IMG/VR virus record: IMGVR_UViG_3300020190_000042
Location: 1-64,000 of that record
Source: a virus
Length of the DNA: 64,000 nt
Direction: 5' to 3' (one strand)
The notes below the pieces were generated by a model. It had not been told where the DNA came from and did not search any database. It saw nothing but the letters and a program-made list of their open reading frames with translations. The position numbers and the translations under genes were made by a program. This document shows, in pieces, positions 1 through 64,000 of the stretch. The number at the start of each line of letters is the position of its first letter. Positions within the stretch are counted from its first letter, which is position 1.

Positions 1-107
1 ATTCACACAAGGAGGCTACATCCACGCTGCACGAGTATCAGCTCGCAGACTATTCGGCTGACTATTACATCAGCACACGTTGCTGCAAAGCATGGAGGGA
101 ATCATGA
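1..107 (+). CDS. Partial (5'-truncated) small early protein, paralog of 1525..1689
   Basis: Frame from nt 3 reads SHKEATSTLHEYQLADYSADYYISTRCCKAWRES*; its stop overlaps the ATG at 104 (ATGA). Confidence 0.7.
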   Translation, partial: SHKEATSTLHEYQLADYSADYYISTRCCKAWRES

Positions 108-280
108 ACCAACAACAGTTCGACAAGTTGTACACAACCATCTACGACGCTTATGAACAAGCTGCACTAAAAGATGAGTACGTTCGTTCCACATTGGGCG
201 ACGCATTGGCTCACATGATCCTGCTCAAGCAACGCAAACTAATTACACCAACTGAACATGTACAACCCCGACTTTCCTGA
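104..280 (+). CDS. Hypothetical early protein
   Basis: ORF 80..280; ATG at 104 coupled to the upstream stop. Confidence 0.7.
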   Translation: MNQQQFDKLYTTIYDAYEQAALKDEYVRSTLGDALAHMILLKQRKLITPTEHVQPRLS

Positions 281-443
281 GTTCCACAAAGATCAACTCC
301 TCGCTGTAGTTAATCACTACATGCAGTCCGACATGCGCAAACATCTAATGCGCGAATGTCCCGCAGCGTATAACTCACTGTGCGGCAGGACTGTTGTCAC
401 CTCGCAGGTAGAAGATAACGGGGACAAAGTAATCTCCCGCTAA
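258..443 (+). CDS. Hypothetical early protein
   Basis: 61-aa ORF whose TAA stop is the loop of hairpin repeat 1. Confidence 0.65.
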   Translation: MYNPDFPEFHKDQLLAVVNHYMQSDMRKHLMRECPAAYNSLCGRTVVTSQVEDNGDKVISR

Positions 444-452
444 CGCGGGGCC
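434..452. repeat. Early-region hairpin repeat, copy 1 (CTCCCGC-TAAC-GCGGGGCC)
   Basis: Read directly; followed by CACACAATTACAC (457-469) and ATG at 477. Confidence 0.95.
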
Positions 453-476
453 ACCTCACACAATTACACTGCGATC

Positions 477-671
477 ATGATTGAACTTACACAATGTGAT
501 GAGTACGGTGTACACTATTGCACCGACACTTTCCTAACAATCGAAGATGCCAAAGACGCACTGTGGAATCTTGAATGTGCACTTGACACTGCTACCAACG
601 CGTCGCGTGCGTATTCTCTCCAAGGTGTAATCGCTGAGCTCCGCGAACTTATTTACGAAACTGAATCATGA
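477..671 (+). CDS. Hypothetical early protein
   Basis: 64-aa ORF directly after repeat 1. Confidence 0.7.
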   Translation: MIELTQCDEYGVHYCTDTFLTIEDAKDALWNLECALDTATNASRAYSLQGVIAELRELIYETES

Positions 672-898
672 CTCTCCCCGCTTACACAATCGCAAACAGT
701 GAGTTCACCTACGAACCACGCGCAGGTTTAACTAGCCTTGACTGGTACAACATCGCACGCTGTGCGCGTCAACGTATGCAACTAGCACACCACTATTACA
801 AACAGGAGGATCCTGAAGCTGGCCTGAACCTATGGAAGCGCGAACGTGAAACGTTCTGGCGTATGAATAGAAAGTCTATCCCAGATCACTTTGTGTAA
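668..898 (+). CDS. Hypothetical early protein
   Basis: 76-aa ORF with ATGA coupling. Confidence 0.7.
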   Translation: MTLPAYTIANSEFTYEPRAGLTSLDWYNIARCARQRMQLAHHYYKQEDPEAGLNLWKRERETFWRMNRKSIPDHFV

Positions 899-903
899 CT
901 AAC

Positions 904-1113
904 TCAAACGCCACGCAGGCCAATGCCGCTGATCTGATTCTGTAACTGTAACAACGTCTCTTTATGTTGAGCAGGATCACCTAACTCACCCCGCATAATC
1001 ATTTTATACAGTATCCTAGCTTCCTCACGTTGACGCGTCCTGTCCCCATAAGATGATGCCAGCGCAGGATCATTCTCCTCTGCTGTGAACACTTCACCTG
1101 CGAGTCGCATCAA
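904..1113 (-). CDS. Small protein with N-terminal RLAGEVF motif; lone minus-strand gene in the early array
   Basis: Fills the gap between + strand genes; N-terminus nearly matches RIAGEVF of 44201..44449. Confidence 0.7.
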   Translation of the reverse strand: MMRLAGEVFTAEENDPALASSYGDRTRQREEARILYKMIMRGELGDPAQHKETLLQLQNQISGIGLRGV

Positions 1114-1172
1114 CGTGTACCAAACCCATCGCTTCAGTCTAACCCAACAACAACACTAACCCCATCAACATC

Positions 1173-1520
1173 ATGCGAGTAATCGAACAGCAAATGCTGG
1201 ATGCAATCCGCAACCGCAAGGATTGGAAGAACGCAAACACCCGTGTGGAGGTAACACATTTCGCCCACGGTGATCGTGTTATCGACCGCATCAATGTGTA
1301 CCTGCACGGTAACAACATTGCTCGGATTGAACCCGACTGTGTTCGCATCTGTGACTGCGGGTGGCAGACACCGACAACAAAGTCACGACTTAATGTAATC
1401 CTGCACGACCTTTGTGAGGCAGGTATTTATCAGAAGAACCATAAGTGGTTTGGTGTTGCAATCGAAGAACAAGATTGGGAGATTGAGGAGAACAGCCAGC
1501 ACATCTTTGTGAGAGGCTGA
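1173..1520 (+). CDS. Conserved-type cyanophage hypothetical protein
   Basis: 115 aa; MRVIEQQM...VYLHGNNIA...GWQTPTTKSRLN resembles a common cyanophage family; A/C-rich leader. Confidence 0.8.
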   Translation: MRVIEQQMLDAIRNRKDWKNANTRVEVTHFAHGDRVIDRINVYLHGNNIARIEPDCVRICDCGWQTPTTKSRLNVILHDLCEAGIYQKNHKWFGVAIEEQDWEIEENSQHIFVRG

Positions 1521-1524
1521 ATCA

Positions 1525-1689
1525 ATGCCGTATTACATCCAGCGTAATAGTGAGGGCTTAGTCGAAACTGTGGACGAAGTTGATGATAGTAAGGAAGCGT
1601 ACAGGCTGGCAGCTGAGTACAACTCAGCAGATCAGGCTGCACGTTATTACGTTAAGCGCACGCCATGTAAAGCGTGGCGCGAACGTTAA
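1525..1689 (+). CDS. Small early protein (54 aa, not in ORF track)
   Basis: MPYYIQRNSEGLVETVDEVDDSKEAYRLAAEYNSADQAARYYVKRTPCKAWRER*. Confidence 0.75.
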   Translation: MPYYIQRNSEGLVETVDEVDDSKEAYRLAAEYNSADQAARYYVKRTPCKAWRER

Positions 1690-1693
1690 CCCT

Positions 1694-1712
1694 CTCCCGC
1701 TAACGCGGGGCC
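1694..1712. repeat. Early-region hairpin repeat, copy 2 (CTCCCGC-TAAC-GCGGGGCC)
   Basis: Followed by CACACAATTACAC and ATG at 1740. Confidence 0.95.
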
Positions 1713-1739
1713 GAATCACACAATTACACCAACATCACA

Positions 1740-2159
1740 ATGTCTTACACACAACACGCCGCAACAGCTACTTGTCAGATTACGAGTGTTCTCGACACGA
1801 GTGATCTAATCTCGCAGGTCTACGATTACCTAACTAACCACGGGGATGAAGCTCCTACTGAACTATTTAACTGCAGTTCTTCTGATGAGTTCTTTGACAT
1901 CCTCGAAACTTATGTAAGCGTCAGCGACAATATGCTGACCATCAACATGGACACCGAAAAAGTTAACTCTGACGGGGAAGTGTTTGACTTTCTGACTGAT
2001 CACTACGCCCACTTAATGAGCAGCGAGTTTATGAAAGTTGTGTGGGTGAGCTACGACAGTAGAAGCGGTCTGTCTGCAGACTGCACTTATTATGACAACC
2101 AAGGTAACGTGATCGACATTGAGAAACTACTCAAAACCCAGCCAAAGTCGGCTATTTAA
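1740..2159 (+). CDS. Hypothetical acidic early protein
   Basis: 139-aa ORF after repeat 2. Confidence 0.8.
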   Translation: MSYTQHAATATCQITSVLDTSDLISQVYDYLTNHGDEAPTELFNCSSSDEFFDILETYVSVSDNMLTINMDTEKVNSDGEVFDFLTDHYAHLMSSEFMKVVWVSYDSRSGLSADCTYYDNQGNVIDIEKLLKTQPKSAI

Positions 2160-2178
2160 CTGACGGAGACACATCACC

Positions 2179-2370
2179 ATGAGATTTTTAGTAACTGAGA
2201 TTGAGTTTGACTTCGATGACACCGCACCTACGGGTTATCGAGAAGATCTAACTTGTGAGGTCTGCACTACAATTTGGGACGCAGACGATGAAGATGATTT
2301 AGTAGAGGAAATTACCTGTGCAACGGGTTGGTGCATCAAAGGTCTTAATTATCAACACGTTTTGGTGTAA
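2179..2370 (+). CDS. Small acidic cyanophage-type protein
   Basis: EIEFDFDD...WDADDEDDLVEEITCATGWCI. Confidence 0.75.
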   Translation: MRFLVTEIEFDFDDTAPTGYREDLTCEVCTTIWDADDEDDLVEEITCATGWCIKGLNYQHVLV

Positions 2371-2375
2371 CAATT

Positions 2376-2531
2376 ATGTATCCACTCGAAGCATCCGATG
2401 AGTACGGTCTGCAAGGATTAGCAAATCGAGAGGATTTGCTGCAGTGGCTGCAATCGTGGCTACTGGACCCTGACAGCAGAGAATGTAAATTGGAGAAACT
2501 TTCAGATTTCAAACCTGACGACTACAACTAA
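2376..2531 (+). CDS. Small hypothetical protein (51 aa, not in track)
   Basis: ATG 2376 to TAA 2531, tightly packed between neighbours. Confidence 0.55.
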   Translation: MYPLEASDEYGLQGLANREDLLQWLQSWLLDPDSRECKLEKLSDFKPDDYN

Positions 2532-2533
2532 TC

Positions 2534-2701
2534 ATGGACATTTACAAACGCGTACATGGACAATCAGCGCAGGATAAATTGCGCGAACTGGTTGATCTCC
2601 ACGGGTACGAATTGTTTATTGCGCGGGCATTGTTGCTACGCGTCGATGACAAAGTATGCGAGGACTTGTTGGATGACATAGCGGAGGGCCGCATTATTTA
2701 G
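2534..2701 (+). CDS. Small hypothetical protein (55 aa, not in track)
   Basis: ATG 2534 to TAG 2701, ending 3 nt before repeat 3. Confidence 0.6.
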   Translation: MDIYKRVHGQSAQDKLRELVDLHGYELFIARALLLRVDDKVCEDLLDDIAEGRII

Positions 2702-2704
2702 TCT

Positions 2705-2722
2705 CTCCCGCTTCGCGGGGCC
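2705..2722. repeat. Early-region hairpin repeat, copy 3 (CTCCCGC-TTC-GCGGGGCC)
   Basis: Followed by TACACAATTACAC and ATG at 2756. Confidence 0.95.
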
Positions 2723-2755
2723 GCCTTACACAATTACACCATCATTACTAACATC

Positions 2756-3160
2756 ATGACCGGCAACAGTTCCGATGACGGCAAAGCACCCATCGTTCTC
2801 GTCATCGACCGCAACATGGACAACTTCGTTCAACACTACAGCATCAAACATCTAGAACCTAAAGGCTACGGATTGTGGTGGATTGATTCCTGTGGATCAC
2901 GATCTGTGCACTATTACGCACCCAGCGCAAACAATAATACCCGCGATCATTACGACACCGCAGAAGATCTGCCTGAAGATGTCTACAACAGCCTGCTCAA
3001 GTTCCTCACCACGCACTTAAAAATTGATCTGGACAGTCTCACAGTGCTGTACCGCATGGAAGATCCCGGACTTGGCATCATGCTGCCCGAGGATTACGAA
3101 GTCTTAAAACAAGGCGGCGTGCCTGATGGTTGTATTCCCGTCAAAACTGCCACTAAATAA
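2756..3160 (+). CDS. Hypothetical early protein
   Basis: 134-aa ORF after repeat 3. Confidence 0.75.
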   Translation: MTGNSSDDGKAPIVLVIDRNMDNFVQHYSIKHLEPKGYGLWWIDSCGSRSVHYYAPSANNNTRDHYDTAEDLPEDVYNSLLKFLTTHLKIDLDSLTVLYRMEDPGLGIMLPEDYEVLKQGGVPDGCIPVKTATK

Positions 3161-3162
3161 CA

Positions 3163-3330
3163 ATGACAAATCACACAGTTACACTCAGCAAACACACATG
3201 GTTGGGGGTACTAATTCACCTCAAAGAGACTGTGGAAACGATCCCAGTGTCAATAATCGAGCCAGATCCATGGGAATGTGTACAGAAAGCGATCGAGGAG
3301 ATCGAGCAGTTTGTAACTTTGGAGGATTGA
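3163..3330 (+). CDS. Small hypothetical protein (55 aa, not in track)
   Basis: MTNHTVTLSKHTWLGVLIHLKETVETIPVS...; preferred over the overlapping 3126..3350 frame. Confidence 0.6.
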   Translation: MTNHTVTLSKHTWLGVLIHLKETVETIPVSIIEPDPWECVQKAIEEIEQFVTLED

Positions 3331-3353
3331 CTTTATTGCCACACGGTTGATCC

Positions 3354-3371
3354 CTCCCGCTACGCGGGGCC
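3354..3371. repeat. Early-region hairpin repeat, copy 4 (CTCCCGC-TAC-GCGGGGCC)
   Basis: Followed by an A/C-rich leader and ATG at 3399. Confidence 0.95.
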
Positions 3372-3398
3372 GATTCACACACCTACATCTTCATCACA

Positions 3399-3632
3399 AT
3401 GTCACCCCTACCTCATACAGTAGAATCTCTGCTGGACCTGTTCACCGTATCCCAACTGCAACAAGTTTTCGAACATCAACTAAACCTTGATGAAACCGTA
3501 GACGATTGGGAGCAACGTCACCTGCTTGCCGTCGATTACCTATGTAACTACAGCGAGCTTATGTATTCCAAACAGCTCGCTAAATACTGCGACAAACTAC
3601 GCACCAAACTCAACCTCTACGATAACAACTAA
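3399..3632 (+). CDS. Hypothetical early protein
   Basis: 77-aa ORF after repeat 4. Confidence 0.7.
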   Translation: MSPLPHTVESLLDLFTVSQLQQVFEHQLNLDETVDDWEQRHLLAVDYLCNYSELMYSKQLAKYCDKLRTKLNLYDNN

Positions 3633-3886
3633 TGACACCAACAACTTTCTCTGTTTCCTTCGATCCATTAGCAGCACACTGCTTAGAGGAAATTGCCGCT
3701 GGTGACTATCGAACCGTCGAACACTTGATTCAGATACTTGTGTACCAAGGTATGCAGTCGTATCAGTTTGATCGTGAGCTAGTTGTACCCAAACGACCCG
3801 AAGATCACGACCTTAGCCTTAATAATAAGTTTCAGTATTACACAAACGAAGAAATCGTCGAATCCTTCAAACCTAAAATCAAATGA
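3632..3886 (+). CDS. Hypothetical early protein
   Basis: 84 aa, TAATG coupling. Confidence 0.7.
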   Translation: MTPTTFSVSFDPLAAHCLEEIAAGDYRTVEHLIQILVYQGMQSYQFDRELVVPKRPEDHDLSLNNKFQYYTNEEIVESFKPKIK

Positions 3887-4107
3887 TTAACACCGTAACT
3901 AAGCACACTCGCGCATCTGCTGCGGGCAAACTCATTTATTGCCCACACTGCGGTGTCGAATCTCGTGTGTACCACTTCAGTTTCTCTGCTCTCGTATGCC
4001 AGAAATGCAACAGAATCGTGGATAAATACGAGTATCTGCTGCAACCCTTGCGGTCCTCAGATACATCTGGCTACAAGTTTTTCCTCAATCGACTCACAGT
4101 AGTATGA
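3883..4107 (+). CDS. Zinc-ribbon small protein
   Basis: CPHC...CQKC motif pair. Confidence 0.7.
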   Translation: MINTVTKHTRASAAGKLIYCPHCGVESRVYHFSFSALVCQKCNRIVDKYEYLLQPLRSSDTSGYKFFLNRLTVV

Positions 4108-4436
4108 CTTACTTTGTACATTACGAAGACAGCGCAAACGTCCGGCGTGTCAACAACGTGTTGCACATTTGCACATCCAATGACGCTAACGGCAACCCGC
4201 GCAGACTGATCGTGTGTCTGGGATCTTACGGTCACATCGTTGCAACATTCGACGAAGGATGTGACTGGGGCGGACTTTACCAACTCGATAAAGACTTCGC
4301 TAGTTGGACAAATCGGCACAGCGTTCAAGTCAACGTAACCGTGTCTGAGTTCAATCGGTGGAGTTCATTTGAGCCCGGTAAGGTCTACAAAGTATCCACG
4401 CAGCCTGAACTTCCCGCCTTCCAACAACAGATTTAA
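4104..4436 (+). CDS. Hypothetical early protein
   Basis: 110 aa, ATGA coupling. Confidence 0.75.
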   Translation: MTYFVHYEDSANVRRVNNVLHICTSNDANGNPRRLIVCLGSYGHIVATFDEGCDWGGLYQLDKDFASWTNRHSVQVNVTVSEFNRWSSFEPGKVYKVSTQPELPAFQQQI

Positions 4437-4438
4437 TC

Positions 4439-4669
4439 ATGTCCTTTTACTTCATCGAAGTCACCGATACGTTCGGCGGCCAAGCAAATTACAGCTGGGT
4501 CGAAAAGTATTGCATCGAAGCAACAGACGCTACAGCGGTACGGCGAGCCAAACGTGAGATTGGTTGGAGTGGTGTTCGGTGTGACCGTCAAGACTGTGGG
4601 GAGTACATAGAATTACGTCCACGCGGTATGGCGCAGGTTGCGTTTATTCAGCGCGAGCACACTAGCTGA
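4439..4669 (+). CDS. Conserved-type small phage protein
   Basis: EVTDTFGGQANYSWV motif. Confidence 0.75.
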   Translation: MSFYFIEVTDTFGGQANYSWVEKYCIEATDATAVRRAKREIGWSGVRCDRQDCGEYIELRPRGMAQVAFIQREHTS

Positions 4670-4673
4670 CTCA

Positions 4674-4691
4674 CTCCCGCTACGCGGGGCC
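4674..4691. repeat. Early-region hairpin repeat, copy 5 (CTCCCGC-TAC-GCGGGGCC)
   Basis: 4 nt after the stop at 4669; ATG at 4715. Confidence 0.95.
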
Positions 4692-4714
4692 GCCGCATAC
4701 AACACCTCCACATC

Positions 4715-4909
4715 ATGAACTACTACAAAGTTAAAGTTCAAATCGAATCAAATCAAGGCGAGCATCTCGTAATGGAGACGCATCGTAATTTTGTTGCGGA
4801 TCAAGATGTATTTCTCTTCGCAAGCGGATTTGCTGATGGTTTCGCCATGGCACATGAAGGATCTGTGCTGGAGAAACAGATCGAGAAATTAAATGATGAT
4901 AGGAGCTGA
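4715..4909 (+). CDS. Hypothetical early protein
   Basis: 64-aa ORF after repeat 5. Confidence 0.7.
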   Translation: MNYYKVKVQIESNQGEHLVMETHRNFVADQDVFLFASGFADGFAMAHEGSVLEKQIEKLNDDRS

Positions 4910-5032
4910 GAGGAGCGAGTGGACTCACTTTGCACATTCTTTAGTCTTAAACGCACAGAAAACTATAACTATTTATAGATTTAGAAATTCGTGTTAAATT
5001 TACTTAGGTAATTAAAAGTTTTTCTTAATTCT

Positions 5033-5060
5033 TTGACAACCAAGCTACACATTGTATGAT
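5033..5060 (+). promoter_or_regulatory. Sigma70-type promoter
   Basis: TTGACA-N16-TATGAT downstream of a very AT-rich tract. Confidence 0.6.
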
Positions 5061-5166
5061 CTACAAAGCATTTAGTTTGCCTGAATGTTAAACCTTAAAC
5101 AATTATTTGTTTCAAACGCGAACACTAACTAAACTGATTAAACTCATGAGCGATTATTTCTGATCT

Positions 5167-5349
5167 GTGTCGTTTCAGCACACCGTTACCAAAACTCGCA
5201 AGTTTGACGTTTTTGCTCGTAAAGGCAAAACTGGCTGGGCTTATAAATGCACAATCGAAGCTAAGACTGAGGCCCACGCTAAAGAGCTTGTGCTCGAAGA
5301 ACATGTTGATCTCCAAAGGCATCAGCTGGCGGTTTACCCTAAACGCTAA
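5167..5349 (+). CDS. Small hypothetical protein
   Basis: 60 aa, GTG start, downstream of the promoter. Confidence 0.6.
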   Translation: MSFQHTVTKTRKFDVFARKGKTGWAYKCTIEAKTEAHAKELVLEEHVDLQRHQLAVYPKR

Positions 5350-5380
5350 TTATTTACCTTTGGTAAAGTTACAGAGGCGC

Positions 5381-5457
5381 CGGGACGCCTGAAGGCTGTC
5401 GCGTTTTTATGGGAGTTTAATCACGACATGTGTGGGGTTTGATTCCCCCGGTCCCGA
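5381..5457 (+). ncRNA. tRNA-like structured element (degenerate)
   Basis: CGGGAC/GTCCCG outer stem, GCC-TGAA-GGC arm, TGTCG/CGACA arm, GGGG-TTTGATT-CCCC T-arm-like hairpin; no CCA. Confidence 0.4.
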
Positions 5458-5555
5458 CTCACCTATTTACATAAAACTCCCAAACTGCTATGCTCCGCAT
5501 ACGGGCGGCACCGGCCCCAACCAACGTGGCGCGTCTACACTCACATTAAACTCCT

Positions 5556-5978
5556 ATGACCATTAAAACCTCTGAGCTTGTTTCACTAGGTGCAGTTGCC
5601 GCTGAGGCATTCGATGACTTCGACACTGCACAGAAACAATTAAACGATTCCTTTGGTATTCCCTACACCGCAGCCAAAGATAACTTGTTGAGAGACGTAA
5701 CTATTGCCGAGTCAGAAGGCGTAGATCTTCGTCTGTTTTCGGGAGAAGAAAGCCGGTTCCGATTCCCTACCTTTAATACAAACATTGTGGTGCGTATCCA
5801 CCGTAAGCCCACGCAGCACACCAAGCTGGAAAAGCTCGCGGCGAAAGTTACAAAGCTCGAAAGCGAATTGAAGCTGGCGAAAATGTGTCTAAAACATGAA
5901 GCTGAGCAACTTATTGCCGCAGGCGCTTGTGACGAATTTACAGACAAGATTGTCTTAGCCTTCACTCGGATCAAGTGA
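5556..5978 (+). CDS. Hypothetical protein with coiled-coil C-terminus
   Basis: 140-aa ORF. Confidence 0.8.
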   Translation: MTIKTSELVSLGAVAAEAFDDFDTAQKQLNDSFGIPYTAAKDNLLRDVTIAESEGVDLRLFSGEESRFRFPTFNTNIVVRIHRKPTQHTKLEKLAAKVTKLESELKLAKMCLKHEAEQLIAAGACDEFTDKIVLAFTRIK

Positions 5979-5983
5979 GACTC

Positions 5984-6145
5984 ATGCTTAACACCATTAA
6001 CAACGTGATCTGTTACGGGATCGGCACCGTTGCTTGCGCCATCTCCTTCATGGGTCTCCTGGGTGTCGATCCGAATGTGTCAAGTACTACAAATCAATCC
6101 TGTAAAAACCATGAAGCAGGTGCCATTCTGTGTAAAACACGCTAA
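5984..6145 (+). CDS. Small membrane protein (53 aa, not in track)
   Basis: MLNTINNVICYGIGTVACAISFMGLLGV... single hydrophobic helix. Confidence 0.55.
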   Translation: MLNTINNVICYGIGTVACAISFMGLLGVDPNVSSTTNQSCKNHEAGAILCKTR

Positions 6146-6184
6146 TCTCTGCTGAGGGGTCAGCCCCTAAGCGATGGAGTACGC

Positions 6185-6215
6185 GAGCCCTCTCCACGGA
6201 GAGGGTTCTTTACTT
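6185..6215 (+). terminator. Terminator- or attenuator-like hairpin
   Basis: GAGCCCTCTC-CACG-GAGAGGGTTC followed by TTTACTT. Confidence 0.5.
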
Positions 6216-6249
6216 GCGTTCCGCACAACAATTTGTCTAACTAACCCAA

Positions 6250-7449
6250 ATGACCACCCATTACTTGCTGACCTGCTCTATTTCTGCAGACGTTCGGCAA
6301 TCTGTTCAAATCAAGTTTGATGACCTCAAACTTCCTAAAACGGTCGTTGAAACTCTTCAACGCAATAATACCGTTAGCCTCCGTCCTAATCTCTCCAATG
6401 CGCTTAAAGCAGAGCTTGATTCACTTCGCGTCATGCAGCGTGATCTTTATGACAGCTACTGCATTCATAGTGGTGACGCTCACTTTGTCACTTCTTCCTA
6501 CTTTTATCTGGCTAATGAACGAATAAAGGATATTCGTAAAGAAGCTCAGAACGCAAACGACAGGCTCAAAGACCTGTGGGAACAAGAGTTTGAATCCTGG
6601 CAGCAAACTGCAGAGGGCATACTAAAACCCCTCTTCCGAGATTCTGACGAATTCAAGTTGGCCTTTGATGCCTACATGAAGTTTTTCCCCACGAAGGAAG
6701 AATACAAAGCTCCAATTCGTGTTTCAGTTCTCGGTCCTCTTCCTGTTTCTATGGAACGGGTAAGCAAACCGATTGAGGGAGATTTCCAATCTCTTGTCGC
6801 GTATGAGAATCAGATCAACACGCAACAAGTTCTTGAAGCAGCGCGTAACAATGCTGCAGATCGAGCACTTTTAATCGGAGCTGAGCTTCTCGATGATCTT
6901 GATGTTCGATCAATTACCAAGATCGGTCGCCAACAAACAGGTGGCGATAAAAAACGCGGTAGCTGGCAGATCACTGCACAGAAACTAAAGCTGATTAGCG
7001 ACAGCGTACCTGGGTTTGAGAATCTCTCTGATCTAGCAGACCGATTGCTGAAAGCTGGCAACGACATTCAAGCTAATGATCGTGCTGTACGGCAAAAGGG
7101 AACGAAGGATTTCTACGCGGTACAGGACGAAATCCGTTCGGAGTTGTCAGAAATCTGCCAAACCCGCGACAGTTCTAAAGGCTTAGAGATGCTCAAGCAA
7201 TCTCTTGCACTTTCATCTACTTACAAGCTGTTGTGTGACCGCATAAAGAATGCAGAAAACTCAAACGCCCTAAATCTTTTGATCAAAGACGCCAACGTAG
7301 AGATTGACATTTACGCTCAGCGTTCCAAACACCTCAACAAATTGATTGAGCAACGTAAGGAATTAATTGGAGCTGCAGGCGAAAATCTTGATCAACTACT
7401 TTCTGATTTGAAAGAACCCGAACCTGAATCTAAGGAGATTGATTTCTGA
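6250..7449 (+). CDS. Helical protein of the AAA-VWA module (DUF3150-like)
   Basis: 399 aa, helical; sits upstream of the AAA and VWA genes; family call from memory. Confidence 0.55.
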   Translation: MTTHYLLTCSISADVRQSVQIKFDDLKLPKTVVETLQRNNTVSLRPNLSNALKAELDSLRVMQRDLYDSYCIHSGDAHFVTSSYFYLANERIKDIRKEAQNANDRLKDLWEQEFESWQQTAEGILKPLFRDSDEFKLAFDAYMKFFPTKEEYKAPIRVSVLGPLPVSMERVSKPIEGDFQSLVAYENQINTQQVLEAARNNAADRALLIGAELLDDLDVRSITKIGRQQTGGDKKRGSWQITAQKLKLISDSVPGFENLSDLADRLLKAGNDIQANDRAVRQKGTKDFYAVQDEIRSELSEICQTRDSSKGLEMLKQSLALSSTYKLLCDRIKNAENSNALNLLIKDANVEIDIYAQRSKHLNKLIEQRKELIGAAGENLDQLLSDLKEPEPESKEIDF

Positions 7450-7676
7450 TGAAACGACTCTCGTATGCAATCGAATCGACTCAAGGGTTTCTTAAAGACA
7501 TCGAAGATTACACCAACGATGTTTTAGAAGCAGTTACTTTCACTAATTTCGAGTTTGCTTGCGAGCGGCTCGCCATTGTAAATAACTTGCTCTCTACCGA
7601 ATGTTGGATCAGCGCAGTCTACATTCCTTTCCCACGGCCTGTGCCTGTGCCTCCACTCAGTAAAACGCATCAGTAA
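7449..7676 (+). CDS. Hypothetical protein
   Basis: 75 aa, TGATG coupling. Confidence 0.65.
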   Translation: MKRLSYAIESTQGFLKDIEDYTNDVLEAVTFTNFEFACERLAIVNNLLSTECWISAVYIPFPRPVPVPPLSKTHQ

Positions 7677-7701
7677 ACACCGCACGTACTCCTTCCGCAC
7701 C

Positions 7702-8889
7702 ATGAACGACGCACTTTTTACTAAGCTTCAGAATTTTCGTGGCGCACTCAATGCCGCGACTTTAGAGCGTGAGTTTGTTATTGACGGTTTGCTAGCGACT
7801 CTTTTGAGTAAGCAAAACGCTTTTTTGTTGGGGGTTCCTGGCACGGGTAAGTCTGATCTCGTCCGTAACATTTGTCGAGGGATTTCTAAAGCAAACTACT
7901 TCGGATACTTACTCACCCCGACTACAGATCCCTCGGAAGTATTCGGTCCAGTAGCAGTAACTAAACTGCTTAAGGATGAGTACACCCGAGATGTTTCAGG
8001 TTATCTGCCTGACGCCCACATCGGTTTTCTGGATGAGCTGTTTAGGGGGAGCTCAGCAATCCTAAACTCGCTGCTGACTCTTCTTAACGAACGCACGTTC
8101 AATAACGGTAAAACTGTTGTTGAAACGCCCATCCAGTCTATTGTTGCTGCCACGAACAGTTGGCCTGACGAAGAATCTCTCCAAGCATTTGCGGATCGAT
8201 TTTTGTTCCGCCCTACCGTGGATGTTCTTCGCAAGCCTGTGTCAAAGCGCCGCCTAGATGAGTGGGCGCTCGGCCTGGTGGATCGACCAGAAGTCGGCGA
8301 GCATCTAACTCTTAAAGAACTTCAAGAACTTCAACAGGCAGCCAACGACATTACAGTTTCCGAGGAGTTCCTAGACCGCTTCAGTAACGTCTGGGAAATG
8401 CTCTCTAGCCGTAACATCACCATCAGTGATCGTCGGCGAGTACAAATACTTAAGTTCCTTAAGGCTTGGGCTGTAGTTCAAGGTGACGACGAACTTTATG
8501 CAGAGCATCTGCACAACAGTTTGATCCATATCGTGTATCAAACGCGAGAGGATCAAGACATCATCAAAGAGGTTCTTGAGCAGGAGATTCCCACGGCGGA
8601 TCGGGTATTTAATGACGCCAAGCGGGCTGCTGCAGGCATCATGGCGGAATACACTTCGCACTCACACAAGTACAAAGTTAAAGGTTTGGGTGATCTAAAT
8701 GATTTTGTGGTTAACCTCCGCAAGTATCACAAGGACATGCAGACAGTCCGCGATAAAGTAGGGGAGATTCTGGACGGAACCCGCTTCAGAATGTCTGTGA
8801 CAACACGGGCATCTGGGGTAAAGCTGCAGCAGAATCTGCAAAACCACTGCGATACCCTGGCCCGTGCAATCAGCGAAATCAGTAGCTGA
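7702..8889 (+). CDS. MoxR/RavA-like AAA+ ATPase
   Basis: Walker A GVPGTGKS, TDPSEVFGP, Walker B FLDELFRGSSAILNSLL, ATN sensor, DRF, SDRR. Confidence 0.92.
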   Translation: MNDALFTKLQNFRGALNAATLEREFVIDGLLATLLSKQNAFLLGVPGTGKSDLVRNICRGISKANYFGYLLTPTTDPSEVFGPVAVTKLLKDEYTRDVSGYLPDAHIGFLDELFRGSSAILNSLLTLLNERTFNNGKTVVETPIQSIVAATNSWPDEESLQAFADRFLFRPTVDVLRKPVSKRRLDEWALGLVDRPEVGEHLTLKELQELQQAANDITVSEEFLDRFSNVWEMLSSRNITISDRRRVQILKFLKAWAVVQGDDELYAEHLHNSLIHIVYQTREDQDIIKEVLEQEIPTADRVFNDAKRAAAGIMAEYTSHSHKYKVKGLGDLNDFVVNLRKYHKDMQTVRDKVGEILDGTRFRMSVTTRASGVKLQQNLQNHCDTLARAISEISS

Positions 8890-9097
8890 CCGTTTTGATC
8901 TAAACGAAACGGACTTCGACGCAGATGGTGTAGCAGTTAAATACGATCAGGATCACAGCGGCAACGACTGTTACCATGTGATCCTGAAATTGGGTGTCGT
9001 AGCCACGGTCTCCTCGGCTCATTTAGTGGAGGAGAAAAAAATTCAATTACTTCGTTTCTATCCTGTAGATCAACATGAACACAACAACTCATTCTGA
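8864..9097 (+). CDS. Hypothetical protein
   Basis: 77-aa ORF filling the gap between the AAA and VWA genes. Confidence 0.5.
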   Translation: MQSAKSVADRFDLNETDFDADGVAVKYDQDHSGNDCYHVILKLGVVATVSSAHLVEEKKIQLLRFYPVDQHEHNNSF

Positions 9098-10625
9098 GAT
9101 CATTCGGATCGTAGACAACGAACCGCTGACACTTGCGTGCTCAGCATTAGCAGATTTTCTGTGGCAAGATTTCATACGTGATGCGCGCCCGATCGTCACT
9201 TATTTAATTGATCATTACAACATTAAACAGTTATCACGGTTTGGTAAGGAGATCTTCGAGCGTCTGTACAGTGCTGATAATGTATCCTGGTTAGTTACCG
9301 AAGACGCCTACGAGGATTATTTCCGGAAGGTGTGCGATGGAGATACCGCCGCAATCCCAGAAGGTTACAAACCAGAAAACGGGATTTGGTACTCAATCAT
9401 GAGCGATTTGAGCCAAGCTGCTGCGTGGCCTGAGCTCGTGCGTCGGTCCATGGGCGACCAGTTCAACGCAGGCAACAACGCTGTAAACATCATCAATGAA
9501 CTCTCTAAAGTAATCGAGCAAGCAATTGAGAGCGGACAATTTGATGTACAGCTTCTAACTTCTGCAGATCAAAAGCTTCAAGAGTTACGCGAACAATATC
9601 AAGAGGCGATCGACAAAGGCGACAAAGAGAAAGCGGAACAGATTCGCACTGAGGGTAAGAAACTCGGGGAAGCAATCAACGAAGCGATTCAAGAAGCAAA
9701 AGATAAAATTCAAAGCCAGTCGCACAAAATTATCGACAAGGCAGTTGAAAAAAATGATGACATAAATGAGGCTATCAGTGGCTTCCACGGTGGCACCGCC
9801 GGCACCGGTAAGCATGGTGCAGACTTAGAGGCAAAGAAAGCGCTTGCAAAAAAACTCCGTAATAACAAAGAACTCGCAAAGCTGACGCAGAAATTAGGAG
9901 CGCTCCGCAGGATTTGGCACGAGCGTAAGAAGGCGCGCCGAACCAAAGATACCTACGAATCAATTACAGGCGCTCGGTTTGGCAACGATGTAACCAAAGC
10001 TTTCCCGGTGGAAGTAGCTTTGGCTGCGAGCCCAGAGGGCAGCGCACTGTTTGCTCTGAAGTATTCTCAAAAGACACTATTTATCAAAGACTACACATCA
10101 ACACGTAAAGATATTGGCAAAGGCCCAATCGTCATGTATGTGGACGTGTCCGGATCGATGCACGGCGATACAGAGGTATGGAGCAAAGCTATCGCGTTTG
10201 TAATTGCGGAGGAAGCTCTGAAACAGAACAGAGAGATACAGATTTACCTGTTCGACACACAGATCAACGGTTCTGTGAAACTTCAGAAAGATCGTAAAGA
10301 CAACAAGGAGCTGATCGATTTTGTCTGCACTTGGACCCTCGGCGGAGGCACTAGCTTTAATGCCGTTCTGGGCCACGCGCTGGACAAAGCGAAGATCTCA
10401 GAACGAGCTGATGTGCTAATGATTACAGATGGACACAGCGAAGTTCATGATAATTTTATTAGGCGCTTAAACTCCTTTAAGCAAGCCAGCGGTGTTCAGT
10501 GGAGCACAGTCTGCATCAATACAGACATCCCTAGTGTTTGCCGTGCCTTTAGTGACGAACTCTACTCAGTCAATTTGTATAATCCGGACGTAGCAGTTGA
10601 CGCTATCCAAAAATGTTTAAGGTAA
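9075..10625 (+). CDS. ViaA-like VWA (MIDAS) domain protein
   Basis: DVSGSM, GGGTSF and MITDG MIDAS motifs in the C-terminal domain. Confidence 0.9.
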   Translation: MNTTTHSEIIRIVDNEPLTLACSALADFLWQDFIRDARPIVTYLIDHYNIKQLSRFGKEIFERLYSADNVSWLVTEDAYEDYFRKVCDGDTAAIPEGYKPENGIWYSIMSDLSQAAAWPELVRRSMGDQFNAGNNAVNIINELSKVIEQAIESGQFDVQLLTSADQKLQELREQYQEAIDKGDKEKAEQIRTEGKKLGEAINEAIQEAKDKIQSQSHKIIDKAVEKNDDINEAISGFHGGTAGTGKHGADLEAKKALAKKLRNNKELAKLTQKLGALRRIWHERKKARRTKDTYESITGARFGNDVTKAFPVEVALAASPEGSALFALKYSQKTLFIKDYTSTRKDIGKGPIVMYVDVSGSMHGDTEVWSKAIAFVIAEEALKQNREIQIYLFDTQINGSVKLQKDRKDNKELIDFVCTWTLGGGTSFNAVLGHALDKAKISERADVLMITDGHSEVHDNFIRRLNSFKQASGVQWSTVCINTDIPSVCRAFSDELYSVNLYNPDVAVDAIQKCLR

Positions 10626-10632
10626 ATCACCA

Positions 10633-10836
10633 ATGAACTATAAACCGCTCGCTAACGAACTGAGTGAACTCATTGATGAATATGAAATTAGGGACACAAC
10701 AGAGCAAGCTAAACAAAAGTGTAACATAGGTGACTTTTGGTTTAATTCAGAAACAGGTCAGTTATACGTTTGTCACGGAAAAGTTTTTGGGAAGCTCATT
10801 TGGTCTAAGGTCGACGGCATAGAATGGATTGAATGA
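10633..10836 (+). CDS. Hypothetical protein
   Basis: 67 aa; GDFWFNSETGQLYVC. Confidence 0.6.
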   Translation: MNYKPLANELSELIDEYEIRDTTEQAKQKCNIGDFWFNSETGQLYVCHGKVFGKLIWSKVDGIEWIE

Positions 10837-11285
10837 CTATTGAATCGCCACTACTAATTACTCTGGCGATGCTTTTGGAGATTCAAGAGGAATACTGTGT
10901 GCGAGAAATTACAATAGATGATCTACAAAACTGGGTAAGCAATTGTATTTATACGTCAATCTATGACGATGATGCACAGAAAGAAAAAATTAAAATAACA
11001 TATAACGATTGCAGTATCGAATATTTATATAACTGTCTGTTATTTTCTATTGTCAAAAACGAAACAGAGGAGGGGTTCTTAACCGGTGTGTCCTATGACG
11101 TAGCAATAAGTTTAAAACCTTATCTTCACGATTTTTTCGGTACGGATCGAATACCCGTCTTAAAAGCAGCTATGACTCTCCTATCTGAAGACATCGAAGA
11201 GGTAAGCTCAAAGCTCGCGGGAGACATCCACAACTGGTCTGAAAACGTCGCGCTGGTATTCAGTGGCTTGGGTTACACAAGCTGA
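10833..11285 (+). CDS. Hypothetical protein
   Basis: 150 aa, ATGA coupling. Confidence 0.7.
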   Translation: MTIESPLLITLAMLLEIQEEYCVREITIDDLQNWVSNCIYTSIYDDDAQKEKIKITYNDCSIEYLYNCLLFSIVKNETEEGFLTGVSYDVAISLKPYLHDFFGTDRIPVLKAAMTLLSEDIEEVSSKLAGDIHNWSENVALVFSGLGYTS

Positions 11286-11368
11286 GGAAAACTAAAAAGA
11301 ACCTTAAGTCTCCTGATACCGGGATTGCTTTCCTGTCTTCCCTTTCTACGCTTATTCAGTCATTCACA

Positions 11369-12157
11369 GTGTTTGACATGAATTTCCAATTCTGTCTAGC
11401 CGGAACTCCTATCGAACCCCACGAAGCGGTGGCTCTTCTTGAGATCGCAGCTCCTAAAGGGTCTTCAAAACCTATGATCGACATCAGCACGATCATCGAC
11501 ACAAAAGAGCTCAACGCTTCCAAGCTTTTCGAGCTCGCCGTTTCCAAGCAGAATCAAGACCTTGCGTCGCTTGCTTGGAAGATCTCTGTCCAACAGAAGC
11601 AACCCGCGACATTCGGCGCCCCCAAACTCAAGGTTGTTTCCAGCGTCAAGGAGCCCACTCTCGAAGGGATCATCGAGCAGCTTAACGGTACCAACTCGTA
11701 CTGTGCTCTTGGCACCGCGATGCTGCTGAAGGCGACCAGCTTTAAGCAGTGGGTCACCCTACGCGAAACGGCGACGTATTTCGCTGGTGAGATCGTAAAC
11801 AAAAAGCTTGGGTTCCCCACCTCTAAGTTCTTACGCGGCTTTGAGATGGTGGAGGGTAAGCCCACGCCGATCGACCTCAGCAGCGGCATCGAGCGTAAGC
11901 ATACGTTCCACGTGTCGCCGATGTACATCGCGCTGCGCGAGGGTCTTGTGTACTGCAAGAAGCACGGCCTTGTGGAGCAAAAGCAGATGCTGTCCGTGGG
12001 CGCCCCGTACTCCAAAAACAGTTCTCTGCAAATCGACAGCACTCGGCGGATCTATTACAAGATCAATTGCTCCAAGCGTGGTCTCCAACTGGTCGAAATG
12101 TGGGCGGACATGGATCGCTATATTGAGAAAAATTTTGAACTGCAGGCGGTTAGCTGA
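11369..12157 (+). CDS. Hypothetical protein with strong C/G-ending codon bias
   Basis: 262-aa ORF. Confidence 0.8.
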   Translation: MFDMNFQFCLAGTPIEPHEAVALLEIAAPKGSSKPMIDISTIIDTKELNASKLFELAVSKQNQDLASLAWKISVQQKQPATFGAPKLKVVSSVKEPTLEGIIEQLNGTNSYCALGTAMLLKATSFKQWVTLRETATYFAGEIVNKKLGFPTSKFLRGFEMVEGKPTPIDLSSGIERKHTFHVSPMYIALREGLVYCKKHGLVEQKQMLSVGAPYSKNSSLQIDSTRRIYYKINCSKRGLQLVEMWADMDRYIEKNFELQAVS

Positions 12158-12348
12158 TGGCCTCTGAGAATCCGTATGAGAACGAACTCATAGAAGCTTT
12201 AGCAGATTGTTTTTGTATTGCTGCCGAGGTTCTAGATTCTCAGTCAATCATCTGTTGCATCCAAGCAGCACTCGATCTACAAGTCAAGTATCACCAAGGT
12301 CAGTACGAACTTTTTACAGCCGTTAAAAGTTCTATAACCGAGGTCTGA
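12157..12348 (+). CDS. Hypothetical protein
   Basis: 63 aa, coupled start. Confidence 0.65.
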   Translation: MASENPYENELIEALADCFCIAAEVLDSQSIICCIQAALDLQVKYHQGQYELFTAVKSSITEV

Positions 12349-12358
12349 TTCCATCCAC

Positions 12359-12390
12359 GTGCGCTGCCTAAGGTGGCGCACTTTTTTTCT
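12359..12390 (+). terminator. Intrinsic terminator before polA
   Basis: GTGCGCTGCC-TAA-GGTGGCGCAC followed by T7. Confidence 0.65.
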
Positions 12391-12394
12391 TCTT

Positions 12395-14287
12395 ATGGAT
12401 TTTATTTACGTCGACACCGATCTCAAGTGCCAGGAAGCACTTAAAGAACTTGCTGGGTTTGAAAAAGTCGTCCTCGATACAGAGACCACGGGGCTGGACA
12501 GTTGGATCGCAAAACTGCGGTTGATCCAATTGTGCTCAGCATCAGTCGACGATATAACCAAACCCGTATACGTGTTTGATGCTTTTAAAATTAATATAGA
12601 ACCTGTGTGTCGCTATATCGAATCACGTAAAACTCTGGTAATTCACAATGCAAACTTTGACCTACAGTTTTTATATTCGGTAGGCTGCGATTTTAAGGGG
12701 AACATCTTTTGTACATACGTCGCTGAACGCATCCTGCGGGCAGGTTTTAAAGAGAAACGAATCGCGCCTCAAACAAAGAAACCTTATTTTGCGGACGTTT
12801 CGTGTGGCCTTAAAGCTGTTGCCGAACGCAGGTTAGAAATCGAAATTTCAAAAGAAGAGCAGGTTAGTGATTGGGGAGCAGAAGTCCTTACAGAAAGTCA
12901 ACTTGAATATGCGGCTAAAGATGTTCGCATCCTACCGTTGATCGCTAAGCAACAGTTTGAAGAACTTAAAGAGGAGAATCTGTTAGGGCTTTATTCGATC
13001 GAGAGCAAGTGCATCCGCCCCGTGGCACAGATGTGTAAACGAGGGTTCAGTGTAGATATCGCAAAATTAAAAAAACTAAAAATCAAAATAGAAACTGAAC
13101 TTAACAACAAAACCGAAGAGTTTGTAATGCAGTTAGACGCGCGATTACTTGATGATAGGAAGCTTCCAAGGAGAGACGACGGAAGCTTAGCCATAGGTAA
13201 AAAACGTGCAAAAGAGTTTAATCCAAGCAGCCCTGCTCAGTTGATTGCAGCATTTACTGAATGTAGTATCGACTTACCGGTTGATCAAAAAACCGAGAAG
13301 ACGACTTTAAATCAAGTAGCTCTTGCTGAATTCGATAGCGAAGATCCCACGCTAAGGCTGTACCGGGAACGAGCCAAGGTAGAAACACGTTTAGAACACG
13401 TAAATAAACTTCTCGATAATGTAAATCCTGTATCGCATAGGCTGCACTCAGGATATAACCAAGTAGGAGCAAACTCTGGTCGTTTTACAAGCAGCGGCGC
13501 TCCTAAAACAGCTAAAACAAAAACTAAAAGTATTTTTAGTGTAAATATCCAACAAGTACCCCGATCAAAAGACTTCCGAGAGACGTTTGTCGCAGCACCC
13601 GGGTTCAAATTAGTTATCTGTGACTGGGCTCAGATTGAGTTGCGGTTAGGCGCTGAACTGATCAACATACCTCAAATGAAGAAAGCATTTATTGAAGAAA
13701 TTGACCTACATACACTTACGGCTAGTTTGATTTATAAAAAACAGATACAGGACGTAACAAAAGATGAGCGTCAAGATGGTAAAACACTTAACTTTGCCCT
13801 GTTGTACGGCATGGGCTACAGGAAGTACAAAACATATGCTGCGCAAAGCGGCAAAATAATCTCTTTATCAGAGGCAAAGGTCGCCCACACAGGTTTCCAC
13901 GCTGCTTACCCGCGTTTGAGGATCTGGCACCAGGAGCGAGCTGCATTAGTGGCGGATGGATGGACCTATACCAGAACTGCCTGCGGGCGGCGACGGTTGC
14001 TGAGCTACGACGACGCCACAATGATGTGCAGCGCAAATACTCTGATTCAAGGTTCGGGCGCCGACATCCTAAAAATTGCAATAGCGCAATTAAGTGAGCA
14101 CCTTAACGAAGACGCATATTTAGTAGCGTGTGTTCACGATGAACTTGTCCTTGAAGTACGTGAGAACCTTGCGGAAGAGTATAAAAAAATACTGGAGTTG
14201 ATTATGATCCAAGCCGCACAAAATGTATTAAGATCTGTTCCAGCATCAGCAGATGCCAGTGTCGGCGACTCTTGGGCCGCTAAATAG
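12395..14287 (+). CDS. polA: Family A DNA polymerase (3'-5' exonuclease plus polymerase, no 5'-3' exonuclease)
   Basis: ExoI LDTETTG, ExoII HNANFDL, ExoIII YAAKD, motif A DWAQIELR, motif B KTLNFALLYG (Phe762 type), motif C VHDE; likely start ATG 12395. Confidence 0.97.
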   Translation: MDFIYVDTDLKCQEALKELAGFEKVVLDTETTGLDSWIAKLRLIQLCSASVDDITKPVYVFDAFKINIEPVCRYIESRKTLVIHNANFDLQFLYSVGCDFKGNIFCTYVAERILRAGFKEKRIAPQTKKPYFADVSCGLKAVAERRLEIEISKEEQVSDWGAEVLTESQLEYAAKDVRILPLIAKQQFEELKEENLLGLYSIESKCIRPVAQMCKRGFSVDIAKLKKLKIKIETELNNKTEEFVMQLDARLLDDRKLPRRDDGSLAIGKKRAKEFNPSSPAQLIAAFTECSIDLPVDQKTEKTTLNQVALAEFDSEDPTLRLYRERAKVETRLEHVNKLLDNVNPVSHRLHSGYNQVGANSGRFTSSGAPKTAKTKTKSIFSVNIQQVPRSKDFRETFVAAPGFKLVICDWAQIELRLGAELINIPQMKKAFIEEIDLHTLTASLIYKKQIQDVTKDERQDGKTLNFALLYGMGYRKYKTYAAQSGKIISLSEAKVAHTGFHAAYPRLRIWHQERAALVADGWTYTRTACGRRRLLSYDDATMMCSANTLIQGSGADILKIAIAQLSEHLNEDAYLVACVHDELVLEVRENLAEEYKKILELIMIQAAQNVLRSVPASADASVGDSWAAK

Positions 14288-14288
14288 A

Positions 14289-14786
14289 ATGGACTTACTT
14301 AAGATCCCCAAAAACCCCGAAAAGGAAGTGTTTACCGTAAAACACAACGGCAGTTACTACGCTGTTATTACGGGAGATGATGTGCTTTATGTGAGCCCGG
14401 AAGTATTTGATTCCCCTTTAAAAGCTAGTAACCACGCTCGGTCGATAAAACGACAGCACAAGATCGACGTAAAGATTAAAAAAGACCAAAAACCTGAGGT
14501 GTTAAATAATAAGACTAAAATACCTAGGAAAAATAAACTCTACACTGAAGCCGAAATGGCCTCGGAAACACAATTAAAGTTTCGTGAGGTCTGGATTATC
14601 CTTGACTCATGGGGTCGCTATGCCAAAACTATTATAAAGAACAACACCGTGGTGGAGTACGCCTCAAATAAGGAGAAAGCCCAACGGTTTAGCAGTTATG
14701 AGGAAGCCATTCTTCAATTAAAAACTTTAGATATGGTCGTCAAACGCGGGCATAAACTTCAGCGATTTTTCGAACGTAAAGATTGA
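14289..14786 (+). CDS. Hypothetical basic protein
   Basis: ORF 14253..14786; ATG at 14289 follows the polA stop. Confidence 0.75.
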   Translation: MDLLKIPKNPEKEVFTVKHNGSYYAVITGDDVLYVSPEVFDSPLKASNHARSIKRQHKIDVKIKKDQKPEVLNNKTKIPRKNKLYTEAEMASETQLKFREVWIILDSWGRYAKTIIKNNTVVEYASNKEKAQRFSSYEEAILQLKTLDMVVKRGHKLQRFFERKD

Positions 14787-14843
14787 CGCGATGAAACCGC
14801 TAAGCTAAAGCAGTATAATCAATAAAGATCCGGCTTTTAACTA

Positions 14844-15713
14844 ATGGCTCGCCGTCGTTATAACCTTGATTTTGCTGGACAGTCTTTCGGGTTTGAACTG
14901 CCCTCAGTTACCGAAGAAGACGGCGAGACGAAAACGGAATCAGTTTTAGCAGATTACTTCCCAGAAATTAAATTTTCCTTCGGCTCAAAAACCCAGCGAG
15001 GGGGTCGTTTAGGGCGCGCTGCTACTCAGGTTACTCCTGAACTTATGTTGAAACAAAAAGAAGTTGCGACTCTGGGAGGAGGTGGTCCAATTACCGTTGC
15101 CCCAACTTTTACTAATACTTTTACTCCTCCTCCTGCGGCTCCGGCGCCCGCACCGGTTCAAGAGGCTCCGAAACCGTCCCGACCTGCGATCTCAACGGCT
15201 TATGGCGTGAGCTCAAAGTATTTCGGTCACGAAGACTATTTCAGGAATTTAGAAGCTGGTTATACTCCTGCTGAATTAAAAGAATACATCATCAAAAATG
15301 AACAACTCCTCAACCCTGAGTCTTCCAATGTACGAGGTGGTGGAGGTCTATTTGATCAGATCATGAAGGGTCAAGTGCAAGTACAAACCGGTCTCCCTAC
15401 CACGCCTGTTACTCTTAAAACAGAATCGGCTCCTTCTGCGCCGCCTGCTCCTAAGTTTGAAAATCCTTTACAAACCCAGTCTTTTGTGTCAGCTCCGCAA
15501 ACCCCTCAGCCACGGGGTGAAATCTCTACTAAGTACGGTATTGACCCAACCTATTTCGGTGGGGAAGACGTGACAGCAGCTAAATCAATGGGTTACAGTG
15601 CTGGAGAAATCCTAGATTACATTGAACGCACTAAAGCTCCGTTGCGTGGTACTCATGTTCGTGGTGGCGGTGGGCTTTACGATCAGCTTATGAAAGAAGC
15701 CGGACGCGCATAA
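14844..15713 (+). CDS. Pro-rich protein with a duplicated ~55-aa domain (possible virion protein)
   Basis: Two copies of IST.YG....YFG.ED......GY...E...YI...VRGGGGL[FY]DQ.MK; TATAAT upstream near 14814. Confidence 0.8.
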   Translation: MARRRYNLDFAGQSFGFELPSVTEEDGETKTESVLADYFPEIKFSFGSKTQRGGRLGRAATQVTPELMLKQKEVATLGGGGPITVAPTFTNTFTPPPAAPAPAPVQEAPKPSRPAISTAYGVSSKYFGHEDYFRNLEAGYTPAELKEYIIKNEQLLNPESSNVRGGGGLFDQIMKGQVQVQTGLPTTPVTLKTESAPSAPPAPKFENPLQTQSFVSAPQTPQPRGEISTKYGIDPTYFGGEDVTAAKSMGYSAGEILDYIERTKAPLRGTHVRGGGGLYDQLMKEAGRA

Positions 15714-15722
15714 TTTAAAATT

Positions 15723-16286
15723 TTGAGCGGACAATATACTCTTCTTCTGCGGCACAAAAAGACAAAACTATTAACACCTATTCAAGCAATCGATACAAAC
15801 CACGCGCAAGCGCAGGCGCAAGATATTGCACGTGCTCTTAATATAAGCGAATTAGAACTTACGTATGAGCAACATGAAGGCAATGAACTTTCGATATTGT
15901 TCGAAAAGCTTGCTTTAAATACTTTTAACCATAAAGACTGCGATTTATGGACAGGAAAAGTTACAAATAACTGCCCGTGCGTCTATGCGTTCGGCAAACG
16001 ATTTTATGTTAGAGACATAATACTTAGATATTTAAATATTCCCAAAGATAAAAGTGTGGCTAAGCCCAGTTGTAAAAATAAAAACTGTGTAAATCCATAT
16101 CATTTTGAATATCACGAGAATCAAAATTCGAAATTAACTTGCGGCGACACGAAACTGCTCCTAGCGTACCGAAGCCAAGGCGTCCGGATTGACCAGATCG
16201 CTAAGGCCCTTAACGTCCACCGTTCGACCGTCTACCGCAAACTGAAGCATGAACGTCTTTCTATTGGGGCTTCGAATCACAGCTGA
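15723..16286 (+). CDS. Degenerate HNH/His-Cys-box domain plus C-terminal HTH
   Basis: CDLWTG...PSCKNKNCVNPYHF; IDQIAKALNVHRSTVYR. Confidence 0.75.
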   Translation: MSGQYTLLLRHKKTKLLTPIQAIDTNHAQAQAQDIARALNISELELTYEQHEGNELSILFEKLALNTFNHKDCDLWTGKVTNNCPCVYAFGKRFYVRDIILRYLNIPKDKSVAKPSCKNKNCVNPYHFEYHENQNSKLTCGDTKLLLAYRSQGVRIDQIAKALNVHRSTVYRKLKHERLSIGASNHS

Positions 16287-16893
16287 GGCTCAAGAAGATG
16301 ATGGAACTCTCAACGTACTCGCTGAGGCGCTTCCTTCAAATGACAAACGTGTCGCAACCAAAGTCCAATTAATCCAACAAAAAAATCATTACGTTGGCAA
16401 GCTTTTAAAAAACCTCAAAGCTGACGACACTGTATTAGCCATTGGCCCGACCCGTCCAACTCCGGACGGCGTTCTGCAGATGCAGCCCATGCTCGTGGTG
16501 ACCAAGGAGAACTTCGATGATCTCCTTGCCATCAATCTCTTTATGGCCACGGGTGGTTTGGGTCCCAAGGCAGAGGAAGTTGAGCTCGGCGATACGACCG
16601 TAACCAACCGATCTCTGGCATGGCAATCCGAAAACTCTGAAACCAACTGGTTCAAGCTGACCGGCTGGGCAGAACTTTCCAAACAACTTGCTGAACTCTC
16701 GCCCGGAACACCGACAATTGCAGTCGGTAAAGTTTCCACGAGTGAGAAAGACGAAAAACTTTATCTCAACTACAACGTTGACAAAATTCTGTATTTACCC
16801 AAATCAACTAAATCTGCACCTAAAAAAGCTGCAGACCCTGAGAAGGGTAAAGTAGCCGCCGCTGCTATCGGTTCGATTGATTTTTCGCTCTGA
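16249..16893 (+). CDS. SSB-like protein with two tandem OB folds
   Basis: Second half NLFMATGGLG...ETNWFKLTGW.E....LAEL..G.....VGKV fits the SSB pattern; first half is a diverged copy. Confidence 0.65.
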   Translation: MNVFLLGLRITAEAQEDDGTLNVLAEALPSNDKRVATKVQLIQQKNHYVGKLLKNLKADDTVLAIGPTRPTPDGVLQMQPMLVVTKENFDDLLAINLFMATGGLGPKAEEVELGDTTVTNRSLAWQSENSETNWFKLTGWAELSKQLAELSPGTPTIAVGKVSTSEKDEKLYLNYNVDKILYLPKSTKSAPKKAADPEKGKVAAAAIGSIDFSL

Positions 16894-16902
16894 TTTACGA
16901 CC

Positions 16903-17724
16903 ATGGTTTTCATTGCCGGCCAATTTTCTGCGGACGAAATTCTCTGTAATGTTCCGCCGCACACTCTCAGGATCGATCTTCAAGCCCGCCGTTGGAAGTC
17001 TGACGTAGACCCTGACAGCGCCATTGTCGATAAAAACGACAATGGTATTCCCATCGAGTTTATTCTGCTGGGTTTTACACCCTACTTTGGAAATCTTGGA
17101 CTTCGTAATCAAGAGGAGTTCTTGCGGATCGCTTACGTGGGTGTCAGCCCTAACCACAGGCTGCTGCCGCCTCGGTGCGTTACGACCTCAATGATCTCAG
17201 GTAAGTCTTCTCAGAAGAACTTCATCAGTTATTTTCAGACTTTGTATAACAACAGGATTAACTGTGCCTCTGTGATTACTGCTTGCAAGTTTGTTACTCG
17301 CAGCTTTAACGAAAGGGATCCCGTCACCGGAGCTGACGGCGCCAAAATCAACTTCAACGCACTCGAATTCTCCGACCGCCCCGCTGCGAGCGAAGAAGAA
17401 AAAAACCTAATCGAAGACGTAAATGCTTGGCTTTCCGACAAGGGCACACCGCTCATCACAGCAGCGCTCAAGTCTCACATTCCTGGATCGGATCTGGTTG
17501 AACTTCCACTTGGGTCAGATCACACGGAGATTAAGGCCCAGTTTGCTGCAACGCGTGGGGCGCCGGCTGATCGTTCTTTGCCTTCAGCTAATGTTGCTAG
17601 CAAAGCTCTTAAAGCTGCTAGTGTGGATGATGATGCTGAAGTCAGCGCGCCGCCTTCGCCAAAGACTAAAAAGGCGGTTGAACTGACCGAAGAGCAAGCG
17701 AAAGCTTTGGGTCTCGACTTCTAA
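16903..17724 (+). CDS. Conserved-type replication-module protein of unknown function
   Basis: 273 aa, biased codons, disordered tail ending in DF. Confidence 0.75.
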   Translation: MVFIAGQFSADEILCNVPPHTLRIDLQARRWKSDVDPDSAIVDKNDNGIPIEFILLGFTPYFGNLGLRNQEEFLRIAYVGVSPNHRLLPPRCVTTSMISGKSSQKNFISYFQTLYNNRINCASVITACKFVTRSFNERDPVTGADGAKINFNALEFSDRPAASEEEKNLIEDVNAWLSDKGTPLITAALKSHIPGSDLVELPLGSDHTEIKAQFAATRGAPADRSLPSANVASKALKAASVDDDAEVSAPPSPKTKKAVELTEEQAKALGLDF

Positions 17725-17741
17725 ACCTTTAAAAAAAGTTC

Positions 17742-17768
17742 AAGGGGTCGTAAGCGACCCCTTTTTTT
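17742..17768 (+). terminator. Intrinsic terminator (possibly bidirectional)
   Basis: AAGGGGTCG-TAAG-CGACCCCTT with a T run after and A7 before. Confidence 0.85.
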
Positions 17769-18182
17769 ATGAAACGTAAGCTTGTGCGGTCAAAAGTTGG
17801 TTCCTATTGGTGTTCGCTTTACGCCAATCAGATTGAATCGGATGTTTGGAACATAGGTCTCATCGTTAATAAATCCAAGCGGGCAAGTAACGACTGGTTT
17901 GAGCGGCGTCAAAACAAACGAAGCCGAAGAGCAGCAAGCGAACGAAAGAAAAAATCTCTAAGGCAATTTAAAAGTTGCGTAGACAACCTCTTCGTCTTGC
18001 TACGTCAGCTCCCCGCAGGTGTCCACGCGGTGATAATTAATGATTTTCAGAAGGCCAGAGCGCTGTCCAAATATGTTGAGCGCTTTGGTTTTATGCCGAT
18101 TCCGAAGGGTGATCAGCTTGTGTGGGTTCTAACAGCTCAGAAAAGGGAGGAAGTTCTACGCCCGTCCAAACACACCACCTAA
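17769..18182 (+). CDS. Hypothetical basic protein
   Basis: 137-aa ORF. Confidence 0.6.
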   Translation: MKRKLVRSKVGSYWCSLYANQIESDVWNIGLIVNKSKRASNDWFERRQNKRSRRAASERKKKSLRQFKSCVDNLFVLLRQLPAGVHAVIINDFQKARALSKYVERFGFMPIPKGDQLVWVLTAQKREEVLRPSKHTT

Positions 18183-18339
18183 CTAACTGAGAAAATAAAT
18201 GCCCCTTGAGTTGGTACTGCTGGTGGATTGCCTCAAAGATCTCTAACAAATCATCTTTATCTAACTTACGGGCATCCATCATTACGCGCTGGTGCATAAA
18301 ACTCTGCTCAGGCGTAAACCACTCAAGATTTAACATAAT
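18091..18339 (-). CDS. nblA: NblA-like phycobilisome degradation protein (copy 1)
   Basis: FTPEQSFMHQRVMMDARKLDKDDLLEIFEAIHQQYQLKGHLFSQLV matches the NblA L[ST]xEQxF two-helix pattern. Confidence 0.65.
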   Translation of the reverse strand: MMLNLEWFTPEQSFMHQRVMMDARKLDKDDLLEIFEAIHQQYQLKGHLFSQLVRWCVWTGVELPPFSELLEPTQADHPSESA

Positions 18340-18429
18340 CTTTAGAGCGTACATAGCTACTTTAGTCATTATTTACTGGACGCGCCCGACTGGACTGGCT
18401 AAGCTCAGCAGACCCTGATTTCCCGGGTA

Positions 18430-18969
18430 GTGGACGACTTCTACAGCATCCCAAACGGCGTGACTCACGCGCTAATAAAACACAGTTACATCACAGGTAA
18501 AATTCTTGTTCCTCACGATCCACTCGGCGTCTTAAGCGACCAGCTTCAATCTCATAACTACACCGTTATCAGGAACGAAGACGAAAGCAACCTGACCGAT
18601 CCGATATGGTGGGTCTCGGAAAAACAGAAGGGTTATGACTGGGTAGTCGCCTGCACTATGGGTCTGCCTCAGTACAGCGAATACATCCTCGAATACGGAA
18701 TCCAGATTGCGACTCAGGGCATCGCAGTATTGGATCGGCTTTCGTTCATTGAACCTGTCGCCCGACGCAAGACGTTCTTGCTGAAGAACAAGCTCAGCAA
18801 CATGATCGTGCTCAATCCACGCCCGAAGTTCAGAGCAATGGGTAGCACTAGAGACTCAGTAACTAGCTGCTGGTTTTTATTCCAAACTCCCGAAACCTGG
18901 CGCGATGGCACTCAAGTGACATTTGGCTTAGATTGGGACCGCGTTGATCCGTTGCCTCCTTTAGAGTAA
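18430..18969 (+). CDS. Degenerate N6-adenine methyltransferase-like protein
   Basis: DDFYSIP, DWVV, LDRLSFIEP and DSVTSCWF scaffold retained; motif I reads VPHDPLG and motif IV reads ACTMG. Confidence 0.65.
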   Translation: MDDFYSIPNGVTHALIKHSYITGKILVPHDPLGVLSDQLQSHNYTVIRNEDESNLTDPIWWVSEKQKGYDWVVACTMGLPQYSEYILEYGIQIATQGIAVLDRLSFIEPVARRKTFLLKNKLSNMIVLNPRPKFRAMGSTRDSVTSCWFLFQTPETWRDGTQVTFGLDWDRVDPLPPLE

Positions 18970-19334
18970 TGACATCAAGATCACATAAGTTCGAGGCATT
19001 TCAGAAGTCCATCTTTGAGCAACTGATAGAAACCAACGCCAAACTTGACAAGATCTGTGCTTTATTGGTTTCCAATCAGCTCTTACAAGAATGCGTATCC
19101 CCTGAGGGAGAAGCTCGATCTGCCGTTGACTGCGCGGAGATTGTTACTGAAAGTTTTTGCGCAGGCATGTGCCTCTCCGAAGACCTGAATTCACGCAGCA
19201 AAGAATTCGAATATCAGAAATCTGAATTCTTTGTGGACTCAGATGAAGACGAAAAGATTGAAGAAGACAGCGAAGAACATAATGACGATGATGATAACTC
19301 TCCGCCGCGACACCCTTCTCTGACTTTTAGATAA
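18969..19334 (+). CDS. Hypothetical protein with acidic tail
   Basis: 121 aa, coupled start. Confidence 0.7.
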   Translation: MTSRSHKFEAFQKSIFEQLIETNAKLDKICALLVSNQLLQECVSPEGEARSAVDCAEIVTESFCAGMCLSEDLNSRSKEFEYQKSEFFVDSDEDEKIEEDSEEHNDDDDNSPPRHPSLTFR

Positions 19335-19370
19335 AAACAAGTTAGTATCTGTTTAATTCGACACAAATTT

Positions 19371-20150
19371 GTGTCTCAAACACGGCTAACTCTTAAGGGT
19401 CTACGGCACTACAATTGCGCTGGTGTTCCAAAACCGCTACCTTCGGTAACGAGCATTTTATCGGCCACGCAATCGGAGGAGACGCGTAAAAAACTTGCGC
19501 ACTGGAACATCATGAATCCAGGTGCGCTTGAAAACGCTGCTGCGCGTGGGACATTCATCCACAACGCGGTCGAAAATTGGATACGCGGGTTGCGTGTCGA
19601 ACCGCCGCGTGAGTACATGCCCTACTGGGAAGGGATGCCGGCAAAACTAGAGGAGTTGCTAAACGAAGGCAAGGTCCTTTGGTCCGAAAAACCCTACAAC
19701 CAGCCTCAATGGTCCCGCTATACGGGTGAGGATGGCGTGGGTCGAATCCATTACTACGACAAAAACACCGGCTATGGTTACGCCGGTTGCTGCGATATTA
19801 TTTACGTTGACGGAAACGGGGAGATAATTCTGGGGGATTTTAAAACCTCAGCTGGTCCGTACAGTTATCGGTTCCCACGTGCAGACTCAAAGCTCGACGA
19901 TAAAACTCGTAAAGCTTTGATCTCAGGAGTCTTCAAACTTAAGAAAACCCAGCTTCAATTAGCAGCATATAAGATTGCTGCCGAGAGTTGTTTAGGTATA
20001 AAGATTGATAAGACTCAAATTATTGTCTCAACTCCGAGCCCAGAATATTCCGTTCAAGTATTTACTTTCGGTAAGAACGATGTGGAAAAACACGAGGTTC
20101 AGTGGATGGAAGTCATCAAACAATTTTACGAATTACAAAAAGCGATTTAA
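19371..20150 (+). CDS. PD-(D/E)xK exonuclease
   Basis: LPSVTSILS, RGTFIH, SEK, YAGCCD, GDFKTS, QLAAY. Confidence 0.88.
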   Translation: MSQTRLTLKGLRHYNCAGVPKPLPSVTSILSATQSEETRKKLAHWNIMNPGALENAAARGTFIHNAVENWIRGLRVEPPREYMPYWEGMPAKLEELLNEGKVLWSEKPYNQPQWSRYTGEDGVGRIHYYDKNTGYGYAGCCDIIYVDGNGEIILGDFKTSAGPYSYRFPRADSKLDDKTRKALISGVFKLKKTQLQLAAYKIAAESCLGIKIDKTQIIVSTPSPEYSVQVFTFGKNDVEKHEVQWMEVIKQFYELQKAI

Positions 20151-20210
20151 AGGTTTCTTCTGTGGCCACGCGGGGTCGCGCGTGTCACAATAGCGGGGCG
20201 GGATCAAGCG

Positions 20211-22964
20211 ATGAAGTTTTATTACAGCCGAAATAAAGAGGTCCGGAATCACGTCAACTCTCGGACCGGCAAAATCTCGGCTGGCGGCAACTTCAAAGCA
20301 TTCAACGAGAACTGGGAGGCTCAGACCGATACCGTCCAGGCTATTGCTGATAACGTCACGGAAGGCCATGGTCTGTGTGCGTGGCACCTTAACGACGGTA
20401 AAAGATCGCGAAACGAAACCGGTTGTATAAAAGCTGGTCTGTTAATTATCGACGTTGATAATCAAGCTGACGGTAAAGATAAAGATGGAAACAAAATACA
20501 AGATCAACAGTTAGATGAAACTCAAGCACTCGAATTAGAGATCTGCAAAAAATATCTGAGCTTTGCATATTACTCGCCAAGTAATGAAGAAGGCTGGCCT
20601 AGGTTTCGTTTAGTTTTCGGCTTAGAAAAAGAGATTATCGATACTGGGTTTTATCAGTGGCTAACTCGGGAAATCTCTAAACAGATCCCAGGCTCAGATA
20701 TCCGCGCAACGCAAGTACCGAACCTGTTTTACGGAGCAAAAGAAAATTCAAAACTTATTTATATAAGTAAGAACTACATACCAGCTAGCAAAATTGACGA
20801 GGCAAACCAAAAATATTTATCTCTACCTAAAGACACAACTGATCGCGGGGGTGCCCACGAAGCTCTGGAAGCCCGTGTGGATCCTACGGGAGTCAACCTT
20901 GAGCAGCTCTTAGCTGCAAGCGTTCGAGGCATCCTCGACGGCGAAGAGGTCGAAGATCGATCCTTTGCCATGGCGGCGGCACTGAAGGAGATAATCGGCT
21001 GGTGTAACTGGCTGAACGAAGCGGGGGTTGCGGTTCGTAAACACCCCCTTGACACAGCGAACCAAGTGTTCGAGAATATCTACGAGTACGACCCCCAACT
21101 CGACGGCAAATTTGACCGGATCCTAGGCAGCATCACGGATGTTGCTTCCCTCAAGCCAGCGATCTCGATTGCATCGGAATCAGGGGAGGTAGCAATCTGG
21201 AAAAAGATAAAAACGCAAGATCGCGTTTTGTTTGATGCCGTTTGCCCAGATACGGTTAAAAATCAACTTAAAAGTCAGAAACCGAAGCCTTCAAACTCAA
21301 TCCTGACGTTTGAAGACCCAACATTAACACCTCAAATTACATCAACAAAAACAACGGATACTCCTATGGCACCCACGCCAACTCCTTCTTCCCCTGCTCA
21401 ACTCGTTCAGCTTCAGTCCAACAACAAACAGTTCTCAGAGAACGACATTGCCGACGTAATCGTCAACAATTACGGCGATAAGTTCTTGTTCGATTCCAGC
21501 TTGGATGAGTTCTTCGCGTACGACGAAGATGAGGGTATATGGTACATAAACGACGAACATCACATTAAGCGCCGTATTGTAAAAACTCTGGACACCTTTG
21601 TCACCGCAGGGGTTTTGCCAAAGTACAACTCAGCTACTGTCAGCTCTGTCTTCCATATCCTTAAGGCAAAGCTGCTGAAGTCCATTGACGGCGGACGCAG
21701 CTCAATCTGGAAGGCGGGACGCGGCAAAATCGCTTTTAGAAACGGCGTCTTCGACACCAAAGATCAATCTTTTAAAGACGGCAATCAGAAAGATCTGTTC
21801 TTTCAGACGAAACTTGCCTACGATTTTGACCTCAGTGCCACGTGCCCCGAGTTTTTAAAGTGGCTCGGATGGGCTGTCGGAAGTGACAAAGTAGTCTTAA
21901 TCCGGGCTTACTGCCGTGCTGTTCTGACGGGCTATACAACAGGCGAGAAGTTTCTGCACCTGATCGGCGCGGGTGGCTCGGGTAAATCCACGCTGCAGCA
22001 GGTGCTAATTGCGCTTGCTGGTTTCAGCGGCACTCACACCAGTGATCTTGAAACGATCGAGACAAACCGATTCGAGGCTCATAGCTTGATCGGTAAGCGC
22101 CTGTTGCTACTGACGGACGAAGCTTCGTTCAGCAAACGTTTGGACACTCTTAAGAAACTTACCTCCGCATCTGACACCCTGCGCGCAGAACGTAAGTACG
22201 GTACTCAAGTTATAAACTTTAAACCCGAACTGCTGGTCTCGATCGCAAGTAACGAGCACATCAGCTCCTCGGACATCAGTAGCGGTCTTGAGCGTCGGCG
22301 TCTGACGATCGTGATGAACAACGTTGTGCCGCCATCACAAAGGCGAGATCTGATTAGTGTGTACTCCGATAGAGTCGAAGGTGAGCTTGCCCCTGAGCTG
22401 CCGGGAATCGCTGCCTGGGCACTCAACATGCCGATCGACGAGATGCGCGAGGTGTTGGCCAACCCCGTCAAGTTCTGTCCACATCTGAACGCTACGAACC
22501 TGGAAGCTCTGGTATTCAACAACCCGATTTGCGCATGGCTTGCAGAATGCTGCTTGTACGCTCCCAATAGTCACACCACGCTCGGCGGTGGCGCTTTCCG
22601 ACCCAGCATTGACGAACAGGAACGCGGTCTTTACATCAAAAACGCGTATCAGGAGATTTACGCGTCCTACGCAAACTTCGCTAAGTCAAACGGATACAAG
22701 GCTGCAGCTAAACCACGTTTTGTGGATCGTTTAAAAGAAACTGTAAACAACGTGCTCAAGATTCCTGGTGTTGAGCCCAAGTTTGTAAATGGTCGTGCGG
22801 TTGTTAAAGGTCTAAGACTGAAACCTTATGACATGACGACAGATCGGGCATCCTGCGGTGACACGCGTCTGCCGTCACCTATAGAATACGCGTCGAATCC
22901 AAATCTTTGGGACGCTGCTTTTGCAGCACACGATACACCAAAACAAGACGACACCATTAATTGA
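20211..22964 (+). CDS. Primase-helicase (N-terminal primase-like domain plus D5/P4-type SF3 helicase)
   Basis: IIDVDN and YYSPS...RFRLVF primase motifs; Walker A GAGGSGKST, LTDE, ASN. Confidence 0.92.
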   Translation: MKFYYSRNKEVRNHVNSRTGKISAGGNFKAFNENWEAQTDTVQAIADNVTEGHGLCAWHLNDGKRSRNETGCIKAGLLIIDVDNQADGKDKDGNKIQDQQLDETQALELEICKKYLSFAYYSPSNEEGWPRFRLVFGLEKEIIDTGFYQWLTREISKQIPGSDIRATQVPNLFYGAKENSKLIYISKNYIPASKIDEANQKYLSLPKDTTDRGGAHEALEARVDPTGVNLEQLLAASVRGILDGEEVEDRSFAMAAALKEIIGWCNWLNEAGVAVRKHPLDTANQVFENIYEYDPQLDGKFDRILGSITDVASLKPAISIASESGEVAIWKKIKTQDRVLFDAVCPDTVKNQLKSQKPKPSNSILTFEDPTLTPQITSTKTTDTPMAPTPTPSSPAQLVQLQSNNKQFSENDIADVIVNNYGDKFLFDSSLDEFFAYDEDEGIWYINDEHHIKRRIVKTLDTFVTAGVLPKYNSATVSSVFHILKAKLLKSIDGGRSSIWKAGRGKIAFRNGVFDTKDQSFKDGNQKDLFFQTKLAYDFDLSATCPEFLKWLGWAVGSDKVVLIRAYCRAVLTGYTTGEKFLHLIGAGGSGKSTLQQVLIALAGFSGTHTSDLETIETNRFEAHSLIGKRLLLLTDEASFSKRLDTLKKLTSASDTLRAERKYGTQVINFKPELLVSIASNEHISSSDISSGLERRRLTIVMNNVVPPSQRRDLISVYSDRVEGELAPELPGIAAWALNMPIDEMREVLANPVKFCPHLNATNLEALVFNNPICAWLAECCLYAPNSHTTLGGGAFRPSIDEQERGLYIKNAYQEIYASYANFAKSNGYKAAAKPRFVDRLKETVNNVLKIPGVEPKFVNGRAVVKGLRLKPYDMTTDRASCGDTRLPSPIEYASNPNLWDAAFAAHDTPKQDDTIN

Positions 22965-22965
22965 C

Positions 22966-23532
22966 ATGATCGGCAAAACATTTGGTGCCATTATTGGACT
23001 CGGTGCAGCCTCCAGCATCACAGCTTTAGTGCTTGCACCGTCTCTTTATCCCGCGAGCATGGCAGCCATGGGCGGTGCGCTGGGCGGAGCTGCAGTAGTG
23101 AACGAATCAAGGCGACGCCGAGAGCAAACCGTTGTAGAGGCAACCCGAGTGGCTGCCGCCTTCAACGGTCTTTATGAAATCAACAAGGGTCTGGTGAGTC
23201 CACAGCAGCTTAGTTTTATGTGCGGGGTGCCGATCCAAAAGACGACTATTTTTCTAAAAGCTCTTTGCGAGCAACAAGGTGGAAAGCATATCCCTACAGA
23301 ACGCGGCGAGGTATTTAACTTCCCGCATCCTACCAGCGTGTTAGATCAATTGACCTCGAATGCGCAAGCGTGGGCCAAGAGTCAGACGGATCCTTTGCTG
23401 CAAGAGAATGCAACCCTTAAAATCGAAGTGTTGCGCCTCAACGCAGTCCTTAGCCGTCAGCCGTCTCAGATACAACCAAAACCATTAAATAATTCTGAAG
23501 AACAAGTTGACCCTTGGAATAAGCTCTTATGA
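22966..23532 (+). CDS. Membrane-anchored hypothetical protein
   Basis: Two N-terminal hydrophobic segments; start ATG 22966. Confidence 0.75.
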   Translation: MIGKTFGAIIGLGAASSITALVLAPSLYPASMAAMGGALGGAAVVNESRRRREQTVVEATRVAAAFNGLYEINKGLVSPQQLSFMCGVPIQKTTIFLKALCEQQGGKHIPTERGEVFNFPHPTSVLDQLTSNAQAWAKSQTDPLLQENATLKIEVLRLNAVLSRQPSQIQPKPLNNSEEQVDPWNKLL

Positions 23533-23558
23533 TAAAGGAACGCGCGAAGGCGAGTATG

Positions 23559-23582
23559 AGCCGGGCCTAATTAAGCCCGGCT
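23559..23582. terminator. Hairpin between convergent genes
   Basis: AGCCGGGC-CTAATTAA-GCCCGGCT. Confidence 0.6.
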
Positions 23583-23588
23583 TTCGCT

Positions 23589-24296
23589 TTAGAGATAATT
23601 CCAGCCAGCTAATCCAGAGTTGCTGTCCTGCAAAGCCGCTTCCAGCAGAGCATCGCGTATAACGGGAACTTGCTTGCCAATAAGCTGCCCGACTTGCTGA
23701 GCGATTAAACGGTGCTCTTGTTGCGTCCCAGGCGCATTCCGCAACCCGACATAAAAGATCCAACTACGAAGCGTGCCCATCATGTGAAGGCGGGTCGGAA
23801 CGCACATCAACAAAATGTTACGGGCACATTCCTTCGCCACGCCTGCGTTAACCATCTCGGCGTACAGGTCCTGAGATTCCTCAAACAGATCAATAATTCG
23901 CTGCCGGAAACCGCGCTCCGCTTGATCGTCATCAAAGGCAAAGCTGTTTTGTCGATTTTTAAGATCCTGCGCCCGAAGCTCGAATAGCGGAGCGTCATCG
24001 ACGACCTGTTCAAGGACATCAGAGGGATCGCAATACCTTTGGCTCGTTTCCTGGAAAGTGAAGGAGCGGTGCCTAATGATCTGTGGCGAAATTGCCCGAG
24101 TCGTAATAATCTCAAACGAAGCACAAACCTGCTCAAACACACTCCAATGACCGTGTTTGATGCAGTAGTTCAGGAGACGGACCGCTTCCCCACGGTCTGG
24201 ATCTTTCGTGGAAACCCGGGCGTGGGCGGCAACAATCCGCTCAGCTTCCGGGGTTATCCAATCAAGACAAACCGAATGAAGCTTATTGCTCGCCAC
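23589..24296 (-). CDS. thyX: FAD-dependent thymidylate synthase
   Basis: HWSVFEQ, QIIRHRSFTFQETSQRY, KECARNIL. Confidence 0.96.
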   Translation of the reverse strand: MASNKLHSVCLDWITPEAERIVAAHARVSTKDPDRGEAVRLLNYCIKHGHWSVFEQVCASFEIITTRAISPQIIRHRSFTFQETSQRYCDPSDVLEQVVDDAPLFELRAQDLKNRQNSFAFDDDQAERGFRQRIIDLFEESQDLYAEMVNAGVAKECARNILLMCVPTRLHMMGTLRSWIFYVGLRNAPGTQQEHRLIAQQVGQLIGKQVPVIRDALLEAALQDSNSGLAGWNYL

Positions 24297-24447
24297 CGTG
24301 TTTGATTACTTTTGACCCAGGAATAATAGCCTCAGTAATACGCTCTACCAACCCCGGATTCCGTTTGGGTAGTTCCCCAGCCATACGCTGAGTCACGTAG
24401 GGCATCGAGGCGGGATCAGTCTGAGTGGCGGGTCCGGCGAAACGCAT
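24283..24447 (-). CDS. Small protein (54 aa, not in track) with two R-[FM]-AG motifs
   Basis: MRFAGPATQTDPASMPYVTQRMAGELPKRNPG... Confidence 0.65.
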   Translation of the reverse strand: MRFAGPATQTDPASMPYVTQRMAGELPKRNPGLVERITEAIIPGSKVIKHGGEQ

Positions 24448-24449
24448 TG

Positions 24450-24581
24450 TCAGGTCCTGGGAAAAGCTTCTTGGTAACGAAGACGGCGGGTAACTTCAGA
24501 GGGAGTAATCCCAGCCAGCTTGTACGGTTCTAAACCGAGGCGCTGACCGGCCATCCGAATCGGAAAATCGGTGTCCCTCAT
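24450..24581 (-). CDS. Small protein (43 aa, not in track) with RMAG motif
   Basis: MRDTDFPIRMAGQRLGLEPYKLAG...; ATGA coupling with 24578..25072. Confidence 0.65.
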   Translation of the reverse strand: MRDTDFPIRMAGQRLGLEPYKLAGITPSEVTRRLRYQEAFPRT

Positions 24582-25072
24582 TTGCCTTTTTGTAATTTAG
24601 CGCGAGCAATTGACATCAAATTATCCATCATGTTATGCGTACTTAAAGGATAATCGGTCTGTTGCAGATGAGTATTTAAGAAGTTTTGTTTCGCGCCAGC
24701 CAACGCAGCTTGCATACGCATCCGCTGTTGGGGAGAGCCCTGCTGCAGCGACATCAAATACTGCGACTGACTCATGTCATCGGGACTATCCGGCAGAGGA
24801 ATAGCCTTTTGGTTATAACCAGCGGGACCGGTCAGCGCAGTGCTTTTTTTGATATTGCCCTCAGCGTATTCGACGGGTCCCACGGGGGGCCGGACATATG
24901 CACCGCGATCATGCTCCAGTTGAGAAGCAATACGGTTGGCATTATCGAGCTGAGCGACACGACGGATGCCCAGCAGGGGCTCTTGATTAATCCCGCCAAG
25001 ACCAGGAGGCGCCATCAACATGGCCTGGTTCTCGGGGATTTTATTGGGCCCTGAGCCGGGTAAAATCGCCAC
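24578..25072 (-). CDS. Hypothetical, probably internal virion protein
   Basis: 164 aa, rich in Q/P/M/G. Confidence 0.7.
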   Translation of the reverse strand: MAILPGSGPNKIPENQAMLMAPPGLGGINQEPLLGIRRVAQLDNANRIASQLEHDRGAYVRPPVGPVEYAEGNIKKSTALTGPAGYNQKAIPLPDSPDDMSQSQYLMSLQQGSPQQRMRMQAALAGAKQNFLNTHLQQTDYPLSTHNMMDNLMSIARAKLQKGK

Positions 25073-25296
25073 TACTGATCGCTCCTGTTAGCCGAACGGT
25101 CTCTAACTCTTATATTACTCGAACTATTATTCAGCGGATTGTGATCTTTGTGATCAACATCTTTGCCGTCACCTTTGCTCACACGTCCGTCACGCTCTAA
25201 ATGACGACGAGCTTTGTTGCGTGCAGCCCGACGTTTTTTCTGTTCCGCAGTTCCGTGAAAAGAATCATACTCTTCGCGGTAGTCTCTGTCGGGCAC
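25072..25296 (-). CDS. Small HNH-family protein
   Basis: GDGKDVDHKDHNPLNNSSSNIRV...ANRS. Confidence 0.8.
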   Translation of the reverse strand: MPDRDYREEYDSFHGTAEQKKRRAARNKARRHLERDGRVSKGDGKDVDHKDHNPLNNSSSNIRVRDRSANRSDQ

Positions 25297-25310
25297 GAAA
25301 TTACTTATTC

Positions 25311-25547
25311 TTAACTAATTGTAGGTACAGGGAACAGCCACGGCTTACCAAATCGCTGGTCTTGAGAATCAAGGCGACTATGGTCCCGAACGAACTCTGC
25401 CAGATCGCGCTGATATTGCTGAAACAGCCCTGTATAACAGTAGTCACTGGGGGTATAAAACTCATAAAGTTCATCCAAGAACTCAGTTTTCGACTGCTCC
25501 CAGGAGGTGTCCCAGGTAGTCAGGACCTGTTCTAAGTCAAATGCCAC
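25311..25547 (-). CDS. Hypothetical protein
   Basis: 78-aa ORF. Confidence 0.65.
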   Translation of the reverse strand: MAFDLEQVLTTWDTSWEQSKTEFLDELYEFYTPSDYCYTGLFQQYQRDLAEFVRDHSRLDSQDQRFGKPWLFPVPTIS

Positions 25548-25741
25548 GGTGAGTTTGTAAGCGAGAATACGTGAGCATCACGAGTCTAAGCAGACCCGTA
25601 AAAGAGTTTGGCGATAATTCATCATTCGCGCCATTTCACGGGTCTCTAGATCCCCTAACGGGCTGTTATCTTCGTCCCAGTTAAAGGTCTTAAAGTCGGC
25701 ACGTTGCTGAGCGCAACGCTCAATATTTCTCCAGTCAATCA

Positions 25742-26980
25742 TCATTTGTAAGCTTTAATGTACCAACCACTGTGAGGCGACTCCACTAGCCACCGGGGAC
25801 CCAGGTTTTTCTTTGAGTAGGACTTGGCGTTCCCGTTGGTGGATTCGTATCCTCCACGAATTAGGTTAAGGTCGCCGAAGGGATCGTGGACAATATATGC
25901 GGTTCCGCTTTCATTGCGTCCGATAACGATGATCCAATGACCCCCGCCGGTGGGGTTATCGACGGAACCCTTATGAAGGATCCCGATGGGAACAGGGATA
26001 CCTTTATCTAACTGTTCATCAAGCGAGGCCCAGCTTCCGTTTTGTTTAAAGTCGGCTTTCACTCCGTAATCTTCTAAAGCTGCGAGCTGCGCAGCGGCAG
26101 ACGTAGTATCTCCGTTTTTATATACCGTATTTATATACTCATCATCTGATTTAATACTATTAGGTTTTAGATACTTCAGCAGCATCGCGCAGGAACTTGA
26201 GAAACAAGTCCGCATCGGATCCCGCTGATTATCTCGTTGAGAATAATACGGGACGTTTAAGATCCGAGGTGCTGCCTCTGTAGGTTCCGTCACCTCAGGT
26301 TTGGGGTCGTTAATAATCTTCCAATGGCTGGGATAAAACCACCACGGCTTGTCGGGCTGCGCTTCAAGTTGCACACGATAATGAGTCGCACCCGGGACCA
26401 TTGTGATGGTCTGCCAAACGTGGGCGGAACCCTTGGGCACAAAGAGTTTTTCTTCGGCGGCAAGCGCACTGGATGCGAGAGGTTTGCGTTTCAACCACGT
26501 GTCGCGCTGAGCCAAAATCGAGTGCGCCAAAGCCGCGTTTAAAGGCTTTGATAAAAATAACTGCTTTTCCTTCTCGCGCCGGATTTTTAATCCTTCGCTT
26601 ATTTTTCCGTCTTGGACCTTAACCCACCGCAAAAATTCGGACGCAACGATCTGTTTCGAACAGTTGTCATGCAGCAAACGCAATAATGTTGAGCTACCGA
26701 AAGCGCCGAGACCGACGTTATAGGCAAAGCTAACTAAAGCATCGAATTCGTTTTGATTAACCTTTACTTTTAAGTAATTGTTGACTCCCTGCTCAAAAAC
26801 CTGTAAGTCCTCTTCAAACAAACGATCCGCTTCTTCTTTTGTGATACGCATTTGGGGGCCGATCTCAGGGCCGGTCGTACCGTATCCAATAGTCCAGATT
26901 CCGGCCTGGCATTGATACGAAACTAACTCAAGCCCTTCGAATTTCTTTATAAAGTCGACCCCGCTTGAGGAGACTTTCAT
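25742..26980 (-). CDS. Endolysin: GH24 lysozyme plus C39-like peptidase
   Basis: FIKKFEG...AGIWTIGYG...FDALVSFAYNVG; LNVPYYSQRDN...CFSSSCAM...GHW...HDP. Confidence 0.9.
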   Translation of the reverse strand: MKVSSSGVDFIKKFEGLELVSYQCQAGIWTIGYGTTGPEIGPQMRITKEEADRLFEEDLQVFEQGVNNYLKVKVNQNEFDALVSFAYNVGLGAFGSSTLLRLLHDNCSKQIVASEFLRWVKVQDGKISEGLKIRREKEKQLFLSKPLNAALAHSILAQRDTWLKRKPLASSALAAEEKLFVPKGSAHVWQTITMVPGATHYRVQLEAQPDKPWWFYPSHWKIINDPKPEVTEPTEAAPRILNVPYYSQRDNQRDPMRTCFSSSCAMLLKYLKPNSIKSDDEYINTVYKNGDTTSAAAQLAALEDYGVKADFKQNGSWASLDEQLDKGIPVPIGILHKGSVDNPTGGGHWIIVIGRNESGTAYIVHDPFGDLNLIRGGYESTNGNAKSYSKKNLGPRWLVESPHSGWYIKAYK

Positions 26981-27417
26981 CAGGTGCTGGTAACGTCGAT
27001 GCCCACGCGGTACTCGGCACCGCTACGTCCCTTCAGTTGAATGTAGGTGTAGAAAGCACCCGAGCTGTTGATCGTGGTGGAGCTAACAGCGGTAGCGCGG
27101 GTGCTGAACTTCGAGGGAGCAGCAGTCAGCACGCCCGAACCATAAGAATCTAAAACAATCACGTCTCCACAAGAGTTCTGATTGCGGATCGCCACGCGCA
27201 TGATGCCGGTAGCGTTTACGGTCAGTTGGTAATAATCGGAGATGCCGTAGATGCCATCAGCGGCGTATTCACGAGACGAGGCAGAGACAACAACCACACC
27301 GCTAGCATTCAGGGTCCGACGCTGATCGAAATGCGTGGACTCAGTGCGGCGGGAAGTATCAGTAATACCGCTATTAATAACGCCATCCAGCTCTAAGTTC
27401 TTGGTAAACTGTGACAT
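26980..27417 (-). CDS. Beta-rich, Ser-Gly-rich probable virion surface protein
   Basis: DYYQLTV...YRVGI beta-sandwich pattern; 5 SG dipeptides. Confidence 0.65.
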   Translation of the reverse strand: MSQFTKNLELDGVINSGITDTSRRTESTHFDQRRTLNASGVVVVSASSREYAADGIYGISDYYQLTVNATGIMRVAIRNQNSCGDVIVLDSYGSGVLTAAPSKFSTRATAVSSTTINSSGAFYTYIQLKGRSGAEYRVGIDVTST

Positions 27418-27509
27418 CAACGGTTCCTCACGATAGTTATATTTTAAGCGAAAATCCATGTTCGTTTATACCCGCCGCCAAGTAAAATTTATTTAGCAAA
27501 GCAGAAAGT

Positions 27510-27779
27510 GTGGGACCCGAGGCCTTGATTGCAGCATTTGCCACGCTGGCTGGTGTGCTTACGTGGTCTCATCAACAGAGACAAAACGTTTTAAATGAGC
27601 GGTTTAGCTCAATAAAGAAACGATTAGAGCAGGTAGAGAAAGATATAGTTGACTTCCCGCGTGTATATGCGTCCAAGACTGATCTTAATTCAGGATTAAT
27701 AGATATTAAAGATCGTTTAAACCATATTAATGACAAATTAGATCAATTAATACTGAGCAGAATCAATGAAAAACCCTAA
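27510..27779 (+). CDS. Membrane-anchored coiled-coil protein (lysis-associated candidate)
   Basis: N-terminal TM segment plus heptads ending INDKLDQLI. Confidence 0.6.
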   Translation: MGPEALIAAFATLAGVLTWSHQQRQNVLNERFSSIKKRLEQVEKDIVDFPRVYASKTDLNSGLIDIKDRLNHINDKLDQLILSRINEKP

Positions 27780-28080
27780 GTACAATTTTTGGTGTGCAGT
27801 AATTTATGAAATCGTAAACGCGTTTGCACAACACTACAAATCCTTAAGAACAAATAAAATTGTAAAATTACTTTTAAATTACTGTAAGCACGATTGGGTG
27901 CTTTGGAAGGTTGAATCTACGCTGCGGGATCTTGAGGTGCAGACTGAAAAAATAAAAAAGCAATGGGAGGCTCAAGAGCCTCCAAAATTCTCAATAATCG
28001 AGCACGAGCCCGATGGGTCAAAAGCTCAAGAGCTGCTCGGAGGCGCAATCGAAATCAAAAGTAATTTTAAACGCGACTGA
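27766..28080 (+). CDS. Hypothetical protein
   Basis: 104-aa ORF. Confidence 0.7.
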   Translation: MKNPKYNFWCAVIYEIVNAFAQHYKSLRTNKIVKLLLNYCKHDWVLWKVESTLRDLEVQTEKIKKQWEAQEPPKFSIIEHEPDGSKAQELLGGAIEIKSNFKRD

Positions 28081-28109
28081 CTAAACTTAAATAGAAGGGT
28101 TTATCACAT

Positions 28110-28286
28110 ATGGAACAACTTCTCACCCACCTCCAACAACTGATGGCGATTTTATTCGCTATCCACGCTCTGGCTCTCGCCATTGTGAACCTGACGCCTA
28201 CGCCCAAAGACGATGCTGTGGTGGCAAAGTACTACCGAATCATCGAAATCTTAGCTGGGATCGTCACTCGTCTCGTTAAGAAGTAA
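28110..28286 (+). CDS. Holin-like small membrane protein (58 aa, not in track)
   Basis: LMAILFAIHALALAIVNLTPTPKDD...IEILAGIV; near the endolysin. Confidence 0.65.
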   Translation: MEQLLTHLQQLMAILFAIHALALAIVNLTPTPKDDAVVAKYYRIIEILAGIVTRLVKK

Positions 28287-28682
28287 ACCAGGATCATCTT
28301 CGGGGCGTGCCGGGAGTTTTAAAGGCTCTCGGCACACTTCTTCGTATTCGCGAGCAGCTATACTCTGCTCATGGTTGTAACTTAACCAATTCCAAATTGC
28401 CAATTCTCTATCGGGATCCCAGAATGTCTGGGACCGATACCACAATAGCCAACATTCATCAGACTTTTGCAGGTTGCAGGTCGGACAACAGGCTAATAAA
28501 TTGCCTCGCTTTGTTGTCCCGTTTTTAGCGCGAGCTACAATATGATCAAGTGTATAAGCGCGATCCGATCCGCAGTAAGCGCATATATTATCCCAAGCGT
28601 CTAAAATATCCTTCCTAAACCGTTTTCTAGCAGTACGACGTTGTAAACACTGAAGATTAAATACAAGGTCGGACTCGCTCAC
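28251..28682 (-). CDS. HNH endonuclease
   Basis: CAYCG...TLDHIVARAKNG...NLLACCPTCNLQK. Confidence 0.9.
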   Translation of the reverse strand: MSESDLVFNLQCLQRRTARKRFRKDILDAWDNICAYCGSDRAYTLDHIVARAKNGTTKRGNLLACCPTCNLQKSDECWLLWYRSQTFWDPDRELAIWNWLSYNHEQSIAAREYEEVCREPLKLPARPEDDPGLLLNETSDDPS

Positions 28683-28723
28683 AAAAAATGTGCGCGGGAT
28701 TACTACTGTCTTAGCTACATATA

Positions 28724-29110
28724 TTATACACTAATTTTGCTTAAGAATTTAGGTGATGAGCGTTCAATAACGGAAACACTGTGTCCCCTAGCACTAAAGG
28801 CAGTAGCTAAGTAATTACAAGCTAATTCTGGATCAGTCGTATCGCCGCACGTAAATGCGTCCACAGCGGCAAATTCGCACTCGGGCCAGGTGTGGATGGA
28901 AATATGGGATTCGGCAAGGAGCGCAAACCCTGTAATACCTTGCGGATCAAAAGCATGTGTGCAAATATCGATGAGCGTTGCGCCAGCTAAATCAGCTGCA
29001 TTAGATAGCGCATTACGCACATAAGCTTCATCATTAAGCTTTGTTGCGTCCGCCCGATAAAGTTCAGCGACACAATGCTTACATTCCAATGAAGGCGCCC
29101 AACACGACAT
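28724..29110 (-). CDS. speD: S-adenosylmethionine decarboxylase proenzyme
   Basis: FDPQGITGFALLAESHISIHTWPE...DAFTCG. Confidence 0.93.
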   Translation of the reverse strand: MSCWAPSLECKHCVAELYRADATKLNDEAYVRNALSNAADLAGATLIDICTHAFDPQGITGFALLAESHISIHTWPECEFAAVDAFTCGDTTDPELACNYLATAFSARGHSVSVIERSSPKFLSKISV

Positions 29111-29158
29111 TTAATTTTAAGAGCGATACCCTAACCTGAAGCCCGGCATACAAATCTT

Positions 29159-30040
29159 ATGAACAACGTAAGAATCCAATGGCTGAGTTCGGATAAAAAC
29201 CTGTTCGAGGTTGATTGGCTCAGATTCTTATTTAAAGGTATTCAAGATTTTGTAGATGTTGAGTTCGATAGCCGCAAGATACGAGCGGACGCCAACGCGA
29301 TACTCATATGCAACCACGCGGTGCCCTACCGGGATGTGCTCGATCAGTTACGAGCTAATGGCAAGAGATATGCGATCGTTTTACTGAGCGACGAAAACTT
29401 GCGCGAGCCCTGCGAATGGCTGCACGATCCAGCCTGCGTAAAACTACACCGTAATTACATACACCCAAACCACTTAGACCATCCAAAAGTTCAATTTTTT
29501 GGGCTCGGGTATAAACGTGACCTTGTAAGACACTTAAAAAACCCCGTTTCTTCCAGGGATTACAGCTGGTGTTTCGCAGGAACCCCGCACGGCGAACGCC
29601 AAAAAATGCTAGATATTTTTCAAAAAGTTAAAAGCTACAAAATTCATACCTGTAGCGGTTTCGGCGCTGAAGACGGTTTAACGACTGAAGAATACGCCGA
29701 AATGCTGCAGCGGAGCGTTTTTGCCCTGTGTCCGGAAGGGCAGGACAGCATGGATTCGTTTCGAATTTACGAGGCACTCGAAGCAGGCTGCATCCCTGTA
29801 ACTAGAACGCATTCCAGGCAATTTCTGATTAAACCATCGTATTGGCACGCAGCTTTTTACGGTGTTCAGGATCTGCCGTTCGTTTACGCCGAGACATTTG
29901 AGGACTGCTTGGCTAAGATGACGGCCTTATCGACGCAGGAGGTTGAGGCGCTTCAAAAGAACTGCAAACAGCTCTGGGCACATTATAAAAACGTGTGGCA
30001 AACCCAATTCACCCAAACTTACAATCTTTTAGTTAACTAG
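29159..30040 (+). CDS. Exostosin-like glycosyltransferase (GT47)
   Basis: YAEMLQRSVFALCPEG...DSFRIYEALEAGCIPV. Confidence 0.85.
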   Translation: MNNVRIQWLSSDKNLFEVDWLRFLFKGIQDFVDVEFDSRKIRADANAILICNHAVPYRDVLDQLRANGKRYAIVLLSDENLREPCEWLHDPACVKLHRNYIHPNHLDHPKVQFFGLGYKRDLVRHLKNPVSSRDYSWCFAGTPHGERQKMLDIFQKVKSYKIHTCSGFGAEDGLTTEEYAEMLQRSVFALCPEGQDSMDSFRIYEALEAGCIPVTRTHSRQFLIKPSYWHAAFYGVQDLPFVYAETFEDCLAKMTALSTQEVEALQKNCKQLWAHYKNVWQTQFTQTYNLLVN

Positions 30041-30091
30041 ATCTACACACTACGAAGTTCACCAACGACACAAAAACACCCGATTACGGCG

Positions 30092-30532
30092 TCAAGACCC
30101 GGCAATCGGTCCGCCATAAAGCCACGCGTCACAAGTGCGTGCCGCTGCGCACTTAAATTTAAATAACTGGCAATAACCTAAATCAGCTCGCTCCTGAACA
30201 TCCCAGGGCTCAGCAAGTTGATTTTCGTTTATCCCTTCAATAATACAATTCAAAATTTTATCGGACTGATCAAAAGCAGCACAGTTACCGCAACGAGCTG
30301 TTTGGGCGGTCTCGATGTCCGTGTTCCACATATCGGCTTTTTTCTCCCAAAATCCCGGATCTGGATTTGCCGGATTTAAAGGACCGTATTTAAATTTATC
30401 TATTGTCCAATTTCTATTTTTTGTGTTTTCTTCCACGTCCAAGGTGGCGCTCGGGCACCTGGCGCTGACCTCAGAAACGCGTTTATTTAAGAAAATTTCA
30501 GCTCTTTCTTTCATGACAGAATCCTTGTTCAC
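30092..30532 (-). CDS. Cys-rich conserved-type phage protein
   Basis: ARCGNCAAFD...GYCQLFKFKCAAARTCDAW. Confidence 0.8.
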   Translation of the reverse strand: MNKDSVMKERAEIFLNKRVSEVSARCPSATLDVEENTKNRNWTIDKFKYGPLNPANPDPGFWEKKADMWNTDIETAQTARCGNCAAFDQSDKILNCIIEGINENQLAEPWDVQERADLGYCQLFKFKCAAARTCDAWLYGGPIAGS

Positions 30533-30535
30533 TAC

Positions 30536-33013
30536 TCACCTAGCGCGGGCGTAGGCGAAGGGCGATTCGGCAAAACTCGCATACACATACGTTGTTCCGT
30601 TGCCATTTACTTCAGTGCCAGATGCGCGAAACTTGAAGCCATTAGAAAGAATGTCAACGTAGCGAAGTGAGCTAGAAAACTCTGCCTCAGATGTATCTGC
30701 CCGAAGAAAGGCGTCAACCACGTTGTACGTCGAACGCGCTGTGTCGATGATGATCCAGCTTTCGTTTGTAATAGAAGTTGCTTTAAGAAGTATCCACCTA
30801 GGACGGTGCCCGGTATAAACAAACGGCCCATCCGAGCTGCCGTTGCCGGTGTAGCTGCCAAAAGAAGAGTACCCGGCTACTGGGGCGAAGCAGTAGGCGA
30901 TTAAGCCTTCACCTGATCCGCTATTGCCACCAACATCGGTATTGATGCCAATAGTAAAAATACTACTGGTAGGTTCTGTGTTGTTCCAAATGCCAAAGTT
31001 GGATGAAGCAGCGGCAGTTGAATTAAGGACTAATGGCAAAGAAGCACCAGAGGCAGAGTGATAGACGCGCCAGTTGGCTGATCCATCATTGCGATTCTTC
31101 AGGATAATTAGATTAGGTTTTACACCAAGTCCGTGGCCTACGGTTCTTGCCGATCCCGTATATGCCGCTGTATAACTAACCACCGAAAAACCCGCACTAG
31201 CATTAGCCCTCACCTGAGAAGTGATGCTGCCTTGTGTGTTGGATGCGGTAGAAGAACCGGCGTCCCACGCCCAAGCCACGTAGCTATTGCCGTTGATGTT
31301 TGTGCTGAAAGTGGTGCCGCCTGATCCGGTTGAGAAACCAGTCGAATCGAATGACGTTAGCGAGTTACTATCGGTAATCTCTCCGTTGGTTAAGTTGGAA
31401 AATAAACCTTTTGTGGTGCCACGAATTACGTCGAATAAGCCGTGACCATTTGCTTGTGAACGGTCTTTGATCCAAACAAAGTCAGGCGAGAAGTTCAGCC
31501 CACTGATGGTCTGCGTTGAGCCATTGCCGGTGTAGAGCTTCACGTCCATGTAGTCCGAGCCTTTGGCAATCGTCGGCGTCGGCAGGTTGGCCGTGCAGAG
31601 GGATTTGAAGCCCGCTGGTGCTGCATAACTAAACTGGCGTTGGCCGAAGTTATAGTCCCACGTCATTGAGTTTCCGTAACTAATCTGAGAAACCGGCGTA
31701 TACGTGCCCGATGTCAAATTGAATAAGGCTGTCCCTCCGGGACTTAGCCCATCTATCCACGTTCCGTTCTTGTGTGCGTAAAATTTATTGTTGTCGAGAT
31801 CAAATGCAATTCCGATAATGTCGCCTTGAACTGCTCTCGTTGTGTTCGTTGCAGTGGCAGACCCATTGTTAATCTTATAAATATTCGCAAAAGCGGTGTA
31901 GTTATAGATTATGTATGAAGTCGCGTACTGTCCCGGTTCTTTAGTTAAATCTATCTTGGTGATGTCAGTAACGCCAACGGCTGCGTCGGATCCAGAATTA
32001 GTCCAAGAGGTTAAAGTACCCTCGAAATACCATTTGCCGGATGACGCTGCAAATGTAGACGGTCGCTCTCTGCCGTTACCACTTCCGCCTGAGTGCGTCA
32101 GGTTTCCATTAGACAAAGTGCCGTTGGAACTGGAAAGCGGATTCAACGTCGCATAGTTCCCCACCGTGACGCCACCCGCGTCTCCTCCAGTGCTGGCGGT
32201 GCCATTAGAGGGGGAGTCTACGAGGCTGTCGTTGCCTGCGCCTGCCGTGACTGAAAGGTTGTTCGGCGTCCAGTTGTGCCCGTTGCCAGAAGTGTCCTTC
32301 CCTAATGTGCTGGCGGTGTTGTTGCTGTTGTCGGCAAAGTCGAGGTGGAAGCCGTTGGTGCCGTAGCTGCCGCTGTATGCCTTGGGGTTCCACGCGCCCG
32401 TGGTGGCGTCGGTTTCGGCGAAGTCTCCCGGAACCTTGGCAGACCCATCAATGAAAAATATATCCGCTAAATAAGCTGATAAATAAGCCTCTGTATAGGC
32501 ACCAGTCCGCCCAATGTCGTGAGCGTTTGCGGCATTGATGAACGAGTTTTCGCTAGGACCGGGATACGTTGCCGTTGAGAATGAAGTTTGCTGCGTGCCG
32601 TTTACATAAACCTTTGCACGATTGCTGGAGGTGCCTTGGGTGGTGTCCCAAACAATGACGATGTGATACCAAGCAGAAACGTCTCGGAAGACGGCGGTTG
32701 TTATCAGGTTGGTTGTAACACTTCCACCCGCCTGGTTAAGGATTCGGAGCTTGTCGTCCGACTCAAACATCAACTGCGTTCTATTGGAGCCATCGCTGTA
32801 ACCGTCAAACAATGTTTGCTGACTTCCAAGAGCACTTCTTTTGACCCACGCGCTCCAGGTCCAAGTGGTTCTGCTGCCTGCCGATGAGTAGGTTCTGGCA
32901 CAGAAACCACTGTCACTACTGTTGAAACGCAGTGATCTTGAAATTTGATAGCCTGCGGCTCCACCGCCAGCTGCCGCAGACAACAGCAGTTGTTTACCGG
33001 AAGTTAGGCTCAT
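30536..33013 (-). CDS. Tail fibre / receptor-binding protein (LamG/ConA-like, SPRY-like, C-terminal repeat domains)
   Basis: SLRFN...TWSAWVKR...FRDVSAWYHIV; SSGKWYFE...GDIIGIAFDLDN; YTGNG...PDFVWIK repeats. Confidence 0.85.
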   Translation of the reverse strand: MSLTSGKQLLLSAAAGGGAAGYQISRSLRFNSSDSGFCARTYSSAGSRTTWTWSAWVKRSALGSQQTLFDGYSDGSNRTQLMFESDDKLRILNQAGGSVTTNLITTAVFRDVSAWYHIVIVWDTTQGTSSNRAKVYVNGTQQTSFSTATYPGPSENSFINAANAHDIGRTGAYTEAYLSAYLADIFFIDGSAKVPGDFAETDATTGAWNPKAYSGSYGTNGFHLDFADNSNNTASTLGKDTSGNGHNWTPNNLSVTAGAGNDSLVDSPSNGTASTGGDAGGVTVGNYATLNPLSSSNGTLSNGNLTHSGGSGNGRERPSTFAASSGKWYFEGTLTSWTNSGSDAAVGVTDITKIDLTKEPGQYATSYIIYNYTAFANIYKINNGSATATNTTRAVQGDIIGIAFDLDNNKFYAHKNGTWIDGLSPGGTALFNLTSGTYTPVSQISYGNSMTWDYNFGQRQFSYAAPAGFKSLCTANLPTPTIAKGSDYMDVKLYTGNGSTQTISGLNFSPDFVWIKDRSQANGHGLFDVIRGTTKGLFSNLTNGEITDSNSLTSFDSTGFSTGSGGTTFSTNINGNSYVAWAWDAGSSTASNTQGSITSQVRANASAGFSVVSYTAAYTGSARTVGHGLGVKPNLIILKNRNDGSANWRVYHSASGASLPLVLNSTAAASSNFGIWNNTEPTSSIFTIGINTDVGGNSGSGEGLIAYCFAPVAGYSSFGSYTGNGSSDGPFVYTGHRPRWILLKATSITNESWIIIDTARSTYNVVDAFLRADTSEAEFSSSLRYVDILSNGFKFRASGTEVNGNGTTYVYASFAESPFAYARAR

Positions 33014-34056
33014 GAGACAGTGCCAGAACCAAAGTTAAGGTTACTAACAACATTAATACGGTTGGAGTTAACAACGTAATAGCCAAACATATCGATACCG
33101 CTAGCCGTCGTTGTTAGTGTAGGTGCTGTATTACTAGCGAACGACCACGAACCGCTATAAGTAAGTAAGCGAGTTCCTGCGCTGTCCTGGCGAACAATTA
33201 TGGCTCCACATTGACCGCCACTGGCATTAGTCGGTCTAGCAAGGGTTGATGTACCCGCAGTCAAAACAATTTCAAAATTATCGCGAGCACCCAAATTTAA
33301 AATAATTACACCAGAACCTAAAATAGTACCGCTAGGAACGCCAAATGTTTGAGACTGAGTAAAGGCTGGTCCGCTAATGGGCCCACCAGTTTTGTCATAT
33401 TTACCTGTTAAACCAGCAAGAGCTGCGTTACCAGAAGCTAAAGCTGTAGAACCAACTACAAGAGCAGCATTGCCGGAAGCTAAAGCTGTAGAACCAACTA
33501 CAAGAGCAGCATTGCCGGAAGCTAAAGCTGTAGAGGCAACTAAGTTAGCTGAGTTTGCTGTCGACTGAGCACTTGCAGCGTTAGCAATACCTAAGTTGCC
33601 GCTTGCTAGTGCATTTGCAGCAGCCAGTAAAGCGGCATTACCAGAAGCTAAAGCTGCAGTACCAGAAGCTAAAGCTCTAGAACCAACTACAAGAGCAGCA
33701 TTGCCGGAAGCAAGGGCGGTGGCTGCATTAGTTAAAGCGGCGTTACCCGAAGCAAGAGCACCGGCTCCCACGACGAGCGCGGCATTTCCAGAAGCTAAGG
33801 CGGTCGCCGCCCCGGCAATACCTAAATTGCCAGAAGCTAAGGCACTGGCCCCAACAACGAGAGCTGCGTTACCAGAAGCCTGAGCAACAGCGGCGTTTGC
33901 AATACCAAGATTGCCGCTTGCTAGTGCATTTGCTGCGGCAACGAGAGCAGCATTACCCGAAGCTTGTGCTGTAGTATCAATACCCGGAACTAAATCACCG
34001 GGCGGTAATTCGGACGAAGCTCCGCTGATTAAAACAATTGGTTTACGCGTAACCAT
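33010..34056 (-). CDS. Tail-fibre stalk protein with 14-aa ALASGNAAL repeats
   Basis: About 13 ASG repeats; C-terminal GQCGAIIVRQD...APTLTTTA domain. Confidence 0.8.
   Translation of the reverse strand: MVTRKPIVLISGASSELPPGDLVPGIDTTAQASGNAALVAAANALASGNLGIANAAVAQASGNAALVVGASALASGNLGIAGAATALASGNAALVVGAGALASGNAALTNAATALASGNAALVVGSRALASGTAALASGNAALLAAANALASGNLGIANAASAQSTANSANLVASTALASGNAALVVGSTALASGNAALVVGSTALASGNAALAGLTGKYDKTGGPISGPAFTQSQTFGVPSGTILGSGVIILNLGARDNFEIVLTAGTSTLARPTNASGGQCGAIIVRQDSAGTRLLTYSGSWSFASNTAPTLTTTASGIDMFGYYVVNSNRINVVSNLNFGSGTVS
33434..33534. repeat. 42-bp tandem repeat (~2.4 copies)
   Basis: GAAGCTAAAGCTGTAGAACCAACTACAAGAGCAGCATTGCCG at 33434, 33476 and partial at 33518; near-copy near 33664. 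Confidence 0.9.
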
Positions 34057-34086
34057 CGGAAACTCCCCCGTTATTTAAGTATAGCT

Positions 34087-34590
34087 TTAGTCAAACAGAA
34101 CTACCGGCGGTTCAATTTCGATTTGAAGTTCTGTCGGACTTAAAGCCTGTCCGATATAAACCAAAGCAGCATATCCACTAGCTGCCGTAACTAAACCAGA
34201 GCTAGTTGCATATTTAGTTAACTTGCCATCATATTTTGATAAGTAATAATACTGACCGGGAGTAAGTTGAGTTTCCCCAACTAAGTTGGCAGAAGTTAAA
34301 ACGGCAACACCATCAACATTAATATCAACCGTGCTTGAAGAGGAAGCACTGGATGCAGTTATCCCCACGGCGTTATAACTCGTAGCATTTACTCCACTCG
34401 CAGCGGTCGCCGGCAAAGCGTAAGTGCCGCTTACGTAAACAGCATCGCCTTGTATAAACGTGGCGCCAGCAATTAAGTTTTGTACGGTTGCCGGTGTAGT
34501 TGCGACACCGGCTCCATTAACGAGCCAAACCTCAGTAGTACCCGGCGTAAACGATTCGTATTTACGGTTAAATATCGCGCGGGTAGACAT
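34087..34590 (-). CDS. Virion structural protein (decoration/cement-like)
   Basis: LIAGATFIQGDAVYV...LTPGQYYYLS; paralogous to 36087..36470. Confidence 0.7.
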   Translation of the reverse strand: MSTRAIFNRKYESFTPGTTEVWLVNGAGVATTPATVQNLIAGATFIQGDAVYVSGTYALPATAASGVNATSYNAVGITASSASSSSTVDINVDGVAVLTSANLVGETQLTPGQYYYLSKYDGKLTKYATSSGLVTAASGYAALVYIGQALSPTELQIEIEPPVVLFD

Positions 34591-34619
34591 AAGACTAATT
34601 ACTCTCTAATTAATTCTAC

Positions 34620-35117
34620 TTAGATCGATTCCACAACTCCAGAAGGATCTGGAGGAGTCGGGGGGTTTAATTGAGGCCACATAGGATAGCCAGACCCAGT
34701 TATATAAGTTGCCAACTCATCCGTAGTCTGGGTTGCGCGAATCTGCACAACTTTACCTTCACAAGAAACGCGTAATTCTTGTCGCCAATTTTTAATGCCG
34801 CTGGGCATTGGGGTGCCATTATCCGCCTCACGAACAACGGTCCAATCTGTCGGCAACAATAAACTATTTGCCGTTTGACGAGTCTGATCGGTCCACCCGG
34901 ACACCAAGGTTCCGTGATCTTTAGGAATTAAAGTACCGCTAGCGGTGTAGCCCCAATAAAAACGTTGATCGTAACTCGGAGGATCAGGAACTTCAGTAAT
35001 TCCTTGTGCGGCGCGCTCATCCGGCGTAGCTAACCGCAGCCAATTTGCCGGAAATAAAGTTCCGTTAGCCTCAAACGGGGTATCTAAAGGTAGGGGTTGT
35101 CCGTTGAGTACAAACAC
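34620..35117 (-). CDS. Tail-fibre assembly/associated protein
   Basis: FPANWLRL...YDQRFYWG...PTDWTVVRE...WRQELR. Confidence 0.7.
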   Translation of the reverse strand: MFVLNGQPLPLDTPFEANGTLFPANWLRLATPDERAAQGITEVPDPPSYDQRFYWGYTASGTLIPKDHGTLVSGWTDQTRQTANSLLLPTDWTVVREADNGTPMPSGIKNWRQELRVSCEGKVVQIRATQTTDELATYITGSGYPMWPQLNPPTPPDPSGVVESI

Positions 35118-35245
35118 AACCAGAAGCCTATTTTCCTAGTTTAAGTATAAAACACTTTTGGAGTCTGTAGCTAAGTGCATTATATAAAACCAGGCTTTAC
35201 AAAAGGATTATACGCTGTAAAATAACAAAGATCACTACAGCAGAG

Positions 35246-36097
35246 ATGGCGACACCAACACTACAAGAGGCTTGGGCGGAGTTTCACGCTGAGCGAAGCG
35301 TTACCTTGTGCCCGACAAGTTTAGTTACGGATTACAAGCAAACAACAAAATGGCTCATAAAGGCGCCAATAACAGATTTAACTCAGGGAAGACAGTTAAT
35401 GGCTTGGGTTTTAAATCAAAAACCGATTAAATCGGCGAGGCGTGTAGCTATGTATGTAAAAGCTTTATATACATGGACATCAAGCGAGGAGATTGGTTAT
35501 TTAGATAAAAATCCGATAGCGAAATATCGAATGCCAAAACCGCCCCAAAGCGATGATGAAGTAATTGTGATCCCACGAGCAGAAACGGCTCTTTTACTCA
35601 TAGCCTTTAAGGCAAAACAACGTAAATCCGATTGGGCATCGTACTCCGAGTTTATGTTGCAGACAGCAATGAGAACGGGAGAGGTACGAGCAATGAAATG
35701 GGAAGATATAAAGGATAATAAAGTTTTGGTGCACCGTAACTACACGCTGACGCACGGACTTAAAAATTCAACAAAAACTAACAAAAAACGTGTGGTGCCT
35801 TTAAATACGGTTGCACAGGAAATAATAAATAAGATGCCTCAAGATAACGAATACATATTCCCATACGACCGAAATTCTTATATGAGTTTTTTCTACGATC
35901 GCGCAAAAGAACTACACGCAGCAGATTTAATATCTAACAGATACAGACCTTATGATCTCAGACATACAGCAATAAGCCGTTGGCTAGAAGAAAAAATTCC
36001 TGTGGCTCAGGCGGCAAAATGGGCCGGAAACAGCTCAGAAGTAATATGGAAGCATTATGTAAACGTAACGCAAGAGTATGAAATGCCTACTTTATAA
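35246..36097 (+). CDS. Tyrosine recombinase / integrase
   Basis: TAMRTGE, TKT, RPYDLRHT, WAGNS, KHY catalytic motifs. Confidence 0.92.
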   Translation: MATPTLQEAWAEFHAERSVTLCPTSLVTDYKQTTKWLIKAPITDLTQGRQLMAWVLNQKPIKSARRVAMYVKALYTWTSSEEIGYLDKNPIAKYRMPKPPQSDDEVIVIPRAETALLLIAFKAKQRKSDWASYSEFMLQTAMRTGEVRAMKWEDIKDNKVLVHRNYTLTHGLKNSTKTNKKRVVPLNTVAQEIINKMPQDNEYIFPYDRNSYMSFFYDRAKELHAADLISNRYRPYDLRHTAISRWLEEKIPVAQAAKWAGNSSEVIWKHYVNVTQEYEMPTL

Positions 36098-36470
36098 CGT
36101 ATACAGGTTTTTGCACTTCAACGTCAATGCTTATGGTGGAAAGTGCCCGGCCAAGATTAGTTAAAAAGGCGCCTGATAATGTAGTGGCGTTTAGCTCAGT
36201 TTGCCACGTAGCGTAAGAAACAATGTTGCCGGAAGTTGCGACAGATAGATACTGAGGATTTCCCGGCGTTAATAAAGATAAAGATGAGTAAATACAGTCA
36301 GAAGCTACTCGAACAAGATTGGATTGAGTCGTAGTATCTAAAGAAACTCCGATTACAGATGCTTGAGTTTGATTGGTTGCAATAGCTTTATACAGAAAAC
36401 CCGAAGGATTTACATAAACAGCATTTCCCGCTGAGATGGCTTCACCAGCAATAAACGAAGTAATAGTCAT
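36087..36470 (-). CDS. Virion structural protein (decoration/cement-like)
   Basis: FIAGEAISAGNAVYV...LTPGNPQYLS; paralogous to 34087..34590. Confidence 0.7.
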   Translation of the reverse strand: MTITSFIAGEAISAGNAVYVNPSGFLYKAIATNQTQASVIGVSLDTTTQSNLVRVASDCIYSSLSLLTPGNPQYLSVATSGNIVSYATWQTELNATTLSGAFLTNLGRALSTISIDVEVQKPVYVIK

Positions 36471-36646
36471 CTCAGACTCCTCTAATAGTTACAGTTTAAC
36501 GACCCTGACCTCTGTAGGCTTTCTTGCCGCGACGCTCCGGACGAGAGTTGACACCGTGTCCAATTGAAGTGGTCTTAGGCTTGGACTCAATTTTGTTTTG
36601 AATGCTTTTGGGTTTTGCCATGTTGAGTCAACGAGACGAGAAAAGC

Positions 36647-37534
36647 TTAGACCTGTTTCCAGGTGGTGCCGTCCCAAACGAATAGGTGTTGATTAACTGT
36701 GTCATACCAACCGGCACCCTGAGTGGAAGGAGCAGGCGCCGTAGAGCTGTAAGCAAACGAACGCGACGGACCCGCCTCGTACCAACCGCTAGACATCGCG
36801 TCGTAGACAAACAGATTGCCTACAAGCGTATTGAACCACAGGGAGCCATCGCGGGCCGGGGCTTCAGTTCCGGTTCCTGAGGGAGGAACGTCACCTTTTA
36901 AAACTACGGCATCCGCATTAGTTTGATACCAGGCAGGGTTTGATACGCCATTACCGCTTGCGTACACAAACATGCGCCCTTCATTGGTGTCAAACCACAA
37001 AGCGCCCGCGTTGTAGTTTGTACCCGGAGAGCCAGAGACAGTAACTGTAGAGCCTCCGCCAGCTCCACTAATGATTACATTATTACCACTGTAACTAACT
37101 GTGTTAGAACCTTGGCCAAATACATGACCAGAAACAGAATTCTGAAAAACGTTCCCGTAATTGACGTTAAACTCAGTTCCGTTAACTAAATAAAGACCGG
37201 ATCCAGCCGTAAAAATCGCGCCCGATGCAGAAGTAATACTTGCGTTTATAACAGTCGTCGTTCCGCTAGCAGTAAAGAAAATACCAGATCCAGCTTGTAT
37301 ACCTATAGCGCTTGAAGTTTGGATACCGCTTATAGTCGTATTTAAATCCTCTAACGCTCGCACAACCCCATCAAAGTTAGGGGTATAACCAGTAGCGCAC
37401 CTAGAGTAACTTGTAGTTCCCACTCCAGATACCGTATCTAAAAGGAGTTCGATGACATCGACAATGCCACGGAAGTTTGGTTCGTGTAGAGCACGATATG
37501 TACTCCCGTGTGTCGGGCAGGGAGCTAGTGTCAT
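36647..37534 (-). CDS. Fibre-like virion protein, Ser-Gly-rich
   Basis: Three GxLWF[DN]T/GWYDT fibre repeats; 13 SG. Confidence 0.75.
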   Translation of the reverse strand: MTLAPCPTHGSTYRALHEPNFRGIVDVIELLLDTVSGVGTTSYSRCATGYTPNFDGVVRALEDLNTTISGIQTSSAIGIQAGSGIFFTASGTTTVINASITSASGAIFTAGSGLYLVNGTEFNVNYGNVFQNSVSGHVFGQGSNTVSYSGNNVIISGAGGGSTVTVSGSPGTNYNAGALWFDTNEGRMFVYASGNGVSNPAWYQTNADAVVLKGDVPPSGTGTEAPARDGSLWFNTLVGNLFVYDAMSSGWYEAGPSRSFAYSSTAPAPSTQGAGWYDTVNQHLFVWDGTTWKQV

Positions 37535-37585
37535 CTATAAAGTCTAAAGCTAGCCTCCTCTTTCGATTCTACAGCATTGTTGAAA

Positions 37586-37924
37586 TTAAGCGGAACGTTT
37601 TTGCTTGTTGTACTGAGCGGAAAGGCGTTTAATAGAACTTACGGAAACACCCAAAATCTGTGAAACTTTTGAGCAACTGTTGCCAGCGTTTAAAAGGTTT
37701 AGAGCTTCGGTTGTCTGCCAGGTTCTCGACCGCCGGCGATCTGCAGCAGCCTTAATAACTTTAAATTCTTCAGCGGTCGAACCTTGCCGGAGGATTTGCC
37801 TGACTCGTTCGTGCGAAACACCAACCTTTAAACCAATCTCACGCAGGCTCAGACCATCAAGATATAAATCGTAAATTTGGCAATAACGAGTACGCCGCTG
37901 GTCTGCGGTTAAGGTTTCAGTCAT
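37586..37924 (-). CDS. Double HTH (sigma region 4-like) regulator
   Basis: GLSLREIGLKVGVSHERVRQI; GNSCSKVSQILGVSVSSIKR. Confidence 0.8.
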   Translation of the reverse strand: MTETLTADQRRTRYCQIYDLYLDGLSLREIGLKVGVSHERVRQILRQGSTAEEFKVIKAAADRRRSRTWQTTEALNLLNAGNSCSKVSQILGVSVSSIKRLSAQYNKQKRSA

Positions 37925-37957
37925 TTAAAAGTTTTTGGGTCGTTTCGGGTCTTACTG

Positions 37958-37986
37958 ACCGTACCGACCTTCTGATCGGGTGTCAA
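37958..37986 (-). promoter_or_regulatory. Sigma70-type promoter for the HTH gene
   Basis: Minus strand TTGACA-N17-TACGGT. Confidence 0.55.
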
Positions 37987-38495
37987 CCCGTTCATGAAAA
38001 AAACCGTCTTCTGCTAACTGCCATGCAGGGACTCCAAGCTCCTCAGCACGCTGACGGCACTCCTGCCAGAATTGCACTTCAGGATTTTCTAAAAACACTG
38101 AAGTTTTAGTGGGTACTGAAGCCATTGGGCTTTAGCAGCGTTTAATGTCTATAAGGTAGCACACAAAATAAAGAAATTGTTGTATTCCGTGTTTCCACAG
38201 TGCTTCTGCGCAACAATCGAGATCAAAAACTGAAGCTTTAAAACCGTTTATTTAACGCGAGTTTCAAGTAAGTGGAGTTAGATAAAAAGTTTAAAATTAA
38301 TTCTTATATAACTGTGCGCACACCGTAAAGCTGCGATTGTGCTGGATTTTTAAATAAGCAAACCTAAAAACCCCTTATAAAATTCAAAGATACGGTAAAA
38401 CCCGTTAAGAAATCCCTCCTAGAGAAAAAATAATTTCTAAAACACCGACAGCCATGCTATCCTCAGATGAGCACCAGATCACTAGGTACTAATAC

Positions 38496-39155
38496 GTGCG
38501 CTCCTTAGACCTCGTTGCGGTCTTTGGTCTGCTGGAACCGGCTCCAGTCGAATCCTTAGACCCAGTAGTACAGAAAACCTATACTCTCGACTCCTTTGCC
38601 GTCTCCCTCCACGGTGCGGTCGCTTCGTTTGAATGCGCTTGCAAGCGCTCCGAGCCCTATCTCCTCGCTGTTTCGGACCTAGACCGGATCCTCCCACCAT
38701 CAGGTCATTACGCCTGCGCGCTTTGCCTGAATGAATTAAGAAACGCCCGTACCACTGCTGAGAGGGTCGCGGTATGGTTTCTTCAGAACCGCCCTTCGAT
38801 AACCAGAGATCAACATCTTTATCTTCCTGAAACGTTTAAGCGTCTTATCGACGCCGAGGAAGGAGTGATCATGCGGCCTCGACGGTTCGTCTACGCCAAG
38901 TTTCATAACGTGGCGTTAACACAACGCGATAAAGTGCTCAGCACGTGCGGCGATCCGCACTGTGTGAACCCTTATCACATGATGCTGGCTGCAAGCACAG
39001 CAACCAAAATGACACCCGACATGAAAAAGGACGTAAAAACATGGCACTCCAATCAAGTCAGCCCACGGGTTATCCAACAACTGCTCGAAATCAAATACAG
39101 CCGTTCTTTCTCTCTGCGGACGATTACAAATCTAAAAAAATCGTTGCCTGCATAA
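38496..39155 (+). CDS. Zn-binding protein with degenerate HNH domain and HTH-like C-terminus
   Basis: CAC, CALC, VLSTCGDPHCVNPYHM. Confidence 0.75.
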   Translation: MRSLDLVAVFGLLEPAPVESLDPVVQKTYTLDSFAVSLHGAVASFECACKRSEPYLLAVSDLDRILPPSGHYACALCLNELRNARTTAERVAVWFLQNRPSITRDQHLYLPETFKRLIDAEEGVIMRPRRFVYAKFHNVALTQRDKVLSTCGDPHCVNPYHMMLAASTATKMTPDMKKDVKTWHSNQVSPRVIQQLLEIKYSRSFSLRTITNLKKSLPA

Positions 39156-39373
39156 AAACGCACACAGAATTACTGCACCTGCTAAACTTTCGTCAACCGT
39201 TGTCGACAAAAGAGCTTTTAAGTGAAATTGGGTACTCGAAGCAAAAGCTTCTAAGAGACCTAAAACAACTTCAAAAGAATGATTTGGTGAAGCGCATCTC
39301 ATTTGAGTCACACATTCTCTACGTCATCAATGGCAATTTCAACACCCTTATTAAGCAGACTTTAGGTTTATGA
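39152..39373 (+). CDS. Winged-helix DNA-binding domain with no canonical start nearby
   Basis: LLHLL..QPLSTKELLSEIGYSKQKLLRDLKQLQKNDLVKR. Confidence 0.6.
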   Translation: MKTHTELLHLLNFRQPLSTKELLSEIGYSKQKLLRDLKQLQKNDLVKRISFESHILYVINGNFNTLIKQTLGL

Positions 39374-39789
39374 CTTTTACACAAGAAACAAAGCCATGTC
39401 TCTGGTCTCGTGAGCACGTCATTGAGAATCTTCCGGTCTGGATTTACTCTGACAATCCTGAGCCCACGTCGATCTCTGAATGCAAAGCTAAAGTCTCAGC
39501 CATTGAGTACACCATTCGGGACATCGAACTTCAAATCGAGGTGCGCGAATTGGAGTTACAGACCGGTAATAGCCGGCACACTTCTAATTTTGACTTTCAA
39601 AAATGGCGTACCCAAGCTCTGCGAGCTAAACAAACGCATCTGTATTTGTTAAACGCCTACAAGTATTGGCTTTTGCTTAACGAGCGCGAAAAACTGAGCG
39701 ATAACGTGGAGCATAAGCTTCAACAAGTTATTAAACTTCTAATTGAGGAGCCAAAAGACTTCGTAACCCAGCTTGAAGCACTGCTTTGA
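39370..39789 (+). CDS. Hypothetical coiled-coil protein
   Basis: 139 aa, ATGA coupling. Confidence 0.75.
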   Translation: MTFTQETKPCLWSREHVIENLPVWIYSDNPEPTSISECKAKVSAIEYTIRDIELQIEVRELELQTGNSRHTSNFDFQKWRTQALRAKQTHLYLLNAYKYWLLLNEREKLSDNVEHKLQQVIKLLIEEPKDFVTQLEALL

Positions 39790-40211
39790 TCTGTATAAGA
39801 AATAAGTATCACCATAAAACAGACACGGTGTGTGAAGATTGCTTGAAAACAATCGACGAACCACCGTGTAAGCCAGATTTAAATCAAATGTCACCTGAAC
39901 TACGAGCCCTTTTTGTTCAACTAACTGCTCAACACCACGATTTAACTGAGTGTTGGCGTTCTAGTTACACAAACATTCATATAAAAAACAGAAAATTACG
40001 TATACAGAACCTGCTTTATGCCTTTTATAAAGGCGATATCGGAAATTTCAAACTAAAACGCATCTGCAACACCATAGATTGCGTCAATCCTGCGCACCAC
40101 AGGTCTCGATTTGAGTCACCGAATGTTTTTAAATCTGTACGCGCCGGTTTTCAACGCAAAATAACAAAGCTAGCTGATTTATTAGACTCACAATGGTTAC
40201 AGCAGCCTTAA
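39786..40211 (+). CDS. Degenerate HNH-like protein
   Basis: ECW...LKRICNTIDCVNPAHH; TTG start overlapping the upstream TGA. Confidence 0.7.
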   Translation: MICIRNKYHHKTDTVCEDCLKTIDEPPCKPDLNQMSPELRALFVQLTAQHHDLTECWRSSYTNIHIKNRKLRIQNLLYAFYKGDIGNFKLKRICNTIDCVNPAHHRSRFESPNVFKSVRAGFQRKITKLADLLDSQWLQQP

Positions 40212-40228
40212 ACTGTGACTACTGGCTC

Positions 40229-40257
40229 TTGTAAGAAAGGTCTGGTGCCAGTACCGT
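40229..40257 (+). promoter_or_regulatory. Sigma70-type promoter
   Basis: TTGTAA-N17-TACCGT. Confidence 0.45.
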
Positions 40258-40354
40258 GGGGGCGCATACCGTTTTCACCTTTTCCGGTGTGCCGTAAGCG
40301 ATCCGGAGTGCTTGGCGCTAAGTGCTCAGGCGGCCCTCACATTATTTCTTTAAG

Positions 40355-40663
40355 ATGATCAACAAAGAAACACTTGATCTGCTACGAAGCATCGACACAA
40401 GTCTGCAAATAATCGCAAACTCAAAGTCATCGAACATAACCACGGCGTTTGTCAATAAAAAAGCGGTCGCTGCTCGGTTAGGGGTTTCTCCAGTAACGAT
40501 CGACAAACTGATTTATCAAGGAATCACATCTAAAGGTTCGTCTGGTTTAGTGGAGGGGCGTCACTACTGCAAACTTGATCCTTCGGAAAGCAACACAAGT
40601 AATTTTTTGTTCGATAGCGCTAAAGTGCTACAGGATGCTTGGACCTCTTTTACAGGTTATTAA
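40355..40663 (+). CDS. Excisionase-like HTH protein
   Basis: FVNKKAVAARLGVSPVTIDKLI...LVEGRHY. Confidence 0.6.
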   Translation: MINKETLDLLRSIDTSLQIIANSKSSNITTAFVNKKAVAARLGVSPVTIDKLIYQGITSKGSSGLVEGRHYCKLDPSESNTSNFLFDSAKVLQDAWTSFTGY

Positions 40664-40664
40664 A

Positions 40665-41084
40665 ATGCCGAAAAGCAACACAGCTAACAACCTCGCCAAA
40701 AAGATCTTTAGCAAGAGCGAAGTTCAGAATCAAATCGCCGTCAACGTCGTCAAGATGATCGTGGGCGATATCGTAACGCTCTACGAAGAATTTAGAAGTG
40801 CAGAGGGTTTAGGGGCACTTTTTTTTAATCCGATTGCTCCTGAGAACAGTTCTTATATGACCATAAAAGACATTAAGAACGACATAATTCTTGCGGAGGA
40901 AATAATGGATGAAGACTTAAAAGACTTCTTAAAAAAATTACTGAATATTGTTGATAAGGAACAAGATAACAAGCAAGCGATTGTTATCCTCATCAACAAC
41001 CAAACGATGAGTATTCATCTAATCGATCTAAATTCTGTCGACACTCAAATTAAAGAACTTGTAGATGCCCTTAGCCGCGATTGA
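40665..41084 (+). CDS. Hypothetical protein
   Basis: ORF 40575..41084, start at MPKSN. Confidence 0.7.
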   Translation: MPKSNTANNLAKKIFSKSEVQNQIAVNVVKMIVGDIVTLYEEFRSAEGLGALFFNPIAPENSSYMTIKDIKNDIILAEEIMDEDLKDFLKKLLNIVDKEQDNKQAIVILINNQTMSIHLIDLNSVDTQIKELVDALSRD

Positions 41085-41643
41085 TTTTGTATCTCCGCCG
41101 GAAGTTGTTGGCGTAACGACTTCATTTTTTAATGGGTCTATTGATTTAGACCCAGCGTCGAGTGAAGACGCAAATACTTTAATTAACGCCAATCGATTTT
41201 TCACGCACGAACACAACGGTTTAGTCCAGGATTGGCGCGGTAAGAACGTTTATCTTTATCCACCACGCGATGTTTTGCTTTCGGGGGAACAACCAAAAGA
41301 GGTTTTGTTGTTTAACCGTCGCCGAAGATTTCAAAAGTCAGCTCAGCGAGTGTGGCTCGAAGAGTGTCTTAGACGTTATCGAAAAGCTGAATTTGACGAA
41401 GCAATCATTTTTTTAACTTCTTCGCAAGTTGCGTTATTAGTTACGCAGAAGTTAAATATTGATCTGCCTATGTGCGTACTGAAGCATCACCCTAATTTGC
41501 ACTTAGATAGTCCTGGATTACCAAAACTAGAGAGCACTCGATGCCTTGGTTTTGTTTTATATTTACCTTCTCCTTTTAATACAGAAGAAAGGATTATGGA
41601 ATTCGCTAGGTTATATAGTCAGCTGGGCCGTGTATATTGCTGA
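41065..41643 (+). CDS. Phage Dam-family N6-adenine methyltransferase with altered motif IV
   Basis: SPPE...IDLDPASS...NGLVQDW.G.NVYLYPPR (NPPY expected). Confidence 0.75.
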   Translation: MPLAAIDFVSPPEVVGVTTSFFNGSIDLDPASSEDANTLINANRFFTHEHNGLVQDWRGKNVYLYPPRDVLLSGEQPKEVLLFNRRRRFQKSAQRVWLEECLRRYRKAEFDEAIIFLTSSQVALLVTQKLNIDLPMCVLKHHPNLHLDSPGLPKLESTRCLGFVLYLPSPFNTEERIMEFARLYSQLGRVYC

Positions 41644-41908
41644 GTGATTCGACCGTACCGTAGGTATTGTCCGGTCCGTAAGAATCGCGGTTTGCAAATC
41701 CAAGGCCCACGGGGGTGTTCTTCATCTGAGCGAACGTGCGCTCGCGGCGCAAACGTTTTTGTCTTTCATCTGAGCTTTCCGCCCAGACTTGTCCCGCTAA
41801 ACGAATTACGTTTCGGCTGCGATACCGATAGTCGTGTTTAGCAAAGGGCGCCTCCCCGTGGAAGCGAATTTTACGTTCGTGCCCAGATTCCCTAATGGAA
41901 TCAGACAT
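41606..41908 (-). CDS. Small basic protein with RLAGQ motif
   Basis: 100 aa; VIRLAGQVW. Confidence 0.7.
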   Translation of the reverse strand: MSDSIRESGHERKIRFHGEAPFAKHDYRYRSRNVIRLAGQVWAESSDERQKRLRRERTFAQMKNTPVGLGFANRDSYGPDNTYGTVESLSNIHGPADYIT

Positions 41909-42449
41909 TGTACGTATATAACTGACGGAAAGAGTCTACATCGCTAGTTACAGTAGGAGGCTTTTTAGCTAACTCCATGTAAGTCGGATCATAGAGTTTA
42001 TTGAAAGCCGGTTTACTGGCAATAGCTTCAAAGCCAATTACTGGCGCTGCCAGAGCTTCATAGAGACGAGATTGAGCTTTAGTCGACGCTTTATCCATGC
42101 CTGCGGTGTATTCGCCTGCGCTGCCACGGAGCACATCGGCTAACAGATTTATAGAACTACCCGGTGTTTGAATATCTAAAACTCCGGGACGGAAATACTT
42201 TTGCTTCGCCTCGTATTCACCTTTAAGCGCAGGAACTCCGACAGCAAAACGTTTTTCGTATTCGGTCCGAGCTTCCGTGCCGGTACGACCGAAAATTTTA
42301 TCTAATTCCGCTTGCGAAGTTTCGCGCTTAGCTTCGTAAGTTTCAGCCCGAGCAAGAACATCTTTCGCAAGTTCTTTCTGTTTATCTAAAGCATCATTTA
42401 CGGCACTACGTGCCATGGCAGCGTAATCAGGTTGTTGCCGAGCGCCCAT
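41901..42449 (-). CDS. Probable internal virion protein
   Basis: 182 aa, helical and Ala-rich; co-oriented with the virion lysozyme. Confidence 0.65.
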   Translation of the reverse strand: MGARQQPDYAAMARSAVNDALDKQKELAKDVLARAETYEAKRETSQAELDKIFGRTGTEARTEYEKRFAVGVPALKGEYEAKQKYFRPGVLDIQTPGSSINLLADVLRGSAGEYTAGMDKASTKAQSRLYEALAAPVIGFEAIASKPAFNKLYDPTYMELAKKPPTVTSDVDSFRQLYTYNV

Positions 42450-42451
42450 TG

Positions 42452-43801
42452 TTAAAACACTGGTTGTCCTTTAGCCAGTCTATCGCGAATTTGATAGCCT
42501 ATCTTCAAAACTTCAGGACTGGTCTTGTTCTCACCTGGATTATAGAAATCAGCGGAAACGTGAGCTCCAGTAGTAGAACCACTGCGACCTTGTGTACCGA
42601 TAAATGTTCCGGGATCAATAACGGCGCCAGGTTTTAGACCGGGATTAAGTTTATCGAAATGAGCCAGACGCACATCGAATGCTCGTCCCGTCTGCGGGTC
42701 GACGCCACGGAGATCGACGTAATTCCCGTAGCCTCTACGGCCTGGACCTTTTTCTAAATTAGTTTCCCAAGGATCGTTAACTACCTTTAAAACTTGGGCT
42801 TTAAATGGGAGGTTGAATGCCGCCCCACGACCGCCGGGAATCACAAAGTCAAATCCTGGCTCACCAGAAGTATCAACGGCAGAGGTGATTTGAACCCCCG
42901 GAATTGTTGTTCCTCCAGAAGGAGTCAGTGCCCCGGTGGACATAGGCTGAGCACCTATGGATTTATTTAGCTGACTTTCTAAAGCTTCAGCTTGTTGGTT
43001 GAAAACTTTTTCGGTTAATTTTGCCTGCAGAATTTGTGTTGCTAAGGCTGTTGGATCAGCGTTCGGCGTTACAGATTCCATCGAAGCCGATAAGGCTTCA
43101 GCTCGATACTTTTCAGCTAAGTCAGTAATACCCTGTTCATCTAAAGCATTAGCTAGCTCTAAGTATTTAGTTGCTTGATCCCCCGTCGATGCGGGCTGTT
43201 CTGTTTTGGTAGCAAACTCACTAACAATATTTTTAAGCGCTCCTTTGAAATCAAATCGAGGTATAGAAACCGGACTTACAGAAGAAGTTTCGGTTGTACT
43301 CTGATCCTGAACTACGGGACTGGGTACGCGCCCGTAAACCTCCTGAATCGAACTTAAGGATTTGACGGGCTGACCATAATAGCTTTTACCCGATTCAGTC
43401 GGGAAAGATGCCCACGCGGGGGATAAAGCGGCGGCAACTCGTGGACTTAACCCCTCTTGCTTTAAAGCAGCGAGACCGCCAATCTTCATCAGCTTGTCCC
43501 GAGCCAAAGCCAAGGCGGCAATATCCTGCTCTTTGGGTCCGAAAGAGCCCAGTCCTAATCGAGACGCATAAGAACCCCAGGTATAAGGCATGAACTGATA
43601 TGCACCTGCCGCTGCGCTCTTATATCCCCCGCTAGAAATAACAGTATCGGGGTGCTTACTCAGATCGCTAAAAGTGCCGCCACCAAACATAGTTTGGTAA
43701 CCTTTAGGTCCTGCAGTCCCTTCAGCAAAACGAATCGCCTGTAATAACCGCTGCCCCTCAGGAGTCTGGCGAAACTGTTCCAGTAATTGCCGCTCATTCA
43801 T
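42452..43801 (-). CDS. Virion-associated peptidoglycan hydrolase: lambda-R-type muramidase plus M23-like domain
   Basis: AIRFAEGT...SAAAGAYQF...WASFP; GYGNYV...AHF...GTQGRSGSTTGAHV. Confidence 0.85.
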   Translation of the reverse strand: MNERQLLEQFRQTPEGQRLLQAIRFAEGTAGPKGYQTMFGGGTFSDLSKHPDTVISSGGYKSAAAGAYQFMPYTWGSYASRLGLGSFGPKEQDIAALALARDKLMKIGGLAALKQEGLSPRVAAALSPAWASFPTESGKSYYGQPVKSLSSIQEVYGRVPSPVVQDQSTTETSSVSPVSIPRFDFKGALKNIVSEFATKTEQPASTGDQATKYLELANALDEQGITDLAEKYRAEALSASMESVTPNADPTALATQILQAKLTEKVFNQQAEALESQLNKSIGAQPMSTGALTPSGGTTIPGVQITSAVDTSGEPGFDFVIPGGRGAAFNLPFKAQVLKVVNDPWETNLEKGPGRRGYGNYVDLRGVDPQTGRAFDVRLAHFDKLNPGLKPGAVIDPGTFIGTQGRSGSTTGAHVSADFYNPGENKTSPEVLKIGYQIRDRLAKGQPVF

Positions 43802-43863
43802 CAGGTATTACTGGAACTAAATTTCCAATAACTTAGTTTAAATGATCCTGACTAAAGAAGAAC

Positions 43864-44115
43864 TTATTCCTCTGCGTCAAGCTCATCATCAAATAAACTC
43901 ATGTTGGTATCCATAGCAATACCAACCTCACTCATTACAGTTTTATAAGCCCGTTCGCGACAAATTAACTTAAATACCGTGGCCCACAGAAACTGATCGC
44001 GGTCTTTGTCCTTCAGTGAGTGAGCCGTGGTGCGGATACGGGTCAGAACAAATTCATCTTCGAGAGTAAGCCCGCAATCAAGGCTTTGAGACTCATTTGA
44101 CTTACGGGAAGCCAT
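43864..44115 (-). CDS. nblA: NblA-like protein (copy 2)
   Basis: GLTLEDEFVLTRIRTTAHSLKDKDRDQFLWATVFKLICRERAYKTVM matches NblA spacing. Confidence 0.65.
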   Translation of the reverse strand: MASRKSNESQSLDCGLTLEDEFVLTRIRTTAHSLKDKDRDQFLWATVFKLICRERAYKTVMSEVGIAMDTNMSLFDDELDAEE

Positions 44116-44200
44116 CGCGGTGAGCCGACTAATTAAAGTCTAGCTCTACTCACAAAAAAGCTCTTAAAGTTATAGCACAGAATGTCTTAATCGTTCTGTA

Positions 44201-44449
44201 TCACCAGTTTTTGCAGCTCCAATAGCCTGGAGTTAACTTACTCTTTTTCTCGTCACAGCTATGCCTAGATCTAAACGCAGCGCGTCGTTTAGGATCATCG
44301 CTACGATTTTCCATATTCGGATCACCAAAGCGAACTAAACGAACAGTATCGCCTTCTTTAGCCGCCACGGAGTATTCCTTACCGCTCTGAACGTCACGCT
44401 TGGGCTGGTTATACCTTTTGAAAACTTCTCCTGCGATACGAATTGTCAT
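44201..44449 (-). CDS. Conserved-type small phage protein with N-terminal RIAGEVF
   Basis: VRLVRFGDPNM...RRAAFRSRHSC...TPGYWSCKNW. Confidence 0.8.
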   Translation of the reverse strand: MTIRIAGEVFKRYNQPKRDVQSGKEYSVAAKEGDTVRLVRFGDPNMENRSDDPKRRAAFRSRHSCDEKKSKLTPGYWSCKNW

Positions 44450-44576
44450 AGAACTAAACGCTGCAATTTAATATTAGCCGACCGAAAAATAAAGAACACC
44501 TTTAATCGGATAAGACTGAGCGTGCACAGAAGAAACAGAGCTAATATACAACCGTCACATTTTCTCCGCATATACA

Positions 44577-44846
44577 ATGTCGGACGGTAAAGCACTTCTT
44601 ACCATCGCTGAAACCGCTGAACTTCTTAACTGCAGCTCCGGCTTTGTGCGTAAGCGCATCGCGCTGTCTGAAGCTAATCAGCCTGGCGGGTGGCCCAAAT
44701 CTGTGTACGTGAACCTGCAACCTAACGGTGCAAAATCTCTGTACCGGGTAAACAAAACTGCGCTCGAAGAGTATCTCCAAAGTTCCCCTACCGCTAAAGT
44801 GGAGGCAGAAGAAACTCCGATGGCGGCTGTTGCCTGCACTTTCTGA
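44577..44846 (+). CDS. Excisionase/MerR-like HTH protein
   Basis: LLTIAETAELLNCSSGFVRKRI...YRVNKTALEEYL. Confidence 0.8.
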   Translation: MSDGKALLTIAETAELLNCSSGFVRKRIALSEANQPGGWPKSVYVNLQPNGAKSLYRVNKTALEEYLQSSPTAKVEAEETPMAAVACTF

Positions 44847-44847
44847 T

Positions 44848-45381
44848 ATGACGTTCTCCGGCTCTTTTGAGGCAGCTCCCACCCCTATGCCGGGTGAGGC
44901 AATCGTCATTATCGAAGAGCAGGAATTGAAGCCTGTGGCCACGGCTGACGAGCTTATTAGTCAACTTGTGGCCCTCGCCTCTTATACCAATCAGCTGTAT
45001 TTACAGGCTCACCTCATTCATCTGAATGTGGAGGGGCCTATTTTTCTGCCGATCCACGAGTTCCTTAAAGAGCAGTACGATGCGCATATTGCGCAGTTCG
45101 ATGCGCTGAGCGAGTTTGTTCGCTCAATGGATTATTTAATGCCTATGTGCGCAAAAGGTCTTCAAGGCGCCTACAAAAACTTTAAGCACATTAAATCATA
45201 CGAAGCCCGCGAGATGCTGACGGTGTACGTCAAAAATCTCGAAGCTGCTGGTTTCATGGCTAAAGATGTCGGTATGACTGCTAAGGAAGTGCAAGCACCC
45301 GACATCGAAAATTACCTGGCGGAACTTGTGGGGATGATGTTCAAAGCTGCCTGGTTCCTCAAAGCGACTCTGCGCGATTAA
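44848..45381 (+). CDS. dps: Dps/ferritin-like protein
   Basis: AHLIHLNVEGPIFLPIHEFLKEQY...FDALSEFVR...KAAWFL. Confidence 0.8.
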   Translation: MTFSGSFEAAPTPMPGEAIVIIEEQELKPVATADELISQLVALASYTNQLYLQAHLIHLNVEGPIFLPIHEFLKEQYDAHIAQFDALSEFVRSMDYLMPMCAKGLQGAYKNFKHIKSYEAREMLTVYVKNLEAAGFMAKDVGMTAKEVQAPDIENYLAELVGMMFKAAWFLKATLRD

Positions 45382-46034
45382 ATTGCAGTCCAGGTATTAG
45401 AGAACTGAATATATAGACCCGCCGCGTAAACACCGGAGGTTTGTATTTGGTAAAACAAAGCTCCAGAACCATAACTGCTCGGACTAGGTAATCCGCTTAG
45501 TCCTATATCGGCACTTTTAACTGTGCCCGAGGCCAAGATCGCCCCTGACGCCAAAGTGGCTGTATTAGCTGTGATTGCTCCCGAGGCCAAGATCGCCCCT
45601 GACGCCAAAGTGGCTGTATTAGCTGTGATTGCTCCCGAAGCCAAGACAGCGCCGGAAGCTAATACTGCTACGTTTGCAATACCAGCAACGGAAGCTGAGT
45701 CTGCCGTGGTTGACGAATCAGAAAAAGACGCTCCGATCTTTTGCCACGCTGAGCCTGTCCAAACTTTTAAATAGTAAGCAGACGTAGAGCTGTCGGACCA
45801 CAGTTCACCAACTGAGTTACCCGCTACTCCAACGGGAGTTGAGTTAGGCGCCGTGGCCCCATAATGCGAGGGACCGATCTTCCTGATAGCACCAGCTGAG
45901 TCTTCGAAATAAAGCCCTGGATCGGCGGCACCCACTGCCATAGCCAGTTCACCGTTCTGAATAACAGTTCCGCTAGGGCGATCAGACGATTGACCGGAAC
46001 GCTTTAAAAGAAGAACAACAGGTGTTGAAGTCAT
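45378..46034 (-). CDS. Short tail fibre with LASGA repeats
   Basis: LLKRS...RP...GELAM...GLYFED N-terminal fibre anchor; GELWSD; 11 SG. Confidence 0.75.
   Translation of the reverse strand: MTSTPVVLLLKRSGQSSDRPSGTVIQNGELAMAVGAADPGLYFEDSAGAIRKIGPSHYGATAPNSTPVGVAGNSVGELWSDSSTSAYYLKVWTGSAWQKIGASFSDSSTTADSASVAGIANVAVLASGAVLASGAITANTATLASGAILASGAITANTATLASGAILASGTVKSADIGLSGLPSPSSYGSGALFYQIQTSGVYAAGLYIQFSNTWTAI
45526..45638. repeat. Perfect 54-bp tandem duplication
   Basis: Unit starts at 45526, 45580 and partial at 45634; encodes GAITANTATLASGAILAS. Confidence 0.95.
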
Positions 46035-46035
46035 A

Positions 46036-47571
46036 TCAGTACGTACCGCCGTTGATCAACGAAGGGAATCCAGCGGGCGGAATTAAGACCCCGTTAGCAT
46101 ACTGCCCTCCAACAAAAGTGTTAATAGGTTGCGATACTAAAACCCCGTTGGCGTATGTACCGCCGTCATACACCTGAAGTTGATCGAAGTTAATCGGAGC
46201 GAATGGGTCGAATTCCTCGATGGTAAACATCTCGAAATTCTCCGCCTCCATTGGCGTCAAAGAATTTATATTTCCAAAGTTCAGTGTTTTACCCATCATG
46301 TTGTACATGTCGGGGTACATCATGTGCGTAGGCATATCGTTTTTCGCAGGGCTATACCTCTGCCACCACACGAGATTTCGCTCGCGTTTAAAAAAGTCTG
46401 TCTGTTTAGCTAAATCAATTTCGAATTTTTCTCTGTAATACTCGTTCATCGGTTCGTCGTTTGGTTGAGCTAACCACATCGATGTTGTAGTGGTCTGCCC
46501 AAATCGCAGCTGAAGATCCCACATAGCCGCATAAATATGCTTACACCAACGCGGCTGATAATAAAAAACGTTTGGATCTGAGTACACGGCTTCCGTATAC
46601 TCAGGGATGTTATAAATTTCGTTTAGATATATAAAACCAAATGTCCGAGCAAAACCAGGGTTGTCATTAGAAGGAACCTGCCGCACAGTCGAGTCGGGAC
46701 CGGCATCGTAAAAACCTGGATTGGTATTCTGGACTCGGGTAAACGGATATTTACGACGCAACGAGGCTTCATAAAGATTGAAACCTTCTCGGGCTAAGAA
46801 ATCCGGGCAAGTGCATTGAGACCGCATTTCGGTAGTCAAATATTCCCCGACTGCCGGAGGACCTGTAGCAGGAACTGCCATGGTCGTGGAATTAACCACG
46901 GCCCAGCTATTAGCTTCGGTATGGGATAAAAACAGAGTATTAAATATGGGCAGAAAACCCGGAGCTTGAGGAACCCCGTTAATTCCTACAGCGGTAACCG
47001 TATAGTTGTTATATCCGTACGCTTTTTCTGTGCCGTCTGCGTTATATCTATTTGATAAAACTTCTCCAGCAAAGAATGAAATTGGTGCGCCAAAGTTAGA
47101 ACTCAACCGAACCGCATAAGTGTTTGCGTCGTAATCAGTGACGGAAACGACCGAATAACCAAAATTCAGGAAGTTAAATGAATCCCTAGGTCGAATTCCA
47201 ACCATCCACATGCGCATGTCTGCACGCGTGGTTGGATACATAAAAGCAATACCAGGCAAAAATGTCCCAACACCGGGAGCACCTGATACAAAATATTTAA
47301 AGCTATACGTCAGACCTTCATATGCTTGCTGCGAGTACATCGCAAGCTCATACCCACGTCTCCAACGAGCCCAAAGGGACGCGTAATCGTAGTCACTTAA
47401 AAGACTAAAGTTTTTAGTCCCCGTGACAGGACGAAAGCGTCTTTTAAACGGTAGAGGACGTAATAATTCGCCTGCGTTATCAGAACCGCGAATCGTGCGA
47501 GGTTGATTTACAGGGTTAGTGGCTTTAAAATCTCGAAAGCCAAAATTATCAGATCCTCTTTTTCTTGCCAC
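46036..47571 (-). CDS. Probable tail/structural protein with a split SWIM-like Zn motif
   Basis: QCTCPDF...WCKHIYA; C-terminal GGTY/GGQY repeats. Confidence 0.7.
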   Translation of the reverse strand: MARKRGSDNFGFRDFKATNPVNQPRTIRGSDNAGELLRPLPFKRRFRPVTGTKNFSLLSDYDYASLWARWRRGYELAMYSQQAYEGLTYSFKYFVSGAPGVGTFLPGIAFMYPTTRADMRMWMVGIRPRDSFNFLNFGYSVVSVTDYDANTYAVRLSSNFGAPISFFAGEVLSNRYNADGTEKAYGYNNYTVTAVGINGVPQAPGFLPIFNTLFLSHTEANSWAVVNSTTMAVPATGPPAVGEYLTTEMRSQCTCPDFLAREGFNLYEASLRRKYPFTRVQNTNPGFYDAGPDSTVRQVPSNDNPGFARTFGFIYLNEIYNIPEYTEAVYSDPNVFYYQPRWCKHIYAAMWDLQLRFGQTTTTSMWLAQPNDEPMNEYYREKFEIDLAKQTDFFKRERNLVWWQRYSPAKNDMPTHMMYPDMYNMMGKTLNFGNINSLTPMEAENFEMFTIEEFDPFAPINFDQLQVYDGGTYANGVLVSQPINTFVGGQYANGVLIPPAGFPSLINGGTY

Positions 47572-47574
47572 GTA

Positions 47575-48129
47575 TTAATAGAACCCGCCTTGGGCCCAGA
47601 TCGTGATTCCGGAAGAGCTAAGACCGCCAGAAACAGAAGTAGGACCGTTGCCGAGATAGCCGGCGCAAAGGATATAACCTTTTTCAAGGTAAAGACCTTC
47701 TCCTTTACCGATTTGAATCGGAGCAATGATGTTTGTGTCACCGGTTTTGGGCACCGGAGCATTAACAGCAAACAGCTGTACGGGAAGCGGATAACCAAAG
47801 GTACTTCCGCTCAGCCCCACCTCGAAACGACCCACCATAAGAGCCGCCGACGTAGAAGGTGCGGCCTGGTTAGGAGCGTAAACGTAAAGCCCAATGTCAG
47901 CGGTTCGAATACCGCTCTTATCAGGGTAATCTTCGTTGCTAACAATCGTGATGTCCTCAACGAGAGCCGCGTCTTCTGAAGGCAGGTCACCCACGCGGAC
48001 TAACTGAATCAGATCAGTCAGATTCGGGTTCGTCGGATCGCATTGTCCCGTGCCGCTGGTAATGCGCGCGCCGCGAAGAAACGGGCGGTCAATCAGACAG
48101 GGCTGCTTGTTTGTGCTAGTCGAGGCCAT
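47575..48129 (-). CDS. Virion structural protein
   Basis: 184 aa, beta-rich, ends AQGGFY; 5 SG. Confidence 0.7.
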   Translation of the reverse strand: MASTSTNKQPCLIDRPFLRGARITSGTGQCDPTNPNLTDLIQLVRVGDLPSEDAALVEDITIVSNEDYPDKSGIRTADIGLYVYAPNQAAPSTSAALMVGRFEVGLSGSTFGYPLPVQLFAVNAPVPKTGDTNIIAPIQIGKGEGLYLEKGYILCAGYLGNGPTSVSGGLSSSGITIWAQGGFY

Positions 48130-48147
48130 TGTATGCGCTCTGTAATA

Positions 48148-48483
48148 TTAGAGAAGCAGACCCTTGAGGGGATTGAAGGAATCGGCTTCCTTCGTAGATT
48201 TATCAACAATCGATTTCAGTAAATCAGCTAGGTAACTCTCCTGACGCTGGGTCTGCAGATATTCCTGCAAACGTGATCCGGCCATGCGCGGAGCTTCGCC
48301 ACGGATGCCTCGGATTAAATCACCAACTCCACCAAACAAATCTTGGAGACCGGCGCCAGCAGCTAAATAGTCAAAACCGGGTTTAGAAGGACTCGGAGCA
48401 GTACTACTCCCGACGCCGCCAAAGTCACTAATAGTTGCTTGATCCGACGGAGTGATGTAGTCCGTGTATGAGTAGTTAGGCAT
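48148..48483 (-). CDS. Probable internal virion protein with RMAG motif
   Basis: 111 aa; APRMAGSRL. Confidence 0.7.
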   Translation of the reverse strand: MPNYSYTDYITPSDQATISDFGGVGSSTAPSPSKPGFDYLAAGAGLQDLFGGVGDLIRGIRGEAPRMAGSRLQEYLQTQRQESYLADLLKSIVDKSTKEADSFNPLKGLLL

Positions 48484-48524
48484 GGTCAGCGTCCGCTTGT
48501 TTAAGTTTACTTGGAAATAAACAA

Positions 48525-50030
48525 TCAGATCAGGTTTCGGCCCTGCAGCGCATAAATAAGCGCCGGATCTAACCCACGGACCTCATCGATGATCTGCGGC
48601 GTGGTAAACGACCGTAAATCAGATGCCCCTTGAGTACCGTCAATAGCGGCCTGAGCAGCTGCCGAAGTGTTGCCAATAATATTGTTGGCGTTATTCGAAC
48701 CAGCGGGTGCGGTAATAACCTTCTGGGTTTGTTGAGGAATTTGCTGACTAGGTAACGTATAAGAACCAGTCGCTTTACGCAGCAGTTCGTAAGCAAGCTC
48801 CGGATTAGCGTTAGCCCAAGTAACGAGCTGAGGGCTGTCTAACACGCCGCGCTTAGTTAACTCTGAAACAATCTCAGCTTTGTTAGCCGGGAACGAAGCA
48901 TACTGCTCACGTTGACCGTAATACTCACGCAGTTGAGCCTGAGGCTTGGTGTACTGTTGCTTCGCCGCACGAAGCGCTTCGTCTTCACCGCGAGTTGTGA
49001 TGACGGTCTGACCCTCGGCACCCCGATAAACAGGGGCAGGCATAATGGCCCGCGCAGCGGGGCTCATGCTCTCAGCAATTTGTTGAGCGGTATTTGCTTG
49101 CCGATTTTGAGCAGCTTGGGGATCATTAACTAATCCGCCGGCATCAGCGCTTTCGGTTGTGGGACCCATCGGAGTCTCCAACGGAGCCTCAGGAACAGCC
49201 GTAGGAGCAGTGAAACGACCAGCAGCAAAAGCTGCAGCTAAACCGCCAGGAATACCTAAAGCCAAACCGAGTTTACCGAGGTTGCCTTGGCGCACACCGC
49301 CCATGGCGTTGGAGAGTTCGCGAACATCAACATCCACAACGTCTTCCACACCACGGCGAGCACCGCCGCGTTGAATAAACTCGTCGAGCAGACCGCCGGG
49401 AGACGGCACAACAGCACCGCCTTTTTCGGTCATTTGGATTGCTGCTGCACCGGCGGGAGGACGCATCCCACCACCAGGGCTACGCACCAATGCGCTAGCG
49501 CCGGAAAGATTTTCTTCTAAATTGCGAAGAAAATTGGTGCCGGCGGGGGACACCAAATCATCAACAGAAACGGGCTTACCGTAATAAGCCGTGGCACGCT
49601 TAGCTAACTCATTAATTGCCCGGTAAGTGCCGGGGTCATTAGCGTAAAGCTCCTCAGCAGTTTTACTCACAGGACCCTGCATTGGGGTCGTCTTAAAAGC
49701 AGGAGCTGGAGCCGGAGCAGTTTCAAATAAATTTAATTGATCCCGGCTAGGGGCTGCAGGAATCTGAGGGGCATCCACAGCCCTAGGGTTCGGACGAAGC
49801 ATCGCCCGATAATCCACATCGGCAGGAGAAATCTTAGGGCCGTAAATAGAACGACCGGGTTGAGTGCTTTGAAGAGCAGGGAGTAAGGAGCCCTGCCGAG
49901 CAGCGGGTTTGGCTGCTTTAATGGCCGCCTCTCCAACTTCCCGAGTTACTGCGCCGCCGGGCTTCAGCATCCCGCTTTTTACTAAACCAGAACCAAAGAT
50001 TTTTAGAATCTCTAATAACTGACGGTTCAC
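48525..50030 (-). CDS. Probable internal/ejection protein
   Basis: 501 aa, low complexity (A/P/G/Q) with one hydrophobic stretch. Confidence 0.65.
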   Translation of the reverse strand: MNRQLLEILKIFGSGLVKSGMLKPGGAVTREVGEAAIKAAKPAARQGSLLPALQSTQPGRSIYGPKISPADVDYRAMLRPNPRAVDAPQIPAAPSRDQLNLFETAPAPAPAFKTTPMQGPVSKTAEELYANDPGTYRAINELAKRATAYYGKPVSVDDLVSPAGTNFLRNLEENLSGASALVRSPGGGMRPPAGAAAIQMTEKGGAVVPSPGGLLDEFIQRGGARRGVEDVVDVDVRELSNAMGGVRQGNLGKLGLALGIPGGLAAAFAAGRFTAPTAVPEAPLETPMGPTTESADAGGLVNDPQAAQNRQANTAQQIAESMSPAARAIMPAPVYRGAEGQTVITTRGEDEALRAAKQQYTKPQAQLREYYGQREQYASFPANKAEIVSELTKRGVLDSPQLVTWANANPELAYELLRKATGSYTLPSQQIPQQTQKVITAPAGSNNANNIIGNTSAAAQAAIDGTQGASDLRSFTTPQIIDEVRGLDPALIYALQGRNLI

Positions 50031-50065
50031 AAACCTAGGGCGCAGTCCTTATCTAACTATAGCTT

Positions 50066-50692
50066 TTATCGCCAATTTGCGTAGAAGTATAAGCGGTCTG
50101 CACGTGAAGTATCTGGTGGTCCAGGAATAGCCTGAATAAACTCACCGCCACTGCGCTCAAACCGATACCGCGCTGCCACGGGGTCCCGATAGTTAGGCAC
50201 ATACAGCATGTGAGCTAAACGGTCACACTCATAAAGGTAATTTTCCCGCCAGATCCGGGCGGTCTCACGCTTGTCCTGAATATTAATCGAACGACTAACG
50301 TCGCCCAGAATCGTTTCTTGACGACTGGTTGCCCGCCCCGTGGCCAATTCCGTCAGGCGCTCTGCTTCTTCGCAGCGCTCAATCTGCTGAACTATTTTGT
50401 CGTAATAATATTCACTTGGAATGCTATTACAAGCCTCCATTAATCTGGCGTAATCGCCAGCCGGCACAGTCGCAATATTGTATCCAAGGTGATACGCAAC
50501 ACGACTAAAGTTAAAGTCGTCAAGCCTATAACCAAATACCTGCGCAGGGTTGCGAGTAAGTTGATTAATTGCGGCGTATATAACTTCACGCTTTGTGGCG
50601 TCAGTTGTGTCGGGCTGAAAGACAACACCTTGACCCGCAAGGTAACTTTGTATCTGTTGAAGTTCTTGCGTGCTTAACTGAGCCACTACCAA
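50066..50692 (-). CDS. Probable head-completion/adaptor protein
   Basis: 208 aa, helical, downstream of the capsid genes; positional inference. Confidence 0.5.
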   Translation of the reverse strand: MVVAQLSTQELQQIQSYLAGQGVVFQPDTTDATKREVIYAAINQLTRNPAQVFGYRLDDFNFSRVAYHLGYNIATVPAGDYARLMEACNSIPSEYYYDKIVQQIERCEEAERLTELATGRATSRQETILGDVSRSINIQDKRETARIWRENYLYECDRLAHMLYVPNYRDPVAARYRFERSGGEFIQAIPGPPDTSRADRLYFYANWR

Positions 50693-50744
50693 AGCCTGCT
50701 ACATATTTAGATTCTAATTCTTTATTTAAAAGACCTCTACGTGA

Positions 50745-51182
50745 TCACTCAACGTAAACGTGATCGCCCTCTAAAACAGAATCCCAATCCACACGGGAAA
50801 TCGAGCGAAGCTGATCAAGTTTAGTAAACCGCTCTCCCGGCATTGATTGCTGCAGTTCTTTGATCTCAGTAGCGGTCTTTAAACCAACTCCCTTGAGCAC
50901 TTGCGTCAAAAGTTGCGGGGTGGCCGAATTAATGTTGACTCGGTTAAAAGCTTGGACCTCAGGTTTTACGATCTGTCGCCCACGACGCTGCTTAGCTGGT
51001 TTTTCAGTAGGTTCAGGAGCGTCTACAAGATCCTCAGAGATTTGATTTTTATGTGCGAAAAATACTTTCCCCGTGGTTAGGGAGCGAACCATTTTATATT
51101 CACCGTCATCGTGCTCACTTAGAATTTCAATCTTTACGCCATTAGGAGTAAAGGTGAACTCTTTAACAGACACGGCAGTCAT
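50745..51182 (-). CDS. Helix-hairpin-helix (ComEA-like) DNA-binding protein
   Basis: RVNINSATPQLLTQVLKGVGLKTATEI...FTKLDQL. Confidence 0.8.
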   Translation of the reverse strand: MTAVSVKEFTFTPNGVKIEILSEHDDGEYKMVRSLTTGKVFFAHKNQISEDLVDAPEPTEKPAKQRRGRQIVKPEVQAFNRVNINSATPQLLTQVLKGVGLKTATEIKELQQSMPGERFTKLDQLRSISRVDWDSVLEGDHVYVE

Positions 51183-51226
51183 TATGTAGACAGTGATCTG
51201 TTGTTAGTTATAGCACAACAGGCAAT

Positions 51227-51251
51227 AAAAAACCCCCTCCGAAGAGGGGGT
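51227..51251 (-). terminator. Intrinsic terminator after the capsid operon
   Basis: Minus strand ACCCCCTC-TTCG-GAGGGGGT followed by a T run. Confidence 0.9.
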
Positions 51252-51275
51252 AAGCACTCCGATAAAACAAGTTTA

Positions 51276-52139
51276 TCAGGAGGGCACAGTCGAGGTGTAC
51301 ACGTTGGATTCCACCACGCCGCCGGGCTGCAGAGCCAGATCGTCGCGCTTGGGCGCTTCGTCGGGGATGAGCCAGCAGACTTCGCAGATACCCAGAGCCT
51401 TGTTCTTGCCAGACAGTTTGTTGGCTTGAGCACGGGGATCGTACACACCGGAACCGAGACCCAGGCCGGAGCCAGGAACAGTAGCGGTGCTGTACAGACG
51501 GTACTTCACATCGCGAGTAACGGCGTGCATGCTGGCATCACTCCAGGCGTTGCTGGAAATGTAGCTACCGTTCTCGATGCGGCTGTTCGAACCAACGAGG
51601 TTGGCGAAGAAGCCACTGGGGCTAGGCGCGGTGGTGAGACCGGAGGACAGAGCAGGACCCACGCCGAGGGCGGGGGCGCTCTGAGCACCAGCAATACCGC
51701 TGCTGATCACGTCGCCGCCGTCGAGACGCACGGACACGCGATACACGTATGCACCGGAAGGCACGGTAATGCCGTCGGTGATGTCAGCACGGACATCCTT
51801 AGACGCGTCAGGAGACGGAATAATAATGTCAGCAGCCCGGAAAGGCTGGTTCGCGCTGTTCTGACCCGAACCATAAGGCTGGGTGTAATAATCCAGCTGG
51901 TTGGTGCTAGAGCTGGCCTGATAAGACAGGTCAACGTAACCCACGGCTTGCTGAGCAATCCAACCGGGGCGGAAGACCACGCCCACCGGGCCGCCAATCG
52001 GCTGGTTGGTATAGGTCTCGCTGGTGCCGTTCTCATTCAGGAAACTGAAGTTGCTGGTGGAGTGCCAGTAACGGAGAACGTTGGTGTAGTTGCCAGGATA
52101 AATCTTGGCGACTGCGATCTGATCGGGATTAATTGCCAT
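51276..52139 (-). CDS. Abundant capsid-associated (decoration/minor capsid) protein
   Basis: Immediately after the MCP with a GGAGG RBS and the same codon bias; 8 SG. Confidence 0.7.
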   Translation of the reverse strand: MAINPDQIAVAKIYPGNYTNVLRYWHSTSNFSFLNENGTSETYTNQPIGGPVGVVFRPGWIAQQAVGYVDLSYQASSSTNQLDYYTQPYGSGQNSANQPFRAADIIIPSPDASKDVRADITDGITVPSGAYVYRVSVRLDGGDVISSGIAGAQSAPALGVGPALSSGLTTAPSPSGFFANLVGSNSRIENGSYISSNAWSDASMHAVTRDVKYRLYSTATVPGSGLGLGSGVYDPRAQANKLSGKNKALGICEVCWLIPDEAPKRDDLALQPGGVVESNVYTSTVPS

Positions 52140-52153
52140 CGTTAGTTACCTCC

Positions 52154-53269
52154 TCAAGCGTTAAAGGAGTAAGCCACGGTGGCGAAGTCAGCGTTCAGAA
52201 GTTCGAAACCTGCGTACAGGCTCCAAATCATCATGATGAAACGGCTGAAATCGTCGTTGTTGTTCAACAGCACCTGAGCGTTGTTGCCGCCGATACCGAC
52301 GCCAACGCTCTGGGGACCGAAGAACATACCGATTGCGGTTTCGTAGGAAGCCGAGGTGCCGCCGATAGAAGCGGTGGCATTCTGAGATGGCATGTTGGTG
52401 GATTCGAAGAAGCGAACGCCTTCGAACACGAAACCGGTGGGCATAATCGGCTCACCAGCCACAAAGGTGGCTTGACCAAAGCCCTGACCCATGTACAGCG
52501 CAGCGTTGGGCTGCATTGCCGACATTAGGGGGTTGATCTGACCGTTGCCGGGGTAACGAGCAACTTCGCGGAAGTCGCTGTTCTGGCGCAGGTGCATTAG
52601 GAAGGTAGGATCGCAAACACAGCGATAGAAACCGTCCTGGAAGGTAGGAACGTTACGCTTACGCAGGCTCTTCACCACGCGCAGCAGGTCGTCCTTAACG
52701 TCGAACTTAGCTTGTTCGGCGTTGGTGTAGGTGAGGCTACCAACGGCGAGATCACCGGGGTAGTAGTAACCACCTTGGGAATCGGAAGCCTTACCCTTGG
52801 AAACAGCTTTCAGGAGTTCGTTGATGAACACTCGATCGCGCCAACGACGATAGTCGTCGAGCAGAGTCAGCGAACCGATGGACTGGTGAAAGGCAGTCAG
52901 GTTGCCGGTATCCAGCAGAAGACGCTGCGCGGTGATCAGAGTCTCGCGAGCAATCTTGAAGGTGCTGGGCTGAGTGGGATCAGTCGGGTCGGCAGGACCG
53001 GTGTACTCGCGGAGGGTCACGAGCACCTTGTCCTTGACGATGTTTCGGCTGTTGGCAGTACCGATGGTCTGCTCAGCAGTGCGCTCCCGAGACTCCTTAG
53101 AGCCGGGGTTGCCCCAGAAACGATAACGGTCAAGCTGTACGGTCTGGCCAGGTTGCTTCGAAAAATCGTGAACAACCACCGGCTCAGCAGCCATCTCTAC
53201 GACGTACGCAGGATGGGGACGGTATAATTCCGCACCGAGCAGCTTCGGAAAATCATTGTCGACGAACAA
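52154..53269 (-). CDS. Major capsid protein
   Basis: 371 aa, strongest codon bias, GGAGG RBS, KQPGQTVQLDRY and GFVFEGVRFFES segments; follows portal and scaffold. Confidence 0.85.
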   Translation of the reverse strand: MFVDNDFPKLLGAELYRPHPAYVVEMAAEPVVVHDFSKQPGQTVQLDRYRFWGNPGSKESRERTAEQTIGTANSRNIVKDKVLVTLREYTGPADPTDPTQPSTFKIARETLITAQRLLLDTGNLTAFHQSIGSLTLLDDYRRWRDRVFINELLKAVSKGKASDSQGGYYYPGDLAVGSLTYTNAEQAKFDVKDDLLRVVKSLRKRNVPTFQDGFYRCVCDPTFLMHLRQNSDFREVARYPGNGQINPLMSAMQPNAALYMGQGFGQATFVAGEPIMPTGFVFEGVRFFESTNMPSQNATASIGGTSASYETAIGMFFGPQSVGVGIGGNNAQVLLNNNDDFSRFIMMIWSLYAGFELLNADFATVAYSFNA

Positions 53270-53349
53270 AGCGTCAACCTCCGAAGAACTACATATTTAA
53301 TTTAACTAAAAGATTGCAAAAACAACACACCGCTGTTGCATTCTTAGCG

Positions 53350-54477
53350 TTAAATCGCTTTTTGGTTGCTGGAATTTACCGTGGGACTAAAAACCCTCAC
53401 CATGTTGCGCACAGACTCAGCACCCTGCATATAAACAGAGCCATAGTTGTAGGCATAACGCGTGGACTTACCGCGATATACGTACCGCAAAGCAGAAGAC
53501 ATTAAGCCAGGTGTTCCCGACCGGATAGTTTCTGTGTAAGTCTTGCAATAAACAGGAGAGTTATAAACCCACTCAGAACGATCAGAAGTGCCTTGAGAAC
53601 CTAAGGCGTTTGTTAAGAGTGTGCCCTCATAACTCCGATGAGTAACACCGCCTCCTGTTTGCCCCTGCGCTGCGCTGTTGGCTTCTGGAGTGTTATAAGG
53701 ATTGTAATTTTGATCAGCCGGCGCAACCCCGCCATAATACGTGTAAATACCTTCGTTACGAAGGCCGTATTCTGGTCCGGTCGACGTAACAACTTTTACA
53801 TTTGCAATCGTCGTTACGCTTAGAGGGCGATAACCGTTATAAGAACTAAGAGAACCGCTTGGCAAATAGTCTGTGTTCTGATAATCAACCCAATAACCAG
53901 AAACAGCTTGAGGAACAGTCCTAAAAGCAGTGCTCTTATACCACTGAGTGCTATTTACTGTTGCGACTACAGCAGAGCTGCCCATATTAGAGTGGTGATC
54001 ACAGTAGTAATACAGAAAAGAAGGTGCCGAATCGGCAACAACAATTTGAATGTAACTATTCGGCGTCCCTGGTGTTCCGCTAGTTGTTACGCCGACTGTA
54101 TATTGAACCCCACCACTGTGCGTGCCATTGCTGGTCGTGGAAAATCGAAAAGGATGTCCCGCGTTTGACGGATCAGATAGATTAAAAATAAAAGTCTGAC
54201 CTCGCCTTAGCTGAAGCACAGCTTGAGGTTGATTATTTACATAAAAAATATTTCCCGTGCCAGGATTAGCAACTGTTACATTTAAATAAGTCGTTATTTG
54301 TGCGTTATAGATATCCGCGTAACTCTGATCAGGAGGTCCGGGAACAGTTACACCGAGGTCAGCCCCAGTATCGCGGATACCCGAGCTAAGGACGATGTAG
54401 CCCTCGTGGTTAGGACCGGATTGAATCCGATGAAAACCCGTGTCGTATTTGTAATTAGATAGCGGTGTATAAACCAC
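53350..54477 (-). CDS. Virion structural protein with an inserted cupredoxin-like module
   Basis: LRRGQTFIFNLSDPSNAGHPFRFST...LYYYCDHHSNMG. Confidence 0.75.
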   Translation of the reverse strand: MVYTPLSNYKYDTGFHRIQSGPNHEGYIVLSSGIRDTGADLGVTVPGPPDQSYADIYNAQITTYLNVTVANPGTGNIFYVNNQPQAVLQLRRGQTFIFNLSDPSNAGHPFRFSTTSNGTHSGGVQYTVGVTTSGTPGTPNSYIQIVVADSAPSFLYYYCDHHSNMGSSAVVATVNSTQWYKSTAFRTVPQAVSGYWVDYQNTDYLPSGSLSSYNGYRPLSVTTIANVKVVTSTGPEYGLRNEGIYTYYGGVAPADQNYNPYNTPEANSAAQGQTGGGVTHRSYEGTLLTNALGSQGTSDRSEWVYNSPVYCKTYTETIRSGTPGLMSSALRYVYRGKSTRYAYNYGSVYMQGAESVRNMVRVFSPTVNSSNQKAI

Positions 54478-54511
54478 GGTGAGTACGCGGGCCTACACCA
54501 AGTATAGGATT

Positions 54512-54706
54512 TTAACTAACGACTTCCGTATCGACGGAAGTGGGGGGATCCACTTTTTGACTCAGGTTGTTCATATCCGCGCTGATATTTTGCATATCTT
54601 GCACGTAGGCAGCGCGCAGAGATTCAAGCTCAGCTTTTAATTCCTCAACTTCACTGGAAGATGAGGAAGCGCCGCTATCGCGACGACGGCCAAGAGAATT
54701 AGGCAT
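54512..54706 (-). CDS. Small coiled-coil protein
   Basis: 64 aa. Confidence 0.65.
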   Translation of the reverse strand: MPNSLGRRRDSGASSSSSEVEELKAELESLRAAYVQDMQNISADMNNLSQKVDPPTSVDTEVVS

Positions 54707-54707
54707 T

Positions 54708-54881
54708 TCAAGAAGTCTTCTTAGATTCAGTATACTTCCGAGCTTTTTTCTTCGCTTTTACTCGTTCGGGTAAATTCCCTTTAGTTTCTTTTTCGTACTC
54801 AGCCACCTTGGCTTTTGAAATCTCGCCGCGTTCAGCCATTGCGTAAAATTTACGACGCTGACTCTCTGACGCAAAAGGCAT
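54708..54881 (-). CDS. Small basic protein (57 aa, not in track)
   Basis: MPFASESQRRKFYAMAERGEISKAKVAEYEKETKGNLPERVK... Confidence 0.7.
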   Translation of the reverse strand: MPFASESQRRKFYAMAERGEISKAKVAEYEKETKGNLPERVKAKKKARKYTESKKTS

Positions 54882-54910
54882 CAGTTTAAATAACTCTAAT
54901 TAACTATAAA

Positions 54911-54940
54911 TAAAAAACCCCGCCTGTGAAGACGGGGTTC
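54911..54940 (-). terminator. Intrinsic terminator
   Basis: Minus strand AACCCCGTC-TTCACA-GGCGGGGTT followed by a T run. Confidence 0.8.
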
Positions 54941-54960
54941 CGAAGTTCCTGATTACTGTA

Positions 54961-55872
54961 TCAGGCGTTGTCCATGAACAGAAGCTTGCCACGGAAGGCG
55001 TCAGGGCTCATCTGAGACAGATAGCGCCAAGCCTGCTCGGGGCTACGGTTCATAGCTTCGCTAAAACCGTTCCACTGAGAATCGGAATCCACGTTGGGAG
55101 CGCCGGCCATAGCCGAAGCAGGAACAGCAGGCAGCTGATCGTAACGAGGCTGATAATTCTGGGTATCAGCTTCGGTGTCCACCGGGTAAACCTCAGTAAA
55201 GAAGCGGTTGGTGTAGTCAGCTAACTGATCGGGATCGGTCAGGATATGCTCCATAGCCATCCCACGAGCAGCGATGTTCTCCAGAACACCGTGTTGTTCG
55301 ATCAGGGCATCCTCAAGCACGGTGGCATACTGATTCAGAATGCCAGGAGCTTCGATACCGAAGTGATTAACGACGGCGGCGGTTGCCTCGCTTAGGGCCG
55401 GAGCTTGTTGCTGCTCCGTAGAAGTCGGATAAGAAGTCTGGGTTGTAGAGTCGCTGCTGTACGAGGTCGGCTGAGCCGTAGGCGCTTGGTAAAGATACGG
55501 TTGGGCCTGTAAACTCTGACTGTACAGTTGAGTATCCTGCGGCGCCGTCTGGTACTGCGGATACTGTGCTGTCTGGCTGGGGGACGGGGAGAGGCGCGAA
55601 ACCACCCGCTCCAGGCTGCCCATTGCCGCCTCCCAGGGGTTGGACGGGGAGGACGTTGACGGAGACTGGCTGAACTGGCTGTTGGTAGAAGGGACCGTAG
55701 CCGGTGCCACCTGCAACGGCGCTTGCGGCATAGTTGCCGAAGGTGCCGCCTGGGTAGTTGCTACCCACTGGGGGTAGGCTGTAGAGCCCTGGTCCGCCGA
55801 GGGCGCCGCCTGCGGGGCTGCTACCGCCGGGGAGACCGGGCTCGGGATCGAAGCTTGGATCTGCTGGCTCAT
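54961..55872 (-). CDS. Probable capsid scaffolding protein
   Basis: Disordered S/P/Q/T/A N-half and acidic helical C-half; lies between portal and MCP. Confidence 0.65.
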   Translation of the reverse strand: MSQQIQASIPSPVSPAVAAPQAAPSADQGSTAYPQWVATTQAAPSATMPQAPLQVAPATVPSTNSQFSQSPSTSSPSNPWEAAMGSLERVVSRLSPSPSQTAQYPQYQTAPQDTQLYSQSLQAQPYLYQAPTAQPTSYSSDSTTQTSYPTSTEQQQAPALSEATAAVVNHFGIEAPGILNQYATVLEDALIEQHGVLENIAARGMAMEHILTDPDQLADYTNRFFTEVYPVDTEADTQNYQPRYDQLPAVPASAMAGAPNVDSDSQWNGFSEAMNRSPEQAWRYLSQMSPDAFRGKLLFMDNA

Positions 55873-57601
55873 AGCTGCCCGAGTAAGTCAGTTCTTGCGC
55901 AAGGTGGTCAAACGTCCTATAGAGCAAGGGCGTTATGTTTAGCCGAGGATCAGCCGCAAGCGGTTGATTCGGCGCAAGTGGATGTGGCGCTTGCAACATC
56001 TGATTTAATAATACTAGAAATTGTTGAAACGCGCCTTGTGTTTGTTGAATCATTCGGAAGGGAAATCCCTTCAACATTTCGGCTCGTTCAGAATCGGTTT
56101 TATCGGGGAAGAGATACTTAAGAGCTTCGACGCTATCCACGCCGAGTTCTTGTAAGTTCCGAACGACGATAGATTTTTGGTTTACGTCATACGCCGTATC
56201 TTCGTAAACGTCTCCTTGGAAGCGATACGAAACGTCGCGATCACCGTTAGGCGGTAAACCAAAAACACCCCGTGGGACCTTATTTTCTTGTAACGCAACC
56301 TGCATCGCAGCAGTTACGTCACTTTCGTACTTGGCTAGCTTTTTCTGATAACGAGCTAAGGCTTCTTCCGTTTGTTCCTTAGGTTCTTTAGGGGGCTCAA
56401 GCCCCATAACCTGAATGAAGCTTTCGCGGAAAACTTGCTCTTGATGATAGAGAATCATCTCAAGCAAACGACAGAAACCGTAGGTCAAGAAGCTCTTGTT
56501 CTTGCGCAGAGCCGTGGCCTGAGCCCGACCCATAAGACCTTTGATTTCGGTTGCGGTAGCGCCGGCAGAAATAGATATTTCGTCAACGCCGCCCAAAGCT
56601 GTACGAATTTCTTCCCGCAGTAACAAAGCGTAACGGTTCATATCCCCGTTAACCGGGTCGGGCGTCATATAGCCCACGCGGTCAGACGGTTCGACGTTGG
56701 CAATAACCCGAGGAACTCTCAGGCCGCCAAGCATCGCAGATGAACCAAACGGTTCCGACACTCGGGTCGACGGAGTATCGCGTCCGGCAAAACCGCTTTG
56801 ACTACTAATAGTCGGACGGAATGTACGATCCGCATCCGAAGCTTCGACCAGATCGCTTCGAGGACGCGAACTGATCAGCGTGGGATTACCAAAGAACTCA
56901 ATATTCTTAGCGATATTTTTCATCATGCTGTCGTGCAGCACGATTTGCTCCATGAAGGGCTCAAACTCGCCTTCGCCCTCAGTACCGCTGCTATTGGGTT
57001 TGTTTAAAACCTCAACCGCAGGAATAAAACCTAATTCATTAACGCGACTGTTCCTAGGAGTCAGAACAGTGCCGGGTTCTAACTCAAAACTAAGTTCACT
57101 ATTAGATTCAAATTCATTGATTTTGTCTGCAGTTATAGAAATGCGGACGTAGCGCTTATTTTGTCCGTAGGTATCCGCAGGCAAACCTAAAGTCGAATTT
57201 CGGACTTTATAGCTATATAAAATGACGACTTCTTCGATTTCACCGTTGATATCGTGATAAACCCGGTATTGATTTTTCGCAAAGAAATAAATTTGATACT
57301 TCAGCTTCTGATCCGGACGAAAATAGAACAGCCCACACCCATCGATCAAAAAATTACGGATAATCGCTGGAAAGCGAATATCCATCCGGTTGAGACTAAT
57401 TAAAGAGTCAATAAATTTGCTTCTTGACTTATAAGTATCCTGCTCACAGTAAAAAAACAGCCCTTTTTTGATCATAAGCAGCGTCATCTGCTGCAAATGA
57501 CTCAAAACGACCATCGTGGCAGATTGCTTACTGCGATCCTGCGTCCGAGAAGCTTCGAGAATCTCGTTAAAACGCTGACGAACGCCTAATGAATCTGCCA
57601 T
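55367..57601 (-). CDS. Probable portal protein with a long C-terminal extension
   Basis: Size and position; GFIPAVEVLN...GEGEFEP and REEIRTALG...ATATEI portal-like segments. Confidence 0.75.
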   Translation of the reverse strand: MADSLGVRQRFNEILEASRTQDRSKQSATMVVLSHLQQMTLLMIKKGLFFYCEQDTYKSRSKFIDSLISLNRMDIRFPAIIRNFLIDGCGLFYFRPDQKLKYQIYFFAKNQYRVYHDINGEIEEVVILYSYKVRNSTLGLPADTYGQNKRYVRISITADKINEFESNSELSFELEPGTVLTPRNSRVNELGFIPAVEVLNKPNSSGTEGEGEFEPFMEQIVLHDSMMKNIAKNIEFFGNPTLISSRPRSDLVEASDADRTFRPTISSQSGFAGRDTPSTRVSEPFGSSAMLGGLRVPRVIANVEPSDRVGYMTPDPVNGDMNRYALLLREEIRTALGGVDEISISAGATATEIKGLMGRAQATALRKNKSFLTYGFCRLLEMILYHQEQVFRESFIQVMGLEPPKEPKEQTEEALARYQKKLAKYESDVTAAMQVALQENKVPRGVFGLPPNGDRDVSYRFQGDVYEDTAYDVNQKSIVVRNLQELGVDSVEALKYLFPDKTDSERAEMLKGFPFRMIQQTQGAFQQFLVLLNQMLQAPHPLAPNQPLAADPRLNITPLLYRTFDHLAQELTYSGSYEPADPSFDPEPGLPGGSSPAGGALGGPGLYSLPPVGSNYPGGTFGNYAASAVAGGTGYGPFYQQPVQPVSVNVLPVQPLGGGNGQPGAGGFAPLPVPQPDSTVSAVPDGAAGYSTVQSEFTGPTVSLPSAYGSADLVQQRLYNPDFLSDFYGAATSSGPKRGNRRRR

Positions 57602-57632
57602 GGCCTTATTCTCCGATTTTTAAGGCCGAAAA

Positions 57633-57806
57633 TCAAGCTTCGGCGCCTTTCTCTTCAGCTTTACGCTTCATTTTGGCTTTCTGAGCCTTCCGAAGCGCTT
57701 CTTTGCGCTTCATTTTGGAGTGCTCTTCCGATTTCTCACCGTGCTCGCCGCCTTTTTCCTTCGATTCAAAGTGCTTCCGGAGCGCTTCGGGCATTTTCTC
57801 AGCCAT
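57633..57806 (-). CDS. Small highly charged protein
   Basis: MAEKMPEALRKHF...; K/E-rich. Confidence 0.65.
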   Translation of the reverse strand: MAEKMPEALRKHFESKEKGGEHGEKSEEHSKMKRKEALRKAQKAKMKRKAEEKGAEA

Positions 57807-58641
57807 TTGGTAAAAGATACTGGCGGACTCTCTCAAGTTTAAACAATTCTGACGGCAAAAGCTCATGCGGATAAGCTTCTAGGATGTGATCGCAGCGCCC
57901 CAGAGGGTCTGTACCGCCAGCTTTTGCTTTGTAGTTGTCTAAATGCGACAACATTTCGTCACTGTTAGCCGGAGCCACGGAGTTCGGGATGTCGTCGAAG
58001 CAATGGGAGAAGGAAGTGACTTTGCGCTTCATCCGATCCGCATCGCCCATCCAAGAAAAATGCCAACCAGCGTCGCAATCGCCCACAACGAGATCGTTGG
58101 GGTTCATCCGAATTTGAGAAGGAGTCTGCTCTAGATGCTCATAGAGCACAACGGTGCCGCAGGTCCAGTTATTGGGAGCCTTGGAGTTATCGCCATGAGG
58201 ATCTTTCACACGCAGATCAGCGCGCCCGTAAAACATCGGCATTGACAGACGAACGCAGCGCGACGCGTCGGCTTTAGCGATTTCCACAGCCTCAAGGAGT
58301 TTCTCCGGCTTGGGAATTTCGTCTACGTCGCTGAAGAAAAATACAGAGTCCGGGGGACACATCCGCATACCGACTCCAAGTGCGTCCCGTTGGGCGTATT
58401 CCCGAGACCAGGGAATAGAGCATTCTTCAGGCGTGGGCAGCTCGACGTGCAGTACCTGAAGCTTTTCCTCAGGCAATCCGAGTTCACGGATGGTGTCTAC
58501 GCAAGTAAACGGTTTAGGGTCTCCACGGAACGTGCGGTTCCCATCGGTGATAATGAAACCGTCAACGACATCTTTAAGAATGTTGTAACGGAGCTCTAAG
58601 AGCTCCTTTTCGTCAAAATATAAAAAGCAATCAAACAGCAT
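57799..58641 (-). CDS. Glycosyltransferase family 17 (MGAT3-like)
   Basis: DCFLYFDEKELLELR...TFRGDPKP...WSREYAQRD...SDVDEIP...GWHFSW. Confidence 0.88.
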   Translation of the reverse strand: MLFDCFLYFDEKELLELRYNILKDVVDGFIITDGNRTFRGDPKPFTCVDTIRELGLPEEKLQVLHVELPTPEECSIPWSREYAQRDALGVGMRMCPPDSVFFFSDVDEIPKPEKLLEAVEIAKADASRCVRLSMPMFYGRADLRVKDPHGDNSKAPNNWTCGTVVLYEHLEQTPSQIRMNPNDLVVGDCDAGWHFSWMGDADRMKRKVTSFSHCFDDIPNSVAPANSDEMLSHLDNYKAKAGGTDPLGRCDHILEAYPHELLPSELFKLERVRQYLLPNG

Positions 58642-58666
58642 CTGGAGCTAAAAAGCTGCCAGTATG

Positions 58667-58993
58667 CTAACTCTTAATGGCGGTGTTGTAACCCCCACCC
58701 GCGCGAATCACTAAAGAGCCGTTCGAAGGGCGGCGACGCTCACGAGCAGCGCTCAAAAGATCTTGCTTAAGGCTTTCTAAGTCAGGTGCAGGTCCCTGAT
58801 CCTCACCATAAGGACCAGACTTAGGGGGAACAGCACCCTGCATGTACGAAGCATCGTACCCGGCGTCGTAGCGAGTATCATCCATACCCGTGCCTTGGAT
58901 ACGCTCCTGCATCTGCGAAGCGCGCTCCATATCGTTAAAAGCAGCGCCGAAAAATTCGCTTGCTCGACCGAAGGGGCTAGATGGGCGCATCAT
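58667..58993 (-). CDS. Hypothetical protein
   Basis: 108 aa. Confidence 0.65.
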   Translation of the reverse strand: MMRPSSPFGRASEFFGAAFNDMERASQMQERIQGTGMDDTRYDAGYDASYMQGAVPPKSGPYGEDQGPAPDLESLKQDLLSAARERRRPSNGSLVIRAGGGYNTAIKS

Positions 58994-59205
58994 GAGCTTT
59001 TACGTTTAATATACTCGGAAGCTTTACGTCTAGCTTCCCGAGCTTTTTCAGTATTAGGAACCTGAGTATTAACAGGTTTATCTCCACGCGTGGCAGCTTT
59101 TTTACGCTCGTCGGTAGCGCGACGTTCCTCTGGACTTAAAGCTGCCCAAGCTGCCCGAGGAAGATAACGTTCAGTTCTTCCTTTTTCACGAGCTATGTCA
59201 GCCAT
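58990..59205 (-). CDS. Basic protein, C-terminal half of a DUF5872-like domain
   Basis: ERYLPRAAWAALSPEERRATDERKK...QVPNT. Confidence 0.6.
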   Translation of the reverse strand: MADIAREKGRTERYLPRAAWAALSPEERRATDERKKAATRGDKPVNTQVPNTEKAREARRKASEYIKRKSS

Positions 59206-59419
59206 AAAGATTGCCCGCCATTAGGGCTCTATCCGTTAAAGCTTTAGCTAACAAAGCATCTTTCGTGTAATCAACTAAACCGCTCATAATCGAAGTTTGA
59301 GTCGGTGTTGTAGCTGAGCTCAACCACGAAGCAAAATCTTTGGCTTCAGGAAGAGCTCGTTCCCGAAATGTTGAGCCTCCGCTTAAAGCGGTAATTAAAT
59401 CCGACGCCGAATAGTTCAT
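59198..59419 (-). CDS. Hypothetical protein
   Basis: 73 aa, coupled on both sides. Confidence 0.65.
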   Translation of the reverse strand: MNYSASDLITALSGGSTFRERALPEAKDFASWLSSATTPTQTSIMSGLVDYTKDALLAKALTDRALMAGNLYG

Positions 59420-59649
59420 TTTTTATCTTTCGATTTTTCGTACTCTTCGCGAGTTTGCCAATCTTCCTTACCCCAACGGGTAAGACGGTTCTCCGAAGAT
59501 TTTTTACCTTCGTAAGATCCACCCATTTCTTTATAGTACTTAGTCGCTAGCTGCATCGCACGAGCGCTGTGGCCACCGAGTTTTTTGCGGGCTTTTGCTT
59601 TAGCGCGAGCCCATTTCTCAGGGTCTCTTTTTTTAGCAATCTCAGCCAT
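59416..59649 (-). CDS. Basic protein, N-terminal half of a DUF5872-like domain
   Basis: SARAMQLATKYYKEMGGSYEG...LTRWGKEDWQT. Confidence 0.65.
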   Translation of the reverse strand: MAEIAKKRDPEKWARAKAKARKKLGGHSARAMQLATKYYKEMGGSYEGKKSSENRLTRWGKEDWQTREEYEKSKDKK

Positions 59650-59651
59650 GA

Positions 59652-59936
59652 TTAGTACAGTACGTAGCAGTGATCAATAGTCGAGGTGCCACTAATTTGA
59701 GTAATCGATATTGGCAACAAAACGTCCGTACGGATGTGGTTAAATGTAATAGGCGATTTAGAGTCCGCCAATAACACAACTAAAGTTTTGTCCGTGTTCT
59801 TGTTTGCATTCTCAACATAAACTGCACGACAAGCAGCAAAGTTGACGTTAGCTCCCGATGCGTTTACAAGGAAACCACTGGTATAAGGCAGCGAAGCTGT
59901 CTGCCCGTAAACACCCCCAAACGCTCTAACGTCCAT
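59652..59936 (-). CDS. Small beta-rich virion (decoration-like) protein
   Basis: ACRAVYV...ITF...LLPISITQI; 3 SG. Confidence 0.65.
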   Translation of the reverse strand: MDVRAFGGVYGQTASLPYTSGFLVNASGANVNFAACRAVYVENANKNTDKTLVVLLADSKSPITFNHIRTDVLLPISITQISGTSTIDHCYVLY

Positions 59937-59938
59937 AT

Positions 59939-60244
59939 TTAATCCAGTGTCTCTATCAGTTTAACCAAATATTCGACAGCTTTTTCCAAATCTTGTTTTC
60001 CGTTTTTTTCTTCCCACCGCCATAGATATTTTTGCGCACAGCCCTCTAGGTAACCTTGGTATTTAACCAAACCCATAGATGCGTTCTGTGCATCATAACA
60101 TTCCAGACCTCCTTTTTTGTAATAAGAAGGGCGGACTGCAGGATCCTCACTCCGCAACGTTAAACCACCAAATTGTGGCTCCGCGCTGCTCCAAAAATCG
60201 TCGAAGTCTGTAGGCGTCGCGTCGGTGTAGGGTTTGTCGCTCAT
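59939..60244 (-). CDS. DUF3310 / SaV-like protein
   Basis: PSYYKKGGLECYDA...KYLWRWEEKNGKQDLEKA. Confidence 0.8.
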   Translation of the reverse strand: MSDKPYTDATPTDFDDFWSSAEPQFGGLTLRSEDPAVRPSYYKKGGLECYDAQNASMGLVKYQGYLEGCAQKYLWRWEEKNGKQDLEKAVEYLVKLIETLD

Positions 60245-60305
60245 TTTTACCTTCAAAGTAGTAGCAGATGTGGACATACTCCGCACCGCGTGGGACCAAT
60301 CTAGG

Positions 60306-61178
60306 CTACAAAATAAGCATCTCCTCTATACATAGTAAATCTTTTTCGCGTTCTTTAAACTGTCTTGAGTATTTGTCATCGTCATGACAAATCAACCCAC
60401 ACTCTAGAATGCAATAACTGTCTTTACGTTTTACAACAGGCACACAACGTCTGTGCTCAAAGTTTATCGGTAAATATTCAAACGCTAATCCCATCGAACT
60501 ACGGTCCGCAATTGGCCAATTTCTAATGCCCGTTTTGGCGTAACTTTTTTGAGGATCAAAGCTATCGGAGCGAATATATAGTTCTCCGTCTTGCTGATCT
60601 AAGATCATCCCGCAGTAATAAGGACTGCCTAATTGAATAAAGAAATCAATCTCATGATCAACAACAAGAATTTTTGGAACCGTGAATCCAATATTGTGCC
60701 AGACATTAGGAGTTTCTTTGGTTAAAAGCCATTTTTCATAGTTACCAATCGGGATTCGTTTCCCTTCAAAATTTTCATAAAGGGCAAACCCAGGCTCTAA
60801 CCCATATCGGTTTAATACTGGTTTCCATTTTCTGTAATAGTCAAAATTATCTTTCCGAATTAAAACGTCATTTTCTTGATAAATGTAATAGTCCGCCGCG
60901 CGGTTCAAAATCGCTAAAGCTAAATCAGTTTTGTGTGCCCAGGTCAGATACCAACCCTCATACTCTGGACCGGCAACTTTAACCTCGACAGTAATATTTT
61001 TAAATTGCTCAAACAGCGTATCTAATGTCTCAATATTATCCTGAGCTTCATAATTTATATAAATATGTATATGAACGTCCTGTTTAAATTTATCGTACTC
61101 TGTTAAAACATTTAAAAGCGGGTTAATCCGCTCCAACGGATTGTGAGCCGTAATCGCAACCCAGATTTTCTTAGTCAT
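60306..61178 (-). CDS. Putative GT-A fold glycosyltransferase-like protein
   Basis: N-terminal Rossmann-like IWVAITAH; LTWAHK...DYYIYQENDVLI (DxD-like); late H (ICHDD). Confidence 0.5.
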   Translation of the reverse strand: MTKKIWVAITAHNPLERINPLLNVLTEYDKFKQDVHIHIYINYEAQDNIETLDTLFEQFKNITVEVKVAGPEYEGWYLTWAHKTDLALAILNRAADYYIYQENDVLIRKDNFDYYRKWKPVLNRYGLEPGFALYENFEGKRIPIGNYEKWLLTKETPNVWHNIGFTVPKILVVDHEIDFFIQLGSPYYCGMILDQQDGELYIRSDSFDPQKSYAKTGIRNWPIADRSSMGLAFEYLPINFEHRRCVPVVKRKDSYCILECGLICHDDDKYSRQFKEREKDLLCIEEMLIL

Positions 61179-61179
61179 G

Positions 61180-62700
61180 TCAGTATTCAATGCTGAAGTT
61201 GCCTCGACGCTGTAAATACTGGATCAACCACGTGTAGGCGTCTAGCAGGTCGTCATGAGCTGTTGCGCCGACGTTGATCAACTGATCGAACAAAGCGTCG
61301 AATTTTCGGTATTTATTGAACACAATTTTCTTGTTTTCTAGCAAACCTAAAGTTCCGCGAAAACGAGCGATCTTGTCCCCTCTAAAACCTTTAACTTCAT
61401 GAATATTTAAGTTACCTAAGCCGCGCTCATTTATCAGCACTCGTCGAAGATCTGCCGCGAGAGATGCTTGATACGCCACGGATTCCACAACCAGCGTCAC
61501 CGTGGAATAAGTCGGCATAAACTGATTGTCGTGCTGAGTGAGGATACCCCACTCCAAGAGCATGTCGCAGAGTAAATCAATTTTCTCCAGGTTTCCGATT
61601 GAGCGGCATTGGTGAGCGTCAATGATGTAGTATTTATCGCCTAAACGACCACCAAGAACAAAAGCTGTGTAATCGCTCGTTTCGTTTTTGCTAGCCGAAA
61701 GGTCAATACCGACTGCAAGTGAATCAAACTCGGTAACAACTTCCCCTTTAACTAATAGATCTGGTGAAACAACCAGATCGGAAGTCATCACAGGTTGTTG
61801 CTGATACTGGAACGCAAACGCCACGGGGTCCAGTTCTTTCTGGGTTAATAAATACTGCGACGACCACTGCTCCGGCCAATAGCTCACGGGTCCTCCATTG
61901 TTGTCGTATGTAATAGCCTCTTGGGTCACCTGTTTCCACCCTTTCTCAGGCACAAACATTGTCTTGTGGATGTCTAACGGGTGGAATCGAGTTCCTAGGC
62001 AGATTGATCGGCCACCTTCAAACACAATCGGCGCAATAACAGAAGACCAGTTGGTATTCATCTCGTCTCGAATCGCTGGGTTTTTAATATCTGCGCTGGA
62101 TTTAATAGGGTCATCAACGACAACTAAGTGTGCGCGCTTAGACGTAATAGAACCACGCAGGCCCGCAGCACGCAGCGTAAACTCTTCGTCGCCAAGCCTG
62201 GGAATACCGGCGTAATCAAAATCAATCGACCAGCCGATGTCCGATTGCATCCCGGACTTCAACTGCACCCGGGGAAAAACTTTTCTAAATTCTGGAGAAT
62301 CAATGAGCTGACGGATGATTCGGCTCTTAGGAATGGCCGTGGCGATGTTGTACGAAACATAAATAATCTGTAACGGCATCTTCGCCGTCGTGTGTTTTCC
62401 AATAATCCACGCGGTAAACATGTTGAGGCAGGTGCTCTTGGCGCTACCCCGTGGAGCCAAAATGTCTAAATTTGGTCCAGCAATATCAAGTAGATACTTA
62501 TTGGACTCACCAGTGATCAGGTGCCGATGCCATTCCAGCATGTGTTTTGCCGGAGGTTTATCGAGAAGCGTACAGAACGTATGAAAGTCATCTGCTGCTT
62601 TTTTGTATATCGTGTCGACGCCAGATCCAGTGTCCTCACTAGCACGTAGTGCACGCATTTGTGCTGCACGACGATACGCGGATGTTTCCCGGCTAGGCAT
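61180..62700 (-). CDS. terL: Terminase large subunit
   Basis: Walker A APRGSAKST, Walker B VVVDDP, GTRFHPLD, nuclease GIDLS...SDYTA...HDDLLDA. Confidence 0.93.
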   Translation of the reverse strand: MPSRETSAYRRAAQMRALRASEDTGSGVDTIYKKAADDFHTFCTLLDKPPAKHMLEWHRHLITGESNKYLLDIAGPNLDILAPRGSAKSTCLNMFTAWIIGKHTTAKMPLQIIYVSYNIATAIPKSRIIRQLIDSPEFRKVFPRVQLKSGMQSDIGWSIDFDYAGIPRLGDEEFTLRAAGLRGSITSKRAHLVVVDDPIKSSADIKNPAIRDEMNTNWSSVIAPIVFEGGRSICLGTRFHPLDIHKTMFVPEKGWKQVTQEAITYDNNGGPVSYWPEQWSSQYLLTQKELDPVAFAFQYQQQPVMTSDLVVSPDLLVKGEVVTEFDSLAVGIDLSASKNETSDYTAFVLGGRLGDKYYIIDAHQCRSIGNLEKIDLLCDMLLEWGILTQHDNQFMPTYSTVTLVVESVAYQASLAADLRRVLINERGLGNLNIHEVKGFRGDKIARFRGTLGLLENKKIVFNKYRKFDALFDQLINVGATAHDDLLDAYTWLIQYLQRRGNFSIEY

Positions 62701-62753
62701 ATCACTAAGTTGACACTATCGCTATATTACTCGTATCTGAACACCTTTCAGGA

Positions 62754-63926
62754 ATGGCCAAAATTCTTTGGTACGGTGATGCTTGCTGTAATACAGGGTT
62801 TGCCCGAGTAACACACAGTGTATTAGAGCAGCTGCAAAAAGAGCACGAGATCTATGTGCTCGCAATCAATTATTCTGGCGATCCTCATAACTACCCCTAT
62901 ACCGTTTACCCCGCGTCGAACGTCAACTGCGGAGACCGGTTTGGTATTCCACGGATTCCGGAAATTTTAGAAAAAGTAAAACCAGATATTTTTATCTGCC
63001 TACAAGATATTTGGGTTTGCAATCAGGTATGGGAGCGCTGCCAATTCCTTAAAGATTCCTTGAAATTTAAATTTATCTGCTATTTCCCTATCGACAGCGA
63101 GTCCTACATGCCGGACATGCTGCGCAATATCCCTGAGTGGGACATGGCCATCACGTTTACCATTGAGTGCGCTCAGCGAATTTTAAAACACGATATTAAA
63201 CCTTCTCGTTTAGGTGTTCTTCCCCACGGGGTGGACATCGACAAATTTATGCCCGGCTCTCGATCAGAAGCACGTAAAGCTTTTGGGTTGCCCGAAGATA
63301 AATTTATCGTTCTTAACGCCAATAGAAATCAGCCTCGTAAGCGCATTGATCTAACGATTAAAGCGTTCGCAAAATTTGCGGTCAATAAACCCGACACCAT
63401 GCTGTACCTCCACATGGGGGCCAAGGATATGGGATGGGACGTTATTCCGCTCTTTAAATACGAAATGCAAAAGCTGGGACTTGACGGAACCAACCGTCTG
63501 ATCCTGACTTCGAACCAAATAAATTACTTAGACGCGCCGTCAGATGCCATGCTTAACCAGATTTACAACTGTTGTGACGTAGGTATAAATACAGCAGATG
63601 GTGAAGGCTGGGGTCTTGTTCCCTTCGAACACGCAAGCTGCAAAAAACCTCAGGTCGTACCCAACCACACGGCGTGTAGTGATATTTGGGAAGGCGCTGC
63701 TCAGCTTGTGGACATCGCTACGTGGTACGTCGATAAAGATCTCGGCGTGGAGCGCGGCCTAATTGACGTAAACGATGCTGTTAAGAAATTAGACGAGCTC
63801 TATTACGACAAAAATATTTACGACGAAGTAGCCGAAGCATGTTACACCGTAACCCGCCGTCCGGAATACCGCTGGCAAAGCGTAGCCGCTGGATTCTCTC
63901 ACGCTATTAAAGACCTCACCGCTTGA
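62754..63926 (+). CDS. Glycosyltransferase family 4 (GT-B)
   Basis: TGFARV, PHGVD, NRNQPRKRID, EGWGLVPFEHASC. Confidence 0.92.
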   Translation: MAKILWYGDACCNTGFARVTHSVLEQLQKEHEIYVLAINYSGDPHNYPYTVYPASNVNCGDRFGIPRIPEILEKVKPDIFICLQDIWVCNQVWERCQFLKDSLKFKFICYFPIDSESYMPDMLRNIPEWDMAITFTIECAQRILKHDIKPSRLGVLPHGVDIDKFMPGSRSEARKAFGLPEDKFIVLNANRNQPRKRIDLTIKAFAKFAVNKPDTMLYLHMGAKDMGWDVIPLFKYEMQKLGLDGTNRLILTSNQINYLDAPSDAMLNQIYNCCDVGINTADGEGWGLVPFEHASCKKPQVVPNHTACSDIWEGAAQLVDIATWYVDKDLGVERGLIDVNDAVKKLDELYYDKNIYDEVAEACYTVTRRPEYRWQSVAAGFSHAIKDLTA

Positions 63927-63929
63927 TCC

Positions 63930-64000
63930 ATGCAGTCAACCACACGCTTTTTTCACGCTCACAGCAGCGTCCTTTATCCGATCAAACGTCAAACAACGGG
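63930..64000 (+). CDS. Partial ORF (3'-truncated)
   Basis: ATG 3 nt after the GT4 stop, open to the window end. Confidence 0.5.
   Translation, partial: MQSTTRFFHAHSSVLYPIKRQTT

Follow-up and report, generated by a model that had tools for sequence, protein, structure and literature searches.

In the early operon of phage T7, about five intercistronic RNase III stems split the host-transcribed message into small units. The virion RNA polymerase of phage N4 needs a template purine at the centre of the promoter loop (-11) and starts at a template C (+1) 11 nt from the loop centre, past a 4-nt A-tract ruler. To our knowledge, the T7-like polymerases of N4-like phages are the only enzymes for which hairpin promoters have been established, and we know of no description of early gene expression in the S-EIV1 lineage of cyanophages. 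N4 promoters contain a GC-rich heptamer between inverted repeats, whose variable bases need only pair; extrusion requires a closing C:G pair and a loop with 5' G and 3' A (PMC4496689). Nine early hairpin promoters have been mapped at the heads of early genes in phage LUZ7 (PMC9163698). The DNA mini-hairpin motif of Hirao reads GCGNAGC or GCGNNAGC; the primase sites of St-1 and alpha3 carry GCGTTAGC, and the hairpin recognised by the primase RepB' has a loop of the mini-hairpin type (PMC13037366). PeSLs of T4-type phages bear a sigma-70-like early promoter (-35, N17, -10) after the stem-loop (PMC2839356, PMC4122927).

A repeated hairpin in the early region

The source record, IMGVR_UViG_3300020190_000042, derives from an uncultured S-EIV1-like cyanophage; the window analysed comprises its first 64,000 nucleotides. 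Five exact hairpins of the form CTCCCGC-(TAAC/TAAC/TTC/TAC/TAC)-GCGGGGCC, with loops in this order, start at positions 434, 1694, 2705, 3354 and 4674. The pattern CTCCCGC-N3-5-GCGGGG has exactly these five matches, all on the + strand, and none in 100 dinucleotide-preserving shuffles, so that none is expected by chance; the invariant arms and variable loops listed in the preliminary description were thus confirmed. The full 75,226-bp record holds no sixth hairpin, and its reverse strand none at all. The features are:

434..452, + strand: module 1; CT, stem CCCGC (436-440), loop TAAC (441-444), stem GCGGG (445-449) and GCC
453..479, + strand: leader 1, G-poor and A/C-rich (CACACAATTACAC box), with ATG 477 of ORF 477-671
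1694..1712, + strand: module 2; stem 1696-1700/1705-1709, loop TAAC, 3' GCC; a 6-nt gap separates the stop of the preceding ORF 1525-1689 from the stem
1713..1742, + strand: leader 2 with CACACAATTACAC box and ATG 1740 of ORF 1740-2159
2705..2722, + strand: module 3; stem 2707-2711/2715-2719, loop TTC (template GCGAAGC), 3' GCC; a 5-nt gap separates the stop of the preceding ORF 2534-2701 from the stem
2723..2758, + strand: leader 3 (TACACAATTACAC) with ATG 2756 of ORF 2756-3160
3354..3371, + strand: module 4; stem 3356-3360/3364-3368, loop TAC (template GCGTAGC), 3' GCC; a 25-nt gap separates the end of the preceding ORF 3163-3330 from the stem
3372..3401, + strand: leader 4 (CACACACCTACAT) with ATG 3399 of ORF 3399-3632
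4674..4691, + strand: module 5; stem 4676-4680/4684-4688, loop TAC, 3' GCC; a 6-nt gap separates the stop of the preceding ORF 4439-4669 from the stem
4692..4717, + strand: leader 5 with ATG 4715 of the last early ORF 4715-4909 (MNYYKVKV...)
20211..21410, + strand: predicted AEP (Prim-Pol) domain, N-terminal in a 917-aa primase-helicase; candidate reader

As had been noted from the sequence, every copy lies at a gene boundary, between a stop codon and the next ATG, which follows the hairpin end after 27, 30, 36, 30 and 26 nt (copies 1 to 5), and ACACAATTACAC occurs downstream of three of the five. A correction applies to copy 1, where the TAA of the loop (441-443) doubles as the stop codon of ORF 258-443. 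The A/C-rich leader is also present where the hairpin is absent; it is a generic translation leader, which speaks against a simple N4 reading.

The reported absence of a U-tract and of -35/-10 boxes held as well: no T-run directly follows any copy, a scan for sigma-70-like sites found none at the five copies, and the -10-equivalent hexamer lacks T at -12 or -7 in most copies. An intrinsic terminator is ruled out by the GC-rich stem without U-tract at every copy; terminator-like sites of the early region have stems of 7-8 bp and a T-rich tail. The region also contains two conventional host signals, a sigma-70-like promoter at 5033-5060 and a terminator at 6185-6208, neither of which resembles the element.

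Conservation and covariation in related loci

About 70 distinct copies were found across 27 related IMG/VR loci, and an alignment of 56 distinct copies served to count covariation and invariance. Both inner pairs (G-C and C-G) are unvaried in all 56 and almost invariant in the set of ~70, and the loop ends are T...C in ~68 of 70 copies, so the restriction of the loops anticipated in the preliminary description extends to the relatives. In the 56 aligned copies, the loop starts with T and ends with C, and its middle is free (TTC 16, TAAC 14, TAC 9, TCC 6; TGC, TGAC, TAGC and TTGC one each). The stem measures 5 bp and the loop 3 nt in ~60% of the copies, 4 nt in ~35% and rarely 5 nt.

The next two pairs covary, giving the arms CCAGC/GCTGG, CTCGC/GCGAG, CCGGC/GCCGG and CTTGC/GCAAG. 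Stem columns 5-16 are CG in 52 and UA in 4 of the 56 aligned copies, columns 6-15 CG in 45, AU in 9, and GC and UA in one each, and the four inner pairs show neither mismatches nor G-U wobble in any of them. Double-sided changes occupy 16 cells, compared to 2.4 in shuffles, none of 500 shuffles scoring as high. At the site orthologous to module 5, the 5' arm reads CCCGC, CTCGC or CTTGC in different genomes, the 3' arm always matching. Compensatory changes of this kind at orthologous sites show the hairpin proposed earlier to be a selected structure. In the 3' flank, G-C-C has a conservation of at least 90%. The arms are kept by selection: a relative whose nucleotide identity is 80.0% (3,481 aligned bases) has four orthologous copies in which 68 of 68 hairpin and flank positions are identical, the central loop base aside; that base is changed in three of the four.

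A double-stranded palindromic operator for a dimeric DNA-binding protein would likewise appear as a GC-rich inverted repeat at a fixed place ahead of gene units. However, the spacing of the half-sites varies (3, 4, rarely 5 nt), and within locus L165 the half-sites differ (CCCGC, CCAGC, CCGGC), each matching its own partner, which fits intrastrand pairing and not direct read-out. We consider an operator extremely improbable.

Gene context

The element is located right after, or over, the stop codon of an early gene and just before the A/C-rich leader of the next unit; the units it heads comprise 2-5 genes. In 15 of 21 T[AG][AG]C loops, including that at 441-443, the loop provides the stop codon of the upstream ORF. 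Selection for pairing, the mini-hairpin/N4-core letters, the single orientation, the position at unit heads and the overlap with coding sequence are direct observations. We tentatively prefer to explain the element as a start signal in the template strand of the DNA.

A position immediately past stop codons would also suit an RNA element. The early block would then be one long transcript made by host RNA polymerase from upstream non-coding promoters, and the hairpin an intercistronic processing or stability stem that directs endonucleolytic cuts in the adjacent single-stranded GCC/CA-rich segment or blocks exonucleases, resulting in stable mRNAs of 2-5 genes, comparable to what RNase III yields at its five sites in the early message of T7. 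This is a serious possibility. It needs no special polymerase, and none was found; the phage uses canonical host signals nearby; and the RNA folds with -8.7 to -9.9 kcal/mol, leaving the leader unstructured. Since no module is present among the first 6-10 rightward early ORFs of relatives, an upstream promoter must exist. A T before the stem in 59% of the copies (33/56) permits a sixth pair, U-G, possible in RNA only, and the outermost pair is U-G in 6; this counts against a DNA signal. So does the optional nature of the element, which is dispensable at some orthologous junctions: it is absent from the junction orthologous to module 5 in locus L130 and, in some close relatives, from entire early regions.

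On the other hand, nothing about RNA structure accounts for invariant inner pairs and T...C loop ends, since UNC triloops do not, as far as we know, form a recognised class of stable RNA loop; a novel sequence-specific RNA-binding protein would be required. Not one G-U wobble occurs in the four inner pairs, despite 15 A-U or U-A cells, and Rfam gave no family match. The 5-6 bp are far below the length needed by RNase III, and an RNase III site of the T7 early type, with about two helical turns of duplex, was rejected, there being only 5-6 pairs and no conserved extended helix. Finally, ribosomes terminating at the stop codon in the loop of 15 copies would melt an RNA stem, whereas the overlap is harmless to a DNA signal, which favours the DNA reading. 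The dissimilarity between the element and the canonical host signals nearby was likewise counted for a DNA start signal.

The lack of modules before the first early ORFs of relatives also implies that an injected enzyme could not start there; the role in first-injected genes suggested previously therefore had to be abandoned.

The same description proposed that the repeats also serve as recombination joints. In its strict form, the element would be nothing but a PeSL-like shared cassette of 45 nt for shuffling early genes by homologous recombination. Some genes do swap partners across it: at least six different families occur as the successor of family F13 on the other side of a module, and F27 and F35 each have four different upstream neighbours, always across a module. 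However, the same successor is kept at 32% of the junctions with a module in both genomes, compared to 20% of module-free junctions; indels between the window and its closest relative, at 96%, are not bounded by modules, contrary to the predicted gene gain or loss between repeats; and synteny breaks are not enriched there. Homology would suffice for recombination, so compensatory stem changes and fixed loop ends remain unexplained. Membership of the PeSLs was rejected, as no module has a promoter-like sigma-70 site. A role confined to recombination thus seems very unlikely.

Template-strand mini-hairpin motif

The template (-) strand reads GCG(N)NAGC, i.e. GCGNAGC or GCGNNAGC, both of which are DNA mini-hairpin forms. 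All five window copies fit the motif on this strand (GCGTTAGC twice, GCGAAGC once, GCGTAGC twice). In NC_008720, N4 promoter P1 reads GTTGC-TTC-GCAAC and P2 AAGAAGC-TCC-GCTTCTT; the cores match, which bears out the earlier comparison of the template 5' G and 3' A with N4 hairpins. The features required for N4 extrusion are those that are invariant in the element. It thus represents a short template-strand hairpin with a heptamer core, as in N4, where stems span 5-7 bp and loops 3 nt; it is presumably used in its DNA form.

The agreement does not extend to all N4 determinants. A template purine at the loop centre is present in 22 of 32 triloops (TTC, TCC) and absent from TAC (9 copies, template T) and TGC (one copy, template C); TAC also accounts for two of the three triloops in the window. 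In the flank, G-C-C-(A/G/C), there is no T/A tract resembling the A-tract ruler with +1C. Nearest-neighbour DNA energies did not separate the two strands.

In the start-signal model, the - strand of the 5-bp inverted repeat would fold into an exceptionally stable GC-G(N)NA-GC mini-hairpin under negative supercoiling or while the strands are briefly apart, and rightward RNA synthesis would begin just past the invariant G-C-C flank, a design as in the hairpin promoters of N4 and LUZ7. We infer that DNA and not RNA is the form read, that a transcript is the output and that a reader exists.

Search for a reader

The polymerase search over the rest of the genome, as suggested earlier, yielded no RNA polymerase in this phage or in five complete relatives. 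A PF00940 profile, which detected both N4 polymerases as positive control, gave nothing at E<=10 in this record (G000) or the relatives (G001-G005), and a two-barrel RNA polymerase was not found in these genomes either. T7-type motif B did not occur outside the DNA polymerase, DxDGD occurred in no large ORF, and tblastn searches with N4 proteins were negative. Pfam and PHROG scans of the 27 larger G000 ORFs (all >=371 aa) and of a 656-aa protein of G001 revealed no RNA polymerase; the latter, the largest protein without assignment, is of low complexity and rich in Ala, Pro, Gly and Arg. The hairpin/cruciform interpretation originally offered is partly supported: the selected structure, T...C loops and N4-like core have support, whereas an RNA polymerase in the rest of the genome, a role in first-injected genes and recombination joints have none.

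The only enzyme found in the genome from a class known to read hairpin signals on single-stranded DNA is an AEP primase-helicase. The N-terminal domain of this 917-aa D5_N/SF3 helicase protein has an invariant DxD motif, and its AlphaFold model (pLDDT 82.9) matches best the PrimPol of cyanophage S-2L (E 2e-4) and the primase RepB' (E 1.9e-3). The AEP domain is only a candidate reader.

It could read the element as a priming site rather than a promoter. An ssi-type signal, consisting of the template mini-hairpin and the adjacent GGCC, would be read on single-stranded DNA by the AEP primase-helicase for rightward DNA synthesis, with RSF1010 ssiA and RepB', and the complementary-strand origins of G4, St-1 and alpha3, as precedents. 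The layout, with hairpin and invariant GGCC flank, is present, a RepB'-like AEP primase is predicted, and the GCGTTAGC of the St-1 and alpha3 sites equals the template strand of the TAAC copies; moreover, as the leader is the only spacer between the genes, the constant interval from hairpin to ATG may have no special meaning. Several observations argue against priming: the 5-6 copies are confined to one strand, the opposite strand and the rest of the genome being free of them; their spacing follows gene units, unlike the arrangement of a single origin; many relatives encode this primase and lack the module; and the modules have no adjoining AT-rich unwinding element. We therefore regard a priming signal as rather improbable.

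Returning to the start signal, a broader and more speculative proposal, which we think unlikely though worth stating, is that S-EIV1-like cyanophages use N4-style mini-hairpin start signals without a T7-like or two-barrel RNA polymerase, by a novel enzyme or mechanism. The AEP primase-helicase, or an unrecognised protein, might make the transcripts; alternatively, host RNA polymerase might be brought to the extruded cruciform by a structure-specific DNA-binding protein of the phage.

The observations place an invariant mini-hairpin of the N4 type, maintained by compensatory mutation, in a widespread, almost uncharacterised lineage of freshwater and marine cyanophages without a detectable T7-like polymerase. 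If the element is a DNA start signal, there is a new reader to be discovered, and the rules of short-cruciform extrusion would reach beyond N4; if it acts in RNA, cyanobacterial hosts respond to a compact and sequence-specific signal for processing or stability. In both cases, these ~45 nt, for which clear mutational predictions can be made, offer a handle on how early genes are expressed in the S-EIV1 lineage.

Comparison with known systems

Like the RNase III sites of T7, the element occurs in about five copies between a stop codon and the next start, but the T7 sites are irregular duplexes of ~20 bp without a shared loop, whereas it has 5-6 bp and fixed loop ends. With PeSLs it shares the organisation as a repeated stem-loop cassette before small shuffled early ORFs, some of whose neighbours change; however, PeSLs carry a sigma-70-like promoter and the element none, and synteny breaks do not accumulate at it. 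The signals of G4, St-1, alpha3 and RSF1010 ssiA resemble it in that the template strand of every copy fits the mini-hairpin motif, but they belong to single-stranded genomes or a single oriV, in contrast to five one-strand copies at unit heads of a double-stranded DNA phage.

The hairpin promoters of N4 and LUZ7 are read by an injected T7-like virion RNA polymerase, none being detectable in this phage, and the element is not placed before the first early genes. It also differs in accepting loop centres other than a template purine, in its frequent 4-nt loops and in having a GCC-R flank instead of an A-tract ruler with +1C. Nevertheless, N4 (P1-P3) and LUZ7 share with it a 5-bp stem, a 3-nt loop, a GC-TNC-GC core on the coding strand (template GCGNAGC) and outer stem bases that may vary provided pairing is kept, and in each case small early-gene units are headed by several copies in gene orientation.

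Hairpin modules in the early region

The pattern CTCCCGC-N3-5-GCGGGG has exactly five matches in the window, all of them on the + strand, and none of 100 shuffled sequences contained a match.

434, + strand, loop TAAC
1694, + strand, loop TAAC
2705, + strand, loop TTC
3354, + strand, loop TAC
4674, + strand, loop TAC

No further copy was found on either strand of the rest of the 75,226-bp record, and the reverse strand has none. Each copy comprises a 5-bp stem (CCCGC/GCGGG), then G-C-C, and a G-poor, A/C-rich leader, with the ATG 26–36 nt from the stem; hairpin and GCC flank are referred to as the module. The five copies head units of one to five small, tightly packed ORFs each. In copy 1, TAA of the loop (441–443) is the stop codon of ORF 258–443.

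The record (CheckV completeness 93%) begins inside the early block, and the non-coding region of 1–1.5 kb located upstream of this block in relatives is missing from it. The only isolate relative is the Synechococcus phage S-EIV1 (KJ410740; large terminase identity, 48%). A hairpin family of this kind is absent from S-EIV1 itself, and a module used as BLAST query against isolate phages gave no relevant match. Relatives were gathered with the ATPase as query, resulting in 58 IMG/VR loci with identities of 51–96%; the related loci extend over only about 20 kb each. The following genes were found in the record:

Family A DNA polymerase
D5-type primase-helicase
Portal protein
Major head protein
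7702–10625, MoxR-like AAA+ ATPase, followed by its partner with a C-terminal vWA domain (MIDAS-like DVSGS)
1173–1520, rightward ORF with a Kyanoviridae Gp96 domain

In phage N4, the place analogous to that of the ATPase and vWA protein pair is held by gp24 and gp25; no BLAST-level similarity was found. The small early ORF 2179–2370 shows, over the stretch 2268–2361, 81–86% nucleotide identity to a hypothetical gene found in T4-like cyanomyoviruses, among them S-RIM8 and S-M1. As judged from sequence similarity, this ORF and the Gp96 domain indicate gene exchange between unrelated cyanophage lineages.

Conservation and covariation of the module

The hairpin is a genuine, selected, and strand-specific element. 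Some 70 distinct copies were found in 27 loci, the most distant of which share 60% ATPase identity. Among 59 aligned copies (56 distinct), the inner two pairs (G-C, C-G) and the first loop base T are invariant, and conservation reaches at least 90% for the final loop base C and the 3' flank G-C. Two stem pairs covary with zero mismatches and zero wobbles, namely columns 5–16 (CG 52, UA 4) and columns 6–15 (CG 45, AU 9, GC 1, UA 1). Two-sided changes amounted to 16 cells as compared to 2.4 in shuffles (reached in 0 of 500), and 92.6% of the cells were paired, versus 39–55% when the partner was slid. The copy search tolerated a single unpaired position among five and would thus have picked up isolated mismatches at these two pairs; mismatches are confined to the outermost pair. 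Orthologous sites provide evidence free of ascertainment: before the MNYYKVKV gene, the arms read CCCGC/GCGGG in the window and in the related locus L126, CTCGC/GCGAG in L127, and CTTGC/GCAAG in both L132 and L175. The site before the MIELTQ gene has CCAGC/GCTGG in L127.

Between the window and L126, the early region has 80.0% identity, yet no change is seen at any of the 68 hairpin and flank positions (loop centre excluded), while the loop centre differs in three of four copies. In the preliminary description, loops in relatives not restricted to T...C were to count as a refutation; the restriction holds in the relatives (TTC 16, TAAC 14, TAC 9, TCC 6; TGC, TGAC, TAGC, and TTGC 1 each), one TAT and one TCACT being the sole exceptions. 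The module is optional: several close relatives lack it in their early regions, and L130 lacks it at the orthologous junction of the early gene families F12 and F7.

The repeats had also been thought to double as recombination joints that bound gene gain or loss. Across a module, family F13 has at least six successors, and F27 and F35 have four predecessors each; however, mosaicism spans the whole early region, and the same successor is kept in 32% of comparisons with the module in both genomes, versus 20% at module-free junctions. Two indels distinguish the window from L126, and neither is bounded by modules. A pure recombination joint is unlikely. A double-stranded operator for a dimeric protein is likewise unlikely, given that the spacing varies and that different arms coexist in one genome, each always matching its own partner. 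Within the rightward early block, a conserved small ORF (family F26) is located on the – strand at 904–1110 and in several relatives; the rightward gene following it (1173–1520) never carries a module.

Leaders, stop codons and host signals

The leader ending ACATCA(CA)ATG also follows stop-codon clusters (TAACTAAC) at many hairpin-less junctions, including window positions 1140–1172. It is therefore a generic translation leader lacking a Shine-Dalgarno sequence, none of which was seen anywhere in the early region, and not part of the hairpin signal; for the same reason, a promoter-specific initial transcribed sequence was rejected. Hairpin-less leaders (window 1111–1172; L130, L132, L141, L149, L154, L158) consist of TAACTAAC, which provides stop codons in several frames, an A/C-rich tract, and then ACATCATG.

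The hairpin-to-ATG distance is fixed (mode, 27 nt) because the hairpin sits between the stop codon and the generic leader. T[AG][AG]C loops serve as stop codon of the upstream ORF in 15 of 21 cases (about 7 expected); thus, the upstream gene often extends into the 5' arm. For 46 of 70 copies, the number of nucleotides between hairpin end and ATG is divisible by three (27, 30, 36, 39, 42), which probably stems from the triplet-like ACA/TCA repeats that the leader contains. Where the loop is a stop codon, both ORFs often share a frame and are joined by an open linker of 9–12 codons.

No sigma-70-like site was detected at any window copy. A sigma-70 promoter inside the leader was rejected, as the hexamer 15 nt past the stem (TACACC, CACACT, CTACTC, and others) mostly lacks T at –12 or –7; TACAAT occurs there in a few variants and is not general. 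A terminator was dismissed because no U-tract (T-tract in the DNA) follows any copy and nearby real terminators differ in look. The module is too short for RNase III, a larger RNA structure was rejected because conservation ends after 6 pairs, and Rfam gave no match at E≤1 within positions 1–7000. Two host-type signals are located nearby:

5033–5060, TTGACA-16-TATGAT, near-consensus sigma-70-type site (11/12), the best match within the first 7 kb
6185–6208, terminator-like 7-bp hairpin CCCTCTC-CACG-GAGAGGG with T-rich tail, between ORF 5984–6145 and ORF 6250–7449

The former, located in an AT-rich non-coding gap (4910–5160) past the last early ORF, probably starts the next, host-transcribed block. 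The latter covaries in relatives, many of which retain it with other stem sequences. The module looks unlike both host signals and is therefore no sigma-70 promoter and no terminator. PeSL elements, defined by a sigma-70 promoter adjoining a stem-loop (PMC2839356, PMC4122927), differ from the module, which lacks such a promoter.

A GC-rich non-coding stretch (5345–5556) ahead of ORF 5556–5978 contains a piece resembling a tRNA T-arm, GGGGTTTGATTCCCC (about 5433–5447), enclosed by pairing GGGAGTTT...AAACTCCC; T-arm-like pieces occur at the equivalent place in L126, L127, L132, and L136. ARAGORN and Rfam gave no match to this stretch, and its folding was not significant (z-score –0.84).

In relatives with upstream sequence, the initial 6–10 rightward early ORFs lack the module, copies of which begin further in, and are preceded by the non-coding region of 1–1.5 kb (L162, 1100–2440; also L130, 2693–2750, and L174, 102–115). 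Its features include a long (GT)n / GCGTGTG tract, TGTAAC(T)A words in repeated copies, palindromic GATCA sequences, and, directly ahead of the first early ORF, the hairpin TGAGGGA-TTC-TCCCTCA.

Search for a reader

The preliminary description had suggested hairpin promoters and a search of the remaining genome for a phage RNA polymerase. The search was negative in the full record and in five complete relatives of 80–87 kb, where PF00940 gave nothing at E≤10 while both N4 polymerases were detected as positive control. The DNA polymerase was the sole match to a motif B expression, a DxDGD regular expression matched no large ORF of two genomes, and tblastn with 22 N4 proteins was negative. Pfam and PHROG scans of 27 of the larger ORFs of the record (including all of at least 371 aa) and of a 656-aa protein of relative G001 revealed no polymerase. 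The latter, the largest unknown protein, is of low complexity, and an ESM Atlas search with it was negative for RNA polymerase.

The N-terminal 400 residues of the primase-helicase (917 aa), encoded at 20211–21410, contain an invariant DxD motif, and their model (pLDDT 82.9) has as its best matches the PrimPol AEP domain of cyanophage S-2L (E 2e-4) and the primase RepB' (E 1.9e-3). Judging from this model, the AEP domain is a candidate reader. A priming signal for an AEP primase would agree with the resemblance to RepB', the reader of the RSF1010 ssiA hairpin, and with the primase sites of St-1 and alpha3, where GCGTTAGC occurs, as it does on the template strand of TAAC copies (PMC13037366). 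However, priming agrees poorly with five copies that lie on one strand at intervals of gene units, and with relatives that have the same primase yet no module; this explanation ranks third and is improbable.

Comparison with known hairpin promoters

Read from the template (–) strand, the conserved core is GC-G(N)NA-GC and thus equals the DNA mini-hairpin motif (GCGNAGC or GCGNNAGC), which owes its stability to sheared G-A pairing and to closure by C:G (PMC13037366); 3-nt and 4-nt loops both fit. An RNA processing or stability stem within a long host transcript ranks second and is possible, if doubtful, as neither the fixed loop ends nor the lack of G-U wobble, absent from the inner pairs although A-U/U-A cells number 15, is required by RNA pairing. 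A free loop middle with fixed ends, loops of 3–4 nt, and the lack of G-U count for DNA, because an RNA stem would need none of these letters. Nearest-neighbour DNA folding gave equal energies for both strands and did not discriminate, as its parameters lack a GNA bonus.

The most likely reading, which we favour tentatively, is a DNA start signal on the template strand, designed like those of N4 and LUZ7, for which no RNA polymerase as reader was found. What distinguishes the present case is that template-strand mini-hairpins precede early genes where no RNA polymerase can be found. Nine early hairpin promoters have been mapped in phage LUZ7 (PMC9163698). N4 promoters possess a GC-rich heptamer with inverted-repeat flanks, whose variable bases need only pair, and their supercoil-driven extrusion needs the closing C:G pair and a loop with 5'G and 3'A (PMC4496689). 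The flank in N4 is an A-tract and +1C, whereas that of the module is GCC-R, and the loop centre of the module, unlike that of N4, is not limited to a template purine. The N4 early promoters, read directly in NC_008720 (P1, GTTGC-TTC-GCAAC; P2, AAGAAGC-TCC-GCTTCTT), have the same core as the conserved core of the module.

Follow-up and report, generated by a model that had tools for sequence, protein, structure and literature searches.

An N-terminal R-x-A-G peptide recurring in unrelated, mostly small proteins of S-EIV1-like cyanophages: a candidate shared interaction motif

Several unrelated, mostly small proteins of a cyanophage related to Synechococcus phage S-EIV1 have in common a short peptide with the cross-family consensus [M/I/F/V]-R-[L/M/I/F]-A-G-polar-x-[F/W/L]. 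This peptide appears to be kept by selection at the protein level, mostly within the first dozen residues. Our tentative reading, to which we assign a probability of roughly 0.45 on the basis of sequence comparison, is that it represents a clade-specific interaction motif of the S-EIV1-like cyanophages, through which the different carriers would bind one common partner; the binding, the partner and the purpose are what we infer. Where it can be modelled, the motif takes the form of a hairpin of two strands that turns at A-G. If such a shared label exists, at least five orphan families would be grouped into one functional set, and the peptide, employed as bait, would provide a handle on the common partner.

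The window analyzed here covers nucleotides 1 to 64,000 of an IMG/VR virus record of 75,226 bp, whose estimated completeness is 93%. The portal protein is 46% identical to that of S-EIV1, which was its sole match in the phage collection, and Megablast comparison of the region with the phage collection matched nothing. The phage belongs among the uncultured freshwater cyanophages related to S-EIV1. Phages of this type are widespread in fresh water, and for most of their genes no function has been assigned. The minus strand encodes, from ~62.7 down to 23.6 kb, the terminase, the portal (55367-57601), the major capsid protein (52154-53269), a lysozyme/M23 protein, a fibre protein and an endolysin, and the DNA polymerase and primase are encoded in a plus-strand block. 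A glycosyltransferase family 17 domain (57799-58641, minus strand) has the terminase on one side and the portal on the other. At 51201-52145, two long ORFs overlap on opposite strands, and the real gene is probably the minus-strand ORF at 51276-52139, which has an ATG start. Comparisons drew on 80 related loci together with nine whole genomes of relatives.

All nine peptide strings quoted in the first-pass annotation were recovered in place, the strict matches all being on the minus strand (Table 1). The six proteins containing the seven strict matches sum to 459 aa, in agreement with the earlier figure of about 460 aa.

Table 1. Proteins of the window with a strict or degenerate match to the R-x-A-G motif (positions in the window).
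Protein	Position	Strand	Length (aa)	Motif copies and their positions	Remarks
904 protein	904..1113	-	68	MRLAG at the extreme N-terminus; RLAG, 1096-1107	Likely start ATG at 1110
44201 protein	44201..44449	-	82	IRIAGEVF, 44420-44443	Basic
41606 protein	41606..41908	-	100	IRLAGQVW, 41783-41806; degenerate upstream copy IRFHGE, 41852-41869	Basic
24450 micro-protein	24450..24581	-	43	RMAG, 24546-24557	
24283 micro-protein	24283..24447	-	54	RFAG (N-terminal), 24433-24444; RMAG, 24376-24387	
14844 protein	14844..15713	+	289	Degenerate N-terminal copy LDFAGQSF; DFAG, 14868-14879	Repeat protein
48148 protein	48148..48483	-	111	RMAG, 48277-48288	

The homologues of five carriers (904, 44201, 41606, 24450 and 24283) retain the motif. 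Among the 21 homologue clusters of the 904 protein, MR[LF]AG is located at the extreme N-terminus, and residues M1, R2, A4 and G5 are at least 90% conserved. In the alignment of the 44201 family, G7, E8 and F10 do not vary at all, and conservation reaches at least 90% at I3, R4 and A6. The 41606 family comprises 51 sequences with 25-79% identity, in which M1, E11, R36, A38, G39 and P79 alone are invariant. When the profile of this family was compared with 1.8 billion representatives, just 24 proteins were retrieved, and R-hydrophobic-A-G is kept in every full-length one. The sequence FPIRMAGQRL of the 24450 micro-protein is conserved in 46 homologue clusters, with R, A and G at 90% or more, and the homologues of the 24283 micro-protein in two relatives keep MR[FI]AG as well as R-x-A-G at the second site. 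Such duplication of the motif occurs in some carriers. The third codon positions of the motif vary freely. This synonymous variation indicates that selection acts on the protein level and, together with the differing codons, rules out a DNA- or RNA-level element.

The matches listed by the first-pass annotation are not all of this kind, and its proposal of a short linear motif stands for a conserved, protein-level, N-terminal peptide on unrelated proteins but not for the 48148 and ALMAGN (59198) matches. Of the two weaker variants, LDFAGQSF is a genuine degenerate copy, as supported by a homologue of the 14844 protein in a relative that has MDDRLAGDVFGFGF where the window protein has LDFAGQSF (same position; counterpart RLAGDVFGFGF), whereas ALMAGN is not conserved. 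APRMAGSRL in the 48148 protein does not hold as a copy of the motif: R is absent from most of its 33 homologues and M-A-G is partly kept, and from these sequences its RMAG is probably a chance or lineage-limited match. The 14844 protein also includes two internal repeats that end in RGGGGL[FY]DQ[IL]MK, along with Pro/Ala-rich linkers, and its homologue in a relative matches DUF4214. As had been claimed, the carriers are otherwise dissimilar, with no similarity outside the motif. When the profiles of the 44201 and 41606 families were compared, the alignment was restricted to the 12-residue motif, and an origin of the carriers as paralogues is ruled out, since the similarity ends there.

In six genomes of the clade, 22 matches were found within the first 16 residues of 860 proteins, compared with 0.85 in shuffles of those residues; when counted per cluster, the values were 8.8 and 0.40, respectively. 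The result was replicated in independent families from the nine relatives and S-EIV1, after removal of the window's genome and all carrier homologues. In this set, 8 of 571 clusters have a match in the first 16 residues versus 1.07 expected (maximum of 5 in 1000 shuffles), some of these matches being sporadic within their own clusters. The C-termini of the same clusters exhibited no excess, and Syn5, lambda and P60, with 203 proteins between them, gave no N-terminal match. Moreover, a Gly/Ala-rich family of 141-190 aa that is absent from the window has the N-terminal motif in 22 of its 24 members. The earlier remark that the motif often lies near the N-terminus is thus borne out and extends to other families of related genomes, with the exception of the 41606 protein, in which it is internal.

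The AF2 model of the 44201 protein (pLDDT 85.8) has a strand at residues 3-5, a turn at A-G and a strand at residues 8-10, within a small alpha/beta fold. Comparison of this fold with BFVD identified predicted viral proteins (TM 0.83), some of which are annotated as XkdF or ChaB; Foldseek and VIA-align found no match to the fold in the PDB, and a PDB sequence search returned nothing useful. The 44201 protein matches the phrog_7595 profile over its whole length (E = 3e-17), has a weak match to a minor-head-protein profile, and reaches 15 bits with Pfam DUF5754, under the cut-off of 27.4. It is a member of a phrog_7595/DUF5754-like viral domain, of which the motif is the first hairpin, but this relationship accounts for one carrier only. 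The 44201-type domains in unrelated phages read [K/T]-Y-R-G-E-x-F, so that the 44201 hairpin is largely ancestral, with clade specificity limited to one residue. For the 41606 protein, modelling gave a poor result (pLDDT 69), in which the motif falls in a helix; thus, the hairpin is not generalizable to the other carriers. Searches of the ESM Atlas with the 41606 and 24450 proteins were empty. Kinship of the carriers with DUF4278, which is made up of YRGxxY repeats, was also considered and rejected, there being no Pfam match in the carriers. The sole weak DUF4278 match in the genome is a small ORF beyond the window (74335-74463, minus strand) which contains ITYRGCKY and LSYRGIKY, a unit resembling the ancestral form of the 44201 hairpin.

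The carriers might instead contain independent structural elements: each family would maintain a hairpin or turn to suit its particular fold, and the peptides would look alike because amphipathic hairpins are commonly built in this way, with no shared partner. The 44201 motif, being integral to a widespread domain and largely ancestral, is consistent with this explanation, as are the 16903 and 36087 proteins, whose N-termini have a related phi-A-G but lack the R. However, it leaves the clade-specific N-terminal excess in independent families unexplained and gives no account of R, A and G as almost the sole invariant residues of the 41606 family, and we consider it somewhat unlikely.

With ORFs called greedily across the whole 75-kb record (n = 135; 23,811 aa), R[LIMF]AG occurs 7 times versus 1.5 expected from within-protein shuffles (P = 0.0016). 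Its density per 1000 is 0.29 in coding frames, as against 0.07 in the remaining ones, and the matches are confined to ORFs of 115 aa or less. The comparison made in the first-pass annotation, seven matches against one or two by chance, is therefore numerically correct (1.5-2 expected), but it is not significant alone after correction for the choice of pattern. R[LIMF]AG ranks 1616th among the degenerate 4-mers of this proteome, and a pattern with a lower p was present in 60 of 60 shuffled proteomes. Likewise, the pair MRLAGEVF/IRIAGEVF (score 33) is ordinary among 8-mer pairs, the best pairwise match between carriers being unremarkable. Because the pattern was picked post hoc and the count fails correction, this statistic alone cannot establish the motif. 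The strongest 4-mer enrichment in the proteome comes from the repeat ALASGNAAL(V)VG, of which ~13 copies fill the first ~215 residues of a 348-aa protein adjoining the fibre gene (33010-34056, minus strand). An explanation by chance and post hoc choice of the pattern, with no biological signal linking the carriers, would fit the rank of R[LIMF]AG and the ordinary 8-mer pair as well as the lack of conservation of the 48148 and 59198 matches, but it is improbable in view of the conservation in several families and the replication in independent families and genomes.

A maturation cleavage site, also suggested in the first-pass annotation, at which a viral or host protease would cut at or after A-G in the manner of the poxvirus AG-X sites or of Prp on proteins of the staphylococcal phage 80alpha, is compatible with the invariant A-G and the N-terminal position but is unlikely, because no homologue of six protease families (S77, S78, S78_2, C57, C48 and ClpP) was detected in the record, and because a cut would remove just 5-7 residues from two carriers and split the conserved 41606 protein, and the position after G varies. 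The negative result comprises both the prohead proteases (S77, S78, S78_2 and ClpP), among which divergent members may escape detection in a record that is 93% complete, and the clan CE cysteine proteases (C57 and C48).

Returning to the shared interaction motif, the sub-case that we favour is that small basic carriers would be loaded into the virion without proteolytic removal of the peptide. We regard this as plausible, albeit with a low probability. The 44201 domain is elsewhere fused to XkdF-type and minor-head proteins, i.e., joined to head-associated proteins, three carrier families are located in the structural module beside the lysozyme/M23 protein, and four carriers are basic (pI 9.5-10.2). 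Against loading, other carriers are found in the early and replication modules. The first-pass annotation had placed the carriers in the morphogenesis orientation, which is accurate for the strand of the strict matches, but strand was the sole ground for assigning them to morphogenesis: the 904 gene sits in the early block, the 24283 and 24450 micro-proteins adjoin thyX, and the 14844 gene is beside the DNA polymerase. The ThyX gene itself (Thy1, E = 5.5e-39; 23589-24296, minus strand) is directly downstream of the two micro-proteins. Should the peptide turn out to direct loading, it would amount to a tag for protein packaging that needs no maturation protease. More speculatively, and with a probability that we judge to be slight, the R-x-A-G hairpin could constitute a protease-independent address code with which S-EIV1-like cyanophages bring small basic proteins into the capsid, the two-copy micro-proteins 24283 and 24450 competing for, or regulating, the same receptor.

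Among known systems, the morphogenic cleavage sites of poxviruses, A-G-X, are characterized by an invariant Ala-Gly on virion-associated proteins. Ala-Gly is likewise invariant in R-x-A-G, but nothing in the poxvirus sites corresponds to the R or to the hydrophobic position, and a C57/C48 protease was not detected here. The internal proteins of T4 provide a closer parallel, as a short N-terminal peptide, the capsid targeting sequence (CTS), is common to otherwise diverse small proteins whose genes are scattered (PMC3012670). R-x-A-G is also a short N-terminal peptide on unrelated proteins, apart from the internal copy in 41606. It differs from the CTS in its sequence, in that neither a gp21-type protease nor a cut site was found, and in being internal in one carrier and embedded in a fold in another. 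In phage 80alpha, a Prp/L27-type N-terminal motif is present on non-homologous capsid and scaffold proteins (PMC5744158). Here too, one N-terminal motif is shared by non-homologous phage proteins; however, the 80alpha motif copies an extension of a host ribosomal protein and is cut by a host protease, and no such counterpart or cut is known for R-x-A-G. R-x-A-G is a member of neither the T4 CTS nor the 80alpha Prp motif, which are its nearest analogues.
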